Positions 1 to 64,000 of a stretch of DNA of 64,000 nucleotides are shown here, one piece after another. The stretch's first letter is position 1, and every line of letters starts with the position of its first letter. The DNA is from Leucoraja ocellata. Lineage: Eukaryota. The notes under the pieces are model-generated. The model saw nothing but the letters and a program-made list of their open reading frames with translations. It did not search any database and had not been told where the DNA came from. The stretch spans positions 7,130,001 through 7,194,000 of the forward strand of contig JAWMAR010000070.1 of assembly GCA_036785375.1 (NCBI GenBank), in the 5' to 3' direction. The position numbers and the translations under genes were made by a program.

Positions 1-3000
1 GAAAAAAACTGGGGTCTCGGTTAGCGGGTCTGCTTCGTTGAGACACTTGGGTCGTATATTAAAGAGTTAAAAAAGTCAGCCAAATTGAGAAACTGGGGTC
101 TCATTTAGTGGGTCGGCCTGGTTGATATATTTGGAACGATTCGGAATTAAGAAGTCTGTTTTCTCTCTCTCTCTTTCTATCTATCTATGGGGAATGCTAT
201 TGATACCGGTCCTATATATGTGTTATTTGAATCCTATGTATAATAAGAAATTTAGAATGTTAAGTTACAAGTTGACCAAATGGTTAGGGGATGAAGCCTG
301 GCCAGTAGGGGGCACATGGAATGTTGAGACAATTAAATAAGCAGAGGTGTTGATATGGGAAAGGAAGACAGGAAAGAAATGGAAGAAAGGAATTAAAACA
401 TGGAAATCAGGAACAGAGGAGAAGCATGAGGAGAGTAGAGTTCGAAGTTGGATGGATACTACATGTAAGAAGGGGATAGAGTAGGTATGTTACAAAACTT
501 ACCTGAATCGTCAATGAGAATCTGCCATCAGGCCGTGTGCGTGATTTTGGCGCTGTTTAGAGGAGACAGGTTTAAAACGAGATTTTTACTAGGCTGTTGC
601 AATCGAAAATGTTCAGCCTAGTAAATCATTAACGGAGAATCGCTGGGGGACCCCGTCGCAAAGGGTGTTATTGGTTTTTATGGCCTTGTATGGTGGTTGT
701 AGTAGTTTGGAGGTCACTCTCTAGATCCGCGACCTCTCGCAGGCCCAGGGTTTTATAAAGCAAACAATTAAAGGTATGTACCTTATTTTCACATTAAAAG
801 GGGCTTCTTAAGAACCTTAAAGTTTTCTATAGCGAGTAGCTCATTTTGGGCTTTTTATATCCCGCAGTATTTTTCTGGGCATTTGAGGGCACAAATCCAG
901 CGCAATGTGAACGTTCTAAACCAGCGCATTCACAGGAACCCACTAGAAAGCAGATTTAAAATAGACTTTAATTTACAGCAATTGAACACTAAATTCCTTC
1001 CATTTGGCCTATAAATTGATGTAAATGAGATTTAAAAATCATGTTTTATTGTGAATTATTTGTGACTATTATTTGGACACTTAGGCTATTTAAAAATGTT
1101 AATCATTTATTAAGAAATGGATAGATGTTTGGATCTAGTAATTGAAGTTTGAAATTAGCTACAATTGGGTAACTAACTAATTATATGCTTTAATTTCAGG
1201 TCATCCAAGTAAGATTATTTTATATTTGTTTCAGAATGCTTCAATCTATGATAACTGAAAATTTCATTCAGTTCTCTTAATTTTTAAGAAGGTTATGGGC
1301 TTTTGACTGTCCATGATCACAGTTTTTTTGTTATGTCCATAGAAAATCAATAGGGAACAAGATGCTAATTCCCGAGTATGAAAATGGCCATAATTCTTTT
1401 ATTACTTGAGATATGAAAGTGAATTAGGTGTCAAATTAAACTTATTGTTATGCTTTATCTGATGGGATAAATTGCAGACTTGATTTTTTAAATCTCACAA
1501 TTTTGTAACATTGCTAGATAGAGTTAAGAAACAAGGATAGCACTCGGAAAGGATGGAAATTAGTGCAACTAGAATGCCAGTGGGCAGAGGAACAAGAGAA
1601 TAGAATTAAAAGACAGACAGGAGGTGAGAAACAAGTGATGGTTCGTAAAAAATAAACCCAGTACTGGTAAATCCTCTGGAGGAGACTTCATGTCTGGCAC
1701 GACAACCCTATTTGGTAATGAAGATGAGGAGTTAGATAATCTTGAGAGATGTCTACCAGTAGCAATGGCATCTTTACCTGGGACAGTTCCGTCAGTAACA
1801 TCCCTATAACTTGAAGTTCTGACATTACAAAGCTCCCCAGGATTGGGAGCACGGGAATCCCTTTCTGTGTGTAATTTGTTAAGGCATTGATGCTACCAGA
1901 ACAGCTGGTCATTATTAAATGTACTGCACACACTGGTGCTGGGGACCCTATAGCAAAAGGCAATGAGTTGCCGATAGTGTATCCAAACAGGCAGCCTGTA
2001 CATCCAAATGCATAGTGACAGCAGCTAAACAGATGCTAGCAAATAGAACGGTCCTGCCAAACATGAGGGAGGTATGTACATTACAGAGGGACGCCTCTTA
2101 TATATAAAATAATTATGGAAACAAGAGGGCTGTGCCATTAATTCAGCACACCCCGCTTGGACAAGTTGGTGTATACGATACATTTTTACCCGTCTTACCC
2201 ATGCTGGTAAGGAGGGAATGATAGGATAACAAAGGAAATGTGGTGGCACAACAGAAAATTTGATAAGAGGCACTGAAGCAGGCCTCTGAATGTAAAATTT
2301 GCCAATGAAATAATCCAGGCAAACCAATTAGGATACCCTCAGGGGTGACGCCAATGCCATCATGATCGTTTGAATGCATACAGATTGATTTTATTGAGAT
2401 GCCAAGGGCCCAGTGTTATAAATATTGCGTATTGATTTTAGATTTATTTAGTAGGTGGAGTGAAGCTCTACCAACCACCAATAATAAGGAAAATGTGCAC
2501 ATTTTAATATCTGACAGAAATTCACTGTACACACCACCCACTGGTATCTGGGATGGTGGAAAGAGTCAATGGGGATTGCAAAACAAAATTACCCCGGAGG
2601 TAAATCCTTTTCCTGACAAGCAACTATGTTATAAAAATTGGGGATGAAGGAAAATTCAATGGAGAAATGAGGATAGGATAGGGAGACTGAATAGTCAAGG
2701 GCAGTCTGACTAATCATGATCTGGATCAATGTCCAATTAGGGTTAGGTGACCAGGATTTTGGTCAACAGAAGTCTTGTCAGAAAAAGGGAAAGTAAATTA
2801 CAAAGAGATGTCTTTGAAGATGAAATATTATATACTGCTGGTAAAACAATGTTTTTGTATATGTACTGCTTGTAAAACAATGTTTTTTGTATGTGGAATG
2901 TGTGAAATTCGAAGCAATGAGCAAAGTTGTGTGTCGCTTTAAATAGTTTGTCCTTTAAAATGCAAATAGACAAAGTTTATGGTGTGCTCAGTTAAAGAAA

Positions 3001-5151
3001 CAGGCATGAATGGGGGGGTGGAGCTATACTCGATGATAAAATGTGTTGGTTGATTATAAATCTTTTAAACCAAGTTTAAAAAAAAAGACTCATCCCGATT
3101 AAAGTGTTAAATGAGATTGGAAATGTCAAAATTACAGAGAAAAGAAAATGTATTATTGATTACTGATTCTGAATGAGTTTTTTTGGGAAAGATTGTTTTG
3201 ATATGATAACAGAGGTTGTCTTTTAAAATGTAAATGAAGCAAGATTACTGTTTTCAAGCAAACAAAAAGATGTTGCTGTAGCATGTGCTGTGTGAGTGAA
3301 ATGAAGGTAGATGAAAAATTGTTTTATGACTTAAAAAAGGGGGTTTGAGGGAACTCACAATGAGGGATGAAAGGTGAGAAGATAAAGTAGATTGGGGAAG
3401 AGAACATATTTGGAGAATTGAATATTTAGGTGGGGAGAGCCTCTTTGGATATAATCGGATTAAAGGATAAATTCACAGGGAAGTGTTAAGAAGGGACTGG
3501 AGATACTGGAGGATCAAAGGGGGACAAAAGTGCTGGAGAAACAGCTGGTGAACAAGATTCACAACTTTTTATTGATACAGGAAAAGCTGCTCTGTCCACC
3601 CCCTGGAGAGTGGGGGAAAGCCACCTACAGGCCCTGGGCAATTAACTAATTATGTATGGTCGGCAATTAACCCATGTCTTGCCAGATCTACATTCCCAGG
3701 TTGGAGGAGTTTTTGCTGGAAACCAGTGACCAAGGCCATAAAGGCTATACGATGGGGGTGCTGGGACAAGAAGAAATTGAGACTGTTGAAAGAAACAACC
3801 AAGTGTTGCTAACAACATGAACTGCTGTAAAGATGAAAGATCATCGTCGCTGGATACATTTGATTGACTGTGAACAGTTTGTGGAAACAAGGACGATGGG
3901 CTATTGATGCTCCCTTTATTCTGGGGTAGCCCAGCCCACATGGACTGAACTTTCTTCAGAATGGCAAACTTGCAGACTAACCTACATTTAAAGGATGGTA
4001 CACACCTCCTTTTAAAAAAGATTGAAGTCAAACATGACAAGCGCAGCAAAGATACCCTGACTACGGACAGTAAGAGGTCTGCAAAGGCCAGTTAAATCTA
4101 CCTGTTTTTGCCACAACCAAGGCACTGGTGTATATTAAGGAAACAGTATATTTGTGACAGGGCATTGTTATGTTGCAAATGCAGTGCCACACAAGAGAAG
4201 CATGAACCAGTTACACCAGCACACAGGGAATTCCAAATGAAGCCGAATAAAGGCTGAGCAATTTTTATGAACCTTTTCCTGTCCTATGGTAGTATCTTAG
4301 TGTCACATCCGGGGGAGGTTGGTGGCCATTTAAAATGTTTGGAGGGACTTGTGAAACGATTGTCCACTATGAATTGATTGTGCTACTAGTGTACTATTAA
4401 TTTGTCTGATGAGATGCTTATGGTCTTTCGTATGTACTCAGGAAGGACTGCAGTTGTTATCAAAATTTTGATAAAAGGATGGAATGATGAAGCCGAATTT
4501 TAGTTAAAAATATAAGAAGATATTAAATTGGCTTCTGGGCTAGCTTACAGCTTATATTTAGTGTCAAATTAAACTTTCCTCAGGTTGCGGGGTGTGTGAG
4601 ATAACATTGTCTCCCAAGTGAAGGAGCTAGAGAGATATCTTTGAAAGTAAGATGCCATAAACCAAATGACCAATGTTTATGGGGGAGGAGGCAATAAAGG
4701 AAGAGAGAAATAAACAGTCACATCTTTGTAAACAAATGACCTATGTTTATGAGGGACCAAATGACAGAGGAAGCAGCGAAAAGAGCTAGGGTGGTCTATT
4801 TGGAGATAAGGCAAATGGCCAATGTTTTTAGTATATCTTGTACCATGTAAAAAAAAGGTTTGATGTGATGCATTCTGTGGAAACCTTTTCCAGTACCTCT
4901 GACCATGACTAATGTCTGTGGAATGTGATAAGGGGACAAAAAAACCCTATTTAAGGCAATGTAATTCTGTTGTTAAGGGGAGGTGGCTGAGCACAGTCAA
5001 GTGTCTGTGTTGGTCACTTGACTGGAGTTCTCGCTCCCTTCCATCGGCTGATGTTAAGTAAAGTTTTGAACTGGTCTACCAAACAGTTTGTGTGGTGTCT
5101 GTTTATTAAGAAGCGAACCTGGTTTAGTAGTTAAGATAAGTAGCTTTTTCA
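1..5151 (+). mobile_element. Defective class I ERV, copy 1 (5' part lies outside the window; 3' LTR 4485-5151)
   Basis: Decayed RNase H remnant (IKCTAHTG...KGNE, ~1910-1970) and integrase remnant (QIDFIEMP...LDLFSRWSEALPT, ~2380-2480). Purine tract AAAAGGATGGAA, LTR TGATGAAG...TTTTCA, then GTGT. Confidence 0.8.
482..1516. mobile_element. Non-autonomous TIR DNA transposon (hAT-like MITE) nested in the ERV
   Basis: Imperfect TIR TAGGTATGTTACAAAA / TTTTGTAACATTGCTA, flanking direct repeat GATAGAG(T) of 7-8 bp, AT-rich non-coding interior. Confidence 0.65.
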
Positions 5152-5307
5152 GTGTGGTCTATAGATATTGATGACTTCAGTGGAACAAGATGTAAAGAAG
5201 GTGTTTATCCCTCGATCAGCGCATTGAAATCCCTCCTCAACATTAACAGTTCGGAACAATTATTATTTGCATCCCAAGTCAAACTGAACTGCCCTCATTT
5301 GTGTTTA

Positions 5308-5540
5308 AGAAGGAACTGCAGATGCTGGAAAATCGAAGGTAGACAAAAGTGCTGGAGAAACTCAGCGGGTGCAGCAACATCTATGGAGCAAAGGAAATAG
5401 GCAACGTTTTAGGACGAAACCCTTCCGGGTTTGGCCCGAAACGTTGCCTATTTCCAGAAGGGTTTTGGGACGAAATGTTGCCTATTTCCTTTGCTCTATA
5501 GATGCTGCTGCACCCGCTGAGTTTCTCCAGCATTTTTGTC
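5308..5540. repeat. Palindromic dispersed repeat (Penelope-like terminal-repeat derivative); also ~6650-6895, 11416-11530, 37244-37305, 37860-37957 and duplicates
   Basis: AAATGCTGGAGAAACTCAGCGGGTGCAGCAGCATCTATGGAG...GAAACCC followed by its reverse complement. The family assignment is from memory only. Confidence 0.55.
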
Positions 5541-7139
5541 TTCTCTTACTTGTTCCAATCCAGAATATTTTAACAGGTCTGAGCAGCAAAGATGTGCCAT
5601 GGAGTTGCCTTTAGCTGAGTTGAGTCGAGTTGACTTGAGTTTAGTTCAGATTTGTTTAGATTTATACAATGGTATATGGACACACTGATCTGTTCTGTAT
5701 TTGTGCCTACTATGTTCTGTTGTGCTGAAGCAAAGCAAGAATTTCATTGTCCTATCAGGGACACATGACAATAATCTCTCTTGAACACTTGAACTTGAGT
5801 GATCACCCGTACACTAGTTCTAACCTACACACAAGGGACAATTTACTGAAGCCAATTAACCTACAAACCCGCACGTCTTTGACATCTGTGAGGAAACTGT
5901 AGCACCTGGGAGAAACCCTCACGGTCATAGGGAAAAAGTACAACCACCGTACAGACAGTACCTACAGTCAGCATTGAACCCGGGTCACTAGCGCTGTACA
6001 GCAGCAAGTCTACTGCTGTATCACTGAGCCTCCCTTACATTGGCCTCTTGCACAGTTGCAGCAGCTGATTAGAGTCCAGTTTTGACCCTTGTTGGGATTG
6101 TGCAGAAACATAGAAAATTGGTGCAGGAGGAGGCCATTCGGCCCCTCGATCCAGCAGCGCCATTCAATATGATCATGGCTGAACATCCTAAATCACTACC
6201 ACTTTCCTGCTTTCTCCCCATATCCCTTGATTCCGTTAGCACTAAGAGCTTAATCTAACTCTCTCTTGAAAACATCCAGTGAATTGGCCTCCACTGCCTT
6301 CTGTGGCAGAGAATTCCACAGATTCACAATTCTCTGGGTGAAAATGTTTTTTTCATCTCAGTCCTAAATGGCCGACACCTTATTCTTAAACTGTGTGACC
6401 ACTGGTTCTGGACTCCCCCAACATCGGGAATATTTTTCCTGCACCTATCTAGTCTGTCCGATCCCTTAAGAATTTTATATGTTTTTATAAATATGTTCCA
6501 GTCTCATCCTAAATTCCAGTGAATACAAGCACAGTCGATCCATTCCTTCGTCATATGTCAGGGGTGGAAGATTGCAACCTTCACGAGGTCCACCCTGTTT
6601 CGACTAATGCAATCAATTCGACGTGCACAAACGGAAGATCAAATAGAACAAAGGTAGACAAAAATGCTGGAGAGACTCAGCGGGTGCAGCAGCATCTATG
6701 TAGCAAAGGAAATAGGCAATGTTTCGGAACGAAACCCTTCTGGAAATAGGCAACGTTTCAAGCCAAAACCCGGAAGGGTTTCGGCCCGAAACGTTGCCTA
6801 TTTCCTTCGCTCCATAGATGCTGCTGCACCCGCTGAGTTTCTCCAGGATTTTTGTGTACCTTCGATTTTCCAGTATCTGCAGTTTCTTCTTCAACATCAA
6901 ATAGAACAAGTTGTCCTACAACTTTAGGCTGTGCACGCCACACGAAAGAAGAAGTTGACATGTCAGTCCCGCCATCCCGGGTATTAACCTGGTGAACCTA
7001 CGTTGCACTCCCTCAATAGCAATAATGCCCTTCCTCAAGATGACAGTGAAGGGCCGCCACTACACAGACACCCAGTAGACCTGATAGAATGATATAAAAT
7101 TATGAGAGGCGTAGATAGCTGAGATAACCTGAAGCAATT

Positions 7140-7660
7140 TCCCGAAGGCTTTGGAGACGGTGCAGAAACGGTTCCCCAGAATGATGTCGGGATCGGAGGT
7201 TGTTAGTTATATGGACAGGTTGGATAATCTTGGATTGGTTTCTCTAGAACTTCAGATGTTGAGCGGAGACCTGACAGAAGGTAATAAAATTCTTAAGGGG
7301 TTGGACAGGCTAGATGCAGGAACGTTGTTCCCGATGTTGGGGAAGTCCAGAACAAGGGGTCACAGTTTAAGGATAAGGGGGAAATCTTTTAGGACCGAGA
7401 TGAGAAAAACATTTTTCACACAGAGAGTGGTGAATCTGTGGAATTCTCTGCCGCAGAAGGTAGTTGAGGCCACAGTTCATTGGCTTTTTTTAGGAGGGAG
7501 ATAGATGTGGCCCTTGTGGCTAAAGGGATCAGGGGGTATGGAGCGAAGGCAGATACAGGATACTGAGTTGGATGATCAGCCATGATCATATTGAATGGCG
7601 GTGCAGGCTCGAAGGGCCGAATGGTCAACTCCTGCACCTATTGTCTATTGTCTATTGAGA
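7140..7660 (+). mobile_element. CR1 3' fragments (paralogues at ~11775-12300, ~55935-56450, ~60570-61090; related piece ~44274-44663)
   Basis: LKGLDRLDAG...SRTRGHSLRIRG...FFTQRVVNLWNSLP followed by the CR1 3' UTR. Confidence 0.8.
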
Positions 7661-9093
7661 TAGGAAACATTTAAAGATGTGCGAAGCACAGAGGGTGGTG
7701 GGTGCCTGGAACACGATGCTGTGGGTGGTGGAGGCAGATACAATAGTTCAGAGTCTTTATCTAAAAAATCTCATGGATATGCAGGGAATTGAGATTATGG
7801 ATCAGGTGCAGGCAGAGGAGATTAGCTGAACTTGGCAGCATGTTCAGCACGGACCTTGTGGGCCGAAGGGCCTGTTCCTGTGCTGTTCCATGTTCTATGT
7901 TACATCATCTTCTCAATCACATCTTGAGAAGAACATTTTCCAGAGGTGCCCTGGTACCACCAGTGTGACATTCATTGTATCTGCTGCAGTCAATGAGTGT
8001 GTTGTGTAGACAGCCAGAGGAGAAGATGGGATTTATGTGCAGTTTCATTTTGTAATCATTATTTATTTAATGTCATAGTGTAATAGAGTCATAGAGTGAT
8101 ACAGCGTGGAAACAGGCCCTTCGGCCCAACTTGCCCACACTGGCCAACATGTCCCAGCTACACTAGTCTCACCTGCCTGTGTTTGGTCCATATCCCTCCA
8201 AACCTGTCCTCTCCATGTACATGACTCACTGTTTCTTAAACATTGGGATCTAAATGTTGCCTCACCAACGCAAGATGACCTCCCAACCTCTATACTCCAT
8301 ACTGTGACTGATGAAGGCCAAAGTACCAAAAGCCATTTTGACCACCGTATCTATCAACTGCATCTTCAAGGAACCATGTACCTTCACTCATAGATCCCTC
8401 TGCTATACAACATTCCCCAGAGCTGGACTATTCACTGTGTAGGTCCTGCACATGTTAGAAACATAGAAACATAGAAACTAGGTGCAGGAGTAGGCCATTC
8501 AGCCCTTCGAGCCTGCACCGCCATTCAATATGATCATGGCTGATCATCCAACACAGTTTCCAGTACTTGCCTTCTCTCCATACCCTCTGATCCCCTTAGC
8601 CACAAGGGCCACATCTAACTCCCTCTTCAATATAGCCATTGAATTGGCCTCGACTACCCTCTGGTTACCCTCTCCCCAAGACTCCCCAAAACACAACACC
8701 TCACATTACTCTGTATTAAATTCCATCAACCGTTCCTCAGCCCAACTGGCCAATATTTCAGGATCCTGCTGCAATTTTTCACAACCATCTCCACTATCTG
8801 CAAAACCGCCTACTTTAGTGTCATAGAAACATAGAAAATAGGTGCAGGAGTAGAGGCCATTCGGCCCTTCAAGCCTGCACCGCTATTCAATATGATCATG
8901 GCTGATCATCCAACTCAGTATCCTGTACCAGCCTTCTCTCCATACCCCCTGATCCCTTTAGCCACAAGGGCCACATCTAACTCCCTCTTAAATATAGTCA
9001 TCTGCCTTTACTTCTGTTCCTGTTCTCAACATTTTCCACATGTTGTTCCGTCCCCGTGTGGTCATGGACAATGTTGGACACAGCTCATAGAAG

Positions 9094-9199
9094 CCGGCGA
9101 TGTTGCCCGTAGTGAGCAAGAGTTGCACAAAGTTCACACCCAACTCAATGCTGGCGTACAAAGAATCACTCACACCGGCTGTCTTCAAGAGAGTTTATT
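9094..9199 (-). terminator. Poly(A) signal AATAAA (9194-9199) plus conserved GT-rich downstream element of A1 (also 41168-41173 for A2 and 57987-57992 for A1')
   Basis: AATAAA followed by TGAAGACAGCCGGTGTGAGTGATTCTTTGT..., a block shared with the type B genes. Confidence 0.55.
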
Positions 9200-9633
9200 T
9201 CCATTAATGATACATTTACCAATGCAAGCACGATCTGTCCCATTGCACTACATTTGCCCCATATCCCCCTAAACCTTTCCCTGTCCCAAGTGTGTATTAA
9301 ATATTGTTACAATTCCCACCCCACCAGACAGTTCTATAAACCCACCGCCCCCTGAGTGAAAATGTTGCCCCTCAGGTTCCTATTAAATCTTGCCCCTCTA
9401 ACCTTAAACTTATGTCCCCCTGGTTCTTGATTCCCGTACCCCAGGTAAAAGATGTTTTGTGTTCACCCCTCTATTCCCCTCATGATGAATTAAGTGACTA
9501 CAATATAGAATGCTGTTGTTGGCCTAAGTATGTGAAGTTTATAATGATGGATGTTACTGTGTGTTTGTGCTGTCCTGCCACTGTCTGTTGCTTCTGTGAC
9601 ATGGGGGGGCCTGTGCTGGGTCAGTGTGAGGTT

Positions 9634-10146
9634 TCACATCACTGTCAGCTTGATATTTAGTCTACATTCCTCTTTGCCAGTGAACCAAGCGCAGGAATAC
9701 ATCCCAACATCACTCTTCTGTAAACCCGTGATGACCAACGAGGCATCCCGTGTCCCATCCACGTTTGTTTCCTTGAACGACCAGCGGCCGGCCCCCCCTG
9801 GATAGGTCGCACCTTTCCCTTTAGTAAACACGGCCAATGTCCCCTTCCCTTTACTCCAGGTGACAGCAAAGTTGCTGGGTCCATCCTTCCCTGTGGGTAC
9901 TTTACAGGGTAGCGTAGCAGAACCACCCTTTGCCGTCACATCCGTGTATTTCATCTTGTTCGCAGCTGGCCTAGCACCGCATTCTGGAGTATCTTGTTTG
10001 TTGACTTGTCGAGGCTCCCGTGCGTTCCACCCGGGCAAGTTTGCTTCCTCTCCCCATTCTCTGGAGATCGGACCTGTTCCAGTTGCGGAGACTTGCCACA
10101 CCATCTCCACAAGGACCATGAATCCTATCCATCTCTGCAGTCCCAT
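9634..10146 (-). CDS. Secreted single V-set Ig-domain protein, type A copy 1 (170 aa, single coding exon)
   Basis: ATG at 10146 follows a polypyrimidine-CAG acceptor. Hydrophobic leader MGLQRWIGFMVLVEMVWQVSA, pro-segment ending NAREPR/QV, and V-set motifs GGSATLPC, VTWSK, DASLVITGLQKSDVGMYSC and CRLNIKLTV. A stop follows directly, with no TM. Confidence 0.85.
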   Translation of the reverse strand: MGLQRWIGFMVLVEMVWQVSATGTGPISREWGEEANLPGWNAREPRQVNKQDTPECGARPAANKMKYTDVTAKGGSATLPCKVPTGKDGPSNFAVTWSKGKGTLAVFTKGKGATYPGGAGRWSFKETNVDGTRDASLVITGLQKSDVGMYSCAWFTGKEECRLNIKLTVM

Positions 10147-10795
10147 GTTCCTGTGGGTGAAACAATGGGTCACCTTATTGCAACTCAGTAGGATTCATGA
10201 TGACATTCCCTGAACCCGCCCAGAGTTGGGGAATCGAGAACCAGAGGACATCGGTTTAAGGCGAGGGGGGGGGGGAAAGATTTAATGGGAAACTGAGGGG
10301 TGACTTTTTTACACAAAGGGTGGAGGGTGTTTGGAACGAGCTGCCGGAAGAGGTAGTTGGGGCAGGTACTATCACAATGATTAAGAAACAGTTAGACAGG
10401 TACATTGATAGGACAGGATTAGAGGGGTAAGGGCCAAACGCAGGCAGGTGGGTCTAGTATTGATGGGACACGTTGGTGGGCGTGGGCAAGTTGGGCCGAA
10501 GGTCTCGCTGTGACTCTATGACTCCATCACTTGTCCCACCCCGGTCATTCCTCCTTCTCCCTGGTCCTGTCTAGCAGAAGGTACAGAAGCTTGAAAGCGC
10601 GCACCACCAGACTCAGGAACAGCTTCTTCCCCTCTGCTATCAGGCTTCTGAACTGGGGGAACAGTGAACAGAGACAATCCCACCCCCATCACTCACAGAC
10701 ACTTGAAGGATCCACAGGGTTGGTTACCAGCTCCGGAGTCTCCACACAGGGTGACGGGGTCGGTCTTGTTCTCATCCCCTGCCATCGCTCGCTCC

Positions 10796-10872
10796 TTTTA
10801 TACCGACTCCCGGCTTCTCCTGCCCCTCATTGTCTGTCCTCACGTACATTCAACCAATCACTGCCTCCCACG
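10796..10872 (-). promoter_or_regulatory. Promoter of gene A1: ERSE (10854-10872) and TATA box (10796-10802)
   Basis: CCAATcactgcctcCCACG on the + strand. TATAAAA on the - strand, ~650 bp upstream of the ATG. Confidence 0.6.
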
Positions 10873-13027
10873 GAGCATTGGCCGGAGTCAGCCGCGACCT
10901 CTCCACCCTCTGCCAAACGTGTCGTTGCATCAGCCGTTAACGTTTAACAAGAACAACGTCATCCCAGCTGCCAGCGGCCAACCAGGCGCCCCACACATCC
11001 TGCTTGTGTCTCCACCACGTCTCGCTTTGGCCACCCATCGGACCAGATGTCCCAGCCACGCCACGTCACCACCACAGCCCTTGGCACCTGCGCTGGTTCC
11101 ACAGTTTATACTCAATCTGAGCCGGCAGCTGGGATGGCGTTGGATCAATTCTTCCTTCCCAACAACCATCAGGCTGTTGAACACGACACGACACTGAGGT
11201 CAACGATGAACGTCTATGGAATGTCCAAGGTTGCACTAATGCCCCTGTCCCACTTAGGAAACCTGAACGGAAACCTCTGGAGACTTAGCGCCCCACCCAA
11301 GGTTTCCGTGCGGTTCACGGAGGTTTTTGTCTGTCTCCCTACCTGCTTCCACTACCTGCAACCTCCGGCAACCACCTGCAACCTCCGGGAACCACCTGCA
11401 ACCTCCGGGAACCTTCGGGACGAAACGTTGCCTATTTCCTTCACTCCATAGATGCTGCTGCACCCGCTGAGTTTCTCCAGCATTTTTGTGTACCTTCGAT
11501 TTTCCAGTATCTGCAGTTTCTTCTTCAACATCAAATAGAACAAGTTGTCCTACAACTTTAGGCTGTGCACGCCACACGAAAGAAGAAGTTGACATGTCTG
11601 TCCCGCCATCCCGGGTATTAACCTGGTGAACCTACGTTGCACTCCCTCAATAGCAAGAATGCCCTTCCTCAAAATGACAGTGAAGTGCTGCCTCTACAGA
11701 GACACCCAATAGACCTGATAGAATGGTATAAAATGATGAGAGGCGTAGATAGCTGAGATAACCTGAAGCAATTTCCCGAAGGCTTTGGAGACGGTGCAGA
11801 AGCAGTTCCCCAGAATGATGTCGGGATCGGAGGTTGTTAGTTATATGGACAGGTTGGATAATCTTGGATTAGTTTCTCTAGAACTTCAGATGTTGAGCGG
11901 AGACCTGACAGAAGGTAATAAAATTCTTAAGGGGTTGGACAGGCTAGATGCAGGAACGTTGTTCCCGATGTTGGGGAAGTCCAGAACTAGGGGTCACAGT
12001 TTAAGGATAAGGGGGAAATCTTTTAGGACCGAGATGAGAAAAACATTTTTCACACAGAGAGTGGTGAATGTGGAATTCTCTGCCACAGAAGGTATTTGAG
12101 GCCAGTTCATTGGCTATATTTAAGAGGGAGTTAGATGTGGCCCTTGTGGCTAAAGGGATCAGGGGGTATGGAGAGAAGGCAGGTACTGGATACTGAGTTT
12201 GATGATCAGCCATGATCATATTGAATGGCGGTGCAGGCTCGAAGGGCCGAATGGCCTCTACTCCTGCACCTATTGTCTATTGTCTACTGTCTATTGTCTA
12301 TTGAGATAGGAAACATTTAAAGATACAAGTGGAGGTAGTTACAATAGTTCAGAGACTTTATCTAAAAAATCTCATGGTCATGCAGGGAATTGAGATTATG
12401 GATCAGGTGCAGGCAGAGGAGATTAGCTGAACTTGGCATCATGTTCAGCACGGACCATGTGGGCCGAAGGGCCTGTTCCTGTGCTGTTCCATGTTCTATG
12501 TTACATAGTCTTCTCAATCACATCTTGAGAAGAACATTTTCCAGAGGTGCCCTGGTACCACCAGTGTGACATTCATTGTATCTGCTGCAGTCAATGAGTG
12601 TGTTGTGTAGACAGCCAGAGGAGAAGATGGGATTTATGTGGAGTTTCATTTTGTAATCATTATTTATTTAATGTCATAGTGTAATAGAGTCATATAGTGA
12701 TACAGTGTGGAAACAGGCCCTTCGGCCCAACTTGCCCACACTGGCCAACATGTCCCAGCTACACTAGTCCCACCTGCCTGTGTTTGGTCCATATCCTTCT
12801 AAATCTGACCTATACCTGTTCCTGTTTAACTGTTTCTTAAACGTCGGGATAGTTTCTGCCTCAACAGCGATGAGTTGACCAGAACGAGACGTGGTGGAGA
12901 CACAAGCAGGATGTGTGGGGCGCCTGGTTGGCCGCTGGCAGCTGGGATGACGTTGTTCTTGTTAAACGTTAACGGCTGATGCAACGACACGTTTGGCAGA
13001 GGGTGGAGAGGTCGCGGCTGACTCCGG

Positions 13028-13113
13028 CCAATGCTCCGTGGGAGGCAGTGATTGGTTGAATGTACGTGAGGGCAGACAATGAGGGGCAGGAGAAGCCGGG
13101 AGTCGGTATAAAA
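13028..13113 (+). promoter_or_regulatory. Promoter of gene B1: CCAAT (13028), ERSE (13037-13055) and TATA (13107-13113)
   Basis: CGTGGgaggcagtgATTGG is the reverse of CCAAT-N9-CCACG. TATAAAA follows. Conserved in all 8 copies. Confidence 0.65.
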
Positions 13114-13134
13114 GGAGCGAGCGATGGCAGGAGA

Positions 13135-13755
13135 TGAGAACAAGACCGACCCCGTCACCCTGTGTGGAGACTCTGGAGCTGGTAACCAACCCTGTGGATC
13201 CTTCAAGTGTCTGTGAGTGATGGGGGTGGGATTGTCTCTGTTCACTGTTCCCCCAGTTCAGAAGCCTGATAGCAGAGGGGAAGAAGCTGTTCCTGAGTCT
13301 GGTGGTGCGCGCTTTCAAGCTTCTGTACCGTCTGCTAGACAGGACCAGGAAGAAGGAGGAATGACTGGGGTGGGACAAGTGGTGGAGTCATAGAGTCACA
13401 GCGAGACCTTCGGCTCAACTTGCCCGCGCCCACCAACGTGTCCCCATCAATACTAGACCCACCTACCTGCGTTTGGCCCTTACCCCCCTAATCCTGTCCT
13501 ATCAATGTACCTGTCTAACTGTTTCTTAATCATTGTGACAGTACCTGCCTCAACTACCTCTTCCGGCAGCTCGTTCCAAACACCCTCCACCCTTTGTGTA
13601 AAAAAGTCACCCCTCAGTTTCCCATGAAATCTTTCCCCCCCTCGCCTTAAACCGATGTCCTCTGGTTCTCGATTCCCCAACTCTGGGCGGGTTCAGGGAA
13701 TGTCATCATGAATCCTACTGAGTTGCAATAAGGTGACCCATTGTTTCACCCACAG
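13135..13755 (+). other. Predicted non-coding exon 1 and ~550-bp intron of gene B1 (donor GTAACC 13182 or GTGAGT 13213; acceptor AG ends 13755)
   Basis: TSS expected ~30 nt after the TATA box. Consensus donors and a polypyrimidine-CAG acceptor 4 nt before the ATG. The intron is filled with LINE/SINE debris. Confidence 0.55.
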
Positions 13756-13759
13756 GAAC

Positions 13760-14299
13760 ATGGGACTGCAGAGATGGATAGGATTCATGGTCCTTGTGGA
13801 GATGGTGTGGCAAGTCTCCGTAACTGGAACAGGTCCGATCTCCAGAGAATGGGGAGAGGAAGCAAACTTGGCCGGGCGGAACGCACGGGCGTATTTCAAA
13901 GTCACCAATAAACCGCTTCCAAGATGCACGAACGAGTCAGATTCTGATGCCATCAGTCATCACCCATCACCGATTAACAAGAAGGTGCTCGTTGCATCTC
14001 TGGGCGGTTCTGTTACGTTGCCATGTAATATATCCATCCTTAAAAATCATTACAGGTTTGTTGAATGGATAAAAGATGGTGTTGAAATTGCCCATTTCCA
14101 TGAGAGAGCGTATGCGCATTATACGGGATCTGATGTTCACTGGAAGTTCGTTGATCACGACGTCTATGTGACTCAGGACGCCACGTTGCTCCTGACAGGT
14201 GTAAAAGAGGAAGATAAAGGGACGTATTCCTGTGTTTGGTCCGTGTATAGAGATAGACCGTTTTGTGAATTATTGATGCAGCTGATGATCTCTCACTGA
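13760..14299 (+). CDS. Secreted single V-set Ig-domain protein, type B copy 1 (179 aa)
   Basis: Same leader as type A. V-set motifs GGSVTLPC, VEWIKDG, DATLLLTGVKEEDKGTYSC and CELLMQLMIS. Acceptor TTGTTTCACCCACAG ends at 13755. Confidence 0.85.
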   Translation: MGLQRWIGFMVLVEMVWQVSVTGTGPISREWGEEANLAGRNARAYFKVTNKPLPRCTNESDSDAISHHPSPINKKVLVASLGGSVTLPCNISILKNHYRFVEWIKDGVEIAHFHERAYAHYTGSDVHWKFVDHDVYVTQDATLLLTGVKEEDKGTYSCVWSVYRDRPFCELLMQLMISH

Positions 14300-15142
14300 T
14301 TCAGCAGGGCCAGTCCCAGGGTCAGTAGCAAAGTCTAGTTTAGTTTAGTTTTGTTCAGAGGTACAACAGGGAAACAAGCCCTTCGGCCACAGAGTCAATG
14401 GGGACCAGTGATCACCCCATATACTAGTTCTATCCCACACACTAGATACAATTTACACTGACCAATTAACCTACAAACCTGCACGTCTCTGGGGTGTGGG
14501 ACGAAACCGGAGCACCCGGATTCCAAAGAGGAAGGAAGATTCCAAGGGGAGTTAGGGGCGACCGTGGCTGACAAGGGAAGTCAGGGACACTATCACAATA
14601 AAAGAGAACAGGTATAACGTTGCAAAGATGAGCGGAAAGCCAGGGGATTGGGTAACTCTTTTAAAGAGCAACAGAAGATAACTAAAAAAGCAATACGGGG
14701 AGAAATGATGAGGTATGAAGGTAAGATAGCCAAGAATAGTAAGGAGGATCGTAAAAGCTTCTTTAGATATGTGAAAAAAATTAGTTCAGACTAAAATTGG
14801 ACCTTTATAGACTAAAAACTTTGGATCCGTCTTCACTAAGGAGAACACAAACAATCTCCCTGATGTATTAGTGGTCAGAGGATCTGGGGACAACGGAGAG
14901 CCAGTGGATGTAGTGTACCTGGACTTGCAGGAAGTATTTGATAAGGTCCCACATAGGAGATTAGTGGGCAAAATTAGAGCACATGGTATTGGGGGAAGGG
15001 CCTGTTTCCATATTGTTTGACTCTGACACTAAGTAGGGAAGAGTAAAGGTATAAAGATGAGCAGCGTGGAAGGTGTGAGCGTGGATCGCATGCAGTGAGG
15101 AGAACTGACCTTGCTTGCTCCGGTAAATGTACGTTTAATGTA

Positions 15143-15259
15143 AATAAACTTTCTTCTGCCTGCCCTGAAGACAGCCGGTGTGAGTGATTCTTTGTACGCC
15201 AGCATTGAGTTGGGTGTGAACTTTGTGCAACTTTTGCTCACTACGGGCAACATCGCCGG
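15143..15259 (+). terminator. Poly(A) signal AATAAA (15143-15148) plus conserved GT-rich element of B1 (also 22278-22283 and 28847-28852)
   Basis: Same ~95-bp block as downstream of the type A genes, although the intervening 3' UTRs are unrelated. Confidence 0.55.
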
Positions 15260-15434
15260 ATTAAAGGGCCTGTCCCACGAGCATGCGACTCCATGCGGCA
15301 AGCGCGACCTAACGTGGTCACTTGAGCCGTACGGCCTCGCGGGGCCGGTCCCACTTTGATCGCCGGAGCCGTATGGAGTTGTGTGGAGCTGGTCCCGACA
15401 TCGCGCGGGGCTCTGAAAAACTGAATATGTTAGG

Positions 15435-15714
15435 ATATGGAAACAGGTTCTTCGGCCCACCGAGTCTAACCCAACCAGTGATCACCCCTACACTAGTTCT
15501 AACCTACACACTACGGACAATTTACTGAAGCCAATTAACCTACAAATCTACACATCTTTGTAATCTGAAAGGAAACCAGAGCACCCGGAGGAAACCCACG
15601 TGGTCACAGGGACAATGTACATACACTGTACAGACAGTGCCCGTAGTTACCATCGAAGGCGGGTCTCTAGCCCTGTAAGGCAGCAACTCTACCGCTGCGC
15701 CACTGTACCGCCCC
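15435..15714 (-). mobile_element. tRNA-derived SINE (HE1-like); related copies at ~22570-22850, ~29140-29418 and ~5800-6030
   Basis: Reverse strand begins GGCGGTACAGTGGCGCAGCGGTAGAGTTGCTGCC (A-box-like), with a degenerate B box and the TGTAGGTTAATTGGCTT core. Confidence 0.6.
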
Positions 15715-16502
15715 TGCATTGCCCTCGTGCATTGTTAGGGCTGCTGATTAGAGTCCAGTTTTGACCCTCGTTGGGTGTCAATTGTGGTTGTCAAGGAGCT
15801 TTCTTACCTCCGTATGGAGCCTGGTCTTCCAGTTATAGACCCACACCACCCTGGCCACACTCTCGTATCACCACTACTGAGGGGAAAGTACAGGAGCCTG
15901 AGAACCGTGAGCTCCAGGTTCAAGAGCAGCTTCTTCCCAGCAAGCACAAGGTTGTTGAACCAGCCTGCACAACCCCAACCATAACCCTACGCCACTCACC
16001 ACAACCCTACACAACCCTGATGGACACTGCACCACTGGTGATATAAAGTTACTGTGCAGACCAAGTGCAGATCCATTGGGTCTGCTCCCCCAACGCAATA
16101 TTCCACCACTCACCCGCTCCCCAACACTATATTCCACCACTCACTCATAGCCCCCAACTCTGGAGGCGCGGCTCATTTCGCCGCATCCCCTCTTCCTACT
16201 CTTCACCCTCCCTCTTCAATACCTAGAGGGAGAGAGGAGGGGGAGAGAAGGAGAGAGGCAGAGAGAAAGGAGGTAGAGAGAGAGTGGGAAGGGGTAGAGG
16301 GAGAAGGAGGGTGGTAGTGGGGGGGGGGGAGGGATTAAATACATTCTTCTCAAGCTTACCCCCAGTCTAGTTCAGTCAAAAACCACTGAGTCAAGCACTG
16401 GAACAACTAATCTTTATTTTTGGATTGTACATCAAATTCCCCTACACGATACCTAAACCACTGCGGGTTCAATCCTTGTATCTGCTTGGCCAAGCCCTTC
16501 AG

Positions 16503-18298
16503 GTCCCTTGCAGTCAGAAGCAAGTGAATTGATCATGGGGAACAAGGACATGGCAGACCAATTGAATAACTACTTTGGTTCTGTCTTCACTAAGGAAGAC
16601 ATAAATAATCTGCCGGAAATAGCAGGGGACCGCGGGTCAAATGAGATGGAGGAACTGAGTGAAATCCAGGTTAGCCGGGAAGTGGTGGTAGGTAAATTGA
16701 ATGAATTAAAAGCCGATAAATCCCCAGGGCCAGATAGGTTGCATCCCAGAGTACTTAAGGAAGTAGCCCCAGAAATAGTGGATGCATTAGTGATAATTTT
16801 TCAAAACTCTTTAGATTTGGAAGTAGTTCCTGAGGATTGGAGGGTAGCTAATGTAACACCACATTTTAAAAAGAGAGGGAGAGAGAAAATGGGGAATTAC
16901 AGACCAGTTAGTCTAACGTCGGTAGTGGGGAAACTGCTAGAATCAGTTATTAAAGATGGGATAGTAGCACATTTGGAAAGTGGTGAAATCATTGGACAAG
17001 GTCAGCATGGATTTATGAAGGGTAAATCATGTCTGACGAATCTTATAGAATTTTTCGAGGATGTAACTAGTAGAGTGGATAAGGGAGAACCAGTGGATGT
17101 GTTGTATCTGGACTTCCAGAAGGCTTTCAACAAGGTCCCACATAAGAGATTAGTATACAAACTTAAAGCACACGGTATTGGGGGTTCAGTACTGATGTGG
17201 ATAGAGAACTGGCTGGCAGACAGAAAGCAAAGAGTAGGAGTAAACGGGTCCTTTTCAGAATGGCAGGCAGTGACTAGTGGGGTACCGCAAGGCTCAGTTC
17301 TGGGACCCCAGCTATTTACGGTATATATTAATGATTTGGACGAGGGAATTGAATGCAACATCTCCAAGTTTGCGGATGACACAAAGCTGGGGGCAGTGTT
17401 AGCTGTGAGGAGGATGCTAGGAGGCTGCAAGGTGACTTGGATAGGCTGGGTTGGTGGGCAAATGCATGGCAGATGCAGTATAATGTGGATAAATGTGAGG
17501 TTATCCACTTTGGTGGCAAAAACAGGAAATTAGACTATTATCTGAATGGTGGCCGATTAGGAAAGGGGGAGATGCAACGAGACCTGGGTGTCATGGTACA
17601 CCAGTCATTAAAAGTAGGCATGCAGGTGCAGCAGGCAGTGAAGAAGGCGAATGGTATTTTAGCATTCATAGCAAAAGGATTTGAGTATAGGAGAAGGGAG
17701 GTTCTACTGCAGTTGTACATGCTCTTGGTGAGACCACACCTGGAGTATTGCGTACAGTTTGGTCTCTTAATCTGAGGAAAGACATTCTTGCCATAGAGGG
17801 AGTACAGAGAAGGCTCACCAGACTGATTCCTGGGATGTCAGGACTTTCATATGACGAAAGACTGGATAGACTCGGTTTGTACTCGCTAGAATTTAGAAGA
17901 TTGAGGGGGGATCTTATAGAAACTTACAAAATTCTTAAGGGGTTGGACAGGCTAGATGCAGGAAAATTGGTCCCGATGTTGGGGAAGTCCAGAACAAGGG
18001 GTCACAGTTTAAGGATAAGGGGGAAATCTTTTGGGGCCGAGATGAGGAAAACTTTTTTCACACAGCGTGGTGAATCTCTGGAATTCTCTGCCGCAGAAGG
18101 TAGTTGAAGCCAGTTCATTGGCTATATTTAAGAGGGAGTTAGATGTGGCCCTTGTGGCTAAATGGATCAGGTGGTATGGAGAGAACGCAGGTACAGGATA
18201 CTGAGTTGGATGATCTGCCATGATCATATTGAATGGCAGTGCAGGCTCGAAGGGCCGAATGGCCTACTCCTGCACCTGTACCTATATATGTTTCTATG
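16503..18298 (+). mobile_element. 5'-truncated CR1 LINE (frameshifted RT)
   Basis: RT motifs in ORFs 16508, 17437 and 17748. TTCAG TSD. Empty site at 23787-23791. Confidence 0.9.
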
Positions 18299-18967
18299 TT
18301 CAGCCTCGTGCAAGCAGAAACACTCCAAAAGGTCACGCTGTCCCAAGGATTCTTCCAGAAGATCGACAAAGGACCTCGTGGGGGCTGCCTTTTATAAGTC
18401 CCCGAACCTTGAGGGGCCGAACTACATAGGGGTGGTCTCTTTACAATCCAATCAAACATATTAATTACATCAGTATATTATAGACAGTTCCCCAGACCAC
18501 TAACAGATCCCACAACATTGTTTCAGGAGAAGCTTCTGGAAGATGCTAACTTAACTTGAATAATGCAACATTTACCCTGGAATTCAAACAAACCTGCCAG
18601 GGCTCAACACTTTAGCCAATCAACAAACAGTAGGATAACTGCCTGGCACATTATGTACAATATTTACAATGCTGTTACAGTAATCTAATCAACCATGCAT
18701 TTACACTTCATTGGAGGTCATCTCCATGCATCGAAATCGGTATCAAAACATGGGGGGGGCACAATTCCATGGCGGCACACATGCACACGCGTGCATGCGG
18801 CACACACGCGAGGATTCAGCCATGGGCCCTGTGGACGGTAACATCGGGAACTGACTTGGTTGGTGACCGACTCCGAACTCCAGCAACAGCAGCTTCGTCC
18901 GCCCGGAATCGTGGGGCTTGAATCGGCCCGTTCGCGGGGCCTTTCATCGCCCGGCGGGGGTTTCAAC

Positions 18968-19733
18968 ATTGGTATTGATGTGGATAGAGAACTGGCTGGC
19001 AGACAGAAAGCAAAGAGTAGGAGTAAACGGGTCCTTTTCAGAATGGCAGACAGTGACTAGTGGGGTACTGCAAGGCTCAGTGCTGGGACCCCAGCTATTT
19101 ACAATATATATTAATGATTTGAATGAGGGAGTTGAATGCAACATCTCCAAGTTTGCGGATGACACGAAACTGGGGGGCAGTGTTAGCTGTGAGGAGGACG
19201 CTAGGAGGCCGCAAGGTGACTTGGATAGGTTGGGTTAGTGGGAAAATGAATGGAAGATGCAGTATAATGTGGATAGATGTGAGGTTATCCATTTTGGTGG
19301 CAAAAACAGGAAAGTAGATTATTATCTGAATGGTGGCCGATTAGGAAAAGGGGAGATGCAACGAGACCTGGGTGTCATGGTACACCGGTCATTAAAAGTG
19401 GGCATGCAGGTGCAGCAGGCAGTGAAGAAAGAGAATGGTATGTTAGCTTTCATTGCAAAAGGATTTGAGTATAAGAGCAGGGAGGTTCTACTGCAGTTGT
19501 ACAAGGTCTTGGTGAGACCACACCTGGAGTATTGCGTACAGTTTTGGTCTCATAATCTGAGGAAAGACATTCTTGCCATAGAGAGAGTACAGAGAAAGTT
19601 CACCAGACTGATTCCTGGGATGGCAGGACTTTATGGCATACTGAGTTGGATGATCAGTATAATCATATTAAATGGCAGTGCAGGCTCGAAGGGCCGAATG
19701 GCCTACTCCTGCACCTATTTTCCATGTTTCTAT
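18968..19733 (+). mobile_element. CR1 RT fragment with internal deletion (paralogues at ~24454-25210 and, further deleted, ~32908-33125)
   Basis: [17 protein letters not shown]...FADD...RPHLEYCVQFW, followed by a CR1 tail. Confidence 0.85.
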
Positions 19734-20173
19734 GGGAGCCTCGATCGCCTCGATGCAGCAGTTTGATTTTAAGCCGCTTGGGCGCTGAAAGGCCCCGCGA
19801 ACGGGACGATTCTGCCCATAGAAAGCGTCTGATAAAGTCCGGAACACAAAACATGGGCGGGGGGGGAATCGTCCCCCACCTCCCAAAGCATAGGGGGACA
19901 TGCCCCCTGTCCCCCCCCCCCAGGATTCCTGCCCATGGCGGTCACGATGTCTCCTTCACCGCCGCAGTCTCGACGCCTCTATGATGGCCGCGAAAAACTC
20001 AGATCTCTGGGTTGACCAGAACGAGACGTGGTGGAGACACAAGCAGGATGTGTGGGGCGCCTGGTTGGCCGCTGGCAGCTGGGATGACGTTGTTCTTGTT
20101 AAACGTTAACGGCTGATGCAACGACACATTTGGCAGAGGGTGGAGAGGTCGCGGCTGACTCCGGCCAATGCTC

Positions 20174-20250
20174 CGTGGGAGGCAGTGATTGGTTGAATGT
20201 ACGTGAGGGCAGACAATGAGGGGCAGGAGAAGCCGGGAGTCGGTATAAAA
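20174..20250 (+). promoter_or_regulatory. Promoter of B2 (ERSE 20174-20192, TATA 20244-20250)
   Basis: Same cassette as B1. Confidence 0.6.
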
Positions 20251-20897
20251 GGAGCGAGCGATGGCAGGAGATGAGAACAAGACCGACCCCGTCACCCTGT
20301 GTGGAGACTCCGGAGCTGGTAACCAACCCTGTGGATCCTTCAAGTGTCTGTGAGTGATGGGGGTGGGATTGTCTCTGTTCACTGTTCCCCCAGTTCAGAA
20401 GCCTGATAGCAGAGGGGAAGAAGCTGTTCCTGAGTCTGGTGGTGCGCGCTTTCAAGCTTCTGTACCTTCTGCTAGACAGGACCAGGGAGAAGGAGGAATG
20501 ACAGGGGTGGGACAAGTGATGGAGTCATAGAGTCACAGCGAGACCTTCGGCCCAACTTGCCCGCGCCCACCAACGTGTCCCCATCAATACTAGACCCACC
20601 TGCCTGCGTTTGGCCCTTACCCCTCTAATCCTGTCCTATCAATGTACCTGTCTAACTGTTTCTTAATCATTGTGATAGTACCTGCCTCAACTACCTCTTC
20701 CGGCAGCTCGTTCCAAACACCCTCCACCCTTTGTGTAAAAAAAGTCACCCCTCAGTTTCCCATGAAATCTTTCCCCCCCTCACCTTAAACCGATGTCCTC
20801 TGGTTCTCGATTCCCCAACTCTGGGCGGGTTCAGGGAATGTCATCATGAATCCTACTGAGTTGCAATAAGGTGACCCATTGTTTCACCCACAGGAAC

Positions 20898-21434
20898 ATG
20901 GGGCTGCAGAGATGGATAGGATTCATGGTCCTTGTGGAGATGGTGTGGCAAGTCTCCGTAACTGGAACAGGTCCGATCTCCAGCGAATGGGGAGAGGAAG
21001 CAAACTTGGCCGGGTGGAATGCACGGGCCCCTCGGCAAGTCACCGATGAAACGCTTCCAAGATGCACGGACAAGTCAGATTCTGATGCCATCAGTCATCA
21101 CCTATCAACGATTAACAAGAAGGTGCTCGTTGCATCTCTGGGTGGTTCTGTTACGTTGCCATGTAATGTATCCAACGTTGACAATAGTCCCACGGTTACA
21201 TGGAAAAAAGATGGTGTTGAAATTGCCTATTTCCATAGTAGAGTGCATGAGCGTTATAAGGGATCTGATGTTCACTGGAAGTTCGTGCAACGAAACGTCC
21301 TTTGGGAACAGGACGCCACGTTGCTCCTGACAGGTGTAAAAGAGGAAGATAAAGGGACGTATTCCTGTGTTTGGATCAAGTATCGTCAGAAACCGTTTTG
21401 TGAATTATTGATGCAGCTGATGATCTCTCACTGA
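20898..21434 (+). CDS. Secreted single V-set Ig-domain protein, type B copy 2 (178 aa)
   Basis: Paralogue of 13760..14299 with near-identical frameworks and different loops. NARAPR/QV site present. Confidence 0.85.
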   Translation: MGLQRWIGFMVLVEMVWQVSVTGTGPISSEWGEEANLAGWNARAPRQVTDETLPRCTDKSDSDAISHHLSTINKKVLVASLGGSVTLPCNVSNVDNSPTVTWKKDGVEIAYFHSRVHERYKGSDVHWKFVQRNVLWEQDATLLLTGVKEEDKGTYSCVWIKYRQKPFCELLMQLMISH

Positions 21435-24400
21435 TTCAGCAGGGCCAGTCCCAGGGTCAGTAACAAAGTCTAGTTTAGTTTAGTTCCGTTCAGAGGTACA
21501 ACAGGGAAACAAGCCCTTCGGCCACAGAGTCAATGGGGACCAGTGATCACCCCATATACTAGTACTATCCCACACACTAGATACAATTTACACTGACCAA
21601 TTAACCTACAAACCTGCACGTCTCTGGGGTGTGGGATGAAACCGGAGCACCCGGATTCCAAAGAGGAAGGAAGATTCCAAGGGGAGTTAGGGGCGACCGT
21701 GGCTGACATGGGAAGTCAGGGACACTATCAAAATAAAAGAGACCAGGTATAACGTTGCAAAGATGAGCGGAAAGCCAGGGGATTGGGTAACTCTTTTAAA
21801 GAGCAACAGAAGATAACTAAAAAAGCAATACGGGGAGAAAAGATGAGGTATGAAGGTAAGATAGCCAAGAATAGAAAGGAGGATCGTAAAAGCTTCTTTA
21901 GATATGTGAAAAAAATTAGGTCAGACTAAAATTGGACCTTTATAGACTAAAAACTTTGGATCCGTCTTCACTAAGGAGAACACAAACAATCTCCCTGATG
22001 TATTAGTGGTCAGAGGATCTGGGGACAATGGAGAGCCAGTGGATGTAGTGTACCTGGACTTGCAGGAAGTATTTGATAAGGTCCCACATAGGAGATTAGT
22101 GGGCAAAATTAGAGCACATGGTATTGGGGGAAGGGCCTGTTTCCATATTGTTTGACTCTGACACTAAGTAGGGAATAGTAAATGTATAAAGATGAGCAGC
22201 GTGGAAGGTGTGAGCGTGGATCGCCTGCAGTGAGGAGAACTGACCTTGCTTGCACCGGTAAATGTACGTTTAATTTAAATAAACTTTCCTCTGCCTGCCC
22301 TGAAGACAGCCGGTGTGAGTGATTCTTTGTACGCCAGCATTGAGTTGGGTGTGAACTTTGTGCAACTTTTGCTCACTACGGGCAACATCGCCGGATTAAA
22401 GGGCCTGTCCCACGAGCATGCGACTCCATGCGGCAAGCGCGACCTAACGTGGTCACTTGAGCCGTACGGCCTCGCGGGGCCGGTCCCACTTTGATCGCCG
22501 GAGCCGTATGGAGTTGTGTGGAGCTGGTCCCGACATCGCGCGGGGCTCTGAAAAACTGAATATGTTAGGATATGGAAACAGGTTCTTCGGCCCACCGAGT
22601 CTAACCCAACCAGTGATCACCCCTACACTAGTTCTAACCTACACACTAGGGACAATTTACTGAAGCCAATTAACCATCAAATCTACACGTCTTTGTAATC
22701 TGAAAGGGAACCAGAGCACCCGGAGGAAACCCACATGGTCACAGGGACAATGTACATACACTGTACAGACAGTGCCCGTAGTTACAATCGAAGGCGGGTC
22801 TCTAGCGCTGTAAGGCAGCAACTCTACCGCTGCGCCACTGTACCGCCCCTGCATTGCCCTCGTGCATTGTTAGGGCTGCTGATTAGAGTCCAGTTTTGAC
22901 CCTCGTTGCGTGTCAATTGTGGTTGTCAAGGAGCTTTCTTACCTCCATATGGAGCCTGGTCTTCCAGTTATAGACCCACACCACCCTGGCCACACTCTCT
23001 TATCACCACTACTGAGGGGAAGGTACAGGAGCCTGAGAACCGTGAGCTCCAGGTTCAAGAGCAGCTTCTTCCCAGCAAGCACAAGGTTGTTGAACCAGCC
23101 TGCACAACCCCAACCACAACCCTACGCCACTCACCACAACCCTACACAACCCTGATGGACACTGCACCACTGGTGATGCCCCACGTACGTTGTCTTGTAC
23201 TATCATGGTCTGGTTTACTTGGAATAACTGAGACCTTATTGTGTACTTATGGTGTAAGTATATAATCATGATAGGCCAGGGTAGACAGTGGAGGGCTGCC
23301 ACTACAGAGCCACCCATAGACCTGATAGAATTATATAAAGTTACTGTGCAGACCAAGTACAAACCCAACGCAATATTCCACCACTCATCCATTCCCCAAC
23401 GCTATATTCCACCACTCACTCATAGCCCCTAATTGTGCAGGAGCGGCTCATTTCTCCGTTTCCCCTCTTCCTCCTCTTCACCCTCCCTCTTCAATACCTA
23501 GAGAGGGAGGAGGGGTAGAGGGAGGGCGTAGAGAGGGAGAGAGGCAGAGAGAAAGGGGGTAGAGAGAGAGTGGGAAGGGGTAGAGGGTGAGGGAGGGGGG
23601 GGGGGTAGAGTGGGGTGGTGGGATTAAATACATTCTTCTCAAGCTTACCCCCAGTCTAGTTCAGTCAAAAACCACTGAGTCAAGCACTGGAACAATTAAT
23701 CTTTATTTTTGGATTGTACATCAAATTCAACTACACGATACCTAAACCACTGCGGGTTCGATCCTTGTATCTGCTTGGCCAAGCCCTTCAGCCTCGTGCA
23801 AGCAGAAACACTCCAAAAGGTCACGCTGTCCCAAGGATTCTTCCAGAACATCGACAAAGGACCTCGTGGGGGCTGCCTTTTATAAGTCCCCGAACCTTGA
23901 GGGGCCGAACTACATAGGGGTGGTCTCTTTACAATCCAATCAAACATATTAATTACATCAGTATATTATAGACAGTTCCCCAGACCACTAACAGTCTCCC
24001 ACACATTGTTTCAGGAGAAGCTTCTGGAAGATGCTAACTTAACTTGAATAATGCAACATTTACCCTGGAATTCAAACAAACCTGCCAGGGCTCAACACTT
24101 TAGCCAATCAACAAACAGTAGGATAACTGCCTGGCACATTATATACAATATTTACAATGCTGTTGCAGTAATCCAATCAACCATGCATTTACACTTCATT
24201 GGAGGTCATCTCCTTGCACGGAAATCGGCATCAAAACATGGGGGTGCACAATTCCATGGCGGCACACATGCACACGTGTGCATGCGGCACACACGCGAGG
24301 ATTCGGCCATGGGCCCTGTGGACGGTAACATCGGGAGCTGACTTGGTTGGTGACCGACTCCGAACTCCAGCAACAGCAGCTTCGTCCGCCCCGAATCGTG

Positions 24401-26675
24401 AGGCTTGAATCGGCCCGTTCGCGGGGCCTTTCATCGCCCGACGGGGGTTTCAACATTGGTATTGATGTGGATAGAGAACTGGCTGGCAGACAGAAAGCAA
24501 AGAGTAGGAGTAAACGGGTCCTTTTCAGAATGGCAGGCAGTGACTAGTGGGGTACTGCAAGACTCAGTGCTGGGACCCCAGCTATTTACGATATATATTA
24601 ATGATCTGGATGAGGGAGTTGAATGCAACATCTCCAAGTTTGCAGATGGGGGGCAGTGTTAGCTGTGAGGAGGATGCTAGGAGGCTGCAAGGTGACTTGG
24701 ATATGTTGGGTGAGTGGGCAAATGCATGGAAGATGCAGTATAATGTGGATAAATGTGAAGTTATCCATTTTGGTGTAAAAAACAGGAAAGTAGATTATTA
24801 TCTGAATGGTGGCCGATTAGGAAAAGGGGAGATGCAACGAGACCTGGGTGTCATGGTACACCAGTCATTAAAAGTGGGCATGCAGGTGCAGCAGGCAGTG
24901 AAGAAAGAGAATGGTATGTTAACATTCATAGCAAAAGGATTTGAGTATAAGAGCAGGGAGGTTCTACTACAGTTGTACAGAGTCTTGGTGAGACCACACC
25001 TGGAGTATTGCGTACAGTTTTGGTCTCCTAATCTGAGGAAGGACATTATTGCCATAGAGGGAGTACAGAGAAAGTTCACCAGACTGATTCCTGGGATGTC
25101 AGGACTTTATGGCATACTGAGTTGGATGATCAGTATAATCATATTAAATGGCAGTGCAGGCTCGAAGGGCCGAATGGCCTACTCCTGCACCTATTTTCTA
25201 TGTTTCTATGGGAGCCTCGATCGCCTCGATGCAGCAGTTTGATTTTAAGCCGCTCGGGCGCTGAAAGGCCCCGCGAACGGGACGATTCTGCCCATAGAAA
25301 GCGTCTGATAAAGTCCGGAACACAAAACATGGGCGGGGGGGGAATCGTCCCCCACCTCCCAAAGCATAGGGAGACGTGCCCCATGTCCCCCCCCAGGATT
25401 TCCGCCCATGGCGGTCACGATATCTCCTTCACCGCTGCAGTCTCGACGCCTCTTTGATGGCCGCGAAAAACTCCATGTGGGGCGTAGAAGGCCGGATCGG
25501 ATAAAGCGGAAAGTTAATTTCAATGAGGTCCTCCCCCTGACGTGACTGGAAGCTGCTGGTCGACCACTCCCCCTTTGTGACATCACTCGAAGGGGGGTGA
25601 AGGTTTGCCGTTTAATAAGTTGGTTTTCACTATTTTTAAAACGCTATAACTTGTGAACTACAGCATGTAATGTGAAGTGGAGCAGTTTATTTTGTCAAAG
25701 GGGTTAATGTGATTAATAATGTGCGGAGGAGGGGAGGAGGAGAGGGGAGAGAAGGAGGAGGGTGTAGACGAGGGGGAGGGAGTGTAAGAGACTCGCCTGC
25801 GCAGTTGTGGGGTATGGGTGAGTGGTGGAATATTACGTTGGGGGGACGGGTACATCGCAAAGGAATCTCATTTAGATTTCTTGGGAGGAGGCTTTTCATT
25901 GTGGGGGGTGGAATTGCTGAGAGGTTTCATTTACTCCTTATTTATAAAATAATTACGATTGTGGGGAGGGGTGGGTTGGGGGCGGGGGCTCCCCGTTTCA
26001 TTGTGGGGGGGTGGAGTAAGAGAGAGGTTTCATTTCCAGAATTTTCCTTGCTAGGGGATGGGGTGAGTATTGTGGGGTATGGGTGAGTGGTGGAATATTA
26101 CGTTGGGGGAACGGGGCCCAACGGGTCCCACTTGGTCTAGTTATCATTATTTATTTAATGTTTCACGTTTACACCAATCTCTCCACCACCACGAACAAGC
26201 AGCACAAGACGCGACAAGACAGACACCATTTTATGCAGATGCCGAGAAGTGTGATCAGCTCTGGCTGAACAACTAATCTTGTGTGTGGATTCGATAAGCA
26301 GAAGATTTAATGTCATAGTGTTATACAGTCATAGAGTGATACAGCATGGAAACAGGCCCTTTGGCCCAACTTGCCCACATTGGACAACATGTCCCAGCTA
26401 CACTAGTCCCACCTGTCCACGTTTGGTCCATATCCCTCCAAATCTGACCTATCCCTGTTCCTGTCTAGCAGTTTCTTAAACGTCGGGATAGTTTCTGCCT
26501 CAACTGCGATGGGTTGACCAGAACGAGACGTGGTGGAGACACAAGCAGGATGTGTGGGGCGCCTGGTTGGCCGCTGGCAGCTGGGATGACGTTGTTCTTG
26601 TTAAACGTTAACGGCTGATGCAACGACACGTTTGGCAGAGGGTGGAGAGGTCGCGGCTGACTCCGGCCAATGCTC

Positions 26676-26752
26676 CGTGGGAGGCAGTGATTGGTTGAAT
26701 GTACGTGAGGGCAGACAATGAGGGGCAGGAGAAGCCGGGAGTCGGTATAAAA
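26676..26752 (+). promoter_or_regulatory. Promoter of B3 (ERSE 26676-26694, TATA 26746-26752)
   Basis: Same cassette as B1. Confidence 0.6.
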
Positions 26753-27399
26753 GGAGCGAGCGATGGCAGGAGATGAGAACAAGACCGACCCCGTCACCCT
26801 GTGTGGAGACTCCGGAGCTGGTAACCAACCCTGTGGATCCTTCAAGTGTCTGTGAGTGATGGGGGTGGGATTGTCTCTGTTCACTGTTCCCCCAGTTCAG
26901 AAGCCTGATAGCAGAGGGGAAGAAGCTGTTCCTGAGTCTGGTGGTGCGCGCTTTCAAGCTTCTGTACCTTCTGCTAGACAGGACCAGGGAGAAGGAGGAA
27001 TGACCGGGGTGGGACAAGTGATGGAGTCATAGAGTCACAGCGAGACCTTCGGCCCAACTTGCCCGCGCCCACCAACGTGTCCCCATCAATACTAGACCCA
27101 CCTGCCTGCGTTTGGCCCTTACCCCTCTAATCCTGTCCTATCAATGTACCTGTCTAACTGTTTCTTAATCATCGTGATAGTACCTGCCTCAACTACCTCT
27201 TCCGGCAGCTCGTTCCAAACACCCTCCACCCTTTGTGTAAAAAAGTCACCCCTCAGTTTTCCATGAAATCTTTCCCCCCCCTCGCCTTAAACCGATGTCC
27301 TCTGGTTCTCGATTCCCCAACTCTGGGCGGGTTCAGGGAATGTCATCATGAATCCTACTGAGTTGCAATAAGGTGACCCATTGTTTCACCCACAGGAAC

Positions 27400-27936
27400 A
27401 TGGGACTGCAGAGATGGATAGGATTCATGGTCCTTGTGGAGATGGTGTGGCAAGTCTCCGCAACTGGAACAGGTCCGATCTCCAGAGAATGGGGAGAGGA
27501 AGCAAACTTGGCCGGGCGGAACGCACGGGCCCCTCGGCAAGTCACCAATGAACCGCTTCCAAGATGCATGAACGAGTCAGATTCTGATGCCATCAGTCAT
27601 CACCTATCAACGATTAACAAGAAGGTGCTCGTTGCATCTCTGGGTGGTTCTGTTACTTTGCCATGTAATGTATCCAACGTTGACAATAGTCCCGAGGTTA
27701 CATGGAATAAAGATGGTGTTGAAATTGCCTATTTCCATAGTAGAGTGCATGAGCGTTATACAGGATCTGATGTTCACTGGAAGTTCGTGCAACGAAACGT
27801 CCTTTGGGAACAGGACGCCACGTTGCTCCTGACAGGTGTAAAAGAGGAAGATAAAGGGACGTATTCCTGTGTTTGGATCAAGTATCGTCAGAAACCGGTT
27901 TGTGAATTATTGATGCAGCTGATGATCTCTCACTGA
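27400..27936 (+). CDS. Secreted single V-set Ig-domain protein, type B copy 3 (178 aa)
   Basis: Close paralogue of copy B2 with an intact ORF and all four Cys. Confidence 0.85.
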   Translation: MGLQRWIGFMVLVEMVWQVSATGTGPISREWGEEANLAGRNARAPRQVTNEPLPRCMNESDSDAISHHLSTINKKVLVASLGGSVTLPCNVSNVDNSPEVTWNKDGVEIAYFHSRVHERYTGSDVHWKFVQRNVLWEQDATLLLTGVKEEDKGTYSCVWIKYRQKPVCELLMQLMISH

Positions 27937-29791
27937 TTCAGCAGGGCCAGTCCCAGGGTCAGTAACAAAGTCTAGTTTAGTTTAGTTTAGTTCCGTTCAG
28001 AGGTACAACAGGGAAACAAGCCCTTCGGCCACAGAGTCAATGGGGACCAGTGATCACCCCATATACTAGTTCTATCCCACACACTAGATACAATTTACAC
28101 TGACCAATTAACCTACAAACCTGCACGTCTCTGGGGTGTGGGACGAAACCGGAGCACACGGATTCCAAAGAGGAAGGAAGATTCCAAGGGGAGTTAGGGG
28201 CGACCGTGGCTGACAAGGGAAGTCAGGGACACTATCACAAATGCATTTCGTTGTCTCTGTTCTGTACACTGACAATGACAATTAAATTGAATCTGAATCT
28301 GATAAAAGTGAACAGGTATAACGTTGCAAAGATGAGCGGAAAGCCAGGGGATTAGGTAACTCTTTTAAAGAGCAACAGAAGATAACTAAAAAAGCAATAC
28401 GGGGAGAAAAGATGAGGTATGAAGGTAAGATAGCCAAGAATAGAAAGGAGGATCGTAAAAGCTTCTTTAGATATGTGAAAAAAATTAGTTCAGACTAAAA
28501 TTGGACCTTTATAGACTAAAAACTTTGGATCCGTCTTCACTAAGGAGAACACAAACAATCTCCCTGATGTACTAGTGGCCAGGGGATCTGGGGACAATGG
28601 AGAGCCAGTGGATGTAGTGTACCTGGACTTGCAGGAAGTATTTGATAAGGTCCCACATAGGAGATTAGTGGGCAAAATTAGAGCACATGGTATTGGGGGA
28701 AGGGCCTGTTTCCATATTGTTTGACTCTGACACTAAGTAGGGAATAGTAAAGGTATAAAGATGAGCAGCGTGGAAGGTGTGAGCGTGGATCACATGCAGT
28801 GAGGAGAACTGGCCTTGCTTGCACCGGTAAATGTACGTTTAATTTAAATAAACTTTCTTCTGCCTGCCCTGAAGACAGCCGGTGTGAGTGATTCTTTGTA
28901 CGCCAGCATTGAGTTGGGTGTGAACTTTGTGCAACTTTTGCTCACTACGGGCAACATCGCCGGATTAAAGGGCCAGTCCCACGAGCATGCGACTCCATGC
29001 GGCAAGCGCGACCTAACGTGGTCACTTGAGCCGTACGGCCTCGCGGGGCCGGTCCCACTTTGATCGCCGGAGCCGTATGGAGTTGTGTGGAGCTGGTCCC
29101 GACATCGCGCGGGGCTCTGAAAAACTGAATATGTTAGGATATGGAAACAGGTTCATCGGCCCACCGAGTCTAACCCAACCAGTGATCACCCCTACACTAG
29201 TTCTAACCTACACACTAGGGACAATTTACTGAAGCCAATTAACCTACAAATCTACACGTCTTTGTAATCTGAAAGGAAACCAGAGCACCCGGAGGAAACC
29301 CACATGGTCCCAGGGACAATGTACATACACTGTACAGACAGTGCCCGTAGTCACCATCGAAGGCGGGTCTCTAGCGCTGTAAGGCAGCAACTCTACCGCT
29401 GCGCCACTGTACCGCCCCTGCATTGCCCTCGTGCATTGTTAGGGCTGCTGATTAGAGTCCAGTTTTGACCCTCGTTGGGTGTCAATTGTGGTTGTCAAGG
29501 AGCTTTCTTACCTCCGTATGGAGCCTGGTCTTCCAGTTATAGACCCACACCACCCTGGCCACACTCTCTTATCACCACTACTGAGGGGAAGGTACAGGAG
29601 CCTGAGAACCGTGAGCTCCAGGTTCAAGAGCAGCTTCTTCCCAGCAAGCACAAGGTTGTTGAACCAGCCTGCACAACCCCAACCACAGCCCTACGCCACT
29701 CACCACAACCCTACACAACCCTGATGGACACTGCACCACTGGTGATATAAAGTTACTGAGCAGACCAAGTGCAGATCCATTGGGTCTGCTC

Positions 29792-30101
29792 CCCCAACGC
29801 AATATTCCACCACTCACCCGTTCCCCAACGCAATATTCCACCACTCACCCGTTCCCCAACGCTATATTCCACCACTCACCCGTTCCCCAACGCAATATTC
29901 CACCACTCACCCGTTCCCCAAAGCAATATTCCACCACTCACCCGCTCCTCAACACTATATTCCACCACTCACCCGTTCCCCAACGCAATATTCCACCACT
30001 CACCCGTTCCCCAACGCTATATTGCACCACTCACCCATTCCCCAACGCAATATTCCACCACTCACCCGCTCCCCAACATTATATTCCACCACTCACTCAT
30101 A
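29792..30101 (+). repeat. 31-bp minisatellite, ~10 copies (CCCCAACGCAATATTCCACCACTCACCCGTT)
   Basis: Units start at 29792, 29823 and so on to 30071. Only ~2 units are present at the paralogous sites (~16088 and ~23364). Confidence 0.9.
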
Positions 30102-30440
30102 GCCCCCAACTCTGGAGGCGCGGCTCATTTTGCCGCATCCCCTCGTCCTACTCTTCACCCTCCCTCTTCAATACCTAGAGAGAGAGAGGAGGGGGAGAGA
30201 AGGAGAGAGGCAGAGAGAAAGGAGGTAGAGAGAGAGTGGGAAGGGGTAGAGGGAGAAGGAGGGTGGTAGTGATTAAATACATTCTTCTCAAGCTTACCCC
30301 CAGTCTAGTTCAGTCAAAAACCACTGAGTCAAGCACTGGAACAACTAAACTTTATTTTTGGACTGTACATCAAATTCCCCTACACGATACCTAAACCACT
30401 GCGGGTTCAATCCTTGTATCTGCTTGGCCAAGCCCTTCAG

Positions 30441-32239
30441 GTCCCTTGCAGTCAGAAACAAGTGAATTGATCATGGGGAACAAGGACATGGCAGACCAAT
30501 TGAATAACTACTTTGGTTCTGTCTTCACTAAGGAAGACATAAATAATCTGCCGGAAATAGCAGGGGACCGGAGGTCAAATGAGATGGAGGAACTGAGTGA
30601 AATCCAGGTTAGCCGGGAAGTGGTGGTAGGTAAATTGAATGAATTAAAAGCCGATAAATCCCCAGGGCCAGATAGGTTGTATCCCAGAGTACTTAAGGAA
30701 ATAGCCCCAGAAATAGTGGATGCATTAGTGATAATTTTTCAAAACTCTAGATTTGGAAGTAGTTCCTGAGGATTGGAGGGTAGCTAATGTAACACCACAT
30801 TTTAAAAAGAGAGGGAGAGAGAAAATGGGGAATTACAGACCAGTTAGTCTAACGTTGGTAGTGGGGAAACTGCTAGAATCAGTTATTAAAGATGGGATAG
30901 TAGCACATTTGGAAAGTGGTGAAATCATTGGACAAAGTCAGCATGGATTTATGAAGGGTAAATCATGTCTGACGAATCTTATAGAATTTTTCGAGGATGT
31001 AACTAGTAGCGTGGATAGGGGAGAACCAGTGGATGTGGTGTATCTGGACTTTCAGAAGGCTTTCGACAAGGTCCCACATAAGAGATTAGTATACAAACTT
31101 AAAGCACACGGTATTGGGGGTTCAGTATTGATGTGGATAGAGAACTGGCTGGCAGACAGGAAGCAAAGAGTAGGAGTAAACGGGTCCTTTTCACAATGGC
31201 AGGCAGTGACTAGTGGGGTACCGCAAGGCTCAGTTCTGGGACCCCAGTTATTTACGGTATATATTAATGATTTGGACGAGGGAATTGAATGCAACATCTC
31301 CAAGTTTGTGGATGACACAAAGCTGGGGGCAGTGTTAGCTGTGAGGAGGATGCTAGGAGGCTGCAAGGTGACTTGGATAGGCTGGGTGAGTGGGCAAATG
31401 CATGGCAGATGCAGAATAATGTGGATAAATGTGAGGTTATCCACTTTGGTGGCAAAAACAGGAAATTAGACTATTATCTGAATGGTGGCCGATTAGGAAA
31501 GGGGGAGATGCAACGAGACCTGGGTGTCATGGTGCACCAGTCATTAAAAGTAGGCATGCAGGTGCAGCAGGCAGTGAAGAAGGCGAATGGTATATTAGCA
31601 TTCATAGTAAAAGGATTTGAGTATAGGAGCAGGGAGGTTCTACTGCAGTTGTACATGCTCTTGGTGAGACCACACCTGGAGTATTGCGTACAGTTTTGGT
31701 CTCTTAATCTGAGGAAAGACATTCTTGCCATAGAGGGAGTACAGAGAAGGCTCACCAGATTGATTCCTGGGATGTCAGGACTTTCATATGACGAAAGACT
31801 GGATAGACTCGGTTTGTACTCGCTAGAATTTAGAAGATTGAGGGGGGATCTTATAGAAACTTACAAAATTCTTAAGGGGTTGGACAGGCTAGATGCAGGA
31901 AAATTGTTCCCGATCTTGGGGAAGTCCAGAACAAGGGGTCACAGTTTAAGGATAAGGAGGAAATCTTTTGGGGCCGAGATGAGGAAAACTTTTTTCACAC
32001 AGAGAGTGGTGAATCTGTGGAATTCTCTGCTGCAGAAGGTAGTTGAGGCCACAGTTCATTGGCTATATTTAAGTGGGAGTTAGATGTGGCCCTTGTGGCT
32101 AAATGGATCAGGTGGTATGGAGAGAACGCAGGTACAGGATACTGAGTTGGATGATCTGCCATGATCACATTGAATGGCGGTGCAGGCTCGAAGGGCCGAA
32201 TGGCCTACTCCTGCACCTGTACCTATATATGTTTCTCAG
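30441..32239 (+). mobile_element. 5'-truncated CR1 LINE, duplicate of 16503..18298
   Basis: Same boundaries and TSD as 16503..18298. Confidence 0.9.
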
Positions 32240-34336
32240 TTCAGCCTCGTGCAAGCAGAAACACTCCAAAAGGACAAGCTGTCCCAAGGACTCTTCCAGA
32301 AGATCGACAAAGGACCTCGTGGGGGGCTGCCTTTTATAAGTCCCCGAACCTTGAGGGGCCGAACTACATAGGGGTGGTCCCTTTACAATCCAATCAAACA
32401 TATTAATTACATCAGTATATTATAGACAGTTTCCCAGACCACTAACAGATCCCATACATTGTTTCAGGAGAAGCTTCTGGAAGATGCTAACTTAACTTGA
32501 ATAATGCAACATTTACCCTGGAATTCAAACAAACCCGCCAGGGCTCAACACTTTAGCCAATCAACAAACAGTAGGATAACTGCCTGGCACATTATATACA
32601 ATATTTACAATGCTGTTACAGTAATCCAATCAACCATGCATTTACACTTCATTGGAGGTCATCTCCTTGCACGGAAATCGGCATCAAAACATGGGGGGCC
32701 ACAATTCCATGGCAGCACACATGCACACGCATGCATGCGGCACACACGCGAGGATTCGGCCATGGGCCCTGTGGACAGTAACATCGGGAGCTGACTTGGT
32801 TGGTGACCGACTCCGAACTCCAGCAACAGCAGCTTCGTCCGCCCCGAACCGTGGGGCTTGAATCGGCCCGTTCGCGGGGCCTTTCATCGCCCGGCAGGGG
32901 TTTCAACATTGGCATTGATGTGGATAGAGAACTGGCTGGTCTCTTAATCTGAGGAAAGACATTATTGCCATAGAGAGAGTACAGAGAAAGTTCACCAGAC
33001 TGATTCCTGGGATGTCAGGACTTTATGGCATACTGAGTTGGATGATCAGTATAATCATATTAAATGGCAGTGCAGGCTCGAAGGGCCGAATGGCCTACTC
33101 CTGCACCTATTTTCTATGTTTCTATGGGAGCCTCGATCGCCTCGATCGCCTCGATGCAGCAGTTTGATTATAAGCCGCTTGGGCGCTGAAAGGCCCCGCG
33201 AACGGGACGATTCTGCCCATAGAAAGCGTCTGATAAAGTCCGGAACACAAAACATGGGTGGGGGGGAATCGTCCCCCACCTCCCAAAGCATAGGGAGACG
33301 TGCCCCCTGTTCCCCCCCCCAGGATTTCCGCCCATGGCGGTCACGATATCTCCTTCACCGCCGCAGTCTCGACGCCTCTTTGATGGCCGCGAAAAACCCC
33401 ATGTGGGGCGTAGAAGGCCGGGTCGGATAAAGCGGAATGTTAATTTCAATGAGGTCCTCCCCCTGACATCACTGGAAGCTGCTGGTCGACCACTCCCCCT
33501 TTGTGACATCACTCGAAGCGGGGTGAAGGTTTGCCGTTTAATAAGTTGGTTTTCACTATTTTTAAAACGCTATAACTTGTGAACTACAGCATGTAATGTG
33601 AAGTGGAGCAGTTTATTTTGTCAAAGGGGTTAATGTGATTAATAATGTGCGGAGGAGGGGAGGAGGAGAGGGGAGAGAAGGAGGAGGGTAAAGACGAGGG
33701 GGAGGGAGTGTAAGAGACTCGCCTGCGCAGTTGTGGGGTATGGGTGAGTGGTGGAATATTACGTTGGGGGAACGGGACCCAACGGGTCCCACTTGGTCTA
33801 GTTATCATTATTTATTTAATGTTTCACGTTTACACCAATCTCTCCACCACCACGAACAAGCAGCACAAGACGCGACAAGACAGACACCATTTTATGCAGA
33901 TGCCGAGAAGTGTGATCAGCTCTGGCTGAACAACTAATCTTGTGTGTGGATTCGATAAGCAGAAGATTTAATGTCATAGTGTTATACAGTCATAGAGTGA
34001 TACAGCATGGAAACAGGCCCTTCGGCCCAACTTGCCCACATTGGACAAAATGTCCCAGCTACACTAGTCCCACCTGTCCACGTTTGGTCCATATCCCTCC
34101 AAATCTGACCTATACCTGTTCCTGTCTAGCTGTTTCTTAAACGTCGGGATAGTTTCTGCCTCAACTGCGATGAGTTGACCAGAACGAGACGTGGTGGAGA
34201 CACAAGCAGGATGTGTGGGGCGCCTGGTTGGCCGCTGGCAGCTGGGATGACGTTGTTCTTGTTAAACGTTAACGGCTGATGCAACGACACGTTTGGCAGA
34301 GGGTGGAGAGGTCGCGGCTGACTCCGGCCAATGCTC

Positions 34337-34413
34337 CGTGGGAGGCAGTGATTGGTTGAATGTACGTGAGGGCAGACAATGAGGGGCAGGAGAAGCCGGG
34401 AGTCGGTATAAAA
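34337..34413 (+). promoter_or_regulatory. Promoter of the pseudogene (ERSE 34337-34355, TATA 34407-34413)
   Basis: Same cassette as B1. Confidence 0.55.
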
Positions 34414-35061
34414 GGAGCGAGCGATGGCAGGAGATGAGAACAAGACCGACCCCGTCACCCTGTGTGGAGACTCCGGAGCTGGTAACCAACCCTGTGGATC
34501 CTTCAAGTGTCTGTGAGTGATGGGGGTGGGATTGTCTCTGTTCACTGTTCCCCCAGTTCAGAAGCCTGATAGCAGAGGGGAAGAAGCTGTTCCTGAGTCT
34601 GGTGGTGCGCGCTTTCAAGCTTCTGTACCGTCTGCTAGACAGGACCAGGGAGAAGAAGGAATGACTGGGGTGGGACAAGTGATGGAGTCATAGAGTCACA
34701 GCGAGACCTTCGGCCCAAGTTGCCCGCGCCCACCAACGTGTCCCCATCAATACTAGACCCACCTGCCTGCGTTTGGCCCTTACCCCTCTAATCCTGTCCT
34801 ATCAATGTACCTGTCTAACTGTTTCTTAATCATTGTGATAGTACCTGCCTCAACTACCTCTTCCGGCAGCTCGTTCCAAACACCCTCCACCCTTTATGTA
34901 AAAAAGTCACCCCTCAGTTTCCCATTAAATCTTTCCCCCCCCCTCGCCTTAAACCGATGTCCTCTGGTTCTCGATTCCCCAACTCTGGGCGGGTTCAGGG
35001 AATGTCATCATGAATCCTACTGAGTTGCAATAAGGTGACCCATTGTTTCACCCACAGGAAC

Positions 35062-35616
35062 ATGGGACTGCAGAGATGGATAGGATTCATGGTCCTTGTG
35101 GAGATGGTGTGGCAAGTCTCCGCAACTGGAACAGGTCCAGAATGGTCTCCAGAGAATGGGGAGAGGAAGCAAACTTGGCCGGGCGGAACGCACGGGCCCC
35201 TCAGCAAGTCAACAATGAACCGCTTCCAAGATGCACGAATGACTTAGATTCTGACAGTGATCACGGTGCATCGAATAGCGATATTAGGCTCATTGCATCT
35301 CCGGGTGATTCTTTGACGCTGCCCTGTAAAATATCCAAAGATTACAAACAACTCTGGTTAGTTCAGTGGAGACAAAACGATGTTGAAATTAACAATTATA
35401 ATGAGAAAACGTTTGATGAATATACGGGATCTGATGTCCGCTGGATATTTGTGGATCTAGAATTCCTTTGGGACTGGGACGGCTCGTTGCTCCTGAGGCA
35501 TAAAAGAGAAAGATGAAGGGATATATTCCTGTGTTTCGTTCATTGATACTCATGTGTTATGTGAAGAATTGGCCCAGCTGACAATCCTCCCAGTGATTCA
35601 GCAGGGCCCGACCTAG
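35062..35616 (+). pseudogene. Frameshifted divergent B-related V-set gene (acidic variant)
   Basis: Same leader. Net +5 nt at ~35139 (GGTCC AGAATGG TCTCC vs GGTCC GA TCTCC) and a 2-nt loss at ~35496 break the frame. Remnant motifs GDSLTLPC, VQWRQND, DGSLLL and DEGIYSC...LCEELAQLTI. Confidence 0.8.
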
Positions 35617-36759
35617 GGTCAGTAGCAAAGTCTAGCTTAGTTTAGTTTTGTTTAGTTCTGGGAAACAGGCCCTTCGGCCCACAGTCAACGGGGACCAGTG
35701 ATCACCCAATATACACTAGTTCTATCCCACACACTGGATACAATTTACACCGACCAATTAACCTACAAACACGCACGTCCCTGGGATGTGGGAGGAAACC
35801 GGAGCGCCTGTCGGAAACTCACACAGTTACAGTGAGAACGTGCAAACTCCGTACAGACAGCACCCGGGGAATAGAGAGGGTGAATGCACAGAGTCTTTTA
35901 CCCAGAGTGCGGGAATCAAGAACCAGGGGACACAGGTTTAACGTGAGAGGGGCGAATTTTGAAAGGAATCTGAGGGGCAACTTTTTCACTCAGGTGGGGG
36001 GGGGGGAGGTGTGTATGGAACGAGCTGCCAGAGGAGGTAGTTGAGGCAGGTTCTACAACAACATTTAATGGGCACTTGGATAGGTCCATGGATAGGAATG
36101 GTTTTATGGGGATATGGGCCAAATGTAATGAAATAGGACTAGCTTAGTGGGTCTGCATGGGCGAGGTCAAATGGCTATTTCCTACTAGCCAATTATTGTG
36201 CTTGTTAGTAGTGACTAGATAGATAGATAGAATCTTTATTTGCCACACGACCAGGGTTGGTGGTATGTGGGTTCGGTACATGATGCTACACTGCTTTAGT
36301 CACATTAACACTAATAACAACACAGATCACAGTAATAAAGTGCATCCATACCACATCACAAATCACAAATCTCACCAACAATACATAGTGCAAAAGAACA
36401 AACAAAGACCATAGACAAGACACTGTATACATCAAAAGTCTTAGTATTGTCTGATTATTGGAGGGAATTAAGTGTTCTTATTGCTGAGGGGAAGAAACTG
36501 TTTTTAAAGCGGGTGGATTTTGTAGCAAGTGACCTGAGGCGCCTCCCTGAATGGAGAGACTGAAAAAGGTGGTTTGCTGGAGGGGAGGGGTCCGAGATGA
36601 TCTTTATTGCCCGTTTTGAGGTACGTTGGAGATAAATGGAATGGATTGAGGGCAGGGGGGAGTTGATGATCCTGGAGGCCTTAGAGACAATGCGCTGTAA
36701 TCTGTGTAGTGAGTAGACTACACCTATTATGCGCGTTATATTATCAAGAGCTTGCCTCC

Positions 36760-39700
36760 GCTAGTTTGTACTAGGAAATGTAATGTCCTGCAGATCTTTG
36801 CTGTAAGTAGATTTAATAAACATGTGTTGTATCTTGATATGTGTCCGACTCAGCTCATTACATGATGTCCACCATGTCATGTTTTTTTAATTAGGTTATG
36901 TGTCTACTATATCCATCATGACACATTTTTGTCGCCTTCCTAGTCCTGTGATCTTTGACTCTGACACTGCTGAACTCTGACGTCTTTTCGAGCATGACTA
37001 CACTCATTATGCTGGCATTGTTCATCTCAACGACCCCCCCCCCCAATGTGCGTGCTTTTGTGTTGCTCAACTTAGCGGGACCTGAAGCTATGAATCGCGC
37101 TGGCAATTTCACATTTGAGCCTGCTGTTCTGGATGCTAATGGTCAGGTCCTGGCGCCTGCTGAGACGAATGACGACCCTGCTGTCTTTCTTGCAAAGTTC
37201 AGATGGTTGTGTGACCTGCACTCAAACTATATTATTGAACGGAGGTACACAAAAATGCTGGAGAAACTCAGCGGGTGCAGCAGCATCTATGGAGCGAAGG
37301 AAATAGAAACATAGAAACATAGAAACATAGAAACATAGAAATTAGGTGCAGGAGTAGAGGCCATTCGGCCCTTCGAGCCTGCACCGCCATTCAATATGAT
37401 CATGGCTGATCATCCAACTCAGTATCCCATACCTGCCTTCTCTCCATACCCCCTGATCCCCTTAGCCACAAGGGCCACATCTAACTCCCTCTTAAATATA
37501 GCCAATGAACTGGCCTCAACTACCCTCTGTGGCAGAGAGTTCCAGAGATTCACCACTCTCTGCGTGAAAAAAGTTCTTCTCATCTCGGTTTTAAAGGATT
37601 TCCCCTTTATCCTTAAGCTGTGACCCCTTGTCCTGGACTTCCCTAACATCGGGAACAATCTTCCTGCATCTAGCCTGTCCAACCCCTTAAGAATTTTGTA
37701 AGTTTCTATAAGATCCCCTCTCAATCTTCTAAATTCTAGAGAGTATAAACCAAGTCTATCCAGTCTTTCTTCATAAGACAGTCCTGACATCCCAGGAATC
37801 AGTCTGGTGAACCGTCTCTGCACTCCCTCTATGGCAATAATGTCCTTCCAGGCCAAAACCCTTCTTCAGACAGGTTTCGGCCAGAAACGTTGCCTATTTC
37901 CTTCGCTACATAGATGCTGCTGCACCCGCTGAGTTTCTCCAGCATTTTTGTCTACCTTTGTTCCATTTGATCTTCCGTTTGTGCACGTCGAATTGATTGC
38001 ATTAGTCGAAACAGGGCGGACCTCGTGAAGGTTGCAATCTTCCACCCCTGACATATGACGAAGGAATGGATCGAATGTGCTTGTATTCACTGGAATTTAG
38101 GATGAGACTGGAACTTATAAAAACATATAAAATTCTTAAGGGATCGGACAGACTAGATAGATGCAGGAAAAATGTTCCCGATGTTGGGGGAGTCCAGAAC
38201 CAGTGGTCACACAGTTTAAGAATAAGGTGTCGGCCATTTAGGACTGAGATGAAAAAAACCTTTTCACCCAGAGAGTTGTGAATCTGTGGAATTCTCTGCC
38301 ACAGAAGGCAGTGGAGGCCAATTCACTGGATGTTCTCAAGAGAGAGTTAGATTAAGCTCTTAGTGCTAACGGAATCAAGGGATATGGGGAGAAAGCAGGA
38401 ACGGGGTAATGATTTAGGATGTTCAGCCATGATCATATTGAATGGCGGTGCTGGATCGAGGGGCCGAATGGCCTCCTCCTGCACCAATTTTCTATGTTTG
38501 TGCACAATCCCAACAAGGGTCAAAACTGGACTCTAATCAGCTGTTGCAACTGTGCAAGAGGCCAATGTAAGGGAGGCTCAGTGATACAGCAGTAGACTTG
38601 CTGCCGTACAGCGCTAGTGACCCGGGTTCAATGCTGACTGTAGGTACTGTCTGTACGGTGGTTGTACTTTTTCCCTATGACCGTGACGGTTTCGCCCAGG
38701 TGCTACAGTTTCCTCACAGATGTCAAAGACGTGCAGGTTTGTAGGTTAATTGGCTTCAGTAAATTGTCCCTTGTGTGTAGGTTAGAACTAGTGTACGGGC
38801 GATCACTCAAGTTCAAGATTCAAGAGAGTTTATTGGCATGTGTCCCTGATAGGACAATGAAATTCTTGCTTTGCTTCAGCACAACAGAATATAGTAGGCA
38901 TTTACTACAGAACAGATCAGAGTTTCTCCAGCATTTTTGTGTTCCTTTGATCTTCCAGCATCTGCAGTTCCTTCTTGAGCATATTATTGAACGGACCAAG
39001 TTTTATGCTCGTATGCAACAGGTTGGTGAACCAAAGGTTTTATCAGTGACTTAAAACAAATGGCTGCACGCTGCTAATTTCGAGATCTGTGCGATGAACT
39101 CATCCATGACAAAGTTGTCGGAGGAATGCTTGATAGCAAGTTACGGGGTGAACTTCTTTGTAATACTGACCTAACCCTTAATCAAGCAGAGCATGCCTGT
39201 TGGATGCTGAGATAACATCTTCCCACACTGAGTCTGTGTCCTCTGGTCACTGTTCGCAGCATAGTGTTAATCTTGCAGACTACTCCTCTTGTAACACCCA
39301 CACAAGGTCTGTTCGATGTCAAAATTGCAACTATTTTCTTGCTAGGTGTCAGCAGTTCTGCGTTGCTTATGGTAAAGCCTGTAATTTCTGCAAGAAGTTA
39401 AACCACTTTTCTCGATGCTGCCGTTCCCGTGTGACTCAAGCAGCGTCAAGGATGAGCCTGCACCTGCTGCAACATGAGCTTGTTGATAATGACTTCCAAG
39501 AGCTTGATTTGCCATCCCCCGCTCCACTCTCAGAAAGTACAGATACCAGTTCTGCAACCCATTCTCCCCTCCCTTCGTCTAACAAGCAACTTGACCCTGA
39601 GGTAACCATGTTTGTGATTAACAGGCCTTTAATCGCTAAGGTTGATACTGGCACAAAATGCAATGTCATCTCGTTAACAGAGTTTTAAAAATTCGTTATG

Positions 39701-40816
39701 CTGCATGTATTGAAAAGGCCTCGGCCACGCTTTGGACTTACGGGGGAGATGTTCTACACCCTCTTGGACAAGCTGATTTAAAGTGCACCATAGACAAGCA
39801 GACTCATACTTTAAAGGTTTATATTGTTAAGGGGGATTCAGAGACTTTGCTCAGTATCAACGCAATCCACGATCTAGGCCTGGTATAGTTTGGCTACGCC
39901 GTCCATCAAGACTTTCTCGCTGATGGACACACTCAACAGGTACTCTCTCAATACAAAGATCTGTTTAACGCCAAGCTTAGCAAATTGCCTATCAAATACC
40001 ACATTGTTGTCGATCCCAACATAACTCCTGTGGTCCGAGAACCGCATCATGCTCTGCACGCCATGCGTGGCAGAGTAAACAATGAACTCAAGCGGATGGT
40101 CTCCATGGGTGTTATTGCCGAGGTTACAGACCCATCTGACTGGGTTTCCACAATGGTGGTCGCAACAAAGAAAAACAAAGAGGAGATCCATATCTGCATA
40201 AACCCCAGAGACCTTAACTGCCATCAAACGGCCACACTACCCAATGCGATTATTAGAGGAAGTTGCTGCTCAGGTAGGCAACACTTCAGTATTCTCCATT
40301 CTGGATGCCAAGAGCTCATTTTGGAAGATTCCACTGGACCCAGACACGTCAAATCTCATTTCATTCGGCACCCCCTTTGGCCGATACAAATTTCTGAGAA
40401 TGCCCTTTGGCATCAACTCTGCCAGCGACGTTTTCCAGCGCACGATGGAACAATTGTTTGTTGAGTACCCATGTGCCATCATTGTTGATGACATTCTCGT
40501 CTACAGACGTGATTGGACTGAACATGACGCCAATCTGAAGAAAGAACTATACAATGCCAAAGACATTCAGCTCAAACTCAATCCCTTGAAGGGCAAGTTT
40601 CGAGTTCCAGAAGATACTGACGTTGGACATGTCTTCACAAGTGATGGTCTCAGACCAGACCCATCAAAAACTGCACCTATCAACAAAATGCCGGTTCCTT
40701 GGAATGGTCAACTACCAGGGGAAATTTATTCCCAACCTCAGCGACATATCTGCCCCCTGTGGGAACTGACACACAAGGACGCTGCATGGTCATGGTATCC
40801 GCAGCACCAAAGAGTT
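36760..40816 (+). mobile_element. Decayed Ty3/Gypsy LTR retrotransposon (gag-pro-RT remnants), interrupted at 37244-38980
   Basis: Zn knuckle CNFCKKLNHFSRCC, protease KVDTGTKCNVI, RT LDAKSSFWKI...RMPFGI...IVDDILVY. Many stops and frameshifts. Boundaries are approximate. Confidence 0.8.
37306..37848 (-). mobile_element. CR1 3' fragment with (TTTCTATG)n tail
   Basis: ORF 37419..37856 is the CR1 ORF2 C-terminus. (ATAGAAAC)n at 37302-37340. Confidence 0.85.
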
Positions 40817-41607
40817 TTCCATCAACCGTTCCTCAGCCCACCTGGCCATTATTTCAGGATGCTGCTGCAATTTATCACAACCATCTCCACTATCTGCAAA
40901 ACCGCCTACTTTTGTGTCATCTCCCTTTACTTCTGTCCCTGTTTTGTTCCTGACAACATTCCCTTTTACTTTTGTTCCTGTTCTCAACACCTGCGGACTC
41001 CATGATTTTCCACATGTTGTTCCGGCCCCGTGTGGTCATGGACAATGTTGGACACAGCTCATAGAAGCCGGCGATGTTGCCCGTAGTGAGCAAGAGTTGC
41101 ACAAAGTTCACACCCAACTCAATGCCGGCGTACAAAGAATCACTCACACCGGCTGTCTTCAAGAGAGTTTATTTCCATTAATGATACATTTACCGATGCA
41201 AGCACGATCTGTCCCATTGCACTACATTTGCCCCATATCCCCCTAAACCTTTCCCTGTCCCAAGTGTGTATTAAATATTGTTACAATTCCCACCCCACCA
41301 GACAGTTCTATAAACCCACCGCCCCCTGAGTGAAAATGTTGCCCTTCAGGTTCCTATTAAATCTTGCCCCTCTAACCTTAAACTTATGTCCCCCTGGTTC
41401 TTGATTCCCGTACCCCAGGTAAAATATGTTTTGTGTTCACCCCTCTATTCCCCACATGATGAATTAAGTGACTACAATATAGAATGCTGTTGTTGGCCTA
41501 AGTATGTGGAGTTTATAATGATGGATGTTATTGTGTGTTTGTGCTGTCCTGCCACTGCCTGTTGCTTCTGTCACATGGGGGGGCCTGTGCTGGGTCAGTG
41601 TGAGGTT

Positions 41608-42123
41608 TCACTTCACTGTCAGCTTGATATTTAGTCTACATTCCTTTTGGCCAGTGAACCAAGAGCAGGAATATATCCCAATATCAGTCTCGAGTAAACC
41701 TATGATGACCAACGAGGCATCCCGTGTCCCATCCACGTTTGTATTCATGAACCTCCAGCGGCCGACCCCCCCTGGATAAGTCGCTCCTTTCCCTTTAGTA
41801 AACACGCCCAGTATCCCGCTCCCTTTACTCCAGGTGATCATAAAATCCGCGGGTCCAGTCTTCCCTGTGGGTACTTTACAGGGTAGCGTAGCAGAACCAC
41901 CCTTGCGTGCCGTCACATCCGTGAATTTCATCTTGGTCGCAGCTGGCTTAGCACCGCATTCTGGAGAACTTTGTTTTTTGACTTGTCGAGGCTCCCGTGC
42001 GTTCCACCCGGGCAAGTTTGCTTCCTCTCCCCATTCTCTGGAGATCGGACCTGTTCCAGTTGCGGAGACTTGCCACACCATCTCCACAAGGACCATGAAT
42101 CCTATCCATCTCTGCAGTCCCAT
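41608..42123 (-). CDS. Secreted single V-set Ig-domain protein, type A copy 2 (171 aa)
   Basis: Paralogue of 9634..10146 with GGSATLPC, ITWSK, DASLVIIGLLETDIGIYSC and CRLNIKLTVK. Confidence 0.85.
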   Translation of the reverse strand: MGLQRWIGFMVLVEMVWQVSATGTGPISREWGEEANLPGWNAREPRQVKKQSSPECGAKPAATKMKFTDVTARKGGSATLPCKVPTGKTGPADFMITWSKGSGILGVFTKGKGATYPGGVGRWRFMNTNVDGTRDASLVIIGLLETDIGIYSCSWFTGQKECRLNIKLTVK

Positions 42124-42812
42124 GTTCCTGTGGGTGAAACAATGGGTCACCTTATTGCAACTCAGTAGGATTCATGATGACATTCCCTGAAGCTGCTGCC
42201 ACCACACTGGGCAATGTCACTGTGCAGCTTCTACAGCTCCCGCCTGGTTTAGTTTAAGTTGCTTTGACCTGTCGTGGACCAACAACATTGAAGTGGCAGC
42301 CAAGGAGGCACACCAATGCATCGACTTCCTCAGAGACAGAGGAAATACGACAAGTCTCCAATGTCTCTTAGAAACTTCTACAGATGCACCACAGAGAGCA
42401 GACTGTGGGGTTGCATCACAGCTTGGTTTGGGAACAGCTCTGAGCCCAAGACCACAAGATATTGCAGAGTTGTGGATGGAGCCCAGTCCATCACACAGAC
42501 CACACTCCCCACCAGTGACTCCATCTACAACCAAAAAAATCAAAGTCTTGTCCCACCCCGGGCATTCCTCCTTCTCCCTGGTCCTGTCTAGCAGACGGTA
42601 CAGAAGCTTGAAAGCGCACACCACCTGACTCAGGAACAGCTTCTTCCCCTCTGCTATCAGGCTTCTGAACTGGGGGAACAGTGAACAGAGACAATCCCAC
42701 CCCCATCACTCACAGACACTTGAAGGATCCACAGGGTTGGTTACCAGCTCCGGAGTCTCCACACAGGGTGACGGGGTCGGTCTTGTTCTCATCTCCTGCC
42801 ATCACTCGCTCC

Positions 42813-42889
42813 TTTTATACCGACTCCCGGCTTCTCCTGCCCCTCATTGTCTGCCCTCACGTACATTCAACCAATCACTGCCTCCCACG
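42813..42889 (-). promoter_or_regulatory. Promoter of A2 (ERSE 42871-42889, TATA 42813-42819)
   Basis: Same cassette in reverse orientation. Confidence 0.6.
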
Positions 42890-43094
42890 GAGCATTGGCC
42901 GGAGTCAGCCGCGACCTCTCCACTCTCTGCCAAACGTGTCGTTGCATCAGCCGTTAACGTTTAACAAGAACAACGTCATCCCAGCTGCCAGCGGCCAACC
43001 AGGCGCCCCACACATCCTGCTTGTGTCTCCACCACGTCTCGCTTTGGCCACCCATCGGACCAGATGTCCCAGCCACGCCACGTCACCACCACAG

Positions 43095-44046
43095 ATTCAG
43101 ATTCAGATTCAGATTCAATTTTAATTGTCATTGTCAGTGTACAGTACAGAGACAACGAAATGCATTTAGCATCTCCCTTGAAGAGCGACATAGCAAACGA
43201 TTTGAATTAAAAAAAAAAATAATAAGTGTCCGGGGGGGGGGGGGGGGGGGGGGGGTGATTGGCAGTCACCGAGGTACGTTGTTTAGTAGAGTGACAGCGG
43301 CCGGAAAGAAGCTGTTCCTCGACCTGCTGGTTCGGCAACGGAGAGACCTGTAGCGCCTCCCGGATGGTAGGAGGGTAAACAGTCCATGGTTGGGGTGAGA
43401 GCAGTCTTTGGCGATGCTGAGCGCCCTCCGCAGACAGCGCTTGCTTTGGACAGACTCAATGGAGGGGAGCGTGGAACCGGTGATGCGTTGGGCAATTTTC
43501 ACCACCCTCTGCAATGTCTTCCGGTCGGAGACAGAGCAGTTGCCATACCATACTGTGATGCAGTTGGTAAGGATGCTCTCGATGGTGCAGCGGTAGAAGT
43601 TCACCAGGATCTGAGGAGACAGATGGACCTTCTTCAGTCTCCTCAGGAAGAAGAGACGCTGATGAGCCTTCTTGATCAGAGTAGAGGTATTGTGGGTCCA
43701 AGAGAGGTCATCGGAGATGTTGACTCCCAGGAACCTGAAGCTAGAAACACGTTCCACCTCCGTCCCGTTAATGTGGATGGGGGTGTGCGTGCCGCCTCTG
43801 GACTTCCTGAAGTCTACAATGAGCTCCTTGGTCTTCTTGGAGTTAAGGGCCAGGTTGTTGTCAGCGCACCATGCTGCTAAGTGCTGGACCTCCTCCCTGT
43901 AGGCCAGCTCATCGTTGTTGCTGATGAGGCCAATCACCGTTGTATCATCTGCATACTTGATGATGGTGTTAGTACCATGTACAGGTGTGCAGTCATAGGT
44001 GAAGAGGGAGTAGAGGAGGGGGCTCAGCACACAGCCCCCTCAGCCC
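43095..44046 (-). mobile_element. 5'-truncated Rex1/Babar-type LINE with uninterrupted RT C-terminal ORF (43266-44030)
   Basis: LSPLLYSLFT, IKYADDTT, KTKELIVDFRK and QRLFFLRRL motifs. (GAATCT)n tail and CCACAG direct repeat. Empty site at ~11070. Confidence 0.85.
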
Positions 44047-46702
44047 CCACAGCCCTTGGCACCTGCGCTGGTTCCACAGTTTATACTCAATCTGAGCCGG
44101 CAGCTGGGATGGCGTTGGATCAATTCTTCCTTCCCAACAACCATCAGGCTGTTGAACACGACACGACACTGAGGTCAACAATGAACATCTATGGAACATC
44201 TTTGGTTGCACTAAGGATGTTGGCTTTTCACACTAGTATTGTGCTCTCTCATTTATTGAATTCTCTTTGAAAATTGAGGGGGGATCTTATAGAAACTTAC
44301 AAAATTTGTAAGGGGTTGGACAGGCTAGATGCAGGAAGATCGTTGGGGAAGTCCAGGACAAGGGGTCACAGTTTATGGATAAGGGGGAAATCCTTTAGGA
44401 CCGAGATGAGAAAAAGTTTTTTCACACAGAGAGTGGTGGATCTCTGGAATTCTCTGCCACAGAAGGTAGTTGAGGCCACAGTTCATTGGCTATATTTAAG
44501 AGGGAGTTGGATGTGACCCTTGTGGCTAAAGAGATCAGGGGGTATGGAGAGAAGGCAGGTACGGGATACTGAGTTGGATGATCAGCCATGATCATGTTGA
44601 ATGATGGTGCAGGCTCGAAGGGCCGAATGGCCTACTCCTGCACCTATTGTCTATGTTTCTATGAAAGCTAGGGCATAGGAAATAGGTAACGTTTCGGGCC
44701 GAACCCCTTCGGGATTCGGCCCGAAACGTTGCCTATTTCCTTCGCTCCATAGCTACTGCTGCACTACTGAGTTGGATGATCAGCCATGATCATATTGAAT
44801 GATGGTGCAGGCTCGAAGGGCCGAATGGCCTCTACTCCTGCACCTATTTTCTATGTTTCCATGTTTGTTGCTTGTTACATATTTTGTTGCTTTATTGCTT
44901 TTAGTGGTTTATTGCTTAAAAGGCTCCTCAACAAAGGACACTTTCCAGTCATGGGTTTCCTTCCTGTTCCCCAGGCTCAGTGACTGATGACCAACAACTG
45001 TGGAGGAGCCATGGTGTTGATGAAGCCGAATTTTAGTTAAAAATATAAGAAGATATTAAATTGGCTTCTGGGCTAGCTTACAGCTTATATTTAGTGTCAA
45101 ATTAAACTTTCCTCAGGTTGCGGGGTGTGTGAGATAACATTGTCTCCCAAGTGAAGGAGCTAGAGAGATATCTTTGAAAGTAAGATGCCATAAACCAAAT
45201 GACCAATGTTTATGGGGGAGGAGGCAATAAAGGAAGAGAGAAATAGACAGTCACATCTTTGTAAACAAATGACCTATGTTTATGAGGGACCAAATGACAG
45301 AGGAAGCAGCGAAAAGAGCTAGGGTGGTCTATTTGGAGATAAGGCAAATGGCCAATGTTTTTAGTATATCTTGTACCATGTATAAAAAAAGGTTTGATGT
45401 GATGCATTCTGTGGAAACCTTTTCCAGTACCTCTGACCATGACTAATGTCTGTGGAATGTGATAAGGGGACAAAAAAACCCTATTTAAAGCAATGTAATT
45501 CTGTTGTTCAGAGAAGGTGGCTGAGCACAGTCAAGTGTCTGTGTTGGTCACATGACTGGAGTTCTCCCTCCCTTCCATCGGCCGATGTTAAGTAAAGTTT
45601 TGAACTGGTCTACCAAACAGTTTGTGTGGTGTCTGTTTATTAAGAAGCGAACCTGGTTTAGTAGTTAAGATAAGTAACTTTTTCATTGGCGTAGTTATGC
45701 AGGCCTCGCTGGGACCACATCAACGGCTGACTGTGCAAGAGGTTGCGGAGGTTGCCGGGATTGGAAGGGAGATAACTGAGCTCTATCGGCCCCCTTGTAC
45801 GACCGACTCCCTAGAAACTCCCGGGAACGTCTGTGATCCTTCATCAGAGATTGAATTGGTTCCCTGCCGAGGGTCTTAGCAACAGACAAAGGTCAGACCA
45901 GTTGGGCTTTATATGTTTTTTTTAAGAGGGGATTGTGTATGTATTTTTAAGGCAGCATTGTGCATGTATTTTTAAGAAAGGTCTTATGTATATTGTTAAG
46001 AAGGACGTGAGTGGTTCCTCTCTCTCTCTCTCTCTGTCTATCTCTCTTTGTTTTTTTCTCTCTCTACTAAGGGCTCATCAGCGTTGTTGAGATATCCGTG
46101 ATTTGTCGGGTTGAGATACGGGGGTTGAGGTGTGTGTCTGGCTTATTGAGACATCCGAAGAGTTGTCGGGTTGAGAAATAAGTGACATTGTATATTACAG
46201 TATTAAGAAGTCTACCAAGTTGAAAAAAACTGGGGTCTCGGTTAGCGGGTCTGCTTCATTGAGACACTTGGGTCGTATATTAAAGAGTTAAAAAAGTCAG
46301 CCAAATTGAGAAACTGGGGTCTCATTTAGTGGGTCGGCCTGGTTGATATATTTGGAACGATTCGGAATTAAGAAGTCTGTTTTCTCTCTCTCTCTTTCTA
46401 TCTATCTATGGGGAATGCTATTGATACCGGTCCTATATATGTGTTATTTGAATCCTATGTATAATAAGAAATTTAGAATGTTAAGTTACAAGTTGACCAA
46501 ATGGTTAGGGGATGAAGCCTGGCCAGTAGGGGGCACATGGAATGTTGAGACAATTAAATAAGCAGAGGTGTTGATATGGGAAAGGAAGACAGGAAAGAAA
46601 TGGAAGAAAGGAATTAAAACATGGAAATCAGGAACAGAGGAGAAGCATGAGGAGAGTAGAGTTCGAAGTTGGATGGATACTACATGTAAGAAGGGGATAG
46701 AG

Positions 46703-47735
46703 TAGGTATGTTACAAAACTTACCTGAATCGTCAATGAGAATCTGCCATCAGGCCGTGTGCGTGATTTTGGCGCTGTTTAGAGGAGACAGGTTTAAAACG
46801 AGATTTTTACTAGGCTGTTGCAATCGAAAATGTTCAGCCTAGTAAATCATTAACGGAGAATCGCTGGGGGACCCCGTCGCAAAGGGTGTTATTGGTTTTT
46901 ATGGCCTTGTATGGTGGTTGTAGTAGTTTGGAGGTCACTCTCTAGATCCGCGACCTCTCGCAGGCCCAGGGTTTTATAAAGCAAACAATTAAAGGTATGT
47001 ACCTTATTTTTACATTAAAAGGGGCTTCTTAAGAACCTTAAAGTTTTCTATAGCGAGTAGCTCATTTTGGGCTTTTTATATCCCGCAGTATTTTTCTGGG
47101 CATTTGAGGGCACAAATCCAGCGCAATGTGAACGTTCTAAACCAGCGCATTCACAGGAACCCACTAGAAAGCAGATTTAAAATAGACTTTAATTTACAGC
47201 AATTGAACACTAAATTCCTTCCATTTGGCCTATAAATTGATGTAAATGAGATTTTAAAATCATGTTTTATTGTGAATTATTTGTGACTATTATTTGGACA
47301 CTTAGGCTATTTAAAAATGTTAATCATTTATTAAGAAATGGATAGATGTTTGGATCTAGTAATTGAAGTTTGAAATTAGCTACAATTGGGTAACTAACTA
47401 ATTATATGCTTTAATTTCAGGTCATCCAAGTAAGATTATTTTATATTTGTTTCAGAATGCTTCAATCTATGATAACTGAAAATTTCATTCAGTTCTCTTA
47501 ATTTTTAAGAAGGTTATGGGCTTTTGACTGTCGATGATCACAGTTTTTTTGTTATGTCCATAGAAAATCAATAGGGAACAAGATGCTAATTCCCGAGTAT
47601 GAAAATGGCCATAATTCTTTTATTACTTGAGATATGAAAGTGAATTAGGTGTTAAATTAAACATTGTTATGCTTTATCTGATGGGATAAATTGCAGACTT
47701 GATTTTTTAAATCTCACAATTTTGTAACATTGCTA
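46703..47735. mobile_element. Duplicate of the hAT-like MITE in ERV copy 2
   Basis: Same TIRs and flanks as 482..1516. Confidence 0.65.
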
Positions 47736-49525
47736 GATAGAGTTAAGAAACAAGGATAGCACTCGGAAAGGATGGAAATTAGTGCAACTAGAATGCCAGT
47801 GGGCAGAGGAACAAGAGAATAGAATTAAAAGACAGACTGGAGGTGAGAAACAAGTGATGGTTCGTAAAAAATAAACCCAGTACTGGTAAATCCTCTGGAG
47901 GAGACTTCATGTCTGGCACGACAACCCTATTTGGTAATGAAGATGAGGAGTTAGATAATCTTGAGAGATGTCTACCAGTAGCAATGGCATCTTTACCTGG
48001 GACAGTTCCGTCAGTAACATCCCTATAACTTGAAGTTCTGACATTACAAAGCTCCCCAGGATTGGGAGCACGGGAATCCCTTTCTGTGTGTAACTTGTTT
48101 AAGGCATTGATGCTACCAGAACAGCTGGTCATTATTAAATGTACTGCATACACTGGTGCTGGGGACCCTATAGCAAAAGGCAATGAGTTGCCGATAGTGT
48201 ATCCAAACAGGCAGCCTGTACATCCAAATGCATAGTGACAGCAGCTAAACAGATGCTAGCAAATAGAACGGTCCTGCCAAACATGAGGGAGGTATGTACA
48301 TTACAGAGGGACGCCTCTTATATATAAAATAACTATGGAAACAAGAGGGCTGTGCCATTAATTCAGCACACCCCGCTTGGACAAGTTGGTGTATACGATA
48401 CATTTTTACCCGTCTTACCCATGCTGGTAAGGAGGGAATGATAGGATAACAAAGGAAATGTGGTGGCACCCGAAAATTTGATAAGAGGCACTGAAGCAGG
48501 CCTCTGAATGTAAAATTTGCCAATGAAATAATCCAGGCAAACCAATTAGGATACCCTCAGGGGTGACGCCAATGCCATCATGATCGTTTGAATGCATACA
48601 GATTGATTTTATTGAGATGCCAAGGGCCCAGTGTTATAAATATTGCGTATTGATTTTAGATTTATTTAGTAGGTGGAGTGAAGCTCTACCAACCACCAAT
48701 AATAAGGAAAATGTGCACATTTTAATATCTGACAGAAATTCACTGTACACACCACCCACTGGTATCTGGGATGGTGGAAAGAGTCAATGGGGATTGCAAA
48801 ACAAAATTACCCCGGAGGTAAATCCTTTTCCTGACAAGCAACTATGTTATAAAAATTGGGGATGAAGGAAAATTCAATGGAGAAATGAGGATAGAATAGG
48901 GAGACTGAATAGTCAAGGGCAGTCTGACTAATCATGATCTGGATCAATGTCCAATTAGGGTTAGGTGACCAGGATTTTGGTCAACAGAAGTCTTGTCAGA
49001 AAAAGGGAAAGTAAATTACAAAGAGATGTCTTTGAAGATGAAATATTATATACTGCTGGTAAAACAATGTTTTTGTATATGTACTGCTTGTAAAACAATG
49101 TTTTTTGTATGTGGAATGTGTGAAATTCGAAGCAATGAGCAAAGTTGTGTGTCGCTTTAAATAGTTTGTCCTTTAAAATGCAAATAGACAAAGTTTATGG
49201 TGTGCTCAGTTAAAGAAACAGGCATGAATGGGGGGCGGAGCTATACTCGATGATAAAATGTGTTGGTTGATTATAAATCTTTTGAACCAAGTTTAAAAAA
49301 AAAGACTCATCCCGATTAAAGTGTTAAATGAGATTGGAAATGTCAAAATTACAGAGAAAAGAAAATGTATTATTGATTACTGATTCTGAATGAGTTTTTT
49401 TGGGAAAGATTGTTTTGATATGATAACAGAGGTTGTCTTTTAAAATGTAAATGAAGCAAGATTACTGTTTTCAAGCAAACAAAAAGATGTTGCTGTAGCA
49501 TGTGCTGTGTGAGTGAAATGAAGGT

Positions 49526-52096
49526 GTGAATGTGTGAAGATAAAGCTTTAGATGTAAAAGGGGCAAAAACGGACCACAATATGGTCGAATTCCATATTCA
49601 AATAGAAGGGGAGCAGGTTGAAACTCAGGCTAGGGTGCTTAGTCTAAATAAGGGGGATTATGAAGGTATGAGGACTGAGCTGATCAAAGTTGACTGGGAT
49701 AGCAGACTCAAGAATAAGACGGTACATGAGCAGTGGTGTACGTTTAAGGGTATACTGTATAATCTTCAAGAAAAATTTATTCCTATGAAGAAAAAAAGGG
49801 GTAAGGGTAAGAACAGTCAGCCATGGCTCAGTAAAACTATAAAGGATAGTATTCGGCTGAAAGCAAGGGCATATAAGGTAGCCAGAGATAGTGGGAGGGT
49901 AGAGGATTGGGAAGCATTTAAAGGTCAGCAAAAAATAACTAAGAGATTAATTAAGACGGGGAAAATAGATTATGAAAGGAATTTAGCGAACAACATAAAA
50001 ACTAATAGTAAGAGTTTTTATAGCTATATAAAAAGAAAAAGGGTGGCTAAGGTGAACGTTGGTCCATTGGAGGGTGAGACTGGAGAGTTGTTGGTGGGGA
50101 ACATGGAAATGGCAAAGGCATTAAACGAGTATTTTGTATCAGTCTTCACCATAGAAGACACAAAAAATATTCCAACGCTGGATAAACAGGGGGCGGTAGG
50201 AATGGAGGAGCTAAATACTATTAAGATCACCAAGGAGGTGGTATTAGGGAAATTAATGAGACTGAAGGAGGATAAATCCCCTGGGCCTGATGGATTACAT
50301 CCAAGGGTCTTGAGGGAGATAGCGGTGGGGATTGTGGATGCATTGGTGATAATTTTCCAAAACTCCCTGGAGGCAGGAACGGTCCCAGTGGATTGGAAAA
50401 TGGCCAATGTAACACCTATATTTAAAAAAGGAAGTAAACAGAAGGCGGGTAACTATAGACCGGTTAGTCTAACATCGGTGGTGGGTAAAATGTTAGAGAC
50501 AATTATTAAAGAAACACTAACGGGGCACTTGGATAAACATGACTTCATCGGACAGAACCAGCATGGTTTTGTGAAGGGGAAGTCCTGTTTAACGAATCTG
50601 CTCGAATTCTTTGAGGAAGTAACAACCCGGGTGGATAAAGGGGAACCGGTGGATGTGGTATACTTGGACTTCCAAAAGGCTTTTGACAAGGTGCCACATA
50701 AGAGACTATTGCTAAAAATAAAAAATTATGGGATTGGGGGTAATATATTAGCATGGGTAGAGGATTGGCTAACAAATAGGAAGCAGAGAGTGGGGATAAA
50801 TGGTTCATACTCGGGATGGCAACCGGTAACTAGCGGGGTTCCGCAGGGGTCGGTGCTGGGACCCCAGTTGTTCACAATTTATATAAATGATTTGGAGGAG
50901 GGAACCAAGTGTAATATATCAAAATTTGCGGACGATACAAAAATGGGAGGAAAAGTAGGGGATGAGGAGGATAGGAAGAGTCTGCAAAAGGATATAGATA
51001 AGCTAGGTGAGTGGGCAACAACTTGGCAGATGAAATTTAATACTAATAAATGTGAAGTCATTCACTTTGGGAAAAAAAATGATAGGGCAAGTTATTTTCT
51101 AAATGAGGAGGAGCTGCGTTGTAATGCAACGCAAAGGGATCTAGGGGTATTAGTACATGAATCACTGAAAGTTAGTATGCAGGTGCAGCAAGCAATCAGG
51201 AAGGCCAATGGAGTTTTGGCCTTTATTGCTAGGGGGATTGAGTATAAAAACACGGAGGTCTTGCTGCAGCTGTACACAGTATTAGTGAGACCACATTTGG
51301 AATACTGTGTACAGTTCTGGGGTCCATACTTAAGAAAGGATGTACTAGCCCTGGAGGCAGTGCAGCGAAGGTTTACAAGATTAATTCCTGCAATGAGGGG
51401 ATTGACATATGAGGAAAGGTTAAGTAGGCTGGAACTCTACTCTTTGGAGTTTAGAAGAATGAGAGGCGATCTCATTGAAACATATAAGATCGTGAGGGGC
51501 CTTGATCGGGTGGATGCACCGAGGATGTTCCCAATGATCGGGGAAACTAGAACTAGGGGACATAGTTGCAGAATAAGAGGGGGCTCTTTTAAAACTGAGA
51601 TGAGGAAGAACTTCTTCACCCAGAGGGTGGTTAATTTATGGAATTCACTGCCCCAGGGAGCAGTGGAAGCAGAAACTTTAAATATATTTAAGACAAAAAT
51701 AGATGTTTTTTTAGCTGCCAAGGGGATAAGGGGCTACGGGGAGAGGGCAGGGATATGGACCTAGGTATGGTTAGTATAGTAAGACCTGAGTGATCTCCTG
51801 GACAAGTGTCGATCGCCTGGATTGGGGTCGGAGAGGAATTTCCCGGATTTTTTTCCCGAATTGGACCTGGGTTTTTATCCGTTTTTTTGCCTCCCCCAGG
51901 AGATCACGAGGTTCTTGGGGTGGAGAGGGGTGATAGCGGTATAAGGGGGAGGGTAGTGTCTTGTGTTCTGTGTCTTGTGTCTACTGTTTGTGGGTAAGTG
52001 TGTCTGTTTAGTGTTCAGCCATGAGCGAATGGCGGTGCGGGCTCGACGGACCTGGTGGTCTACTCTCGCACCTACTTTCTATGTTTCTATGTTTCT
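49526..52096 (+). mobile_element. Young 5'-truncated CR1-clade LINE with uninterrupted ORF2/RT fragment (49530-51764, 744 aa)
   Basis: RT motifs [28 protein letters not shown] and KFADD. (TTTCTATG)n tail. AAGGT TSD (49521-49525 and 52097-52101). Absent at the paralogous site near 3304. Confidence 0.92.
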
Positions 52097-55000
52097 AAGG
52101 TAGATGAAAAATTGTTTTATGACTTAAAAAAGGGGGTTTGAGGGAACTCACAATGAGGGATGAAAGGTGAGAAGATAAAGTAGATTGGGGAAGAGAACAT
52201 ATTTGGAGAATTGAATATTTAGGTGGGGAGAGCCTCTTTGGATATAATCGGATTAAAGGATAAATTCACAGGGAAGTGTTAAGAAGGGACTGGAGATACT
52301 GGAGGATCAAAGGGGGACAAAAGTGCTGGAGAAACAGCTGGTGAACAAGATTCACAACTTTTTATTGATACAGGAAAAGCTGCTCTGTCCACCCCCTGGA
52401 GAGTGGGGGAAAGCCACCTACAGGCCCTGGGCAATTAACTAATTATGTATGGTCGGCAATTAACCCATGTCTTGCCAGATCTACATTCCCAGGTTGGAGG
52501 AGTTTTTGCTGGAAACCAGTGACCAAGGCCATAAAGGCTATACGATGGGGGTGCTGGGACAAGAAGAAATTGAGACTGTTGAAAGAAACAACCAAGTGTT
52601 GCTAACAACATGAACTGCTGTAAAGATGAAAGATCATCGTCGCTGGATACATTTGATTGACTGTGAACAGTTTGTGGAAACAAGGACGATGGGCTATTGA
52701 TGCTCCCTTTATTCTGGGGTGGCCCAGCCCACATGGACTGAACTTTCTTCAGAATGGCAAACTTGCAGACTAACCTACATTTAAAGGATGGTACACACCT
52801 CCTTTTAAACAAGATTGAAGTCAAACATGACAAGCGCAGCAAAGATACCCTGACTACGGACAGTAAGAGGTCTGCAAAGGCCAGTTAAATCTACCTGTTT
52901 TTGCCACAACCAAGGCACTGGTGTATATTAAGGAAACAGTATATTTGTGACAGGGCATTGTTATGTTGCAAATGCAGTGCCACACAAGAGAAGCATGAAC
53001 CAGTTACACCAGCACACAGGGAATTCCAAATGAAGCCGAATAAAGGCTGAGCAATTTTTATGAACCTTTTCCTGTCCTATGGTAGTATCTTAGTGTCACA
53101 TCCGGGGGAGGTTGGTGGCCATTTAAAATGTTTGGAGGGACTTGTGAAACGATTGTCCACTATGAATTGATTGTGCTACTAGTGTACTATTAATTTGTCT
53201 GATGAGATGCTTATCGTCTTTCGTATGTACTCAGGAAGGACTGCAGTTGTTATCAAAATTTTGATAAAAGGATGGAATGATGAAGCCGAATTTTAGTTAA
53301 AAATATAAGAAGATATTAAATTGGCTTCTGGGCTAGCTTACAGCTTATATTTAGTGTCAAATTAAACTTTCCTCAGGTTGCGGGGTGTGTGAGATAACAT
53401 TGTCTCCCAAGTGAAGGAGCTAGAGAGATATCTTTGAAAGTAAGATGCCATAAACCAAATGACCAATGTTTATGGGGGAGGAGGCAATAAAGGAAGAGAG
53501 AAATAGACAGTCACATCTTTGTAAACAAATGACCTATGTTTATGAGGGACCAAATGACAGAGGAAGCAGCGAAAAGAGCTAGGGTGGTCTATTTGGAGAT
53601 AAGGCAAATGGCCAATGTTTTTAGTATATCTTGTACCATGTTAAAAAAAGGTTTGATGTGATGCATTCTGTGGAAACCTTTTCCAGTACCTCTGACCATG
53701 ACTAATGTCTGTGGAATGTGATAAGGGGACAAAAAAACCCTATTTAAGGCAATGTAATTCTGTTGTTAAGGGGAGGTGGCTGAGCACAGTCAAGTGTCTG
53801 TGTTGGTCACTTGACTGGAGTTCTCCCTCCCTTCCATCGGCCGATGTTAAGTAAAGTTTTGAACTGGTCTACCAAACAGTTTGTGTGGTGTCTGTTTATT
53901 AAGAAGCGAACCTGGTTTAGTAGTTAAGATAAGTAGCTTTTTCAGTGTGGTCTATAGATATTGATGACTTCAGTGGAACAAGATGTAAAGAAGGTGTTTA
54001 TCCCTCGATCAGCGCATTGAAATCCCTCCTCAACATTAACAGTTCGGAACAATTATTATTTGCATCCCAAGTCAAACTGAACTGCCCTCATTTGTGTTTA
54101 AGAAGGAACTGCAGATGCTGGAAAATCGAAGGTAGACAAAAGTGCTGGAGAAACTCAGCGGGTGCAGCAACATCTATGGAGCAAAGGAAATAGGCAACGT
54201 TTTAGGACGAAACCCTTCCGGGTTTGGCCCGAAACGTTGCCTATTTCCAGAAGGGTTTTGGGACGAAATGTTGCCTATTTCCTTTGCTCTATAGATGCTG
54301 CTGCACCCGCTGAGTTTCTCCAGCATTTTTGTCTTCTCTTACTTGTTCCAATCCAGAATATTTTAACAGGTCTGAGCAGCAAAGATGTGCCATGGAGTTG
54401 CCTTTAGCTGAGTTGAGTCGAGTTGACTTGAGTTTAGTTCAGATTTGTTTAGATTTATACAATGGTATATGGACACACTGATCTGTTCTGTATTTGTGCC
54501 TACTATGTTCTGTTGTGCTGAAGCAAAGCAAGAATTTCATTGTCCTATCAGGGACACATGACAATAATCTCTCTTGAACACTTGAACTTGAGTGATCACC
54601 CGTAAACTAGTTCTAACCTACACACAAGGGACAATTTACTGAAGCCAATTAACCTACAAACCCGCACGTCTTTGACATCTGTGAGGAAACTGTAGCACCT
54701 GGGAGAAACCCTCACGGTCATAGGGAAAAAGTACAACCACCGTACAGACAGTACCTACAGTCAGCATTGAACCCGGGTCACTAGCGCTGTACGGCAGCAA
54801 CTCTACTGCTGTATCACTGAGCCTCCCTTACATTGGCCTCTTGCACAGTTGCAGCAGCTGATTAGAGTCCAGTTTTGACCCTTGTTGGGATTGTGCAGAA
54901 ACATAGAAAATTGGTGCAGGAGGAGGCCATTCGGCCCCTCGATCCAGCACCGCCATTCAATATGATCATGGCTGAACATCCTAAATCACTACCACTTTCC

Positions 55001-58000
55001 TGCTTTCTCCCCATATCCCTTGATTCCGTTAGCACTAAGAGCTTAATCTAACTCTCTCTTGAAAACATCCAGTGAATTGGCCTCCACTGCCTTCTGTGGC
55101 AGAGAATTCCACAGATTCACAATTCTCTGGGTGAAAATGTTTTTTTCATCTCAGTCCTAAATGGCCGACACCTTATTCTTAAACTGTGTGACCACTGGTT
55201 CTGGACTCCCCCAACATCGGGAATATTTTTCCTGCACCTATCTAGTCTGTCCGATCCCTTAAGAATTTTATATGTTTTTATAAATATGTTCCAGTCTCAT
55301 CCTAAATTCCAGTGAATACAAGCACAGTCGATCCATTCTTTCGTCATATGTCAGGGGTGGAAGATTGCAACCTTCACGAGGTCCACCCTGTTTCGACTAA
55401 TGCAATCAATTCGACGTGCACAAACGGAAGATCAAATAGAACAAAGGTAGACAAAAATGCTGGAGAGACTCAGCGGGTGCAGCAGCATCTATGTAGCAAA
55501 GGAAATAGGCAATGTTTCGGAACGAAACCCTTCTGGAAATAGGCAACGTTTCAAGCCAAAACCCGGAAGGGTTTCGGCCCGAAACGTTGCCTATTTCCTT
55601 CGCTCCATAGATGCTGCTGCACCCGCTGAGTTTCTCCAGGATTTTTGTGTACCTTCGATTTTCCAGTATCTGCAGTTTCTTCTTCAACATCAAATAGAAC
55701 AAGTTGTCCTACAACTTTAGGCTGTGCACGCCACACGAAAGAAGAAGTTGACATGTCAGTCCCGCCATCCCGGGTATTAACCTGGTGAACCTACGTTGCA
55801 CTCCCTCAATAGCAAGAATGCCCTTCCTCAAGATGACAGTGAAGGGCCGCCACTACACAGACACCCAGTAGACCTGATAGAATGATATAAAATTATGAGA
55901 GGCGTAGATAGCTGAGATAACCTGAAGCAATTTCCCGAAGGCTTTGGAGACGGTGCAGAAACGGTTCCCCAGAATGATGTCGGGATCGGAGGTTGTTAGT
56001 TATATGGACAGGTTGGATAATCTTGGATTGGTTTCTCTAGAACTTCAGATGTTGAGCGGAGACCTGACAGAAGGTAATAAAATTCTTAAGGGGTTGGACA
56101 GGCTAGATGCAGGAACGTTGTTTCCGATGTTGGGGAAGTCCAGAACAAGGGGTCACAGTTTAAGGATAAGGGGGAAATCTTTTAGGACCGAGATGAGAAA
56201 AACATTTTTCACACAGAGAGTGGTGAATCTGTGGAATTCTCTGCCGCAGAAGGTAGTTGAGGCCACAGTTCATTGGCTTTTTTTAGGAGGGAGATAGATG
56301 TGGCCCTTGTGGCTAAAGGGATCAGGGGGTATGGAGCGAAGGCAGATACAGGATACTGAGTTGGATGATCAGCCATGATCATATTGAATGGCGGTGCAGG
56401 CTCGAAGGGCCGAATGGTCAACTCCTGCACCTATTGTCTATTGTCTATTGAGATAGGAAACATTTAAAGATGTGCGAAGCACAGAGGGTGGTGGGTGCCT
56501 GGAACACGATGCTGTGGGTGGTGGAGGCAGATACAATAGTTCAGAGTCTTTATCTAAAAAATCTCATGGATATGCAGGGAATTGAGATTATGGATCAGGT
56601 GCAGGCAGAGGAGATTAGCTGAACTTGGCAGCATGTTCAGCACGGACCTTGTGGGCCGAAGGGCCTGTTCCTGTGCTGTTCCATGTTCTATGTTACATCA
56701 TCTTCTCAATCACATCTTGAGAAGAACATTTTCCAGAGGTGCCCTGGTACCACCAGTGTGACATTCATTGTATCTGCTGCAGTCAACGAGTGTGTTGTGT
56801 AGACAGCCAGAGGAGAAGATGGGATTTATGTGCAGTTTCATTTTGTAATCATTATTTATTTAATGTCATAGTGTAATAGAGTCATAGAGTGATACAGCGT
56901 GGAAACAGGCCCTTCGGCCCAACTTGCCCACACTGGCCAACATGTCCCAGCTACACTAGTCTCACCTGCCTGTGTTTGGTCCATATCCCTCCAAACCTGT
57001 CCTCCCCATGTACATGACTCACTGTTTCTTAAACATTGGGATCTAAATGTTGCCTCACCAACGCAAGATGACCTCCCAACCTCTATACTCCATACTGTGA
57101 CTGATGAAGGCCAAAGTACCAAAAGCCTTTTTGACCACCGTATCTATCAACTGCATCTTCAAGGAACCATGTACCTTCACTCATAGATCCCTCTGCTATA
57201 CAACATTCCCCAGAGCTGGACTATTCACTGTGTAGGTCCTGCACATGTTAGAAACATAGAAACATAGAAACTAGGTGCAGGAGTAGGCCATTCAGCCCTT
57301 CGAGCCTGCACCGCCATTCAATATGATCATGGCTGATCATCCAACACAGTTTCCAGTACCTGCCTTCTCTCCATACCCTCTGATCCCCTTAGCCACAAGG
57401 GCCACATCTAACTCCCTCTTCAATATAGCCATTGAATTGGCCTCGACTACCCTCTGGTTACCCTCTCCCCAAGACTCCCCAAAACACAACATCTCACATT
57501 ACTCTGTATTAAATTCCATCAACCGTTCCTCAGCCCAACTGGCCAATATTTCAGGATCCTGCTGCAATTTTTCACAACCATCTCCACTATCTGCAAAACC
57601 GCCTACTTTAGTGTCATAGAAACATAGAAAATAGGTGCAGGAGTAGAGGCCATTCGGCCCTTCGAGCCTGCACCGCTATTCAATATGATCATGGCTGATC
57701 ATCCAACTCAGTATCCTGTACCAGCCTTCTCTCCATACCCCCTGATCCCTTTAGCCACAAGGGCCACATCTAACTCCCTCTTAAATATAGTCATCTGCCT
57801 TTACTTCTGTTCCTGTTCTCAACATTTTCCACATGTTGTTCCGTCCCCGTGTGGTCATGGACAATGTTGGACACAGCTCATAGAAGCCGGCGATGTTGCC
57901 CGTAGTGAGCAAGAGTTGCACAAAGTTCACACCCAACTCAATGCTGGCGTACAAAGAATCACTCACACCGGCTGTCTTCAAGAGAGTTTATTTCCATTAA

Positions 58001-58426
58001 TGATACATTTACCAATGCAAGCACGATCTGTCCCATTGCACTACATTTGCCCCATATCCCCCTAAACCTTTCCCTGTCCCAAGTGTGTATTAAATATTCT
58101 TACAATTCCCACCCCACCAGACAGTTCTATAAACCCACCGCCCCCTGAGTGAAAATGTTGCCCCTCAGGTTCCTATTAAATCTTGCCCCTCTAACCTTAA
58201 ACTTATGTCCCCCTGGTTCTTGATTCCCGTACCCCAGGTAAAAGATGTTTTGTGTTCACCCCTCTATTCCCCTCATGATGAATTAAGTGACTACAATATA
58301 GAATGCTGTTGTTGGCCTAAGTATGTGAAGTTTATAATGATGGATGTTACTGTGTGTTTGTGCTGTCCTGCCACTGCCTGTTGCTTCTGTGACATGGGGG
58401 GGCCTGTGCTGGGTCAGTGTGAGGTT

Positions 58427-58939
58427 TCACATCACTGTCAGCTTGGTATTTAGTCTACATTCCTCTTTGCCAGTGAACCAAGCGCAGGAATACATCCCAA
58501 CATCACTCTTCTGTAAACCCGTGATGACCAACGAGGCATCCCGTGTCCCATCCACGTTTGTTTCCTTGAACGACCAGCGGCCGGCCCCCCCTGGATAGGT
58601 CGCACCTTTCCCTTTAGTAAACACGGCCAATGTCCCCTTCCCTTTACTCCAGGTGACAGCAAAGTTGCTGGGTCCATCCTTCCCTGTGGGTACTATACAG
58701 GGTAGCGTAGCAGAACCACCCTTTGCCGTCACATCCGTGAATTTCATCTTGTTCGCAGCTGGCCTAGCACCGCATTCTGGAGTATCTTGTTTGTTGACTT
58801 GTCGAGGCTCCCGTGCGTTCCACCCGGGCAAGTTTGCTTCCTCTCCCCATTCTCTGGAGATCGGACCTGTTCCAGTTGCGGAGACTTGCCACACCATCTC
58901 CACAAGGACCATGAATCCTATCCATCTCTGCAGTCCCAT
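58427..58939 (-). CDS. Secreted single V-set protein, type A copy 1' (segmental duplicate of 9634..10146)
   Basis: Differs from A1 by 3 aa (Y>F, K>I, I>T). Offset 48793. Confidence 0.85.
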   Translation of the reverse strand: MGLQRWIGFMVLVEMVWQVSATGTGPISREWGEEANLPGWNAREPRQVNKQDTPECGARPAANKMKFTDVTAKGGSATLPCIVPTGKDGPSNFAVTWSKGKGTLAVFTKGKGATYPGGAGRWSFKETNVDGTRDASLVITGLQKSDVGMYSCAWFTGKEECRLNTKLTVM

Positions 58940-59588
58940 GTTCCTGTGGGTGAAACAATGGGTCACCTTATTGCAACTCAGTAGGATTCATGATGACATT
59001 CCCTGAACCCGCCCAGAGTTGGGGAATCGAGAACCAGAGGACATCGGTTTAAGGCGAGGGGGGGGGGGAAAGATTTAATGGGAAACTGAGGGGTGACTTT
59101 TTTACACAAAGGGTGGAGGGTGTTTGGAACGAGCTGCCGGAAGAGGTAGTTGGGGCAGGTACTATCACAATGATTAAGAAACAGTTAGACAGGTACATTG
59201 ATAGGACAGGATTAGAGGGGTAAGGGCCAAACGCAGGCAGGTGGGTCTAGTATTGATGGGACACGTTGGTGGGCGTGGGCAAGTTGGGCCGAAGGTCTCG
59301 CTGTGACTCTATGACTCCATCACTTGTCCCACCCCGGTCATTCCTCCTTCTCCCTGGTCCTGTCTAGCAGAAGGTACAGAAGCTTGAAAGCGCGCACCAC
59401 CAGACTCAGGAACAGCTTCTTCCCCTCTGCTATCAGGCTTCTGAACTGGGGGAACAGTGAACAGAGACAATCCCACCCCCATCACTCACAGACACTTGAA
59501 GGATCCACAGGGTTGGTTACCAGCTCCGGAGTCTCCACACAGGGTGACGGGGTCGGTCTTGTTCTCATCTCCTGCCATCGCTCGCTCC

Positions 59589-59665
59589 TTTTATACCGAC
59601 TCCCGGCTTCTCCTGCCCCTCATTGTCTGCCCTCATGTACATTCAACCAATCACTGCCTCCCACG
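59589..59665 (-). promoter_or_regulatory. Promoter of A1' (ERSE 59647-59665, TATA 59589-59595)
   Basis: Same cassette as A1. Confidence 0.6.
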
Positions 59666-61827
59666 GAGCATTGGCCGGAGTCAGCCGCGACCTCTCCACC
59701 CACTGCCAAACGTGTCGTTGCATCAGCCGTTAACGTTTAACAAGAACAACGTCATCCCAGCTGCCAGCGGCCAACCAGGCGCCCCACACATCCTGCTTGT
59801 GTCTCCACCACGTCTCGCTTTGGCCACCCATCGGACCAGATGTCCCAGCCACGCCACGTCACCACCACAGCCCTTGGCACCTGCGCTGGTTCCACAGTTT
59901 ATACTCAATCTGAGCCGGCAGCTGGGATGGCGTTGGATCAATTCTTCCTTCCCAACAACCATCAGGCTGTTGAACACGACACGACACTGAGGTCAACGAT
60001 GAACGTCTATGGAATGTCCAAGGTTGCACTAATGCCCCTGTCCCACTTAGGAAACCTGAACGGAAACCTCTGGAGACTTAGCGCCCCACCCAAGGTTTCC
60101 GTGCGGTTCACGGAGGTTTTTGTCTGTCTCCCTACCTGCTTCCACTACCTGCAACCTCCGGCAACCACCTGCAACCTCCGGCAACCACCTGCAACCTCCG
60201 GGAACCTTCGGGACGAAACGTTGCCTATTTCCTTCACTCCATAGATGCTGCTGCACCCGCTGAGTTTCTCCAGCATTTTTGTGTACCTTCGATTTTCCAG
60301 TATCTGCAGTTTCTTCTTCAACATCAAATAGAACAAGTTGTCCTACAACTTTAGGCTGTGCACGCCACACGAAAGAAGAAGTTGACATGTCTGTCCCGCC
60401 ATCCCGGGTATTAACCTGGTGAACCTACGTTGCACTCCCTCAATAGCAAGAATGCCCTTCCTCAAAATGACAGTGAAGTGCTGCCTCTACAGAGACACCC
60501 AATAGACCTGATAGAATGGTATAAAATGATGAGAGGCGTAGATAGCTGAGATAACCTGAAGCAATTTCCCGAAGGCTTTGGAGACGGTGCAGAAGCAGTT
60601 CCCCAGAATGATGTCGGGATCGGAGGTTGTTAGTTATATGGACAGGTTGGATAATCTTGGATTAGTTTCTCTAGAACTTCAGATGTTGAGCGGAGACCTG
60701 ACAGAAGGTAATAAAATTCTTAAGGGGTTGGACAGGCTAGATGCAGGAACGTTGTTCCCGATGTTGGGGAAGTCCAGAACTAGGGGTCACAGTTTAAGGA
60801 TAAGGGGGAAATCTTTTAGGACCGAGATGAGAAAAACATTTTTCACACAGAGAGTGGTGAATGTGGAATTCTCTGCCACAGAAGGTATTTGAGGCCAGTT
60901 CATTGGCTATATTTAAGAGGGAGTTAGATGTGGCCCTTGTGGCTAAAGGGATCAGGGGGTATGGAGAGAAGGCAGGTACTGGATACTGAGTTTGATGATC
61001 AGCCATGATCATATTGAATGGCGGTGCAGGCTCGAAGGGCCGAATGGCCTACTCCTGCACCTATTGTCTATTGTCTACTGTCTATTGTCTATTGAGATAG
61101 GAAACATTTAAAGATACAAGTGGAGGTAGTTACAATAGTTCAGAGACTTTATCTAAAAAATCTCATGGACATGCAGGGAATTGAGATTATGGATCAGGTG
61201 CAGGCAGAGGAGATTAGCTGAACTTGGCATCATGTTCAGCACGGACCTTGTGGGCCGAAGGGCCTGTTCCTGTGCTGTTCCATGTTCTATGTTACATCAT
61301 CTTCTCAATCACATCTTGAGAAGAACATTTTCCAGAGGTGCCCAGGTACCACCAGTGTGACATTCATTGTATCTGCTGCAGTCAATGAGTGTGTTGTGTA
61401 GACAGCCAGAGGAGAAGATGGGATTTATGTGGAGTTTCATTTTGTAATCATTATTTATTTAATATCATAGTGTAATAGAGTCATAGAGTGATACAGCGTG
61501 GAAACAGGCCCTTCGGCCCAACTTGCCCACACTGGCCAACATGTCCCAGCTACACTAGTCCCACCTATCCACGTTTGGTCCATATCCTTCTAAATCTGAC
61601 CTATACCTGTTCCTGTTTAACTGTTTCTTAAACGTTGGGATAGTTTCTGCCTCAACTGCGATGAGTTGACCAGAACGAGACGTGGTGGAGACACAAGCAG
61701 GATGTGTGGGGCGCCTGGTTGGCCGCTGGCAGCTGGGATGACGTTGTTCTTGTTAAACGTTAACGGCTGATGCAACGACACGTTTGGCAGAGGGTGGAGA
61801 GGTCGCGGCTGACTCCGGCCAATGCTC

Positions 61828-61904
61828 CGTGGGAGGCAGTGATTGGTTGAATGTACGTGAGGGCAGACAATGAGGGGCAGGAGAAGCCGGGAGTCGGTAT
61901 AAAA
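61828..61904 (+). promoter_or_regulatory. Promoter of B1' (ERSE 61828-61846, TATA 61898-61904)
   Basis: Same cassette as B1. Confidence 0.6.
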
Positions 61905-62552
61905 GGAGCGAGCGATGGCAGGAGATGAGAACAAGACCGACCCCGTCACCCTGTGTGGAGACTCCGGAGCTGGTAACCAACCCTGTGGATCCTTCAAGTG
62001 TCTGTGAGTGATGGGGGTGGGATTGTCTCTGTTCACTGTTCCCCCAGTTCAGAAGCCTGATAGCAGAGGGGAAGAAGCTGTTCCTGAGTCTGGTGGTGCG
62101 CGCTTTCAAGCTTCTGTACCTTCTGCTAGACAGGACCAGGGAGAAGGAGGAATGACCGGGGTGGGACAAGTGATGGAGTCATAGAGTCACAGCGAGACCT
62201 TCGGCCCAACTTGCCCGCGCCCACCAATGTGTCCCCATCAATACTAGACCCACCTGCCTGCGTTTGGCCCTTACCCCTCTAATCCTGTCCTATCAATGTA
62301 CCTGTCTAACTGTTTCTTAATCATTGTGATAGTACCTGCCCCAACTACCTCTTCCGGCAGCTCGTTCCAAACACCCTCCACCCTTTGTGTAAAAAAGTCA
62401 CCCCTCAGTTTCCCATGAAATCTTTCCCCCCCCCTCGCCTTAAACCGATGTCCTCTGGTTCTCGATTCCCCAACTCTGGGCGGGTTCAGGGAATGTCATC
62501 ATGAATCCTACTGAGTTGCAATAAGGTGACCCATTGTTTCACCCACAGGAAC

Positions 62553-63092
62553 ATGGGACTGCAGAGATGGATAGGATTCATGGTCCTTGTGGAGATGGTG
62601 TGGCAAGTCTCCGCAACTGGAACAGGTCCGATCTCCAGAGAATGGGGAGAGGAAGCAAACTTGGCCGGGCGGAACACACGGGCGTATTTCAAAGTCACCA
62701 ATGAACCGCTTCCAAGATGCACGAACGAGTCAGATTCTGATGCCATCAGTCATCACCCATCACCGATTAACAAGAAGGTGCTCGTTGCATCTCTGGGTGG
62801 TTCTGTTACGTTGCCATGTAATATATCCATCCTTAAAAATCATTACAGGGTTGTTCAATGGAAAAAAGATGGTGTTCAAATTGCCAGTTTCCATGAGAGA
62901 GCGTATGCGCGTTATACGGGGTCTGATGTTCACTGGAAGTTCGTTGATCACGACGTCTATATGGCTCAGGACGCCACGTTGCTCCTGACAGGTGTAAAAG
63001 AGGAAGATACAGGGACGTATTCCTGTGTTTGGTTCCATTATAGAGATAGACCGTTTTGTGAATTATTGATGCAGCTGATGATCTCTCACTGA
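62553..63092 (+). CDS. Secreted single V-set protein, type B copy 1' (segmental duplicate of 13760..14299)
   Basis: Offset 48793 from B1. Intact ORF with 11 aa differences in the V domain. Confidence 0.85.
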   Translation: MGLQRWIGFMVLVEMVWQVSATGTGPISREWGEEANLAGRNTRAYFKVTNEPLPRCTNESDSDAISHHPSPINKKVLVASLGGSVTLPCNISILKNHYRVVQWKKDGVQIASFHERAYARYTGSDVHWKFVDHDVYMAQDATLLLTGVKEEDTGTYSCVWFHYRDRPFCELLMQLMISH

Positions 63093-64000
63093 TTCAGCAG
63101 GGCCAGTCCCAGGGTCAGTAACAAAGTCTAGTCTAGTTTAGTTTCGTTCAGAGGTACAACAGGGAAACAAGCCCTTCGGCCACAGAGTCAATGGGGACCA
63201 GTGATCACCCCATATACTAGTTCTATCCCACACACTAGATACAATTTACACTGACCAATTAACCTACAAACCTGCACGTCTCTGGGGTGTGGGACGAAAC
63301 CGGAGCTCCCGGATTCCAAAGAGGAAGGAAGATTCCAAGGGGAGTTAGGGGCGACCGTGGCTGACAAGGGAAGTCAGGGACACTATCACAAATGCATTTC
63401 GTTGTCTCTGTTCTGTACACTGACAATGACAATTAAATTGAATCTGAATCTGATAAAAGTGAACAGGTATAACGTTGCAAAGATGAGCGGAAAGCCAGGG
63501 GATTAGGTAACTCTTTTAAAGAGCAACAGAAGATAACTAAAAAAGCAATACGGGGAGAAAAGATGAGGTATGAAGGTAAGATAGCCAAGAATAGAAAGGA
63601 GGATCGTAAAAGCTTCTTTAGATATGTGAAAAAAATTAGTTCAGACTAAAATTGGTCCTTTATAGACTAAAAACTTTGGATCCGTCTTCACTAAGGAGAA
63701 CACAAACAATCTCCCTGATGTACTAGTGGCCAGAGGATCTGGGGACAACGGAGAGCCAGTGGATGTAGTGTACCTGGACTTGCAGGAAGTATTTGATAAG
63801 GTCCCACATAGGAGATTAGTGGGCAAAATTAGAGCACATGGTATTGGGGGAAGGGCCTGTTTCCATATTGTTTGACTCTGACACTAAGTAGGGAATAGTA
63901 AAGGTATAAAGATGAGCAGCGTGGAAGGTGTGAGCGTGGATCGCCTGCAGTGAGGAGAACTGACCTTGCTTGCACCGGTAAATGTACGTTTAATTTAAAT

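Follow-up and report, generated by a model that had tools for sequence, protein, structure and literature searches.

In the 64,000 nucleotides of Leucoraja ocellata DNA that we analyzed (the window; contig JAWMAR010000070.1, positions 7,130,001 to 7,194,000), two head-to-head genes, A1 and B1, start with nearly identical front ends and continue into very different V domains, which raises the question of what has kept one part of each gene uniform while the other diversified. The reading that we favor, with a probability of about 0.85, is that repeated gene conversion among all copies of the family keeps the ~1-kb front ends near-identical while the mature domains escape it.

A tandem family with a common front end

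The window holds eight gene copies, three of type A and five of type B, and every one of them has the ~1-kb 5' cassette, so that its sharing is not particular to the head-to-head pair that the earlier note described. The genes form a tandem skate family; its products are small proteins with a single V domain, which are predicted to be secreted and probably derive from nectin/PVR domain 1. The family comprises skates and an electric ray (Narcine), and its database entries have only 'uncharacterized' or automatic names. We found no publication on secreted single-domain nectin/PVR relatives of skates in open-licence PMC and bioRxiv, and no Rfam matches in positions 9000-15400. The features of the window are as follows.

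9634..10146 (-): A1 ORF of 170 amino acids (aa), with a predicted signal peptide, an RxxR-bearing pro-like segment, a single V-set domain and a stop
10017..11040 (-): A1 5' cassette (upstream region, TATA-like box, exon 1, intron, leader codons 1-43)
12868..13889 (+): B1 5' cassette, inverted near-copy of the A1 cassette
13760..14299 (+): B1 ORF, 179 aa, layout as A1
10802-10796 (-) and 13107-13113 (+): TATA-like box of A1 and B1
10783..10785 (-) and 13124: upstream ATG, in frame, within exon 1 of A1 and B1, 11-17 nt behind the TATA-like box
10151..10696 (-): A1 intron, GT..AG; spliced C-L-N-M junction matches Leucoraja RefSeq models
13213..13755 (+): B1 intron, GT..AG
10531..10660 (+): remnant of a LINE 3' end, antisense within the intron; in four runs very high-copy; by motif, presumably Rex1-like
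10215..10530: CR1/SINE-type repeat piece, in the intron of 7/8 copies
9094..9186 (-): A1 3' tract, 93 nt just behind AATAAA, one difference from B1
15167..15259 (+): B1 counterpart of this tract, likewise directly behind AATAAA
20008..21434 (+): B2 gene, cassette plus ORF 20898-21434
26507..27936 (+): B3 gene, ORF 27400-27936
34168..35598 (+): B4 pseudogene, two frameshifts
41608..43057 (-): A2 gene, ORF 41608-42123, with an alternative, probably older mid-intron
58427..59833 (-): A3 gene, sister of A1, located in a duplicated block
61659..63092 (+): B5 gene, positional sister of B1

The duplicated block repeats positions 1-14598 at 46222-63391 with 99.3% identity (0.35% background). This 46-49 kb duplication could be an uncollapsed haplotype, and A1/A3 and B1/B5 would then be alleles.

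Extent and edges of the cassette

Aligned by BLAST, A1 (11040 to 10017) and B1 (12868 to 13889) are 97.4% identical over 1026 columns, with 21 mismatches and 3 gaps, bearing out the inverted near-copy that had been placed at ~10005-11024 and ~12885-13905; the edge given there is the start of the longest exact A1/B1 run (11024/12885). The TATA-like box, the GT..AG intron and the ORFs likewise agree with the anatomy described before, in which the cassette covers promoter, exon 1, intron, signal peptide and pro-segment. Translation may start at the upstream ATG of exon 1 or at the ORF ATG.

A1-B1 identity in 50-nt windows is 0.90-1.0 within the tract, 0.26-0.32 just upstream and 0.32-0.68 downstream. 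MaxChi places the break at CDS nucleotide 130, codon 43/44, directly after the invariant Arg43, with differences at 17/1003 sites before it and 179/374 after it (0/1000 permutations as extreme). The abrupt collapse of identity near the RxxR site that had been noted is real for this pair but does not extend to the family, where the edge is graded: fixed A/B differences begin at codon 38, a P-R-Q-V stretch (codons 45-48) is still common to the A types and B2/B3, and the B genes are mosaic at codons 44-70. On its 5' side the cassette gives way abruptly to upstream repeats that differ. Upstream flanks are A-type at the A copies and B-type at the B copies, with three diagnostic edge sites; positions 26523 and 11027 are A/B-diagnostic edge sites.

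Divergence on the two sides of the boundary

Across all 28 pairs, cassettes differ at 4-15 of ~985 sites. A1-B1 is the joint least similar pair (15/985), by which conversion specific to head-to-head partners is rejected; the head-to-head arrangement is not the driver, a partner being no more alike than any other copy. Between A and B, 5-15 of ~985 cassette sites differ (7-12 of 676 for A2), that is, 0.5-1.5%, compared with about 50% of synonymous sites in the mature parts (pS, 0.46-0.52; Fisher p 2e-41 for A1-B1). With all eight copies aligned, fixed A/B differences occupy 0/676 cassette sites versus 125/333 mature sites, and leader identity is 91-100% versus 30-35% for the A-B mature part. 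The mature parts are nevertheless true homologues, with 30-35% amino-acid identity, 51-55% nucleotide identity and four common cysteines, and so have more in common than the motif-level similarity that the earlier note saw.

The B5 cassette shows 5 differences from A1/A3 and 4 from B3, fewer than the 12 that separate it from B1, its sister by position, and the mature domain of A2 is 78% identical to that of A1. The mature DNA of the B4 pseudogene is only 71% identical to B1, but its cassette is 9-13 sites off the other copies; against B1 it differs at 13/986 cassette sites and at 20 of ~214 sites in the 3' flank (p 3e-8). Within subfamilies the cassette is not more uniform than the 3' flank (A1-A2, 9/676 versus 11/627; p 0.65), so conversion is needed only for A versus B and for B4.

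Much or most of the intron is high-copy retroposon debris, and its 98% identity is for that reason unlikely to come from selection. The CR1-type replacement is present in A1, A3 and B1-B5 and absent in A2, which has a longer LINE piece (42191-42547) in its place; the replacement is derived and cuts across the A/B tree. Behind the genes, the 93-nt 3' tract also occurs at B2 22302, B3 28871, A2 41160 and A3 57979 and was not found at B4 (the B5 equivalent would fall past the window end). It is all that A and B have in common there, the remaining A versus B 3' flank being mostly unalignable; an LTR remnant was considered as its source.

Histories of the tract and of the mature domain

In the mature-part tree, A and B form clades with 100/100 support, each containing Leucoraja genes, and a Rhinoraja gene is nested in B; by this tree the A/B split is old and predates two skate families. 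In Leucoraja, from an independent assembly, exon 1 and leader are shared by both types. Leaders from the window and from Leucoraja, 13 in all and including A and B types, show 0-2 differences from the common leader, and the Rhinoraja B-type leader shows four over residues 1-37. Leader variants are also swapped between types in Leucoraja, the B-type P0006 being A-like and the A-type P0007 B-like. The mature topology imposed on the cassette is rejected by the AU test (p 0.027) and not by KH/SH (0.119), on few variable cassette sites, and supports in the cassette tree are 36-75.

Over 416 nt of promoter, no more than 2-6 listed differences separate the species. The promoter base at site 10823/26725 is G in 8/8 window copies and T at all depth in organisms B, C and D, the only cassette site fixed across A and B yet different in other species. 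Four fixed changes are private to organism C; the contigs that carry them have ~8 times the depth of the A-type mature contig of this organism. Contig depth is not true copy number, and the contigs do not show whether a cassette stands before an A or a B domain. Promoter depth is ~8-10 times that of a single mature contig in 3/4 runs and ~3 times in the shallow fourth, intron-repeat depth is thousands-fold, and run X1 has promoter depths of 875-1350 without a mature-domain baseline.

Within a bounded tract, then, paralogues of one species are more alike than orthologues, at one A+B site, four organism C sites and one Rhinoraja leader. The intron-replacement pattern and the leader swaps give the tract a history incongruent with that of the mature domain, and the formal tree test is weak. 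Congruent cassette and V-domain trees with proportional divergence, which would have spoken against conversion, are not what these data give.

Proposed gene conversion and its alternatives

That promoter, exon 1, intron and leader evolve in concert next to a mature domain that diversifies, as suggested before, is well supported by the divergence step, the intron markers and B4. The cassette would be copied repeatedly between all copies, A and B alike, and the mature domains would escape, being likely too divergent and likely under diversifying selection. We infer non-crossover conversion, not crossover, as the means. The earlier suggestion that conversion serves to keep regulation and secretion uniform is borne out for the homogenized front ends but is conjectural as to purpose: the B4 pseudogene and the retroposon-filled intron were homogenized too, and homogenization may therefore be a neutral by-product. 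Since they have the same promoter, A and B would be predicted to be co-regulated, and their co-expression is plausible.

Repeated unequal crossing-over and duplication could also build hybrid genes, and both the remodelling of the array by duplication (1-14598 again at 46222-63391) and the mosaic codons 44-70 of the B genes would fit; we consider this unlikely, because a single crossover would swap the A- and B-type upstream flanks, which have been retained, and a crossover between inverted A and B copies would invert the spacer. Purifying selection alone on promoter, intron and leader, joined to extreme positive selection on the mature domain with no exchange, is a very improbable account of the whole. 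Recent duplication and selection suffice within subfamilies, where flanks are ~98% identical and pN is 13-17%, and slowly changing genomes are indicated by the 2-6 listed promoter sites; but A-B mature synonymous sites are ~50% different, most of the 3' flank is unalignable, and a debris-filled intron, a homogenized pseudogene and a derived intron replacement across the A/B tree are left unaccounted for, as is the grouping of cassettes by species already suggested by the cross-organism comparison.

We give scant credence to a single recent copying of the cassette before a foreign V exon (a chimeric origin), or to the cassette being a mobile element. The abrupt 5' edge against different upstream repeats and the break near the domain boundary would suit such an event, yet A, B and the electric-ray gene have the leader, four cysteines and the whole layout in common, both Leucoraja types have the same exon 1 and leader, and the ~8-10-fold promoter depth (3/4 runs) is far from the thousands-fold depth of the intron repeats. 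That the near-identity is an assembly or polishing artefact is close to negligible: the 99.3% duplicated block may be an uncollapsed haplotype, but the cassette copies have private differences, the independent Leucoraja assembly has the same exon 1 and leader on both types, and the promoter is collapsed at several-fold depth in read contigs of four organisms.

Selection and predicted protein features

Within subfamilies, both flanks are ~98% identical and pN is 13-17%. By simple NG86 counting, pN/pS exceeds 1 in 6/6 within-subfamily pairs, which are not independent, and is significant in two (B1-B2, p 0.005; B1-B3, p 0.035) and non-significant in four; pN exceeds 3'-flank divergence in 3/4 pairs. 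When five closely related B proteins are compared, variation falls on strands C and C' and on the loops BC, C'C'', DE and FG; strands A', D and E are invariant.

The signal peptide is moderately hydrophobic (best 19-residue KD mean, 1.07-1.29). A minimal RxxR is present in 14/14 proteins at residues 40-43 and/or 43-46, and the full furin motif R-X-K/R-R in 0/14; cleavage at RxxR and secretion of the A and B proteins are predicted. In 7/7 intact window genes the stop falls 1-3 residues past the G strand, and no transmembrane segment was found in 14 proteins (best KD19 beyond residue 46, 0.55-1.69). The window ORFs have no further Ig domains or cytoplasmic tail, and database homologues also stop shortly past the domain. 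The mature part has a pI of 9.5 (basic) in A1 and 6.5 (near neutral) in B1; close A types are strongly basic (net charge, +5 to +12), and most B types are neutral to acidic, P0004 being basic. The extra cysteines are C56, N-terminal, and C161, in the G strand, with none in C-C'. The B1 structure model is of low confidence (mean pLDDT 55).

Relationship to nectin/PVR domain 1

By sequence matching, the family is closest to domain 1 of nectin/PVR. Pfam V-set is the best or second-best match in 4/4 proteins; PVR comes first in PDB sequence searches with A1 and with the family profile, and 20/20 PDB matches of the Narcine member are PVR or nectins. With B2, multi-domain DCC/ROBO chains rank above PVR, Foldseek with the A1 model ranks CAR above nectins, and the ESM Atlas returned generic V-set clusters only. 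In a 50%-representative search, 148 of the best 150 matches are multi-domain Ig proteins scoring through summed repeats, and the single full-length matches among those 150 are P0003 and P0072.

Members of the nectin/PVR family have further Ig domains, a transmembrane segment and a cytoplasmic tail. The skate proteins resemble domain 1 of nectin/PVR (CD155) in V-set fold and best sequence matches but consist of one domain, without transmembrane segment or tail, and add a pro-like segment and an extra cysteine pair. Lock-and-key motifs, AX6G and T(Y/F)P, are given for the nectin/PVR family in PMC10486284; of this pair, neither the A nor the B types have more than a part. The final Gly of the lock is present in 8/8 A types (four with exact AX6G, four with GX6G) and 0/9 B types. 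The exact key is found in 0/17 skate proteins, and its position holds Tyr in 7/9 B types and an aromatic residue in 0/8 A types. The Narcine member carries both AX6G and exact T(Y/F)P.

Possible functions

Soluble recognition or decoy proteins that use the GFCC' face against a fast-changing partner, most likely a pathogen or parasite, are a tentative reading of these features. A reproductive role (seminal, clasper or oviducal secretion) or a cationic antimicrobial one, in place of immune decoys, is somewhat less probable yet a serious contender. Rapid change in a secreted, lineage-restricted family would suit reproductive proteins as well, and the strongly basic charge of the close A types (+5 to +12) likewise counts for this alternative. 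Against it, most B types, P0004 excepted, are neutral to acidic, and the nearest kin, adhesion and immune receptors, double as virus receptors.

The lock glycine is retained in the A types and the key tyrosine in most B types, a distribution that hints at a heterodimer of A with B. The two types might descend from one ancestor that had both PVR motifs, as the electric-ray member does, with A becoming the basic 'lock' lineage and B the 'key' lineage, mostly neutral to acidic; a constantly re-copied promoter and leader would keep the two made and secreted together, and A-by-B pairing could give skates a combinatorial repertoire, encoded in the germline, of soluble molecules that recognize through V-V pairs. 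We regard such a secreted nectin-like heterodimer as doubtful. Should the lock/key split stem from pairing of A with B, a cartilaginous fish would possess a combinatorial V-domain system that works without rearrangement.

Comparison with known systems

In the precursors of conotoxins and frog skin peptides, signal and pro region are conserved and the mature part that follows changes fast. The skate family has this design, with a conserved signal and pro region and a hypervariable mature part, but that part is a 125-135 aa Ig domain. The likeness to toxins and antimicrobial peptides drawn in the earlier note accordingly stands for gene design alone and not for protein kinship, the nearest relatives being nectin/PVR domain 1. 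Rearranging antigen receptors (Ig, TCR and IgNAR V genes) have a leader-V intron and a separate J with F/W-G-x-G; in the skate genes a single exon encodes leader, V and G strand, and F/W-G-x-G is absent from the skate-family alignment. V domains of MDIR/CD300/TREM type have a second disulfide in the C-C' region and a membrane anchor, unlike the skate family, which has neither C-C' cysteines nor a transmembrane segment. MDIR-named proteins were absent from the database matches, MDIR likeness being judged from match names. In PMC3031540, SITR and skate MDIR, soluble and modular immune-type receptors, are multigene IgSF families of fish related to CD300/TREM/pIgR, SITR being genome-encoded and soluble with two Ig domains, whereas the best matches of the skate family are PVR/nectin.

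Closest in gene pattern is SSSGP-1 of the Hessian fly, a tandem cluster with an inverted copy that combines conserved promoter, UTR, intron and signal peptide with a diversified mature region, for which the authors, in PMC2955719, propose positive selection together with concerted homogenization. Those are unrelated insect salivary proteins and the skate product is an IgV domain; the skate A/B split, moreover, predates two skate families, and A-B sharing at the 3' side is only 93 nt. The head-to-head IgSF pair SIGLEC11/SIGLEC16 has its upstream region and 5' exons converted per lineage (97-99%), as set out in PMC5701461; the V-set ligand-binding exon lies inside that converted tract and outside the skate one, and skate conversion involves all copies with no head-to-head preference. 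The process is thus already known (Hessian fly SSSGP; SIGLEC11/16), and the skate family is a clean vertebrate case of it, with a mapped boundary, a rare-event marker in the intron replacement and a pseudogene control, suited to asking how divergence and selection halt conversion tracts at a domain edge.

Extent and anatomy of the cassette

Two gene subfamilies, A and B, encode small single-V-domain proteins in this retroposon-rich vertebrate DNA, and a front part of about 1 kb, the cassette, is shared between them. An earlier note had described an inverted near-copy in the head-to-head pair A1/B1, and its coordinates are correct to about 15 bases: self-BLAST of the window aligns 11040->10017 with 12868->13889 at 97.4% (1,026 columns, 21 mismatches, and 3 gaps). 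In both genes the cassette contains a TATA-like box, a short exon, a GT..AG intron, and ORF codons 1 to 43.

Gene features in the window
9094-9186, minus strand, 3' tract at A1
9634-10146, minus strand, A1 ORF, 170 aa
10696-10151, minus strand, A1 intron, GT..AG
13213-13755, plus strand, B1 intron, GT..AG
13760-14299, plus strand, B1 ORF, 179 aa
15167-15259, plus strand, 3' tract at B1
35062-35598, plus strand, B4 pseudogene, belonging to a more divergent B subtype and carrying two frameshifts (a 5-nt insertion in the leader, the second in the V domain)
A1, A2, and A3, minus strand, cassette present
B1 to B5, plus strand, cassette present

The cassette is not peculiar to the A1/B1 pair but lies upstream of all eight gene copies; differences range from 4 to 15 sites over the 28 pairs, with A1-B1 the joint maximum. 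The abrupt loss of identity noted earlier holds for A1-B1, where MaxChi places a break after CDS nucleotide 130 (17 differences at 1,003 sites before it, 179 at 374 after; matched by 0 of 1,000 permutations), but across the family the 3' edge is graded, from codon 38 to about codon 48. Instead of marking the cleavage site, this edge may show how far strand exchange can proceed before divergence stops it, or how far tracts can reach toward the mature domain before selection purges them.

A3 and B5 lie inside a block repeating 3304-14598 at 99.3%. More widely, 1-14598 and 46222-63391 form a duplication with a unit of 46 to 49 kb and 99.3 to 99.4% identity, the second copy carrying an extra near-intact LINE (ORF 49530-51764); either a genuine tandem duplication or an uncollapsed haplotype could account for this. 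A broken reverse-transcriptase fragment, presumably Gypsy-like from its motifs, lies directly downstream of A2 (39874-41005), and a minisatellite downstream of B3 (29792-30096; 31-nt unit, 9.8 copies, 91% match).

Probable homogenization of the cassette

The mature parts of A and B differ at 46 to 52% of synonymous sites, with 30 to 35% protein identity, against only 0.5 to 1.5% in the cassette (up to 1.8% over the alignable part of A2), which supports the proposal that concerted evolution or gene conversion maintains the cassette beside a diverging mature domain. No fixed A/B difference occurs among the 676 sites at which the eight cassettes can all be aligned, against 125 of 333 sites of the mature exon. 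The split is old, as in the mature tree Leucoraja genes fall in each of the two clades, A and B (100/100), and a Rhinoraja gene sits inside B.

Selection cannot easily hold the intron, since about 450 of its 545 bases are pieces of high-copy retroposons. At 42191-42547 the A2 intron retains a longer LINE remnant, a state that we infer to be the older one; in its place a CR1-type replacement is common to the remaining seven copies, a marker that puts A1 and A3 with every B gene and apart from A2, the relative of A1 and A3. The pseudogene B4 carries a typical cassette, yet its 3' flank is just 85 to 87% identical to those of other B genes, and leader variants are swapped between A and B types in Leucoraja. 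One promoter site is G in all eight window copies and T throughout the contig depth of three other organisms, B, C, and D; in organism C another four changes are fixed, and the contigs that carry them are ∼8-fold deeper than that organism's A-type mature contig, depth being a rough guide to copy number only. Gene conversion is favored over crossover because A and B copies each retain their own upstream flanks. Only the A versus B comparison and B4 call for conversion, since among members of one subfamily the cassette varies no less than the 3' flank does (A1-A2, P = 0.65). The expected incongruence of cassette and V-domain trees was obtained in part: the AU test rejected the mature topology (0.027) but the KH and SH tests (0.119) did not.

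Compared with window 26470-26885, sequencing runs X1 and X6, from two organisms, contain a more divergent, low-depth relative of the promoter with a strand switch (26518/26649), perhaps a paralogue that dropped out of homogenization. Among B genes, residues 44 to 72, between leader and V domain, are mosaic (proteins P0003 and P0159 versus B1/B2/B3), and these variants are differently shuffled in Leucoraja.

A second tract common to A and B, 93 nt with one fixed difference, lies directly behind AATAAA at six genes (that of B5 would lie beyond the window) and is absent at B4. A and B do not align from the stop codon to ∼40 nt before AATAAA. Conversion, selection for a role as a poly(A) downstream element, or descent from an LTR may account for the tract.

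The protein family and its relatives

In each protein a predicted signal peptide and a pro-like segment precede a single four-cysteine V-set domain, which closes at most a few residues past the G strand; none has a transmembrane stretch. All 14 have a minimal RxxR and none the full furin motif. The products are likely secreted, with predicted cleavage probably after Arg43 or Arg46. Searches with A1 and B2 returned the same seven clusters, six from Leucoraja erinacea and one from Rhinoraja longicauda, all "uncharacterized," and a profile search added a single-domain protein of the electric ray Narcine bancroftii (automatic name nectin-1-like) that aligns over leader and domain (hhalign probability, 99.6). 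These matches make a skate the most likely source of the window. PVR is the best PDB match of the family profile, every one of the 20 hits obtained with the Narcine protein is PVR or a nectin, and Foldseek with the A1 model ranked CAR first with nectins close behind. In fold and sequence the proteins are similar to nectin D1, but their architecture places them outside that family. A literature search, thin for subscription journals, found no description of the family; we judge the family undescribed, the process known, and the observation real.

An in-frame upstream ATG in exon 1 (10785 in A1, 13124 in B1) would place 31 residues before the signal peptide. Only 11 to 17 nt behind the TATA-like box, it is too near for a standard start, yet it is present in a spliced contig: a 900-nt Logan contig encoding a 202-aa member crosses the exon 1-exon 2 junction, and it must be spliced because CDS plus intron would take ∼1,150 nt. 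This indirectly indicates transcription of the family in some organism. The exon 1 ATG is the start in that member and in the Leucoraja models; the second Met is conserved in Narcine and starts the Rhinoraja model.

Variation in the mature domain

Values of pN/pS were 1.5 to 2.75 in five within-subfamily pairs, and a sixth had three nonsynonymous and no synonymous changes; two of the six were significant. In three of four pairs pN exceeded 3'-flank divergence. Of 411 mature sites, 17 distinguish B1 from B5, versus 26 of 7,346 where the duplicated block is quiet, although divergence is raised (∼1%) over the whole neighborhood of the two genes. Mapped from the A1 model, variable residues of five close B proteins fall in the BC, C'C'', DE, and FG loops and strands C and C', with strands A', D, and E invariant. 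The varying face is the one that nectins and CAR present to their partners and that viruses bind.

PVR-family dimers join an AX6G lock to a T(Y/F)P key (PMC10486284), and both motifs occur in the Narcine protein. The lock glycine occurs in 8/8 A types and 0/9 B types, the key-position aromatic residue in 0/8 A types and, as Tyr, in 7/9 B types; close A types are basic (pI 9.1 to 9.8; homologue P0007, 7.8), and B types mostly have a pI of 5.7 to 7.2 (P0004, 9.4). This complementarity hints that A and B may pair as a heterodimer, an arrangement that would benefit from promoters and leaders being identical. The heterodimer is nevertheless improbable: the same face is hypervariable, the key Thr and Pro are mostly lost, and only one lock-key pair would remain.

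Proposed origin and known parallels

We propose, with a probability of about 0.85, that A and B arose by an old duplication, that the array then grew in tandem, and that non-crossover exchange repeatedly rewrites the still-similar front kilobase of every copy, the fast-changing mature exon having diverged past exchange. Coexpression of A and B is predicted. Soluble recognition or decoy proteins are the leading candidate for what the products may be, with a role in reproduction or as antimicrobials almost as probable. The Hessian fly SSSGP genes (PMC2955719) show the same pattern as these skate genes, and SIGLEC11/16 (PMC5701461) the inverse, the V exon being the part converted there.

What the first reader, a model, noticed from the sequence alone, without database searches (positions are those of the whole stretch)
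9634..63092. Amplified cluster of secreted, germline-complete single V-domain ('nanobody-like') proteins with a pro-peptide
Seen: eight paralogues, each with leader, pro-segment and V domain in ONE coding exon. Canonical V-set B-Cys, C-Trp and DxGxYxC motifs are present. A stop follows the G strand, then a poly(A) signal. There is no TM, C domain, J-type FGxG motif or RSS. Known: Ig/TCR/IgNAR have split leaders and rearrange; NITR, MDIR, CD300 and TREM are mostly multi-exon membrane receptors; VCBPs carry two V domains plus a chitin-binding domain. Inference: an apparently undescribed family of soluble, diversified binding proteins (innate immune, mucosal, reproductive or glandular) in an elasmobranch-like genome. 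I do not recognise the gene.
Basis: partly seen in the sequence, partly recalled or inferred. Interest (0 to 1): 0.92.

Follow-up and report, generated by a model that had tools for sequence, protein, structure and literature searches.

The report
Skate secreted PVR-like single-V gene family
A skate-like genome carries a tandem array of small genes that each appear to encode a secreted single immunoglobulin V domain, most like the tip domain of the poliovirus receptor/nectin family, with a near-identical front end and fast-changing binding loops; no paper found describes it.

Summary
The window has 8 V-set exons, 7 intact and 1 frameshifted (c5). Each intact copy has its start codon, hydrophobic leader, a roughly 25-residue segment ending in RxxR, and a complete V domain in one exon, with a stop right after the G strand. 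I found no RSS, no FGxG, and no further Ig exon.

New here:
- A short upstream exon is spliced to 4 nt before the ATG.
- A 1.03-kb 5' cassette (promoter, upstream exon, intron, leader and pro-segment) is 99-100% identical in all 8 copies. Identity drops about 3 codons after the RxxR.
- dN/dS in the V part is 1.4-3.5 within type B and 1.9 within type A. In type B the changes cluster in the BC, C'C'', DE and FG loops.
- Four cysteines are invariant in 16 of 16 family sequences, two of them an extra pair.
- The best solved-structure match for every type is domain 1 of human PVR/CD155, then nectins, CD226, CD96 and TIGIT. The PVR lock-and-key motifs are mostly lost.

The only relatives found are predicted, unnamed proteins of two skates and one electric ray. 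Eight literature searches found no description.

First-stage notes report the same family in neighbouring windows of this genome.

My reading: a batoid family of secreted, diversifying single-domain binders whose ligand is unknown.

The parts
27400..27936 (+). c4 (type B) coding sequence, ATG to stop, 178 aa, in one exon
   Evidence: ORF; V-set 40.5 bits; sequence read
20898..21434 (+). c3 (type B) coding sequence, 178 aa
13760..14299 (+). c2 (type B) coding sequence, 179 aa
62553..63092 (+). c8 (type B) coding sequence, 179 aa; recent duplicate of c2 with 19 substitutions in 540 nt
9634..10146 (-). c1 (type A) coding sequence, 170 aa
58427..58939 (-). c7 (type A) coding sequence, 170 aa; recent duplicate of c1 with 3 substitutions, all non-synonymous
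41608..42123 (-). c6 (type A) coding sequence, 171 aa
35014..35613 (+). c5 pseudogene (nearest type C): family HMM match split over three frames; 5-nt insertion in the leader and a second frame break near the F strand
26512..27545 (+). c4 homogenised 5' cassette: CCAAT boxes and ERSE-like site, TATAAAAG at 26746-26753, upstream exon, intron, leader and pro-segment up to about 3 codons past RxxR. By offset from the repeat arms, the equivalents lie at about 12872-13905, 20010-21043, 34174-35212 and 61665-62698 (+), and about 10003-11036, 41978-43053 and 58794-59829 (-).
   Evidence: identity profile and boundaries; repeat arms; sequence
26763..26851 (+). c4 upstream exon as modelled in L. erinacea, from the in-frame ATG to the last base before the GTGAGT donor at 26852. 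Equivalents: 13124-13212, 20261-20349, 34424-34512, 61915-62003 (+); 10697-10785, 42714-42802, 59490-59578 (-).
   Evidence: tblastn with residues 1-31 of P0001, of which 1-30 aligned: 8 of 8 copies, 100%; donor read
26852..27395 (+). c4 intron (GT...AG, 544 nt); positions 26896-27328 are a high-copy repeat, antisense to an open frame with a LINE-tail-like peptide
   Evidence: depth and loose ends; ORF 26601-27017(-)
26676..26694 (-). CCAAT-N9-CCACG (ERSE consensus, recalled), about 52-70 nt upstream of the TATA box; one per cassette
   Evidence: 8 matches against 0.12 expected; all 8 are copies of one cassette
3501..14500 (.). recent segmental duplication with 52294-63293: 34 differences in 9000 nt outside the genes

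Best explanation
This is a batoid (skate and ray) multigene family of small, probably secreted proteins. Each protein is one V-set domain of the PVR/nectin type.

Shown here:
- Each gene has a 1.03-kb 5' cassette that is 99-100% identical in all 8 copies. It spans a TATA promoter with CCAAT/ERSE-like sites, a short upstream exon, a 544-nt intron, and the first 49 or so codons.
- The V domains behind that cassette fall into old lineages (A, B, C-like) that are shared with Leucoraja erinacea.
- Within lineages, non-synonymous change exceeds synonymous change. In type B it clusters in the BC, C'C'', DE and FG loops.
- Four cysteines are invariant.

Inferred:
- Translation starts at the conserved Met (MGLQRW).
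- A 21-residue signal peptide is cut after VSA.
- An acidic pro-segment of about 25 residues is removed at RxxR by a furin-type convertase.
- The mature chain of about 124-133 residues has an N-terminal arm tied by the extra disulfide to the end of the FG loop.
- The loop end of the domain binds a ligand.
- Gene conversion keeps the prepro cassette uniform, while selection keeps the mature domains different. This is the same design as prepro-toxin or antimicrobial-peptide families.

The most likely role is a germline-encoded set of soluble recognition or decoy proteins at a host-pathogen or immune-regulatory interface. I give that role about 0.35 on its own.
For: Family and fold:
- V-set passes in 7 of 8 copies.
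- The best PDB match is human PVR D1 for the family profile (E 4.4e-13), the Narcine member (3.2e-9), c4B (2e-6) and c1A (6.6e-5). Nectin-1/2/3, CD226, CD96 and TIGIT follow.
- Relatives over the full length: 8 clusters, all batoid. Of the 150 best hits among 1.84 billion representatives, only 2 match the profile end to end. The next best single domain scores 44 bits, against 138-180 within the family.

Gene model:
- The exon-1 peptide is present in 8 of 8 copies.
- GTGAGT donor, cacag|G acceptor, and gaacATGg start context.
- The gene models of three other species end at the same stop.

Cassette:
- Mean pairwise identity is 0.99-1.00 up to c4 position 27545, then 0.57-0.69.
- Contigs from two other coded organisms hold the cassette with 2 differences in 354 nt and 2 in 442 nt.

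Selection:
- dN/dS is 1.39-3.53 for B-B pairs and 1.85-1.91 for A-A pairs. Fisher p values are 0.0065, 0.0099, 0.11 and 0.13.
- c2 and c8 differ at 19 of 540 nt, where 2.0 are expected from the flanks (Poisson 9e-13).
- ORFs remain intact although dS between A and B is 0.75-0.97.

Prepro features:
- 16 of 16 sequences have an RxxR before the first Cys, and exactly 4 Cys.
- The internal Met is conserved in Narcine, while the modelled N-terminal extensions are unrelated.
Against: - No RNA evidence. No listed run is on record as RNA, and the four runs laid gave contigs that cross the intron-exon border.
The extra disulfide and the position of the loops are therefore inferred from sequence.
- The leader has a Glu inside its hydrophobic core, and no signal-peptide predictor was available.
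- NCBI's L. erinacea models start 31 residues earlier.
- The dN/dS pairs are not independent, 2 of the 4 Fisher tests are not significant, and short conversion tracts could contribute to the signal.
- The poly(A) signals lie 298-435 nt after the stop. In c4 the signal falls inside a high-copy repeat.
- The loop definition was made after seeing the variation.
- The ligand and the tissue of expression are unknown.
Confidence: 0.55

Rival explanations
1. The molecule is the same (a secreted single V domain), but its role is not immune. It could be a fast-evolving reproductive, egg-case, gland or chemical-signalling protein of batoids.
For: Lineage-restricted, amplified families with dN/dS above 1 are also typical of reproductive proteins. 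The ERSE-like promoter site would fit a heavy-secretion gland. Nothing here ties the genes to immune tissue.
Against: The closest domains (PVR, nectins, CD226, CD96, TIGIT) act in adhesion, virus entry and lymphocyte control, although nectins also act in the testis. In type B the variation sits at the CDR-like loop end. Neither point is decisive.
Confidence: 0.17
2. Translation starts at the upstream-exon ATG, as in NCBI's L. erinacea models. That would give a 31-residue N-terminal extension, so the hydrophobic stretch would act as a long signal or a type II anchor rather than a plain signal peptide.
For: Seven L. erinacea models (P0001, P0002, P0004-P0007, P0157) carry the extension. It is open, in frame and 100% conserved in 8 of 8 window copies.
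Against: That ATG lies 17 nt after the first base of TATAAAAG, which is upstream of where a TATA-driven start site is expected (textbook spacing, recalled). The Rhinoraja model starts at the internal Met. The Narcine model's extension is unrelated in sequence, while its internal Met is conserved. The whole cassette, intron included, is conserved, so conservation of the peptide says nothing. The hydrophobic stretch is only about 14 residues long and holds a Glu.
Confidence: 0.1
3. The array is not functional: decaying or unexpressed duplicates carried along by segmental duplication in a transposon-rich region.
For: One of 8 copies is a pseudogene. The region is full of LINE fragments. There is no RNA evidence. 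dN/dS is near 0.8-0.9 between types.
Against: ORFs and all Ig core residues are intact in 7 of 8 copies here and in 9 models from three other species, although dS between types is 0.75-0.97. Within type B, the framework strands are invariant while the loops change. dN/dS is significantly above 1 in 2 of 4 tests, which neutral decay does not give.
Confidence: 0.1
4. The V exons belong to larger receptor genes of the nectin/PVR or TIGIT kind, whose C2, TM or cytoplasmic exons lie further away.
For: The nearest known domains all sit in membrane proteins. Only the window could be checked.
Against: An in-frame stop follows the G strand in 7 of 7 intact copies and in 9 of 9 models from other species. 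No further Ig exon was found by the family HMM. The 6 kb between c4 and c5 holds RT fragments and repeats, and the 10 other fragments tested (of 29) have no Pfam match. Neighbouring genes start every 6.5-7.7 kb.
Confidence: 0.05

Closest known systems
Poliovirus receptor (PVR/CD155) and nectins, membrane-distal V domain (D1)
   Same: This is the best sequence match to solved structures for all three types and for the family profile. The aligned AX6G 'lock' is kept in c1, c7, two L. erinacea members and Narcine. The T(Y/F)P 'key' is kept in Narcine. NCBI's automatic name for the Narcine member is 'nectin-1-like'.
   Different: There are no C2 domains, TM or tail. The key is lost in 15 of 16 sequences, and the lock is lost in types B and C. 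The family adds an N-terminal arm, an extra Cys pair and an RxxR pro-segment. It is tandemly amplified with hypervariable loops. Scores against PVR D1 are only 25-52 bits.
Soluble CD155 splice forms and TIGIT (single PVR-type V domain)
   Same: A PVR-type V domain acting without the rest of the adhesion molecule. Soluble CD155 forms are said to compete with membrane forms (review passage read in PMC9152184).
   Different: Those are splice variants, or a TM/ITIM receptor, of single-copy genes. Here the soluble form is the gene's only product, and there are many diverging genes.
VCBPs of amphioxus and Ciona, and teleost NITR / soluble immune-type receptors (recalled, apart from the carp SITR title and abstract in the listing)
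   Same: Germline-encoded, non-rearranging, diversified V-type IgSF families thought to act in innate recognition.
   Different: VCBPs have two V domains plus a chitin-binding domain. NITRs are membrane receptors with a J-like motif. None has this prepro cassette or a PVR-type V. No sequence tie was seen here.
IgNAR V domains and camelid VHH
   Same: A single V domain acts as the whole binder. An extra disulfide ties the CDR3 region to another part of the domain (recalled for IgNAR).
   Different: Those are somatically rearranged and joined to C domains. Here there is no RSS, J or C. Antibody V domains rank below PVR in every search.
Prepro design of conotoxin and antimicrobial-peptide gene families (recalled)
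   Same: A near-invariant signal and pro region ends at a basic cleavage site, followed by a hypervariable mature part.
   Different: Here the mature part is a 120-130-residue Ig domain, not a short peptide. The invariance also covers the promoter and intron, which points to gene conversion.

Membership tests
Pfam V-set (PF07686) | Score above the curated cut-off of 26 bits | tested here: met
   7 of 8 copies score 29.2-40.5 bits; the c5 pseudogene fails
Pfam V-set (PF07686) | B-strand Cys, C-strand Trp and D-x-G-x-Y-x-C | tested here: met
   Invariant in 16 of 16 aligned sequences
Nectin/PVR family | The V domain is closest to D1 of PVR and nectins | tested here: met
   PVR D1 is the top PDB match in 4 of 4 searches. 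For the Narcine member, 25 of 29 listed matches at E<=0.01 are PVR, nectin or CD96.
Nectin/PVR family | AX6G 'lock' in C'C'' (passage in PMC10486284) | tested here: inconclusive
   Kept at the aligned place in 2 of 7 intact window copies (c1, c7). c6 has G in place of A, and the 4 type B copies lack the G. Kept in P0005, P0006 and Narcine.
Nectin/PVR family | T(Y/F)P 'key' in the FG loop | tested here: not met
   0 of 7 intact window copies. 1 of 16 family sequences (Narcine, TYP aligned to TFP of PVR).
Nectin/PVR family | V-C2-C2 ectodomain, TM and cytoplasmic tail | tested here: not met
   The stop follows the G strand, there is no further Ig exon, and there is no hydrophobic tail
TIGIT-like receptors | One V domain followed by a TM and an ITIM tail | tested here: not met
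   The protein ends 10-11 residues after the last Cys in 7 of 7 intact copies
Rearranging antigen receptors (Ig, TCR, IgNAR) | An RSS flanking the V exon | tested here: not met
   0 matches for the 12- and 23-spacer consensus at up to 3 mismatches
Rearranging antigen receptors (Ig, TCR, IgNAR) | J-type FGxG or WGxG in the G strand, and C domains | tested here: not met
   The G strands read C-E-L-L-M-Q-L-M-I-S-H and C-R-L-N-I-K-L-T-V-M. No C exon was found.
VCBP | Two V domains plus a chitin-binding domain | tested here: not met
   One V domain and no other Pfam domain
Proprotein-convertase substrates | A basic R-x-x-R site between the signal peptide and the mature domain, which is cleaved | tested here: inconclusive
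   The motif is present in 16 of 16 sequences, 9-13 residues before the first Cys, and lies at the cassette's 3' edge. Cleavage cannot be tested here.

The most novel reading that the evidence does not exclude
Batoids carry a germline 'single-domain antibody-like' humoral repertoire. Dozens of secreted V domains derived from a PVR-type domain are each tuned by selection, and perhaps by micro-conversion, in four loops at one end of the domain. An N-terminal arm disulfide-tied to the FG loop would act as an extra loop. All copies would be driven by one homogenised, possibly ER-stress-responsive, prepro cassette. They would work as innate recognition or decoy proteins against pathogens that target nectin/PVR-type receptors.
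Probability: 0.3. Interest if true: 0.85.

Novelty: new variant of a known kind. Interest (0 to 1): 0.62.

Why it matters
Non-rearranging, diversified V-domain families are rare. They bear on how vertebrates use Ig domains for recognition outside the RAG system. This one is large and lineage-restricted, and it derives from the PVR/nectin branch, whose members are virus receptors and lymphocyte checkpoint ligands.

It also gives a clean case where gene conversion and diversifying selection meet at a sharp border inside one exon. If the proteins are secreted binders, they would be small natural single-domain scaffolds with one extra disulfide.

All the data needed to test expression (public skate RNA-seq) already exist, but they could not be reached here.

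Tried and rejected
- RNA evidence. The look-up of sequencing runs listed no holder on record as RNA. The one read-laying run (runs X1, X2, X4 and X6 of the 8 listed) gave short contigs that run straight across the acceptor at 27395/27396, with very high depth over repeats, so I read them as DNA. They say nothing about expression. I had guessed from the word share (0.83) that X1 might be RNA; that guess was wrong.
- Wider relatives. Three word-index searches and one full HMMER search found no shark, chimaera or bony-fish member. The list of 150 is ranked by summed score, so single-domain relatives below about 72 bits would not be shown. Absence from sharks is therefore not shown.
- Atlas look-alikes of P0001 gave only generic V-set clusters and no structure.
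- Split-leader idea. I considered a donor after the leader (acag|gtcc) with an open intron. I dropped it because the models of three species read straight through, and the segment holds the conserved RxxR and an invariant Cys.
- Transposon-carried V exon. I rejected this. In one search the V exon and the 5' part of the cassette have depths 100 to 10,000 times lower than the flanking repeats. The tool warns that depth is not copy number, so this is a weak hint only.
- Assembly artefact for c1/c7 and c2/c8. This is unlikely, because the two blocks differ at 34 sites in 9 kb and at 19 sites in the c2/c8 exon.
- Literature. Searches found no description of the family. For PMC10115646 (little skate genome) I read found passages only: 'immunoglobulin' and 'nectin' each occur 0 times in the main text. 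For PMC7286890 I read the outline and abstract only. Supplements were closed and not requested; gene-family tables there could list this family.
- I built no joined exon 1 + exon 2 sequence from the window. The spliced proteins I used are the database models, exactly as the tools returned them.

Full report
WHAT IS THERE

The window holds eight ORFs with an Ig V domain: c1 9634-10173(-), c2 13733-14299(+), c3 20871-21434(+), c4 27373-27936(+), c5 35043-35516(+), c6 41608-42150(-), c7 58427-58966(-) and c8 62526-63092(+).
- Pfam V-set passes its cut-off in 7 of 8 (29.2-40.5 bits against 26). c5 fails.
- A family HMM run on all six-frame open stretches of 25 aa or more (1680 fragments) finds these eight V exons and no other. 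It splits c5 over three frames.
- c5 has a 5-nt insertion in the leader. It is a pseudogene.
- The copies fall into type A (c1, c6, c7), type B (c2, c3, c4, c8) and a C-like pseudogene.
- Window 3501-14500 repeats at 52294-63293 with 34 differences in 9 kb. c1/c7 and c2/c8 are therefore recent duplicates.
- The DNA between the genes is mostly LINE reverse-transcriptase fragments (RVT_1) and other repeats.

GENE MODEL

Seven predicted proteins of Leucoraja erinacea, one of Rhinoraja longicauda and one of Narcine bancroftii match over the full length.
- The L. erinacea models add a 30-residue peptide from an upstream exon. tblastn finds it at 100% identity before all 8 copies.
- In c4 the layout is as follows:
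  - TATAAAAG at 26746-26753.
  - The in-frame upstream ATG at 26763.
  - A GTGAGT donor at 26852.
  - A cacag|G acceptor, with exon 2 starting at 27396.
  - The ATG at 27400 in a gaacATGg context.
  - The stop at 27934-27936.
- The upstream ATG lies only 17 nt after the start of the TATA box. The Rhinoraja model starts at the internal Met. Narcine keeps that Met behind an unrelated extension. I therefore take the internal Met as the start and the upstream exon as 5' UTR. This is an inference.
- The intron holds a high-copy repeat at 26896-27328 (depth and loose ends).
- AATAAA or ATTAAA follows the stop by 298-435 nt.
- No RSS was found: 0 matches for either spacer at up to 3 mismatches. There is no FGxG.
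- Ten open fragments between c4 and c5, chosen from 29 as not obviously transposon, have no Pfam match.

THE PROTEIN
- After a 21-residue leader ending V-S-A, the chains are 149-158 residues long (15.9-17.9 kDa).
- All 16 family sequences have an RxxR 9-13 residues before the first Cys.
- All 16 have exactly four Cys: one in the N-terminal arm, the B- and F-strand pair, and one at the end of the FG loop. I infer that the two extra Cys pair with each other.
- There is no hydrophobic C-terminus.
- The signal peptide, the convertase cleavage and the extra disulfide are all inferred. No predictor or structure tool was available.

RELATIVES
- Against all PDB chain sequences, the family profile's best match is domain 1 of human PVR/CD155 (E 4.4e-13). 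JAML, CD226, nectin-2 and TIGIT follow.
- The single sequences give the same first hit: Narcine 3.2e-9, c4B 2e-6, c1A 6.6e-5.
- PVR-family docking uses an AX6G lock and a T(Y/F)P key (passage in PMC10486284).
  - At the aligned places, the lock is kept in c1, c7, P0005, P0006 and Narcine, and is lost in types B and C.
  - The key is kept only in Narcine.
- In the full HMMER search, 1916 proteins pass E 1e-3. Of the 150 listed, only the skate representative and the Narcine protein match the profile end to end.
- The rest are multi-Ig proteins of bony fish named butyrophilin-like, CD276-like or CAR-like. Their best single domain scores 44 bits, against 138-180 within the family.
- So the V domain belongs to the PVR/nectin branch, but the architecture fails that family's other defining features.

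EVOLUTION
- From c4 position 26512 to 27545, all 8 copies are 99-100% identical, intron included. About three codons after the RxxR, identity falls to 0.57-0.69.
- Between types A and B, dS in the V part is 0.75-0.97. The uniform cassette therefore reflects gene conversion, not recent origin.
- Contigs of two other coded organisms carry the cassette with 2 differences in 354 nt and 2 in 442 nt.
- A tree of 17 sequences groups c6 with an L. erinacea protein (support 89/81) and c2/c8 with two others (92/90). The lineages therefore predate the species split.
- In the V part, dN/dS is 1.39-3.53 among B copies, 1.85-1.91 among A copies, and 0.76-0.90 between types.
- Fisher tests give p = 0.0065, 0.0099, 0.11 and 0.13. 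The pairs share branches, so they are not independent.
- c2 and c8 differ at 19 of 540 exon sites, where 2.0 are expected from their flanks (Poisson 9e-13).
- In type B the variable positions form four patches (BC, C'C'', DE, FG). The A, B, C', D, E, F and G strands are invariant. I drew the patches after seeing the data. Type A variation is more spread out.

PROMOTER

There is one per cassette, 8 in all, against 0.12 expected in the window. They are copies of one sequence, so this is one event. The consensus and its link to ER stress are recalled, not tested.

WHAT COULD NOT BE DONE

There is no RNA evidence.

LITERATURE

Eight searches found no description of the family or of its accession numbers. 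The main text of the little skate genome paper mentions neither immunoglobulin nor nectin (found passages only). Supplements were not seen.

EARLIER NOTES

First-stage readers noted the same family in neighbouring windows of this genome, from about 61 kb before to about 325 kb after this one. Those notes are unchecked.

VERDICT

The family is real, conserved among batoids, derived from a PVR-type V domain, and shows the signs of a functional, diversifying, probably secreted binder. Its expression, processing and ligand remain open. I rate it a new variant of a known kind, with interest 0.62.

Noticed in passing
window 26676-26694 (-) and the 7 equivalent sites (10854, 13037, 20174, 34337, 42871, 59647, 61828): A perfect CCAAT-N9-CCACG (ER-stress element consensus, recalled) with a second CCAAT box on the other strand, about 52-80 nt upstream of the TATA box in every cassette. 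There are 8 matches against 0.12 expected, but all are copies of one sequence.
   Followed up: partly
window 26896-27328 (intron of c4) and 27958-28767 (downstream of c4): Very high-copy repeats by contig depth. The intronic one is antisense to an open frame ending in a LINE-tail-like peptide. The candidate poly(A) signal of c4 lies inside the downstream repeat.
   Followed up: partly
window 14057-14245 against 62850-63038: Within an 11-kb duplication that is otherwise about 99.6% identical, the c2/c8 differences come in tight clusters (for example 4 changes within 5 nt in the FG loop). This could mean micro-conversion from other copies rather than single mutations.
   Followed up: partly
window 49530-51764 (+): An uninterrupted 744-aa ORF with a reverse-transcriptase domain (RVT_1, E 2.3e-33). 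It could be a young LINE copy.
   Followed up: partly
window 39200-41005 (+): Overlapping ORFs with an RT domain (RVT_1, E 1.8e-13) and a Cys-rich upstream ORF. They look like a broken retroelement different from the LINEs.
   Followed up: partly
window 29663-30266 (+): A region open in three frames, made of a repeated proline-rich unit of about 30 residues, downstream of c4. Similar short matches occur downstream of c2 and c3 (about 15783 and 22918).
   Followed up: no
window 10465-11036 and 12876-13444; 59258-59829 and 61667-62235: The A and B genes of each head-to-head pair carry their cassettes as 98% inverted repeats only about 1.84 kb apart. That arrangement could favour conversion or inversion.
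   Followed up: no

Follow-up and report, generated by a model that had tools for sequence, protein, structure and literature searches.

The 64,000-nt stretch of Leucoraja ocellata DNA analysed here (the window) is repeat-rich eukaryotic DNA, in which LINE fragments lie among eight copies of one V-domain gene. These copies belong to a multigene family whose single V-set domain is of nectin/PVR type, an origin that is well supported, and which in the B type of the family is under strong positive selection on one face of the modelled domain. The reading preferred here, with a probability of about 0.5, is that the products are likely secreted single V-domain proteins, likely nectin/PVR-derived, that would bind variable microbial ligands or serve as decoys for them. 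Secreted IgV families diversified in the germline are already known; what appears to be new is a nectin-derived single-exon version in a cartilaginous fish, nested among chitinase genes and placed behind a homogenised cassette of ERSE promoter and signal sequence. No published description of the family was found under its gene identifiers, multigene families of secreted Ig proteins in skates, elasmobranch V-set/nectin expansions or chitinase-linked clusters, in a search of main texts mostly outside subscription.

The layout of the reference copy, B1 (Table 1), comprises a predicted signal peptide (approximately residues 1–21, called from hydropathy and by eye), an acidic pro/linker region with an RxxR motif and Cys56, a V-set domain at residues 73–179 and a stop codon. 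The RxxR motif of the acidic linker is found at 51 of the 52 intact loci, and the stop codon falls right after strand G, in the same exon, at all 52; the 11 database proteins end alike. Each of the seven proteins scanned gave a single PF07686 V-set match and no CBM14 match. The family retains the core Trp and four cysteines, with extra cysteines at 56 and 169. Secretion is likely, as predicted from the leader and the absence of an anchor from the coding exon, and both a Cys56–Cys169 disulfide and processing at RxxR are predicted from the sequence.

Table 1. Features of copy B1 and positions of the other gene copies in the window
Feature	Position	Strand	Basis or remark
ERSE, B1 proximal promoter	13037..13055	-	match to CCAAT-N9-CCACG consensus, predicted
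TATA box	13105..13115	+	motif in 58/58 loci
Exon 1, likely untranslated, start unmapped	13126..13212	+	joined to exon 2 in L. erinacea models and Logan protein P0010
Intron GT..AG, 543 nt	13213..13755	+	donor motif 57/58, acceptor motif 57/58 loci
B1 coding exon, 179 aa	13760..14299	+	PF07686 E 4e-8; fold model
Homogenised 5' coding cassette, codons 1-43	13760..13888	+	fourfold-site comparison
Variable patch 1 (91-104): BC loop, C strand	14030..14071	+	selected sites 98, 100, 102, 104
Variable patch 2 (109-122): C' strand, C'C'' loop and C'' strand	14084..14125	+	selected sites 109, 112, 115, 118, 120, 122
Variable patch 3, DE loop (132-138)	14153..14173	+	selected sites 132, 133, 136, 137, 138
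Variable patch 4 (161-168): last part of F, FG loop and first part of G	14240..14263	+	selected sites 161, 162, 164, 165, 168
Candidate poly(A) signal AATAAA	14597..14602	+	motif match
Copy B2, 178 aa	20898..21434	+	
Copy B3, 178 aa	27400..27936	+	
Frameshifted copy (pseudogene)	35062..35599	+	another subfamily
Copy B4, 179 aa	62553..63092	+	B1-like, intact
A-type copy, 170 aa	9634..10146	-	basic; retains the AX6G lock; head to head with B1
A-type copy, 171 aa	41608..42123	-	
A-type copy, 170 aa	58427..58939	-	head to head with B4

The ERSE consensus, taken from the accessible text of PMC8301375, is matched eight times in the window, once per gene copy, as compared with 0.12 matches expected; it is present at all 58 loci retrieved from the genome and at no position in 180 kb of flanking DNA. 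Exon 1 contains an ATG that is in frame at 55 of the 58 loci and out of frame in both copies on contig C16, and MGLQ is therefore the likely start. In the 900-nt contig of Logan protein P0010, exon 1 is joined to exon 2; because the unspliced form needs approximately 1150 nt, an A-type relative would be spliced in some run.

A genome search returned 61 matches corresponding to 59 loci, 57 of which form a 525-kb array on contig C70 (6.99–7.52 Mb) and two of which lie on C16; 58 of the 59 were retrieved, one frameshifted locus being left out. The retrieved loci comprise 52 intact ORFs, 41 distinct coding sequences and 37 distinct proteins, and 7 of the 59 are broken. The B type accounts for 24 loci (19 distinct coding sequences, 16 proteins) and the A type for 20. 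GH18 chitinase genes border the array and also lie between its copies, which form blocks of 32 and 24. Since 23 of the 24 second-block copies have at most 17 differences per 1100 nt from a first-block copy, the blocks are either two haplotypes or the outcome of a recent duplication; the haploid number is possibly 24–32. In run X1 the contig depth is 1084 for exon 1, 61 for the B1 type and 89 for the B4 type, in line with many copies, although depth of this kind does not measure copy number and the assembly may itself derive from this run.

A sequence-only reading of this DNA had claimed that the B copies share identical frameworks and differ in four CDR-like patches. All 15 motifs quoted for it (frameworks DGVEIA, GSDVHWKFV and CELLMQLMISH among them) were found in frame on the plus strand where it had placed them, and the one-codon indel in the CDR1-like patch (VSNVDNSPTVT in B2/B3) was confirmed. 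B1 and B2 differ at 27 of the 107 domain residues (73–179). The patch differences between B1 and B2/B3 are real, with 24 of these 27 falling into the four patches, which cover 32 of the 107 sites; the differences form 6 clusters vs 15.5 expected, and none of 100,000 permutations gave as few. The three differences beyond the patches are at I104, H112 and T122. Strands E–F and G are free of any nucleotide change between B1 and B2, and the linker (44–72) holds approximately 12 further nonsynonymous changes. The identity of the frameworks holds among B1–B3, but it breaks down across the 16 distinct B proteins, in which positions 109 and 112 each show four residues and positions 153 and 176 vary. 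In addition, parts of the supposed loops are β-strand in the B1 model, i.e., 100–102 (strand C), 118–120 (strand C'') and 161 (the end of strand F). The variable patches recur as contigs in runs X1 and X3, and assembly errors are therefore not their source, with the qualification that these runs are possibly the assembly's own source runs.

Positive selection on the B domain was investigated with codon models, which allow single-nucleotide changes only, fitted to 17 distinct B domains. M0 gave an omega of 3.0; the comparison of M1a with M2a gave a 2ΔlnL of 78.8, with omega2 of approximately 14 at 27% of sites and the same result from several starts, that of M8a with M8 likewise 78.8, and the selection test on six lineages 80.8. 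Because the paralogues recombine, a separate tree was used for each of four segments in the neutral simulations, in which the statistic reached a maximum of 6.5 in 38 replicates. A tree-free count gave a dN/dS of 1.70 for the whole domain (78 N, 15 S, p 0.033), with a pairwise Fisher p of 0.021 for B1 and B2. The ratio is 2.41 in the variable regions, which were chosen after the fact, 0.35 in the rest of the domain, indicating purifying selection, and 0.96 in the linker, i.e., approximately neutral; for the A clade alone it is 1.42 (p 0.09). Selection on the B domain is thus strong, with codon models that assume single-nucleotide changes; many B codons differ at two or three bases, and multi-nucleotide changes inflate site tests.

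These values bear on the alternative that the family is a neutral patchwork, produced by duplication, gene conversion, mutation-prone patches and tolerant loops, or that its copy number is inflated by the assembly. The recent 99% duplications, the two blocks that may be two haplotypes and the 7 broken loci among 59 speak for such an origin. However, dN exceeds dS without a tree, the test statistics lie far above the neutral simulations and the rest of the domain is held at 0.35; the variation tracks the outward face, the ERSE, the TATA box, the core Trp and all four cysteines have been retained, and half the array would still amount to 24–32 copies, which together make this explanation highly improbable.

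The location of the selected sites (posterior above 0.95; 21 sites) was analysed on the B1 model, which has a pLDDT of 68–92 in ten-residue blocks of the domain and is poor before residue 72. The modelled strands are C (100–105), C' (108–114), C'' (118–121), F (154–161) and G (167–178), and inward and outward positions were assigned via DSSP and strand alternation from the core Trp and Cys. Nine of the 21 sites lie on front-sheet strands and 12 in loops, with none on B, D or E; selection reaches 9 of the 15 outward front-sheet positions, 0 of the 16 inward positions and 0 of the 13 back-sheet positions. By strand alternation, none of the selected sites faces inward. Divided otherwise, nine sites fall in CDR1–3 equivalents (whose boundaries are approximate), five in the DE loop and seven elsewhere. 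The CDR-like character noted earlier stands as an enrichment, with 9 of 25 CDR1–3-equivalent sites selected vs 12 of 82 others (p 0.023), and 14 of 32 when the DE loop is included (p 1e-4). The further claim that the variation is confined to such loops is not supported, as 12 of the 21 sites are outside the CDR1–3 equivalents and 9 are on outward front-sheet strand positions. Among the nectin interface-motif positions, 7 of 14 are selected (p 0.006); patch 2 contains the nectin lock position (A111..118) and patch 4 the key position (162–164). In the model, the variable surface comprises the upper GFCC'C'' face together with the BC, DE and FG loops; it is bigger than a CDR tip, and at its centre lies the ancestral nectin interface.

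The enrichment in the CDR1–3 and DE equivalents (14/32), together with the presence of some antibody V domains among the profile matches listed, would suit an antigen-receptor-like family, i.e., a relative of antibodies, VNARs or TCRs that binds through the CDR tip and possibly diversifies somatically. The recombination signal sequence (RSS) consensus is a heptamer and a nonamer separated by a 12- or 23-nt spacer. A scan for it gave no RSS at any of the 52 intact loci and three loose matches in 58 loci, all of them in two pseudogene loci and more than 760 nt from the ATG. The J motif (F/W)GxG is absent from all 31 aligned sequences, and the coding exon stops after strand G with no constant domain. 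In addition, each copy has its own promoter, the variants are genomic, the fold and motifs are those of nectin/PVR and seven selected sites lie outside CDR1–3 and the DE loop. This relationship is accordingly very unlikely, and membership in an antigen-receptor family is largely refuted by the lack of RSS and J motif and by the nectin/PVR fold. The sequence-only description of the surface as antibody-like is thus not supported, given a nectin/PVR-like domain with half of its 14 interface-motif positions selected, while its proposal of a germline-encoded, diversified putative binding surface on a V-set domain is borne out by the positive selection and by the genomic variants.

Several lines of evidence point to a nectin/PVR-type ancestor. 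All of the top ten Foldseek matches to the B1 model are PVR or nectin-1/2/4, and the best single-domain profile match is PVR (44.9 bits vs approximately 28 for JAML and CD226); the top-ranked match in the Atlas is a TIGIT-like cluster. No CEACAM is among the 60 profile matches listed or the fold matches listed. The 90% database, searched over lengths of approximately 92–382 aa, contains seven skate clusters, all "uncharacterized" (Leucoraja erinacea, Rhinoraja longicauda), to which a wider profile added one protein of the electric ray Narcine bancroftii, P0079, named "nectin-1-like". This protein is the sole non-skate match to the whole profile among the best 150 matches of a full HMMER scan, and it aligns with the family end to end (hhalign 99.7%, 29% identity), with the same leader, PRQ linker and four cysteines and without an anchor. 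Its best non-family matches in the L. ocellata genome are nectin-1 and a second nectin-1-like V exon. In the accessible text of PMC5966540, the nectin interface is described as made up of a key in FG (TFP/TYP), a lock in C'C'' (AX6G) and residues of the C strand; the Narcine protein has the lock AX6G and the key TYP in register. The nectin origin is well supported because of the nectin/PVR fold, the sequence matches and the lock and key of Narcine; in the family tree, two nectins form the outgroup and long branches join there. A V-only nectin derivative may thus have arisen in batoids, the electric-ray protein retaining lock and key.

Members of the nectin/PVR family have further C2 domains as well as a transmembrane segment and tail. 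The skate proteins share the fold with the V domains of nectins, PVR (CD155), TIGIT and CD226, show 21–31% identity to skate nectin-1 V and have lock and key residues in part of the copies, and their diversified sites include the canonical interface motifs. Unlike nectins, they consist of one domain without C2, membrane anchor or tail, their leader and V domain share one exon, and the family has two extra cysteines, dozens of positively selected paralogues and a B clade that has lost the lock; they are not full members of the nectin family. Of the 111 C2-set_2 matches, obtained with 150 of 438 candidates scored, none lies on C70. Among the 52 intact loci, the lock is present as AX6G at 14 and as GX6G at 6, all A type, and the key (Y/F)P is in register at 4 and absent from B1–B4. 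The lock glycine is missing from all 24 B loci, and the B clade therefore likely does not bind nectins any more.

The retained motifs, both of them intact in Narcine, would be expected if the proteins were soluble modulators of the skate's own nectin network (nectins, PVR and TIGIT/CD96/CD226-like receptors), with each subfamily tuned to a host partner; the TIGIT-like top match and the conservation of subfamilies between skates are consistent with this role. However, it is made unlikely by the loss of the lock glycine at 24 of 24 B loci, and by the diversification of lock and key positions (7/14), in contrast to the high conservation of skate nectin-1 (E 2e-52 against human nectin-1). The nectin-1 V and C2 exons lie at C34:8874829-8884017 (L052, L053), and the second nectin-1-like V exon, 45% identical to nectin-1 V, at C1288:252001-252345 (L055). 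C2-set_2 (PF08205) exons form a very large family in this genome, with dozens of near-equal matches arranged in tandem on C478, C508, C1051, C1278, C428, C352 and many small contigs.

In contrast to the V domain, the 5' part of the gene is nearly uniform. The block from approximately −890 to +130 shows 97–99% identity to B1 in copies with domains 61–72% identical (two of them with an intron indel), and the intron is 97–98% identical between subfamilies with such domains. At fourfold sites, B1 and seven C70 subfamily representatives differ at 0 of 20–22 in codons 1–43 and at 4–10 of 15–23 in the V domain, and identity falls sharply past codon 43; upstream of the C16 copies it is only approximately 90%. 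This homogenisation is most simply explained by gene conversion between the copies of the array, which would thereby all stay under one promoter. Within the domain, 231 of 990 informative site pairs show four-gamete conflicts (35/211 near pairs, 122/447 far pairs), and whole patches are common to different B subgroups. Conopeptide and amphibian skin peptide precursors have a comparable near-invariant signal/pro region, even at synonymous sites, and a hypervariable mature part. In the skate genes, by contrast, a folded Ig domain makes up the mature part, and the invariant block reaches approximately 900 nt upstream through intron and promoter.

These observations suggest a scheme in which the V-only nectin derivative was expanded in skates by tandem duplication inside the chitinase cluster. 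Gene conversion would preserve one promoter–intron–signal cassette, and this shared cassette (ERSE and TATA) may lead to co-expression and secretion of all copies by one set of highly secretory cells. The GFCC'C'' face and the loops BC, DE and FG would be diversified and recombined through point mutation, selection and micro-conversion, and the front face would bind varied ligands. A decoy or recognition role is preferred because of the analogy with bat PSGs and VCBPs and because viruses engage the V domain of nectin-1, as seen in the titles of structure entries for solved complexes. The same pattern in bat PSGs is interpreted as a decoy function in the accessible text of PMC5594555. The near identity of some subfamilies to the L. 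erinacea proteins P0004 and P0006 (branch lengths of 0.009 and 0.027) agrees better with fixed specialised ligands than with an ongoing arms race.

Reproductive proteins would account equally well for selection on a secreted surface. The products may be components of secretions from reproductive organs or glands (egg-case jelly, or the oviducal, seminal or clasper gland) that bind a host ligand and were diversified by sperm–egg recognition, sexual conflict or chemical signalling, and several features agree with this: the conserved prepro cassette with a hypervariable mature part, the RxxR motif at 51 of 52 loci, the ERSE promoter and an expansion found only in egg-laying skates. Nectins function in sperm–Sertoli adhesion, and the mammalian chitinase locus contains oviductin. 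Feto-maternal regulation is retained as an alternative for bat PSGs in the accessible part of PMC5594555. However, the many coexisting, recombining paralogues in one genome would suggest diverse ligands over one host receptor, and the reproductive role is regarded as possible but clearly less probable than microbial decoys or binders. More doubtful is a specific form of the microbial reading, in which an innate, "secreted nanobody-like" nectin repertoire, co-regulated and patch-shuffling, would be secreted with the neighbouring chitinases into chitin-containing mucus to bind viruses or microbes, as a vertebrate convergence on VCBPs alongside adaptive immunity.

Among known systems, the secreted CEACAM/PSG proteins of bats and horses, as far as the accessible text of PMC5594555 describes them, are likewise a lineage-specific expansion of secreted one- or two-domain IgV proteins derived from a pathogen-exploited adhesion receptor, with IgV domains under diversifying selection and a decoy hypothesis. 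They belong to the CEA family, have separate leader, N and C exons and are mammalian/placental, whereas the skate genes are nectin-like, with a single coding exon and a homogenised promoter–signal cassette. The VCBPs of amphioxus and Ciona (PMC7916673, accessible text) are also germline-diversified secreted V domains with hypervariable sites on β-sheet surfaces and a link to chitin, which in skate exists by locus only; however, a single VCBP chain carries a chitin-binding domain besides two V domains, while the skate proteins have one V domain, no chitin-binding domain and chitinase/CBM14 genes as neighbours. The MDIR of clearnose skate, carp SITR and CD300, according to the accessible sections of PMC3031540, are similarly fish multigene Ig-type innate receptors, SITR being secreted, but they are CD300/pIgR-like with a YWCR motif. 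In the skate family, which is nectin-like, this motif and the CD300-type second disulfide are absent; it has YSC/YTC and a different cysteine pattern, with cysteines 56 and 169.

An undescribed, strongly selected multigene family is thus added to cartilaginous-fish biology, and it would be a second independent case, after CEACAM/PSG, of an adhesion/virus-entry receptor domain giving rise to a secreted family that expands. With a uniform cassette next to a selected domain, this 1.5-kb gene offers a clean test bed for the action of gene conversion and diversifying selection, and the small V domain, with two predicted disulfides and natural variation on one face, is a candidate binding scaffold.

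Further features of the array and the window were observed. The A-type mature domains of the window (Table 1) have a pI of 8.9–9.9 and almost no N-glycosylation sites, and the non-A subfamilies have a pI of 5.0 to 9.1, with sequons in most; A and B genes are arranged head to head. The C16 copies (1774984 and 1786230; L047, L034), one intact and one truncated, keep the ERSE and TATA in promoters approximately 90% identical; they escaped homogenisation and resemble the Rhinoraja protein. GH18 chitinase matches of the genome are concentrated in one C70 cluster (57 of 61; 6.93–7.96 Mb, L062-L070) amid the V-domain array, and the exon L070:4696-5304 encodes three CBM14 chitin-binding domains. Within the window, positions 1-14598 and 46222-63391 form a repeat of approximately 15 kb (99.3% identical), the second copy of which is enlarged by a 2.6-kb insertion, where a seemingly intact LINE reverse-transcriptase ORF of 744 aa lies at 49530-51764. 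Positions 39182-41005 contain pieces of a Gypsy-like LTR element, whose zinc-knuckle, protease and reverse-transcriptase-like ORFs were assigned by eye.

Follow-up and report, generated by a model that had tools for sequence, protein, structure and literature searches.

Replacement-rich V domains in a skate array of predicted secreted, nectin-like genes

Introduction

How do two neighbouring genes, carried in nearly identical duplicated DNA, come to differ mainly by amino acid replacements? The question is raised by B1 and B1', two immunoglobulin (Ig) V-type genes in a stretch of 64,000 nucleotides from Leucoraja ocellata (GCA_036785375.1, contig JAWMAR010000070.1, positions 7,130,001 to 7,194,000 of the forward strand; hereafter the window). 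A sequence-only reading had taken them for recent duplicates with a strong excess of non-synonymous change and proposed positive selection, such as an arms race with a ligand. It named three outcomes that would speak against this: dN/dS not above 1 after correction, conversion from a third, older paralogue, and assembly error. The explanation that we favour, and consider probable, is that B1 and B1' are older variants sitting in near-identical blocks and shuffled within an array, that their differences sample diversifying selection across the whole family, and that the product is a soluble decoy or recognition protein built on a nectin/PVR-like domain.

Genes of the window and the array

The genes of the window, and the parts of B1, are as follows (positions are those of the window).

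62553..63092, + strand: coding exon of gene B1, 179 aa, with a stop directly after the V domain and no transmembrane segment in frame
B1 residues 1-21 (about): predicted signal peptide, assigned by eye from the sequence
B1 residues 39-42: R-X-X-R (RNTR) of the putative pro-segment, likewise assigned by eye
B1 linker: contains Cys56
B1 residues 74-179: Ig V-set domain with Cys89, Cys158 and Cys169
62772..63089, + strand: V domain of B1, separated from that of B1' by 16 nt (11 codons replaced, 2 silent)
61898..62552, + strand: 5' cassette of B1; RefSeq models connect these two exon pieces likewise
61898-61904, + strand: TATA box of the cassette, from sequence
ending at 62003, + strand: predicted exon 1 of B1, from sequence
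62004-62548, + strand: GT-AG intron of B1, from sequence
52097..63391, + strand: 11.3-kb duplicated block holding A1 and B1; second copy at 3304-14598, 99.27% identical overall
13760..14299, + strand: coding exon of gene B1', 179 aa, with a V domain resembling those of the two Leucoraja erinacea B-type proteins
58427..58939, - strand: gene A1, 170 aa, A subfamily
9634..10146, - strand: gene A1', 170 aa
20898..21434, + strand: B2-type paralogue, 178 aa
27400..27936, + strand: B2-type paralogue, 178 aa
35062..35543, + strand: broken paralogue, frame lost after about codon 26, with a stop further on
41608..42123, - strand: A-type paralogue, 171 aa

At the edge of the duplicated block lies an intact reverse-transcriptase-like frame of 744 aa (49530-51764, + strand), which we take to be of a LINE family; many related fragments are spread across the window.

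The array to which these genes belong counts 57 copies and spans G000:C70:6.99-7.52 Mb (about 530 kb). Two outlying, more diverged copies, one of them truncated, are found at G000:C16:1774987 and 1786233, with promoters about 91% identical. A frame of at least 165 codons is kept by 51 of the 57 copies, which yield 40 different coding sequences, and six are broken; 24 copies are B-type. Eight of 10 paralogues tested match the B1 5' cassette at 98.3-99.4% identity, against 56-95% identity in their V domains, and within the 964 kb searched the promoter piece matches only array copies, the C16 copies and a few orphan copies. A repeat at an offset of 316 kb (G000:C70:7005580-7107506 and 7321851-7423803, mostly about 99.4% identical) begins near an assembly gap at 7312930 and could be a tandem duplication or an uncollapsed haplotype, as one assembly cannot separate paralogues from alleles. 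The latter would alter the copy number; identical coding sequences were merged before the tests described below.

The array and a large GH18 chitinase cluster (G000:C70:6.93-7.96 Mb; L100-L124 and inside the array itself) are intermingled. Duplication of the Ig-V genes has carried along a triple-CBM14 exon and four of the chitinase copies, and the CBM14 exons near V genes go with the chitinase exons. Two small leucine-rich-repeat genes to the left of the cluster (L085:4045-5160, - strand; L092:2612-3733, + strand) presumably resemble fibromodulin and PRELP, the genes on either side of CHIT1/CHI3L1 in human 1q32.

Differences between B1 and B1'

Alignment of B1 with B1' returns exactly the 11 replaced V-domain codons of the sequence-only reading (F100V, E102Q, I104K, E109Q, H112S, H120R, V137M, T138A, K153T, S161F and V162H; 14 nt). 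Its count of about two silent changes is also exact, at codons 82 and 123, the latter being the only silent site inside 62820-63060, as is its tally of three replacements and no silent change for A1 and A1'. Three further B1/B1' replacements lie N-terminal to the V domain, at codons 21, 42 and 51. The placement of many changes on the C, C' and F elements holds as well: in the AlphaFold model, 8 of the 11 fall on the C-C'-C''-F side, with residues 100, 102 and 104 on strand C, 109 and 112 on C', 120 on C'', and 161 and 162 at the end of strand F. Residues 137 and 138 are in the DE segment and 153 is at the EF/F junction.

Short-read data bear on whether the differences are real. Among Logan contigs of run X1, which may be the source sample, B1 positions 62820-62951 are matched with 0 differences at a depth of 89, and a second form with eight differences from B1 over the same positions is present at a depth of 61. 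B1' likewise has eight differences from B1 here and is likened to the second form by this number. With an exact B1 and a form of B1'-like divergence both in short reads, assembly error is an unlikely source of the differences.

The strong excess claimed for the pair does not hold up. By site counting (kappa 1-3), the V-domain dN/dS is 1.6-2.1 with a binomial p of 0.15-0.25; the whole coding sequences give p 0.10-0.18, and A1/A1' gives p 0.41. The pairwise ratio, a check that the sequence-only reading had proposed, is above 1 without being significant, and we rejected it as proof of selection. V-domain replacements do exceed the rate in nearby non-coding sequence (p 3e-4 counting bases, 0.007 counting codons and 0.035 counting nine events). 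Across B-type copies, however, distinct changes per site amount to 0.05-0.07 in non-coding sequence vs 0.14 at silent V sites, so the flanks are homogenised and their divergence was rejected as a neutral yardstick.

Age of the gene unit

61169..63038, + strand: older gene unit of B1/B1', about 5 times the divergence of the enclosing block (1.8% non-coding vs 0.34%)

Flanks were compared for 6 of the 8 B1-type copies, those having the upstream block in common. Between B1 and B1', divergence is 5.03% in the V domain and 1.80% in the near flank (-1450 to -1), falling to 0.34% further out, between -10.4 and -1.45 kb. The fivefold step in non-coding divergence at about -1.4 kb indicates a gene unit about five times as old as the block, and the B1/B1' gene unit thus predates duplication of the surrounding block. 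The description of the surrounding duplicate as nearly identical is correct beyond about 1.4 kb upstream and fails over the near 1.45 kb. Neither are the two genes each other's recent duplicates: the closest duplicates of B1 are at C70:7234052 and 7473093, with 0.07-0.08% far-flank divergence, and B1' changes partner along its own flank. The proposed comparison with flanking divergence therefore yields a gene unit older than its block, in flanks that are themselves homogenised.

These observations make it very improbable that B1 and B1' were born with the recent 11-kb duplication and that B1 then fixed about ten selected point mutations. The non-coding rise starts 1.4 kb before the gene, B1 has closer sisters than B1', and the non-coding yardstick that gives the replacements their excess is homogenised. 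In addition, one sister of B1 with 0.07% flank divergence differs from it by four bases in codons 161-162, which in such close sisters points to conversion. The polarity of the changes is nevertheless in keeping with a burst in B1. Both Leucoraja erinacea B-type proteins (P0001 and P0157) resemble B1'; polarised by P0001, B1 is derived at 10 sites vs 1 (sign test p 0.012), and by P0157 at 8 vs 2 (p 0.11). The excess over the near non-coding rate and four B1 states absent from all 13 non-B1 B-type sequences (V100, Q102, S112 and A138) point the same way. A burst of selection after recent duplication is not supported, and this account is largely refuted; all that remains of it is a faster rate of change in the B1 lineage, spread over a longer period.

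Recombination and probable conversion within the array

62967..63053, + strand: exact tract of about 87 nt (codons 139-167), identical to the paralogue at G000:C70:7003207 and covering T153, F161 and H162

Conversion from a third paralogue is borne out in part, as the B1 codon is found in other paralogues for 6 of the 11 replacements. Three of these lie inside the 87-nt tract, which is likely a conversion tract, to judge from its length, in one direction or the other; with each of the other 12 non-B1 B-type sequences, exact identity runs for 43-66 nt at most. The B1 codons for K104, Q109 and R120 are present in 6/13, 1/13 and 12/13 non-B1 B-type sequences, respectively. Only the B1 side has the four states named above, and at V137 it is B1' that changed.

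Recombination is also evident across the B alignment, where incompatibility between adjacent informative sites is rarer than after shuffling (permutation p 0.007) and the incompatible sites require a minimum of 14 events. The copies at 7234052 and 7479614 are mosaics of B1 and B1' states. Mosaic copies and shared tracts, as in a positively selected array with conversion, are thus both present.

Probable selection across the family

The distinct-change count, in which each distinct codon change is scored once with no gene tree, was applied to the 19 different coding sequences of the 24 B-type copies. Their V domains have 78.5 non-synonymous changes on 234 sites vs 11.5 synonymous changes on 81, a ratio of 2.35 (p 0.003), or 2.04 (p 0.008) when the most-synonymous paths are taken. 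The leader and pro-segment are far more conserved than the V domain (ratio 0.54). In null simulations with dN/dS = 1 and conversion, the observed ratio (2.24 in that setting) was reached in 33/7241 runs, and in 6/3897 when rate hot spots were added. The B result weakens to p 0.025-0.064 when only single-step changes are used and to p 0.03-0.05 when the BC loop is omitted.

Codon models (custom code, not PAML; 18 different B-type sequences) give a one-ratio dN/dS of 3.18 for the B-type V domains and reject dN/dS = 1 at p 4e-5. Maxima of the neutral simulations are 2.70 in one set of 90 and 1.74 in another of 60, both below 3.18. The ratio is 2.48 with five separate segment trees and 2.8 once the 12 codons requiring multi-base steps are dropped; the B2-type genes alone give 3.44 and the A subfamily 2.05. 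Over the B subfamily, then, dN/dS stays above 1 with conversion allowed for, contrary to the first of the outcomes that would have spoken against selection.

The site models are less secure. Likelihood-ratio test (LRT) statistics are 81.8 for M1a/M2a, 85.1 for M7/M8 and 81.6 for M8a/M8. These statistics, among them the M7/M8 comparison that the sequence-only reading had proposed, survive a mild null, whose site LRT maximum is 36.4 in 40 runs. Under a harsh null with dN/dS = 1, hot spots and conversion, however, 81.8 is exceeded in 4/60 runs. The site-model LRT is therefore unsafe and individual selected sites are tentative; these statistics were set aside as evidence for selection. In the mature domain, dN/dS above 1 is robust to recombination as an overall ratio, and not as a site LRT.

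A further check is non-circular. All 10 alignable B1/B1' sites vary among the B2-type genes, against a background of 29/105 (P 7e-7); in a strict version that excludes possible copies of B1 states, the figures are 6/10 vs 16/105 (P 7e-4). Overlap with the variable sites of the A subfamily (8/11, P 0.09) is not significant. Strands A' and E and the CC' turn are invariant in B-type copies.

A different explanation needs no positive selection: under relaxed constraint and conversion, redundant copies would drift and hot spots would cluster the changes. Several results are compatible with it. Neither the pair nor the six different B1-type sequences taken alone (distinct-change p 0.26; one-ratio dN/dS 1.51, LRT 4.6) reach significance, hot spots with conversion can produce the observed site LRT, and 6/57 copies are broken. 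Furthermore, a control from the same array, eight exon pieces of four chitinase copies (near C70:7055000, 7274000, 7371000 and 7525000), has a replacement excess of its own, with 18 replacements vs 5 silent changes and a ratio of 1.28 that does not differ from that of the B V domain (p 0.33). Young duplicates in this array may accordingly be relaxed in general, and the young chitinase copies themselves could be either relaxed or selected, as far as their sequences tell. On the other side, the one-ratio dN/dS of 3.18 lies above 150/150 neutral simulations, the distinct-change ratio is reached by <0.5% of null runs, the result recurs in the B2-type and A-type subsets, and 51/51 intact copies keep at least four cysteines and R-X-X-R. 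We consider relaxation unlikely as the whole explanation.

Positive selection thus finds its support, with moderate confidence, at the level of the family and not in the B1/B1' comparison from which it was first proposed. The replacement excess across the 57-copy family likely reflects selection on the predicted binding face; an arms race with a ligand, as originally suggested, may be inferred behind it.

Protein, fold and relatives

Intact copies have a hydrophobic leader and one V-set domain followed by a stop. The six window proteins scanned score above the Pfam cut-off for V-set and contain a single V-set domain and no CBM14. Secretion and cleavage of the pro-segment are predicted from these features.

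The predicted B1 model has a mean pLDDT of 79. Its closest folds are nectin-1, P0, CAR and nectin-3 (Z 14.6-14.1, rmsd 1.8-2.1, 102-107 residues aligned); the nectin-1 match (Z 14.6, rmsd 2.1, 107 aligned) is tied with P0 and CAR. PVR is also among the near folds, and identity to PVR in the fold alignments is about 23-24%. B1 Y163 aligns with PVR F128, and B1 residues 111-118 with the AX6G site of PVR. Surface exposure of the variable sites was judged from strand position and the PVR alignment, and the model suggests that the varying C-C'-C''-F face would bind a partner. A B1 homodimer prediction run without an alignment gave no verdict (score 0.00) and does not enter the argument.

A word-based search returned seven relatives, from Leucoraja and Rhinoraja only. 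Among the best 150 matches of a profile search of 1.84 billion proteins, Narcine P0054 is one more full-length single-domain relative; the others are mostly long proteins with several matched stretches (six looked up). The Narcine (electric ray) homologue XP_069798310.1 is 28% identical, has the same layout, is annotated nectin-1-like and keeps both the AX6G and TYP motifs. Given a Narcine relative of the same layout, the family is, on sequence grounds, at least batoid-wide. A search of the skate genome with P0054 gave no match closer than the array; G000:C1288:252001-252345 matches the Narcine V domain weakly (E 1e-4) within a 459-codon frame that possibly encodes a membrane-bound relative. 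The ESM Atlas returned generic V-set clusters only. Among the papers listed from open-licence PMC/bioRxiv main texts, none describes the family in its title or the opening of its abstract; transcriptome supplements may list these genes.

Comparison with known systems

Members of the nectin/PVR family carry additional Ig domains and a membrane anchor. They are the best match of the skate V domains in both sequence and fold; B1 is an Ig V-set domain with a nectin-like fold, and the skate variable sites align to the lock-and-key face. This interface is formed by the AX6G and T(F/Y)P motifs (PMC10486284, in excerpt). B1 lacks the AX6G lock on C'-C'' (it has A-x6-Y); the 14/51 intact copies that have this lock are all A-side, and none of the 51 carries a T(F/Y)P key at the FG turn. 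Unlike nectin/PVR, the B1 frame stops right past strand G, with no C2 domains or anchor; RefSeq models of its relatives end at the same point, though alternative splicing is possible. The skate signal, pro-segment and V domain also occupy a single exon, with an extra invariant cysteine pair. The skate copies therefore resemble secreted nectin-like domains with a remodelled interface and fall outside nectin/PVR membership.

In rearranging Ig/TCR/IgNAR V segments, the V exon is separate from the leader, has a recombination signal after it and is joined to J and C; the skate leader and complete V domain (through strand G) are encoded in one exon and followed by a stop, in this respect unlike a V segment. 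MHC class I, KIR/LILR, CEACAM/PSG and teleost NITR genes form birth-and-death immune arrays with conversion and diversifying selection. Their tandem Ig-domain genes, mosaic copies and dN/dS >1 on the binding face recall the skate array; the likeness is one of general features, and no membrane receptor or signalling motif was seen in the skate genes.

In its general plan the array also resembles the Hessian fly SSSGP genes, described in the excerpted account as a cluster encoding small secreted proteins, in which promoter, intron and signal peptide are conserved and the mature region has dN/dS >1; its authors attribute this to positive selection plus concerted homogenisation (PMC2955719). The conserved 5' cassette and diversifying mature region are common to both. 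The SSSGPs of that account are effectors of an insect, lack an Ig fold, share no ancestry with the skate genes and number seven in 15 kb, vs 57 in about 530 kb.

Protochordate VCBPs are secreted, germline-encoded V-type domains tied to chitin and gut bacteria in the excerpted source (PMC4757023). The skate V genes have a comparable setting among chitinase and CBM14 exons, a link by position only. [quoted passage not shown]

Interpretation

The near-identical blocks most likely came to hold different gene units through unequal crossing-over and gene conversion in the 57-copy array, and the B1/B1' differences are a likely sample of diversifying selection on a predicted ligand-binding face. Conversion would hold one promoter and leader constant over the array; selection would retain new surface variants, which conversion would recombine. 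This may have produced a repertoire of soluble decoys or recognition proteins, derived from a nectin/PVR-like domain and directed at a partner that changes and is probably foreign; the selecting agents would be microbes or viruses met at a secretory surface.

Selection could also be real and the partner a self molecule, as in a reproductive, chemical-signal or self-recognition role or with a receptor of the TIGIT/CD226 kind. The nectin-like fold with its varying lock-and-key face would suit such a role, as would the faintly tissue-restricted look of exon reads missing from 4/5 partly read RNA runs. The presence of 40 different coding sequences in one assembly would better suit a varied foreign target, and we regard a self partner as quite improbable.

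A bolder form of the preferred reading, unlikely in its entirety, holds that in skates one ancestral secreted nectin-like domain gave rise to dozens of germline-encoded soluble decoys, with selection and conversion acting on the virus- and receptor-binding face under one homogenised promoter within a chitinase cluster. Such a system would be innate, non-rearranging and antibody-like, and convergent with protochordate VCBPs.

The underlying process is textbook, and B1/B1' illustrates how dN/dS between array neighbours misleads. The interest lies in the family, an unnamed and batoid-wide set whose V domains are predicted to be secreted and have dN/dS of 2-3. Should its partner be microbial, the family would form a germline-encoded set of soluble recognition proteins in a jawed vertebrate, alongside its antibodies. 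Only a few surface residues separate B1, B1' and two natural mosaics, 7234052 and 7479614, which makes them ready reagents for partner finding and footprint mapping.

Expression and annotation

Among the sequencing runs listed as containing the sequence, none is an RNA run. Five RNA runs, of which 1-25% each was covered, are labelled as a different organism from the best-matching runs and provide no evidence for or against expression: four have no reads on either exon, and run X13 has a depth of about 1 on exon 2. The peptide joined across exons 1 and 2 is present in the Logan protein P0161, from a 900-base contig; this hints at a spliced transcript in some run.

The start ATG of the Leucoraja RefSeq models (window 61898-61917) lies only about 10 bases past the TATA box and is probably upstream of the transcription start. 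The 31-residue N-terminal extension of these models may therefore be an annotation artefact.
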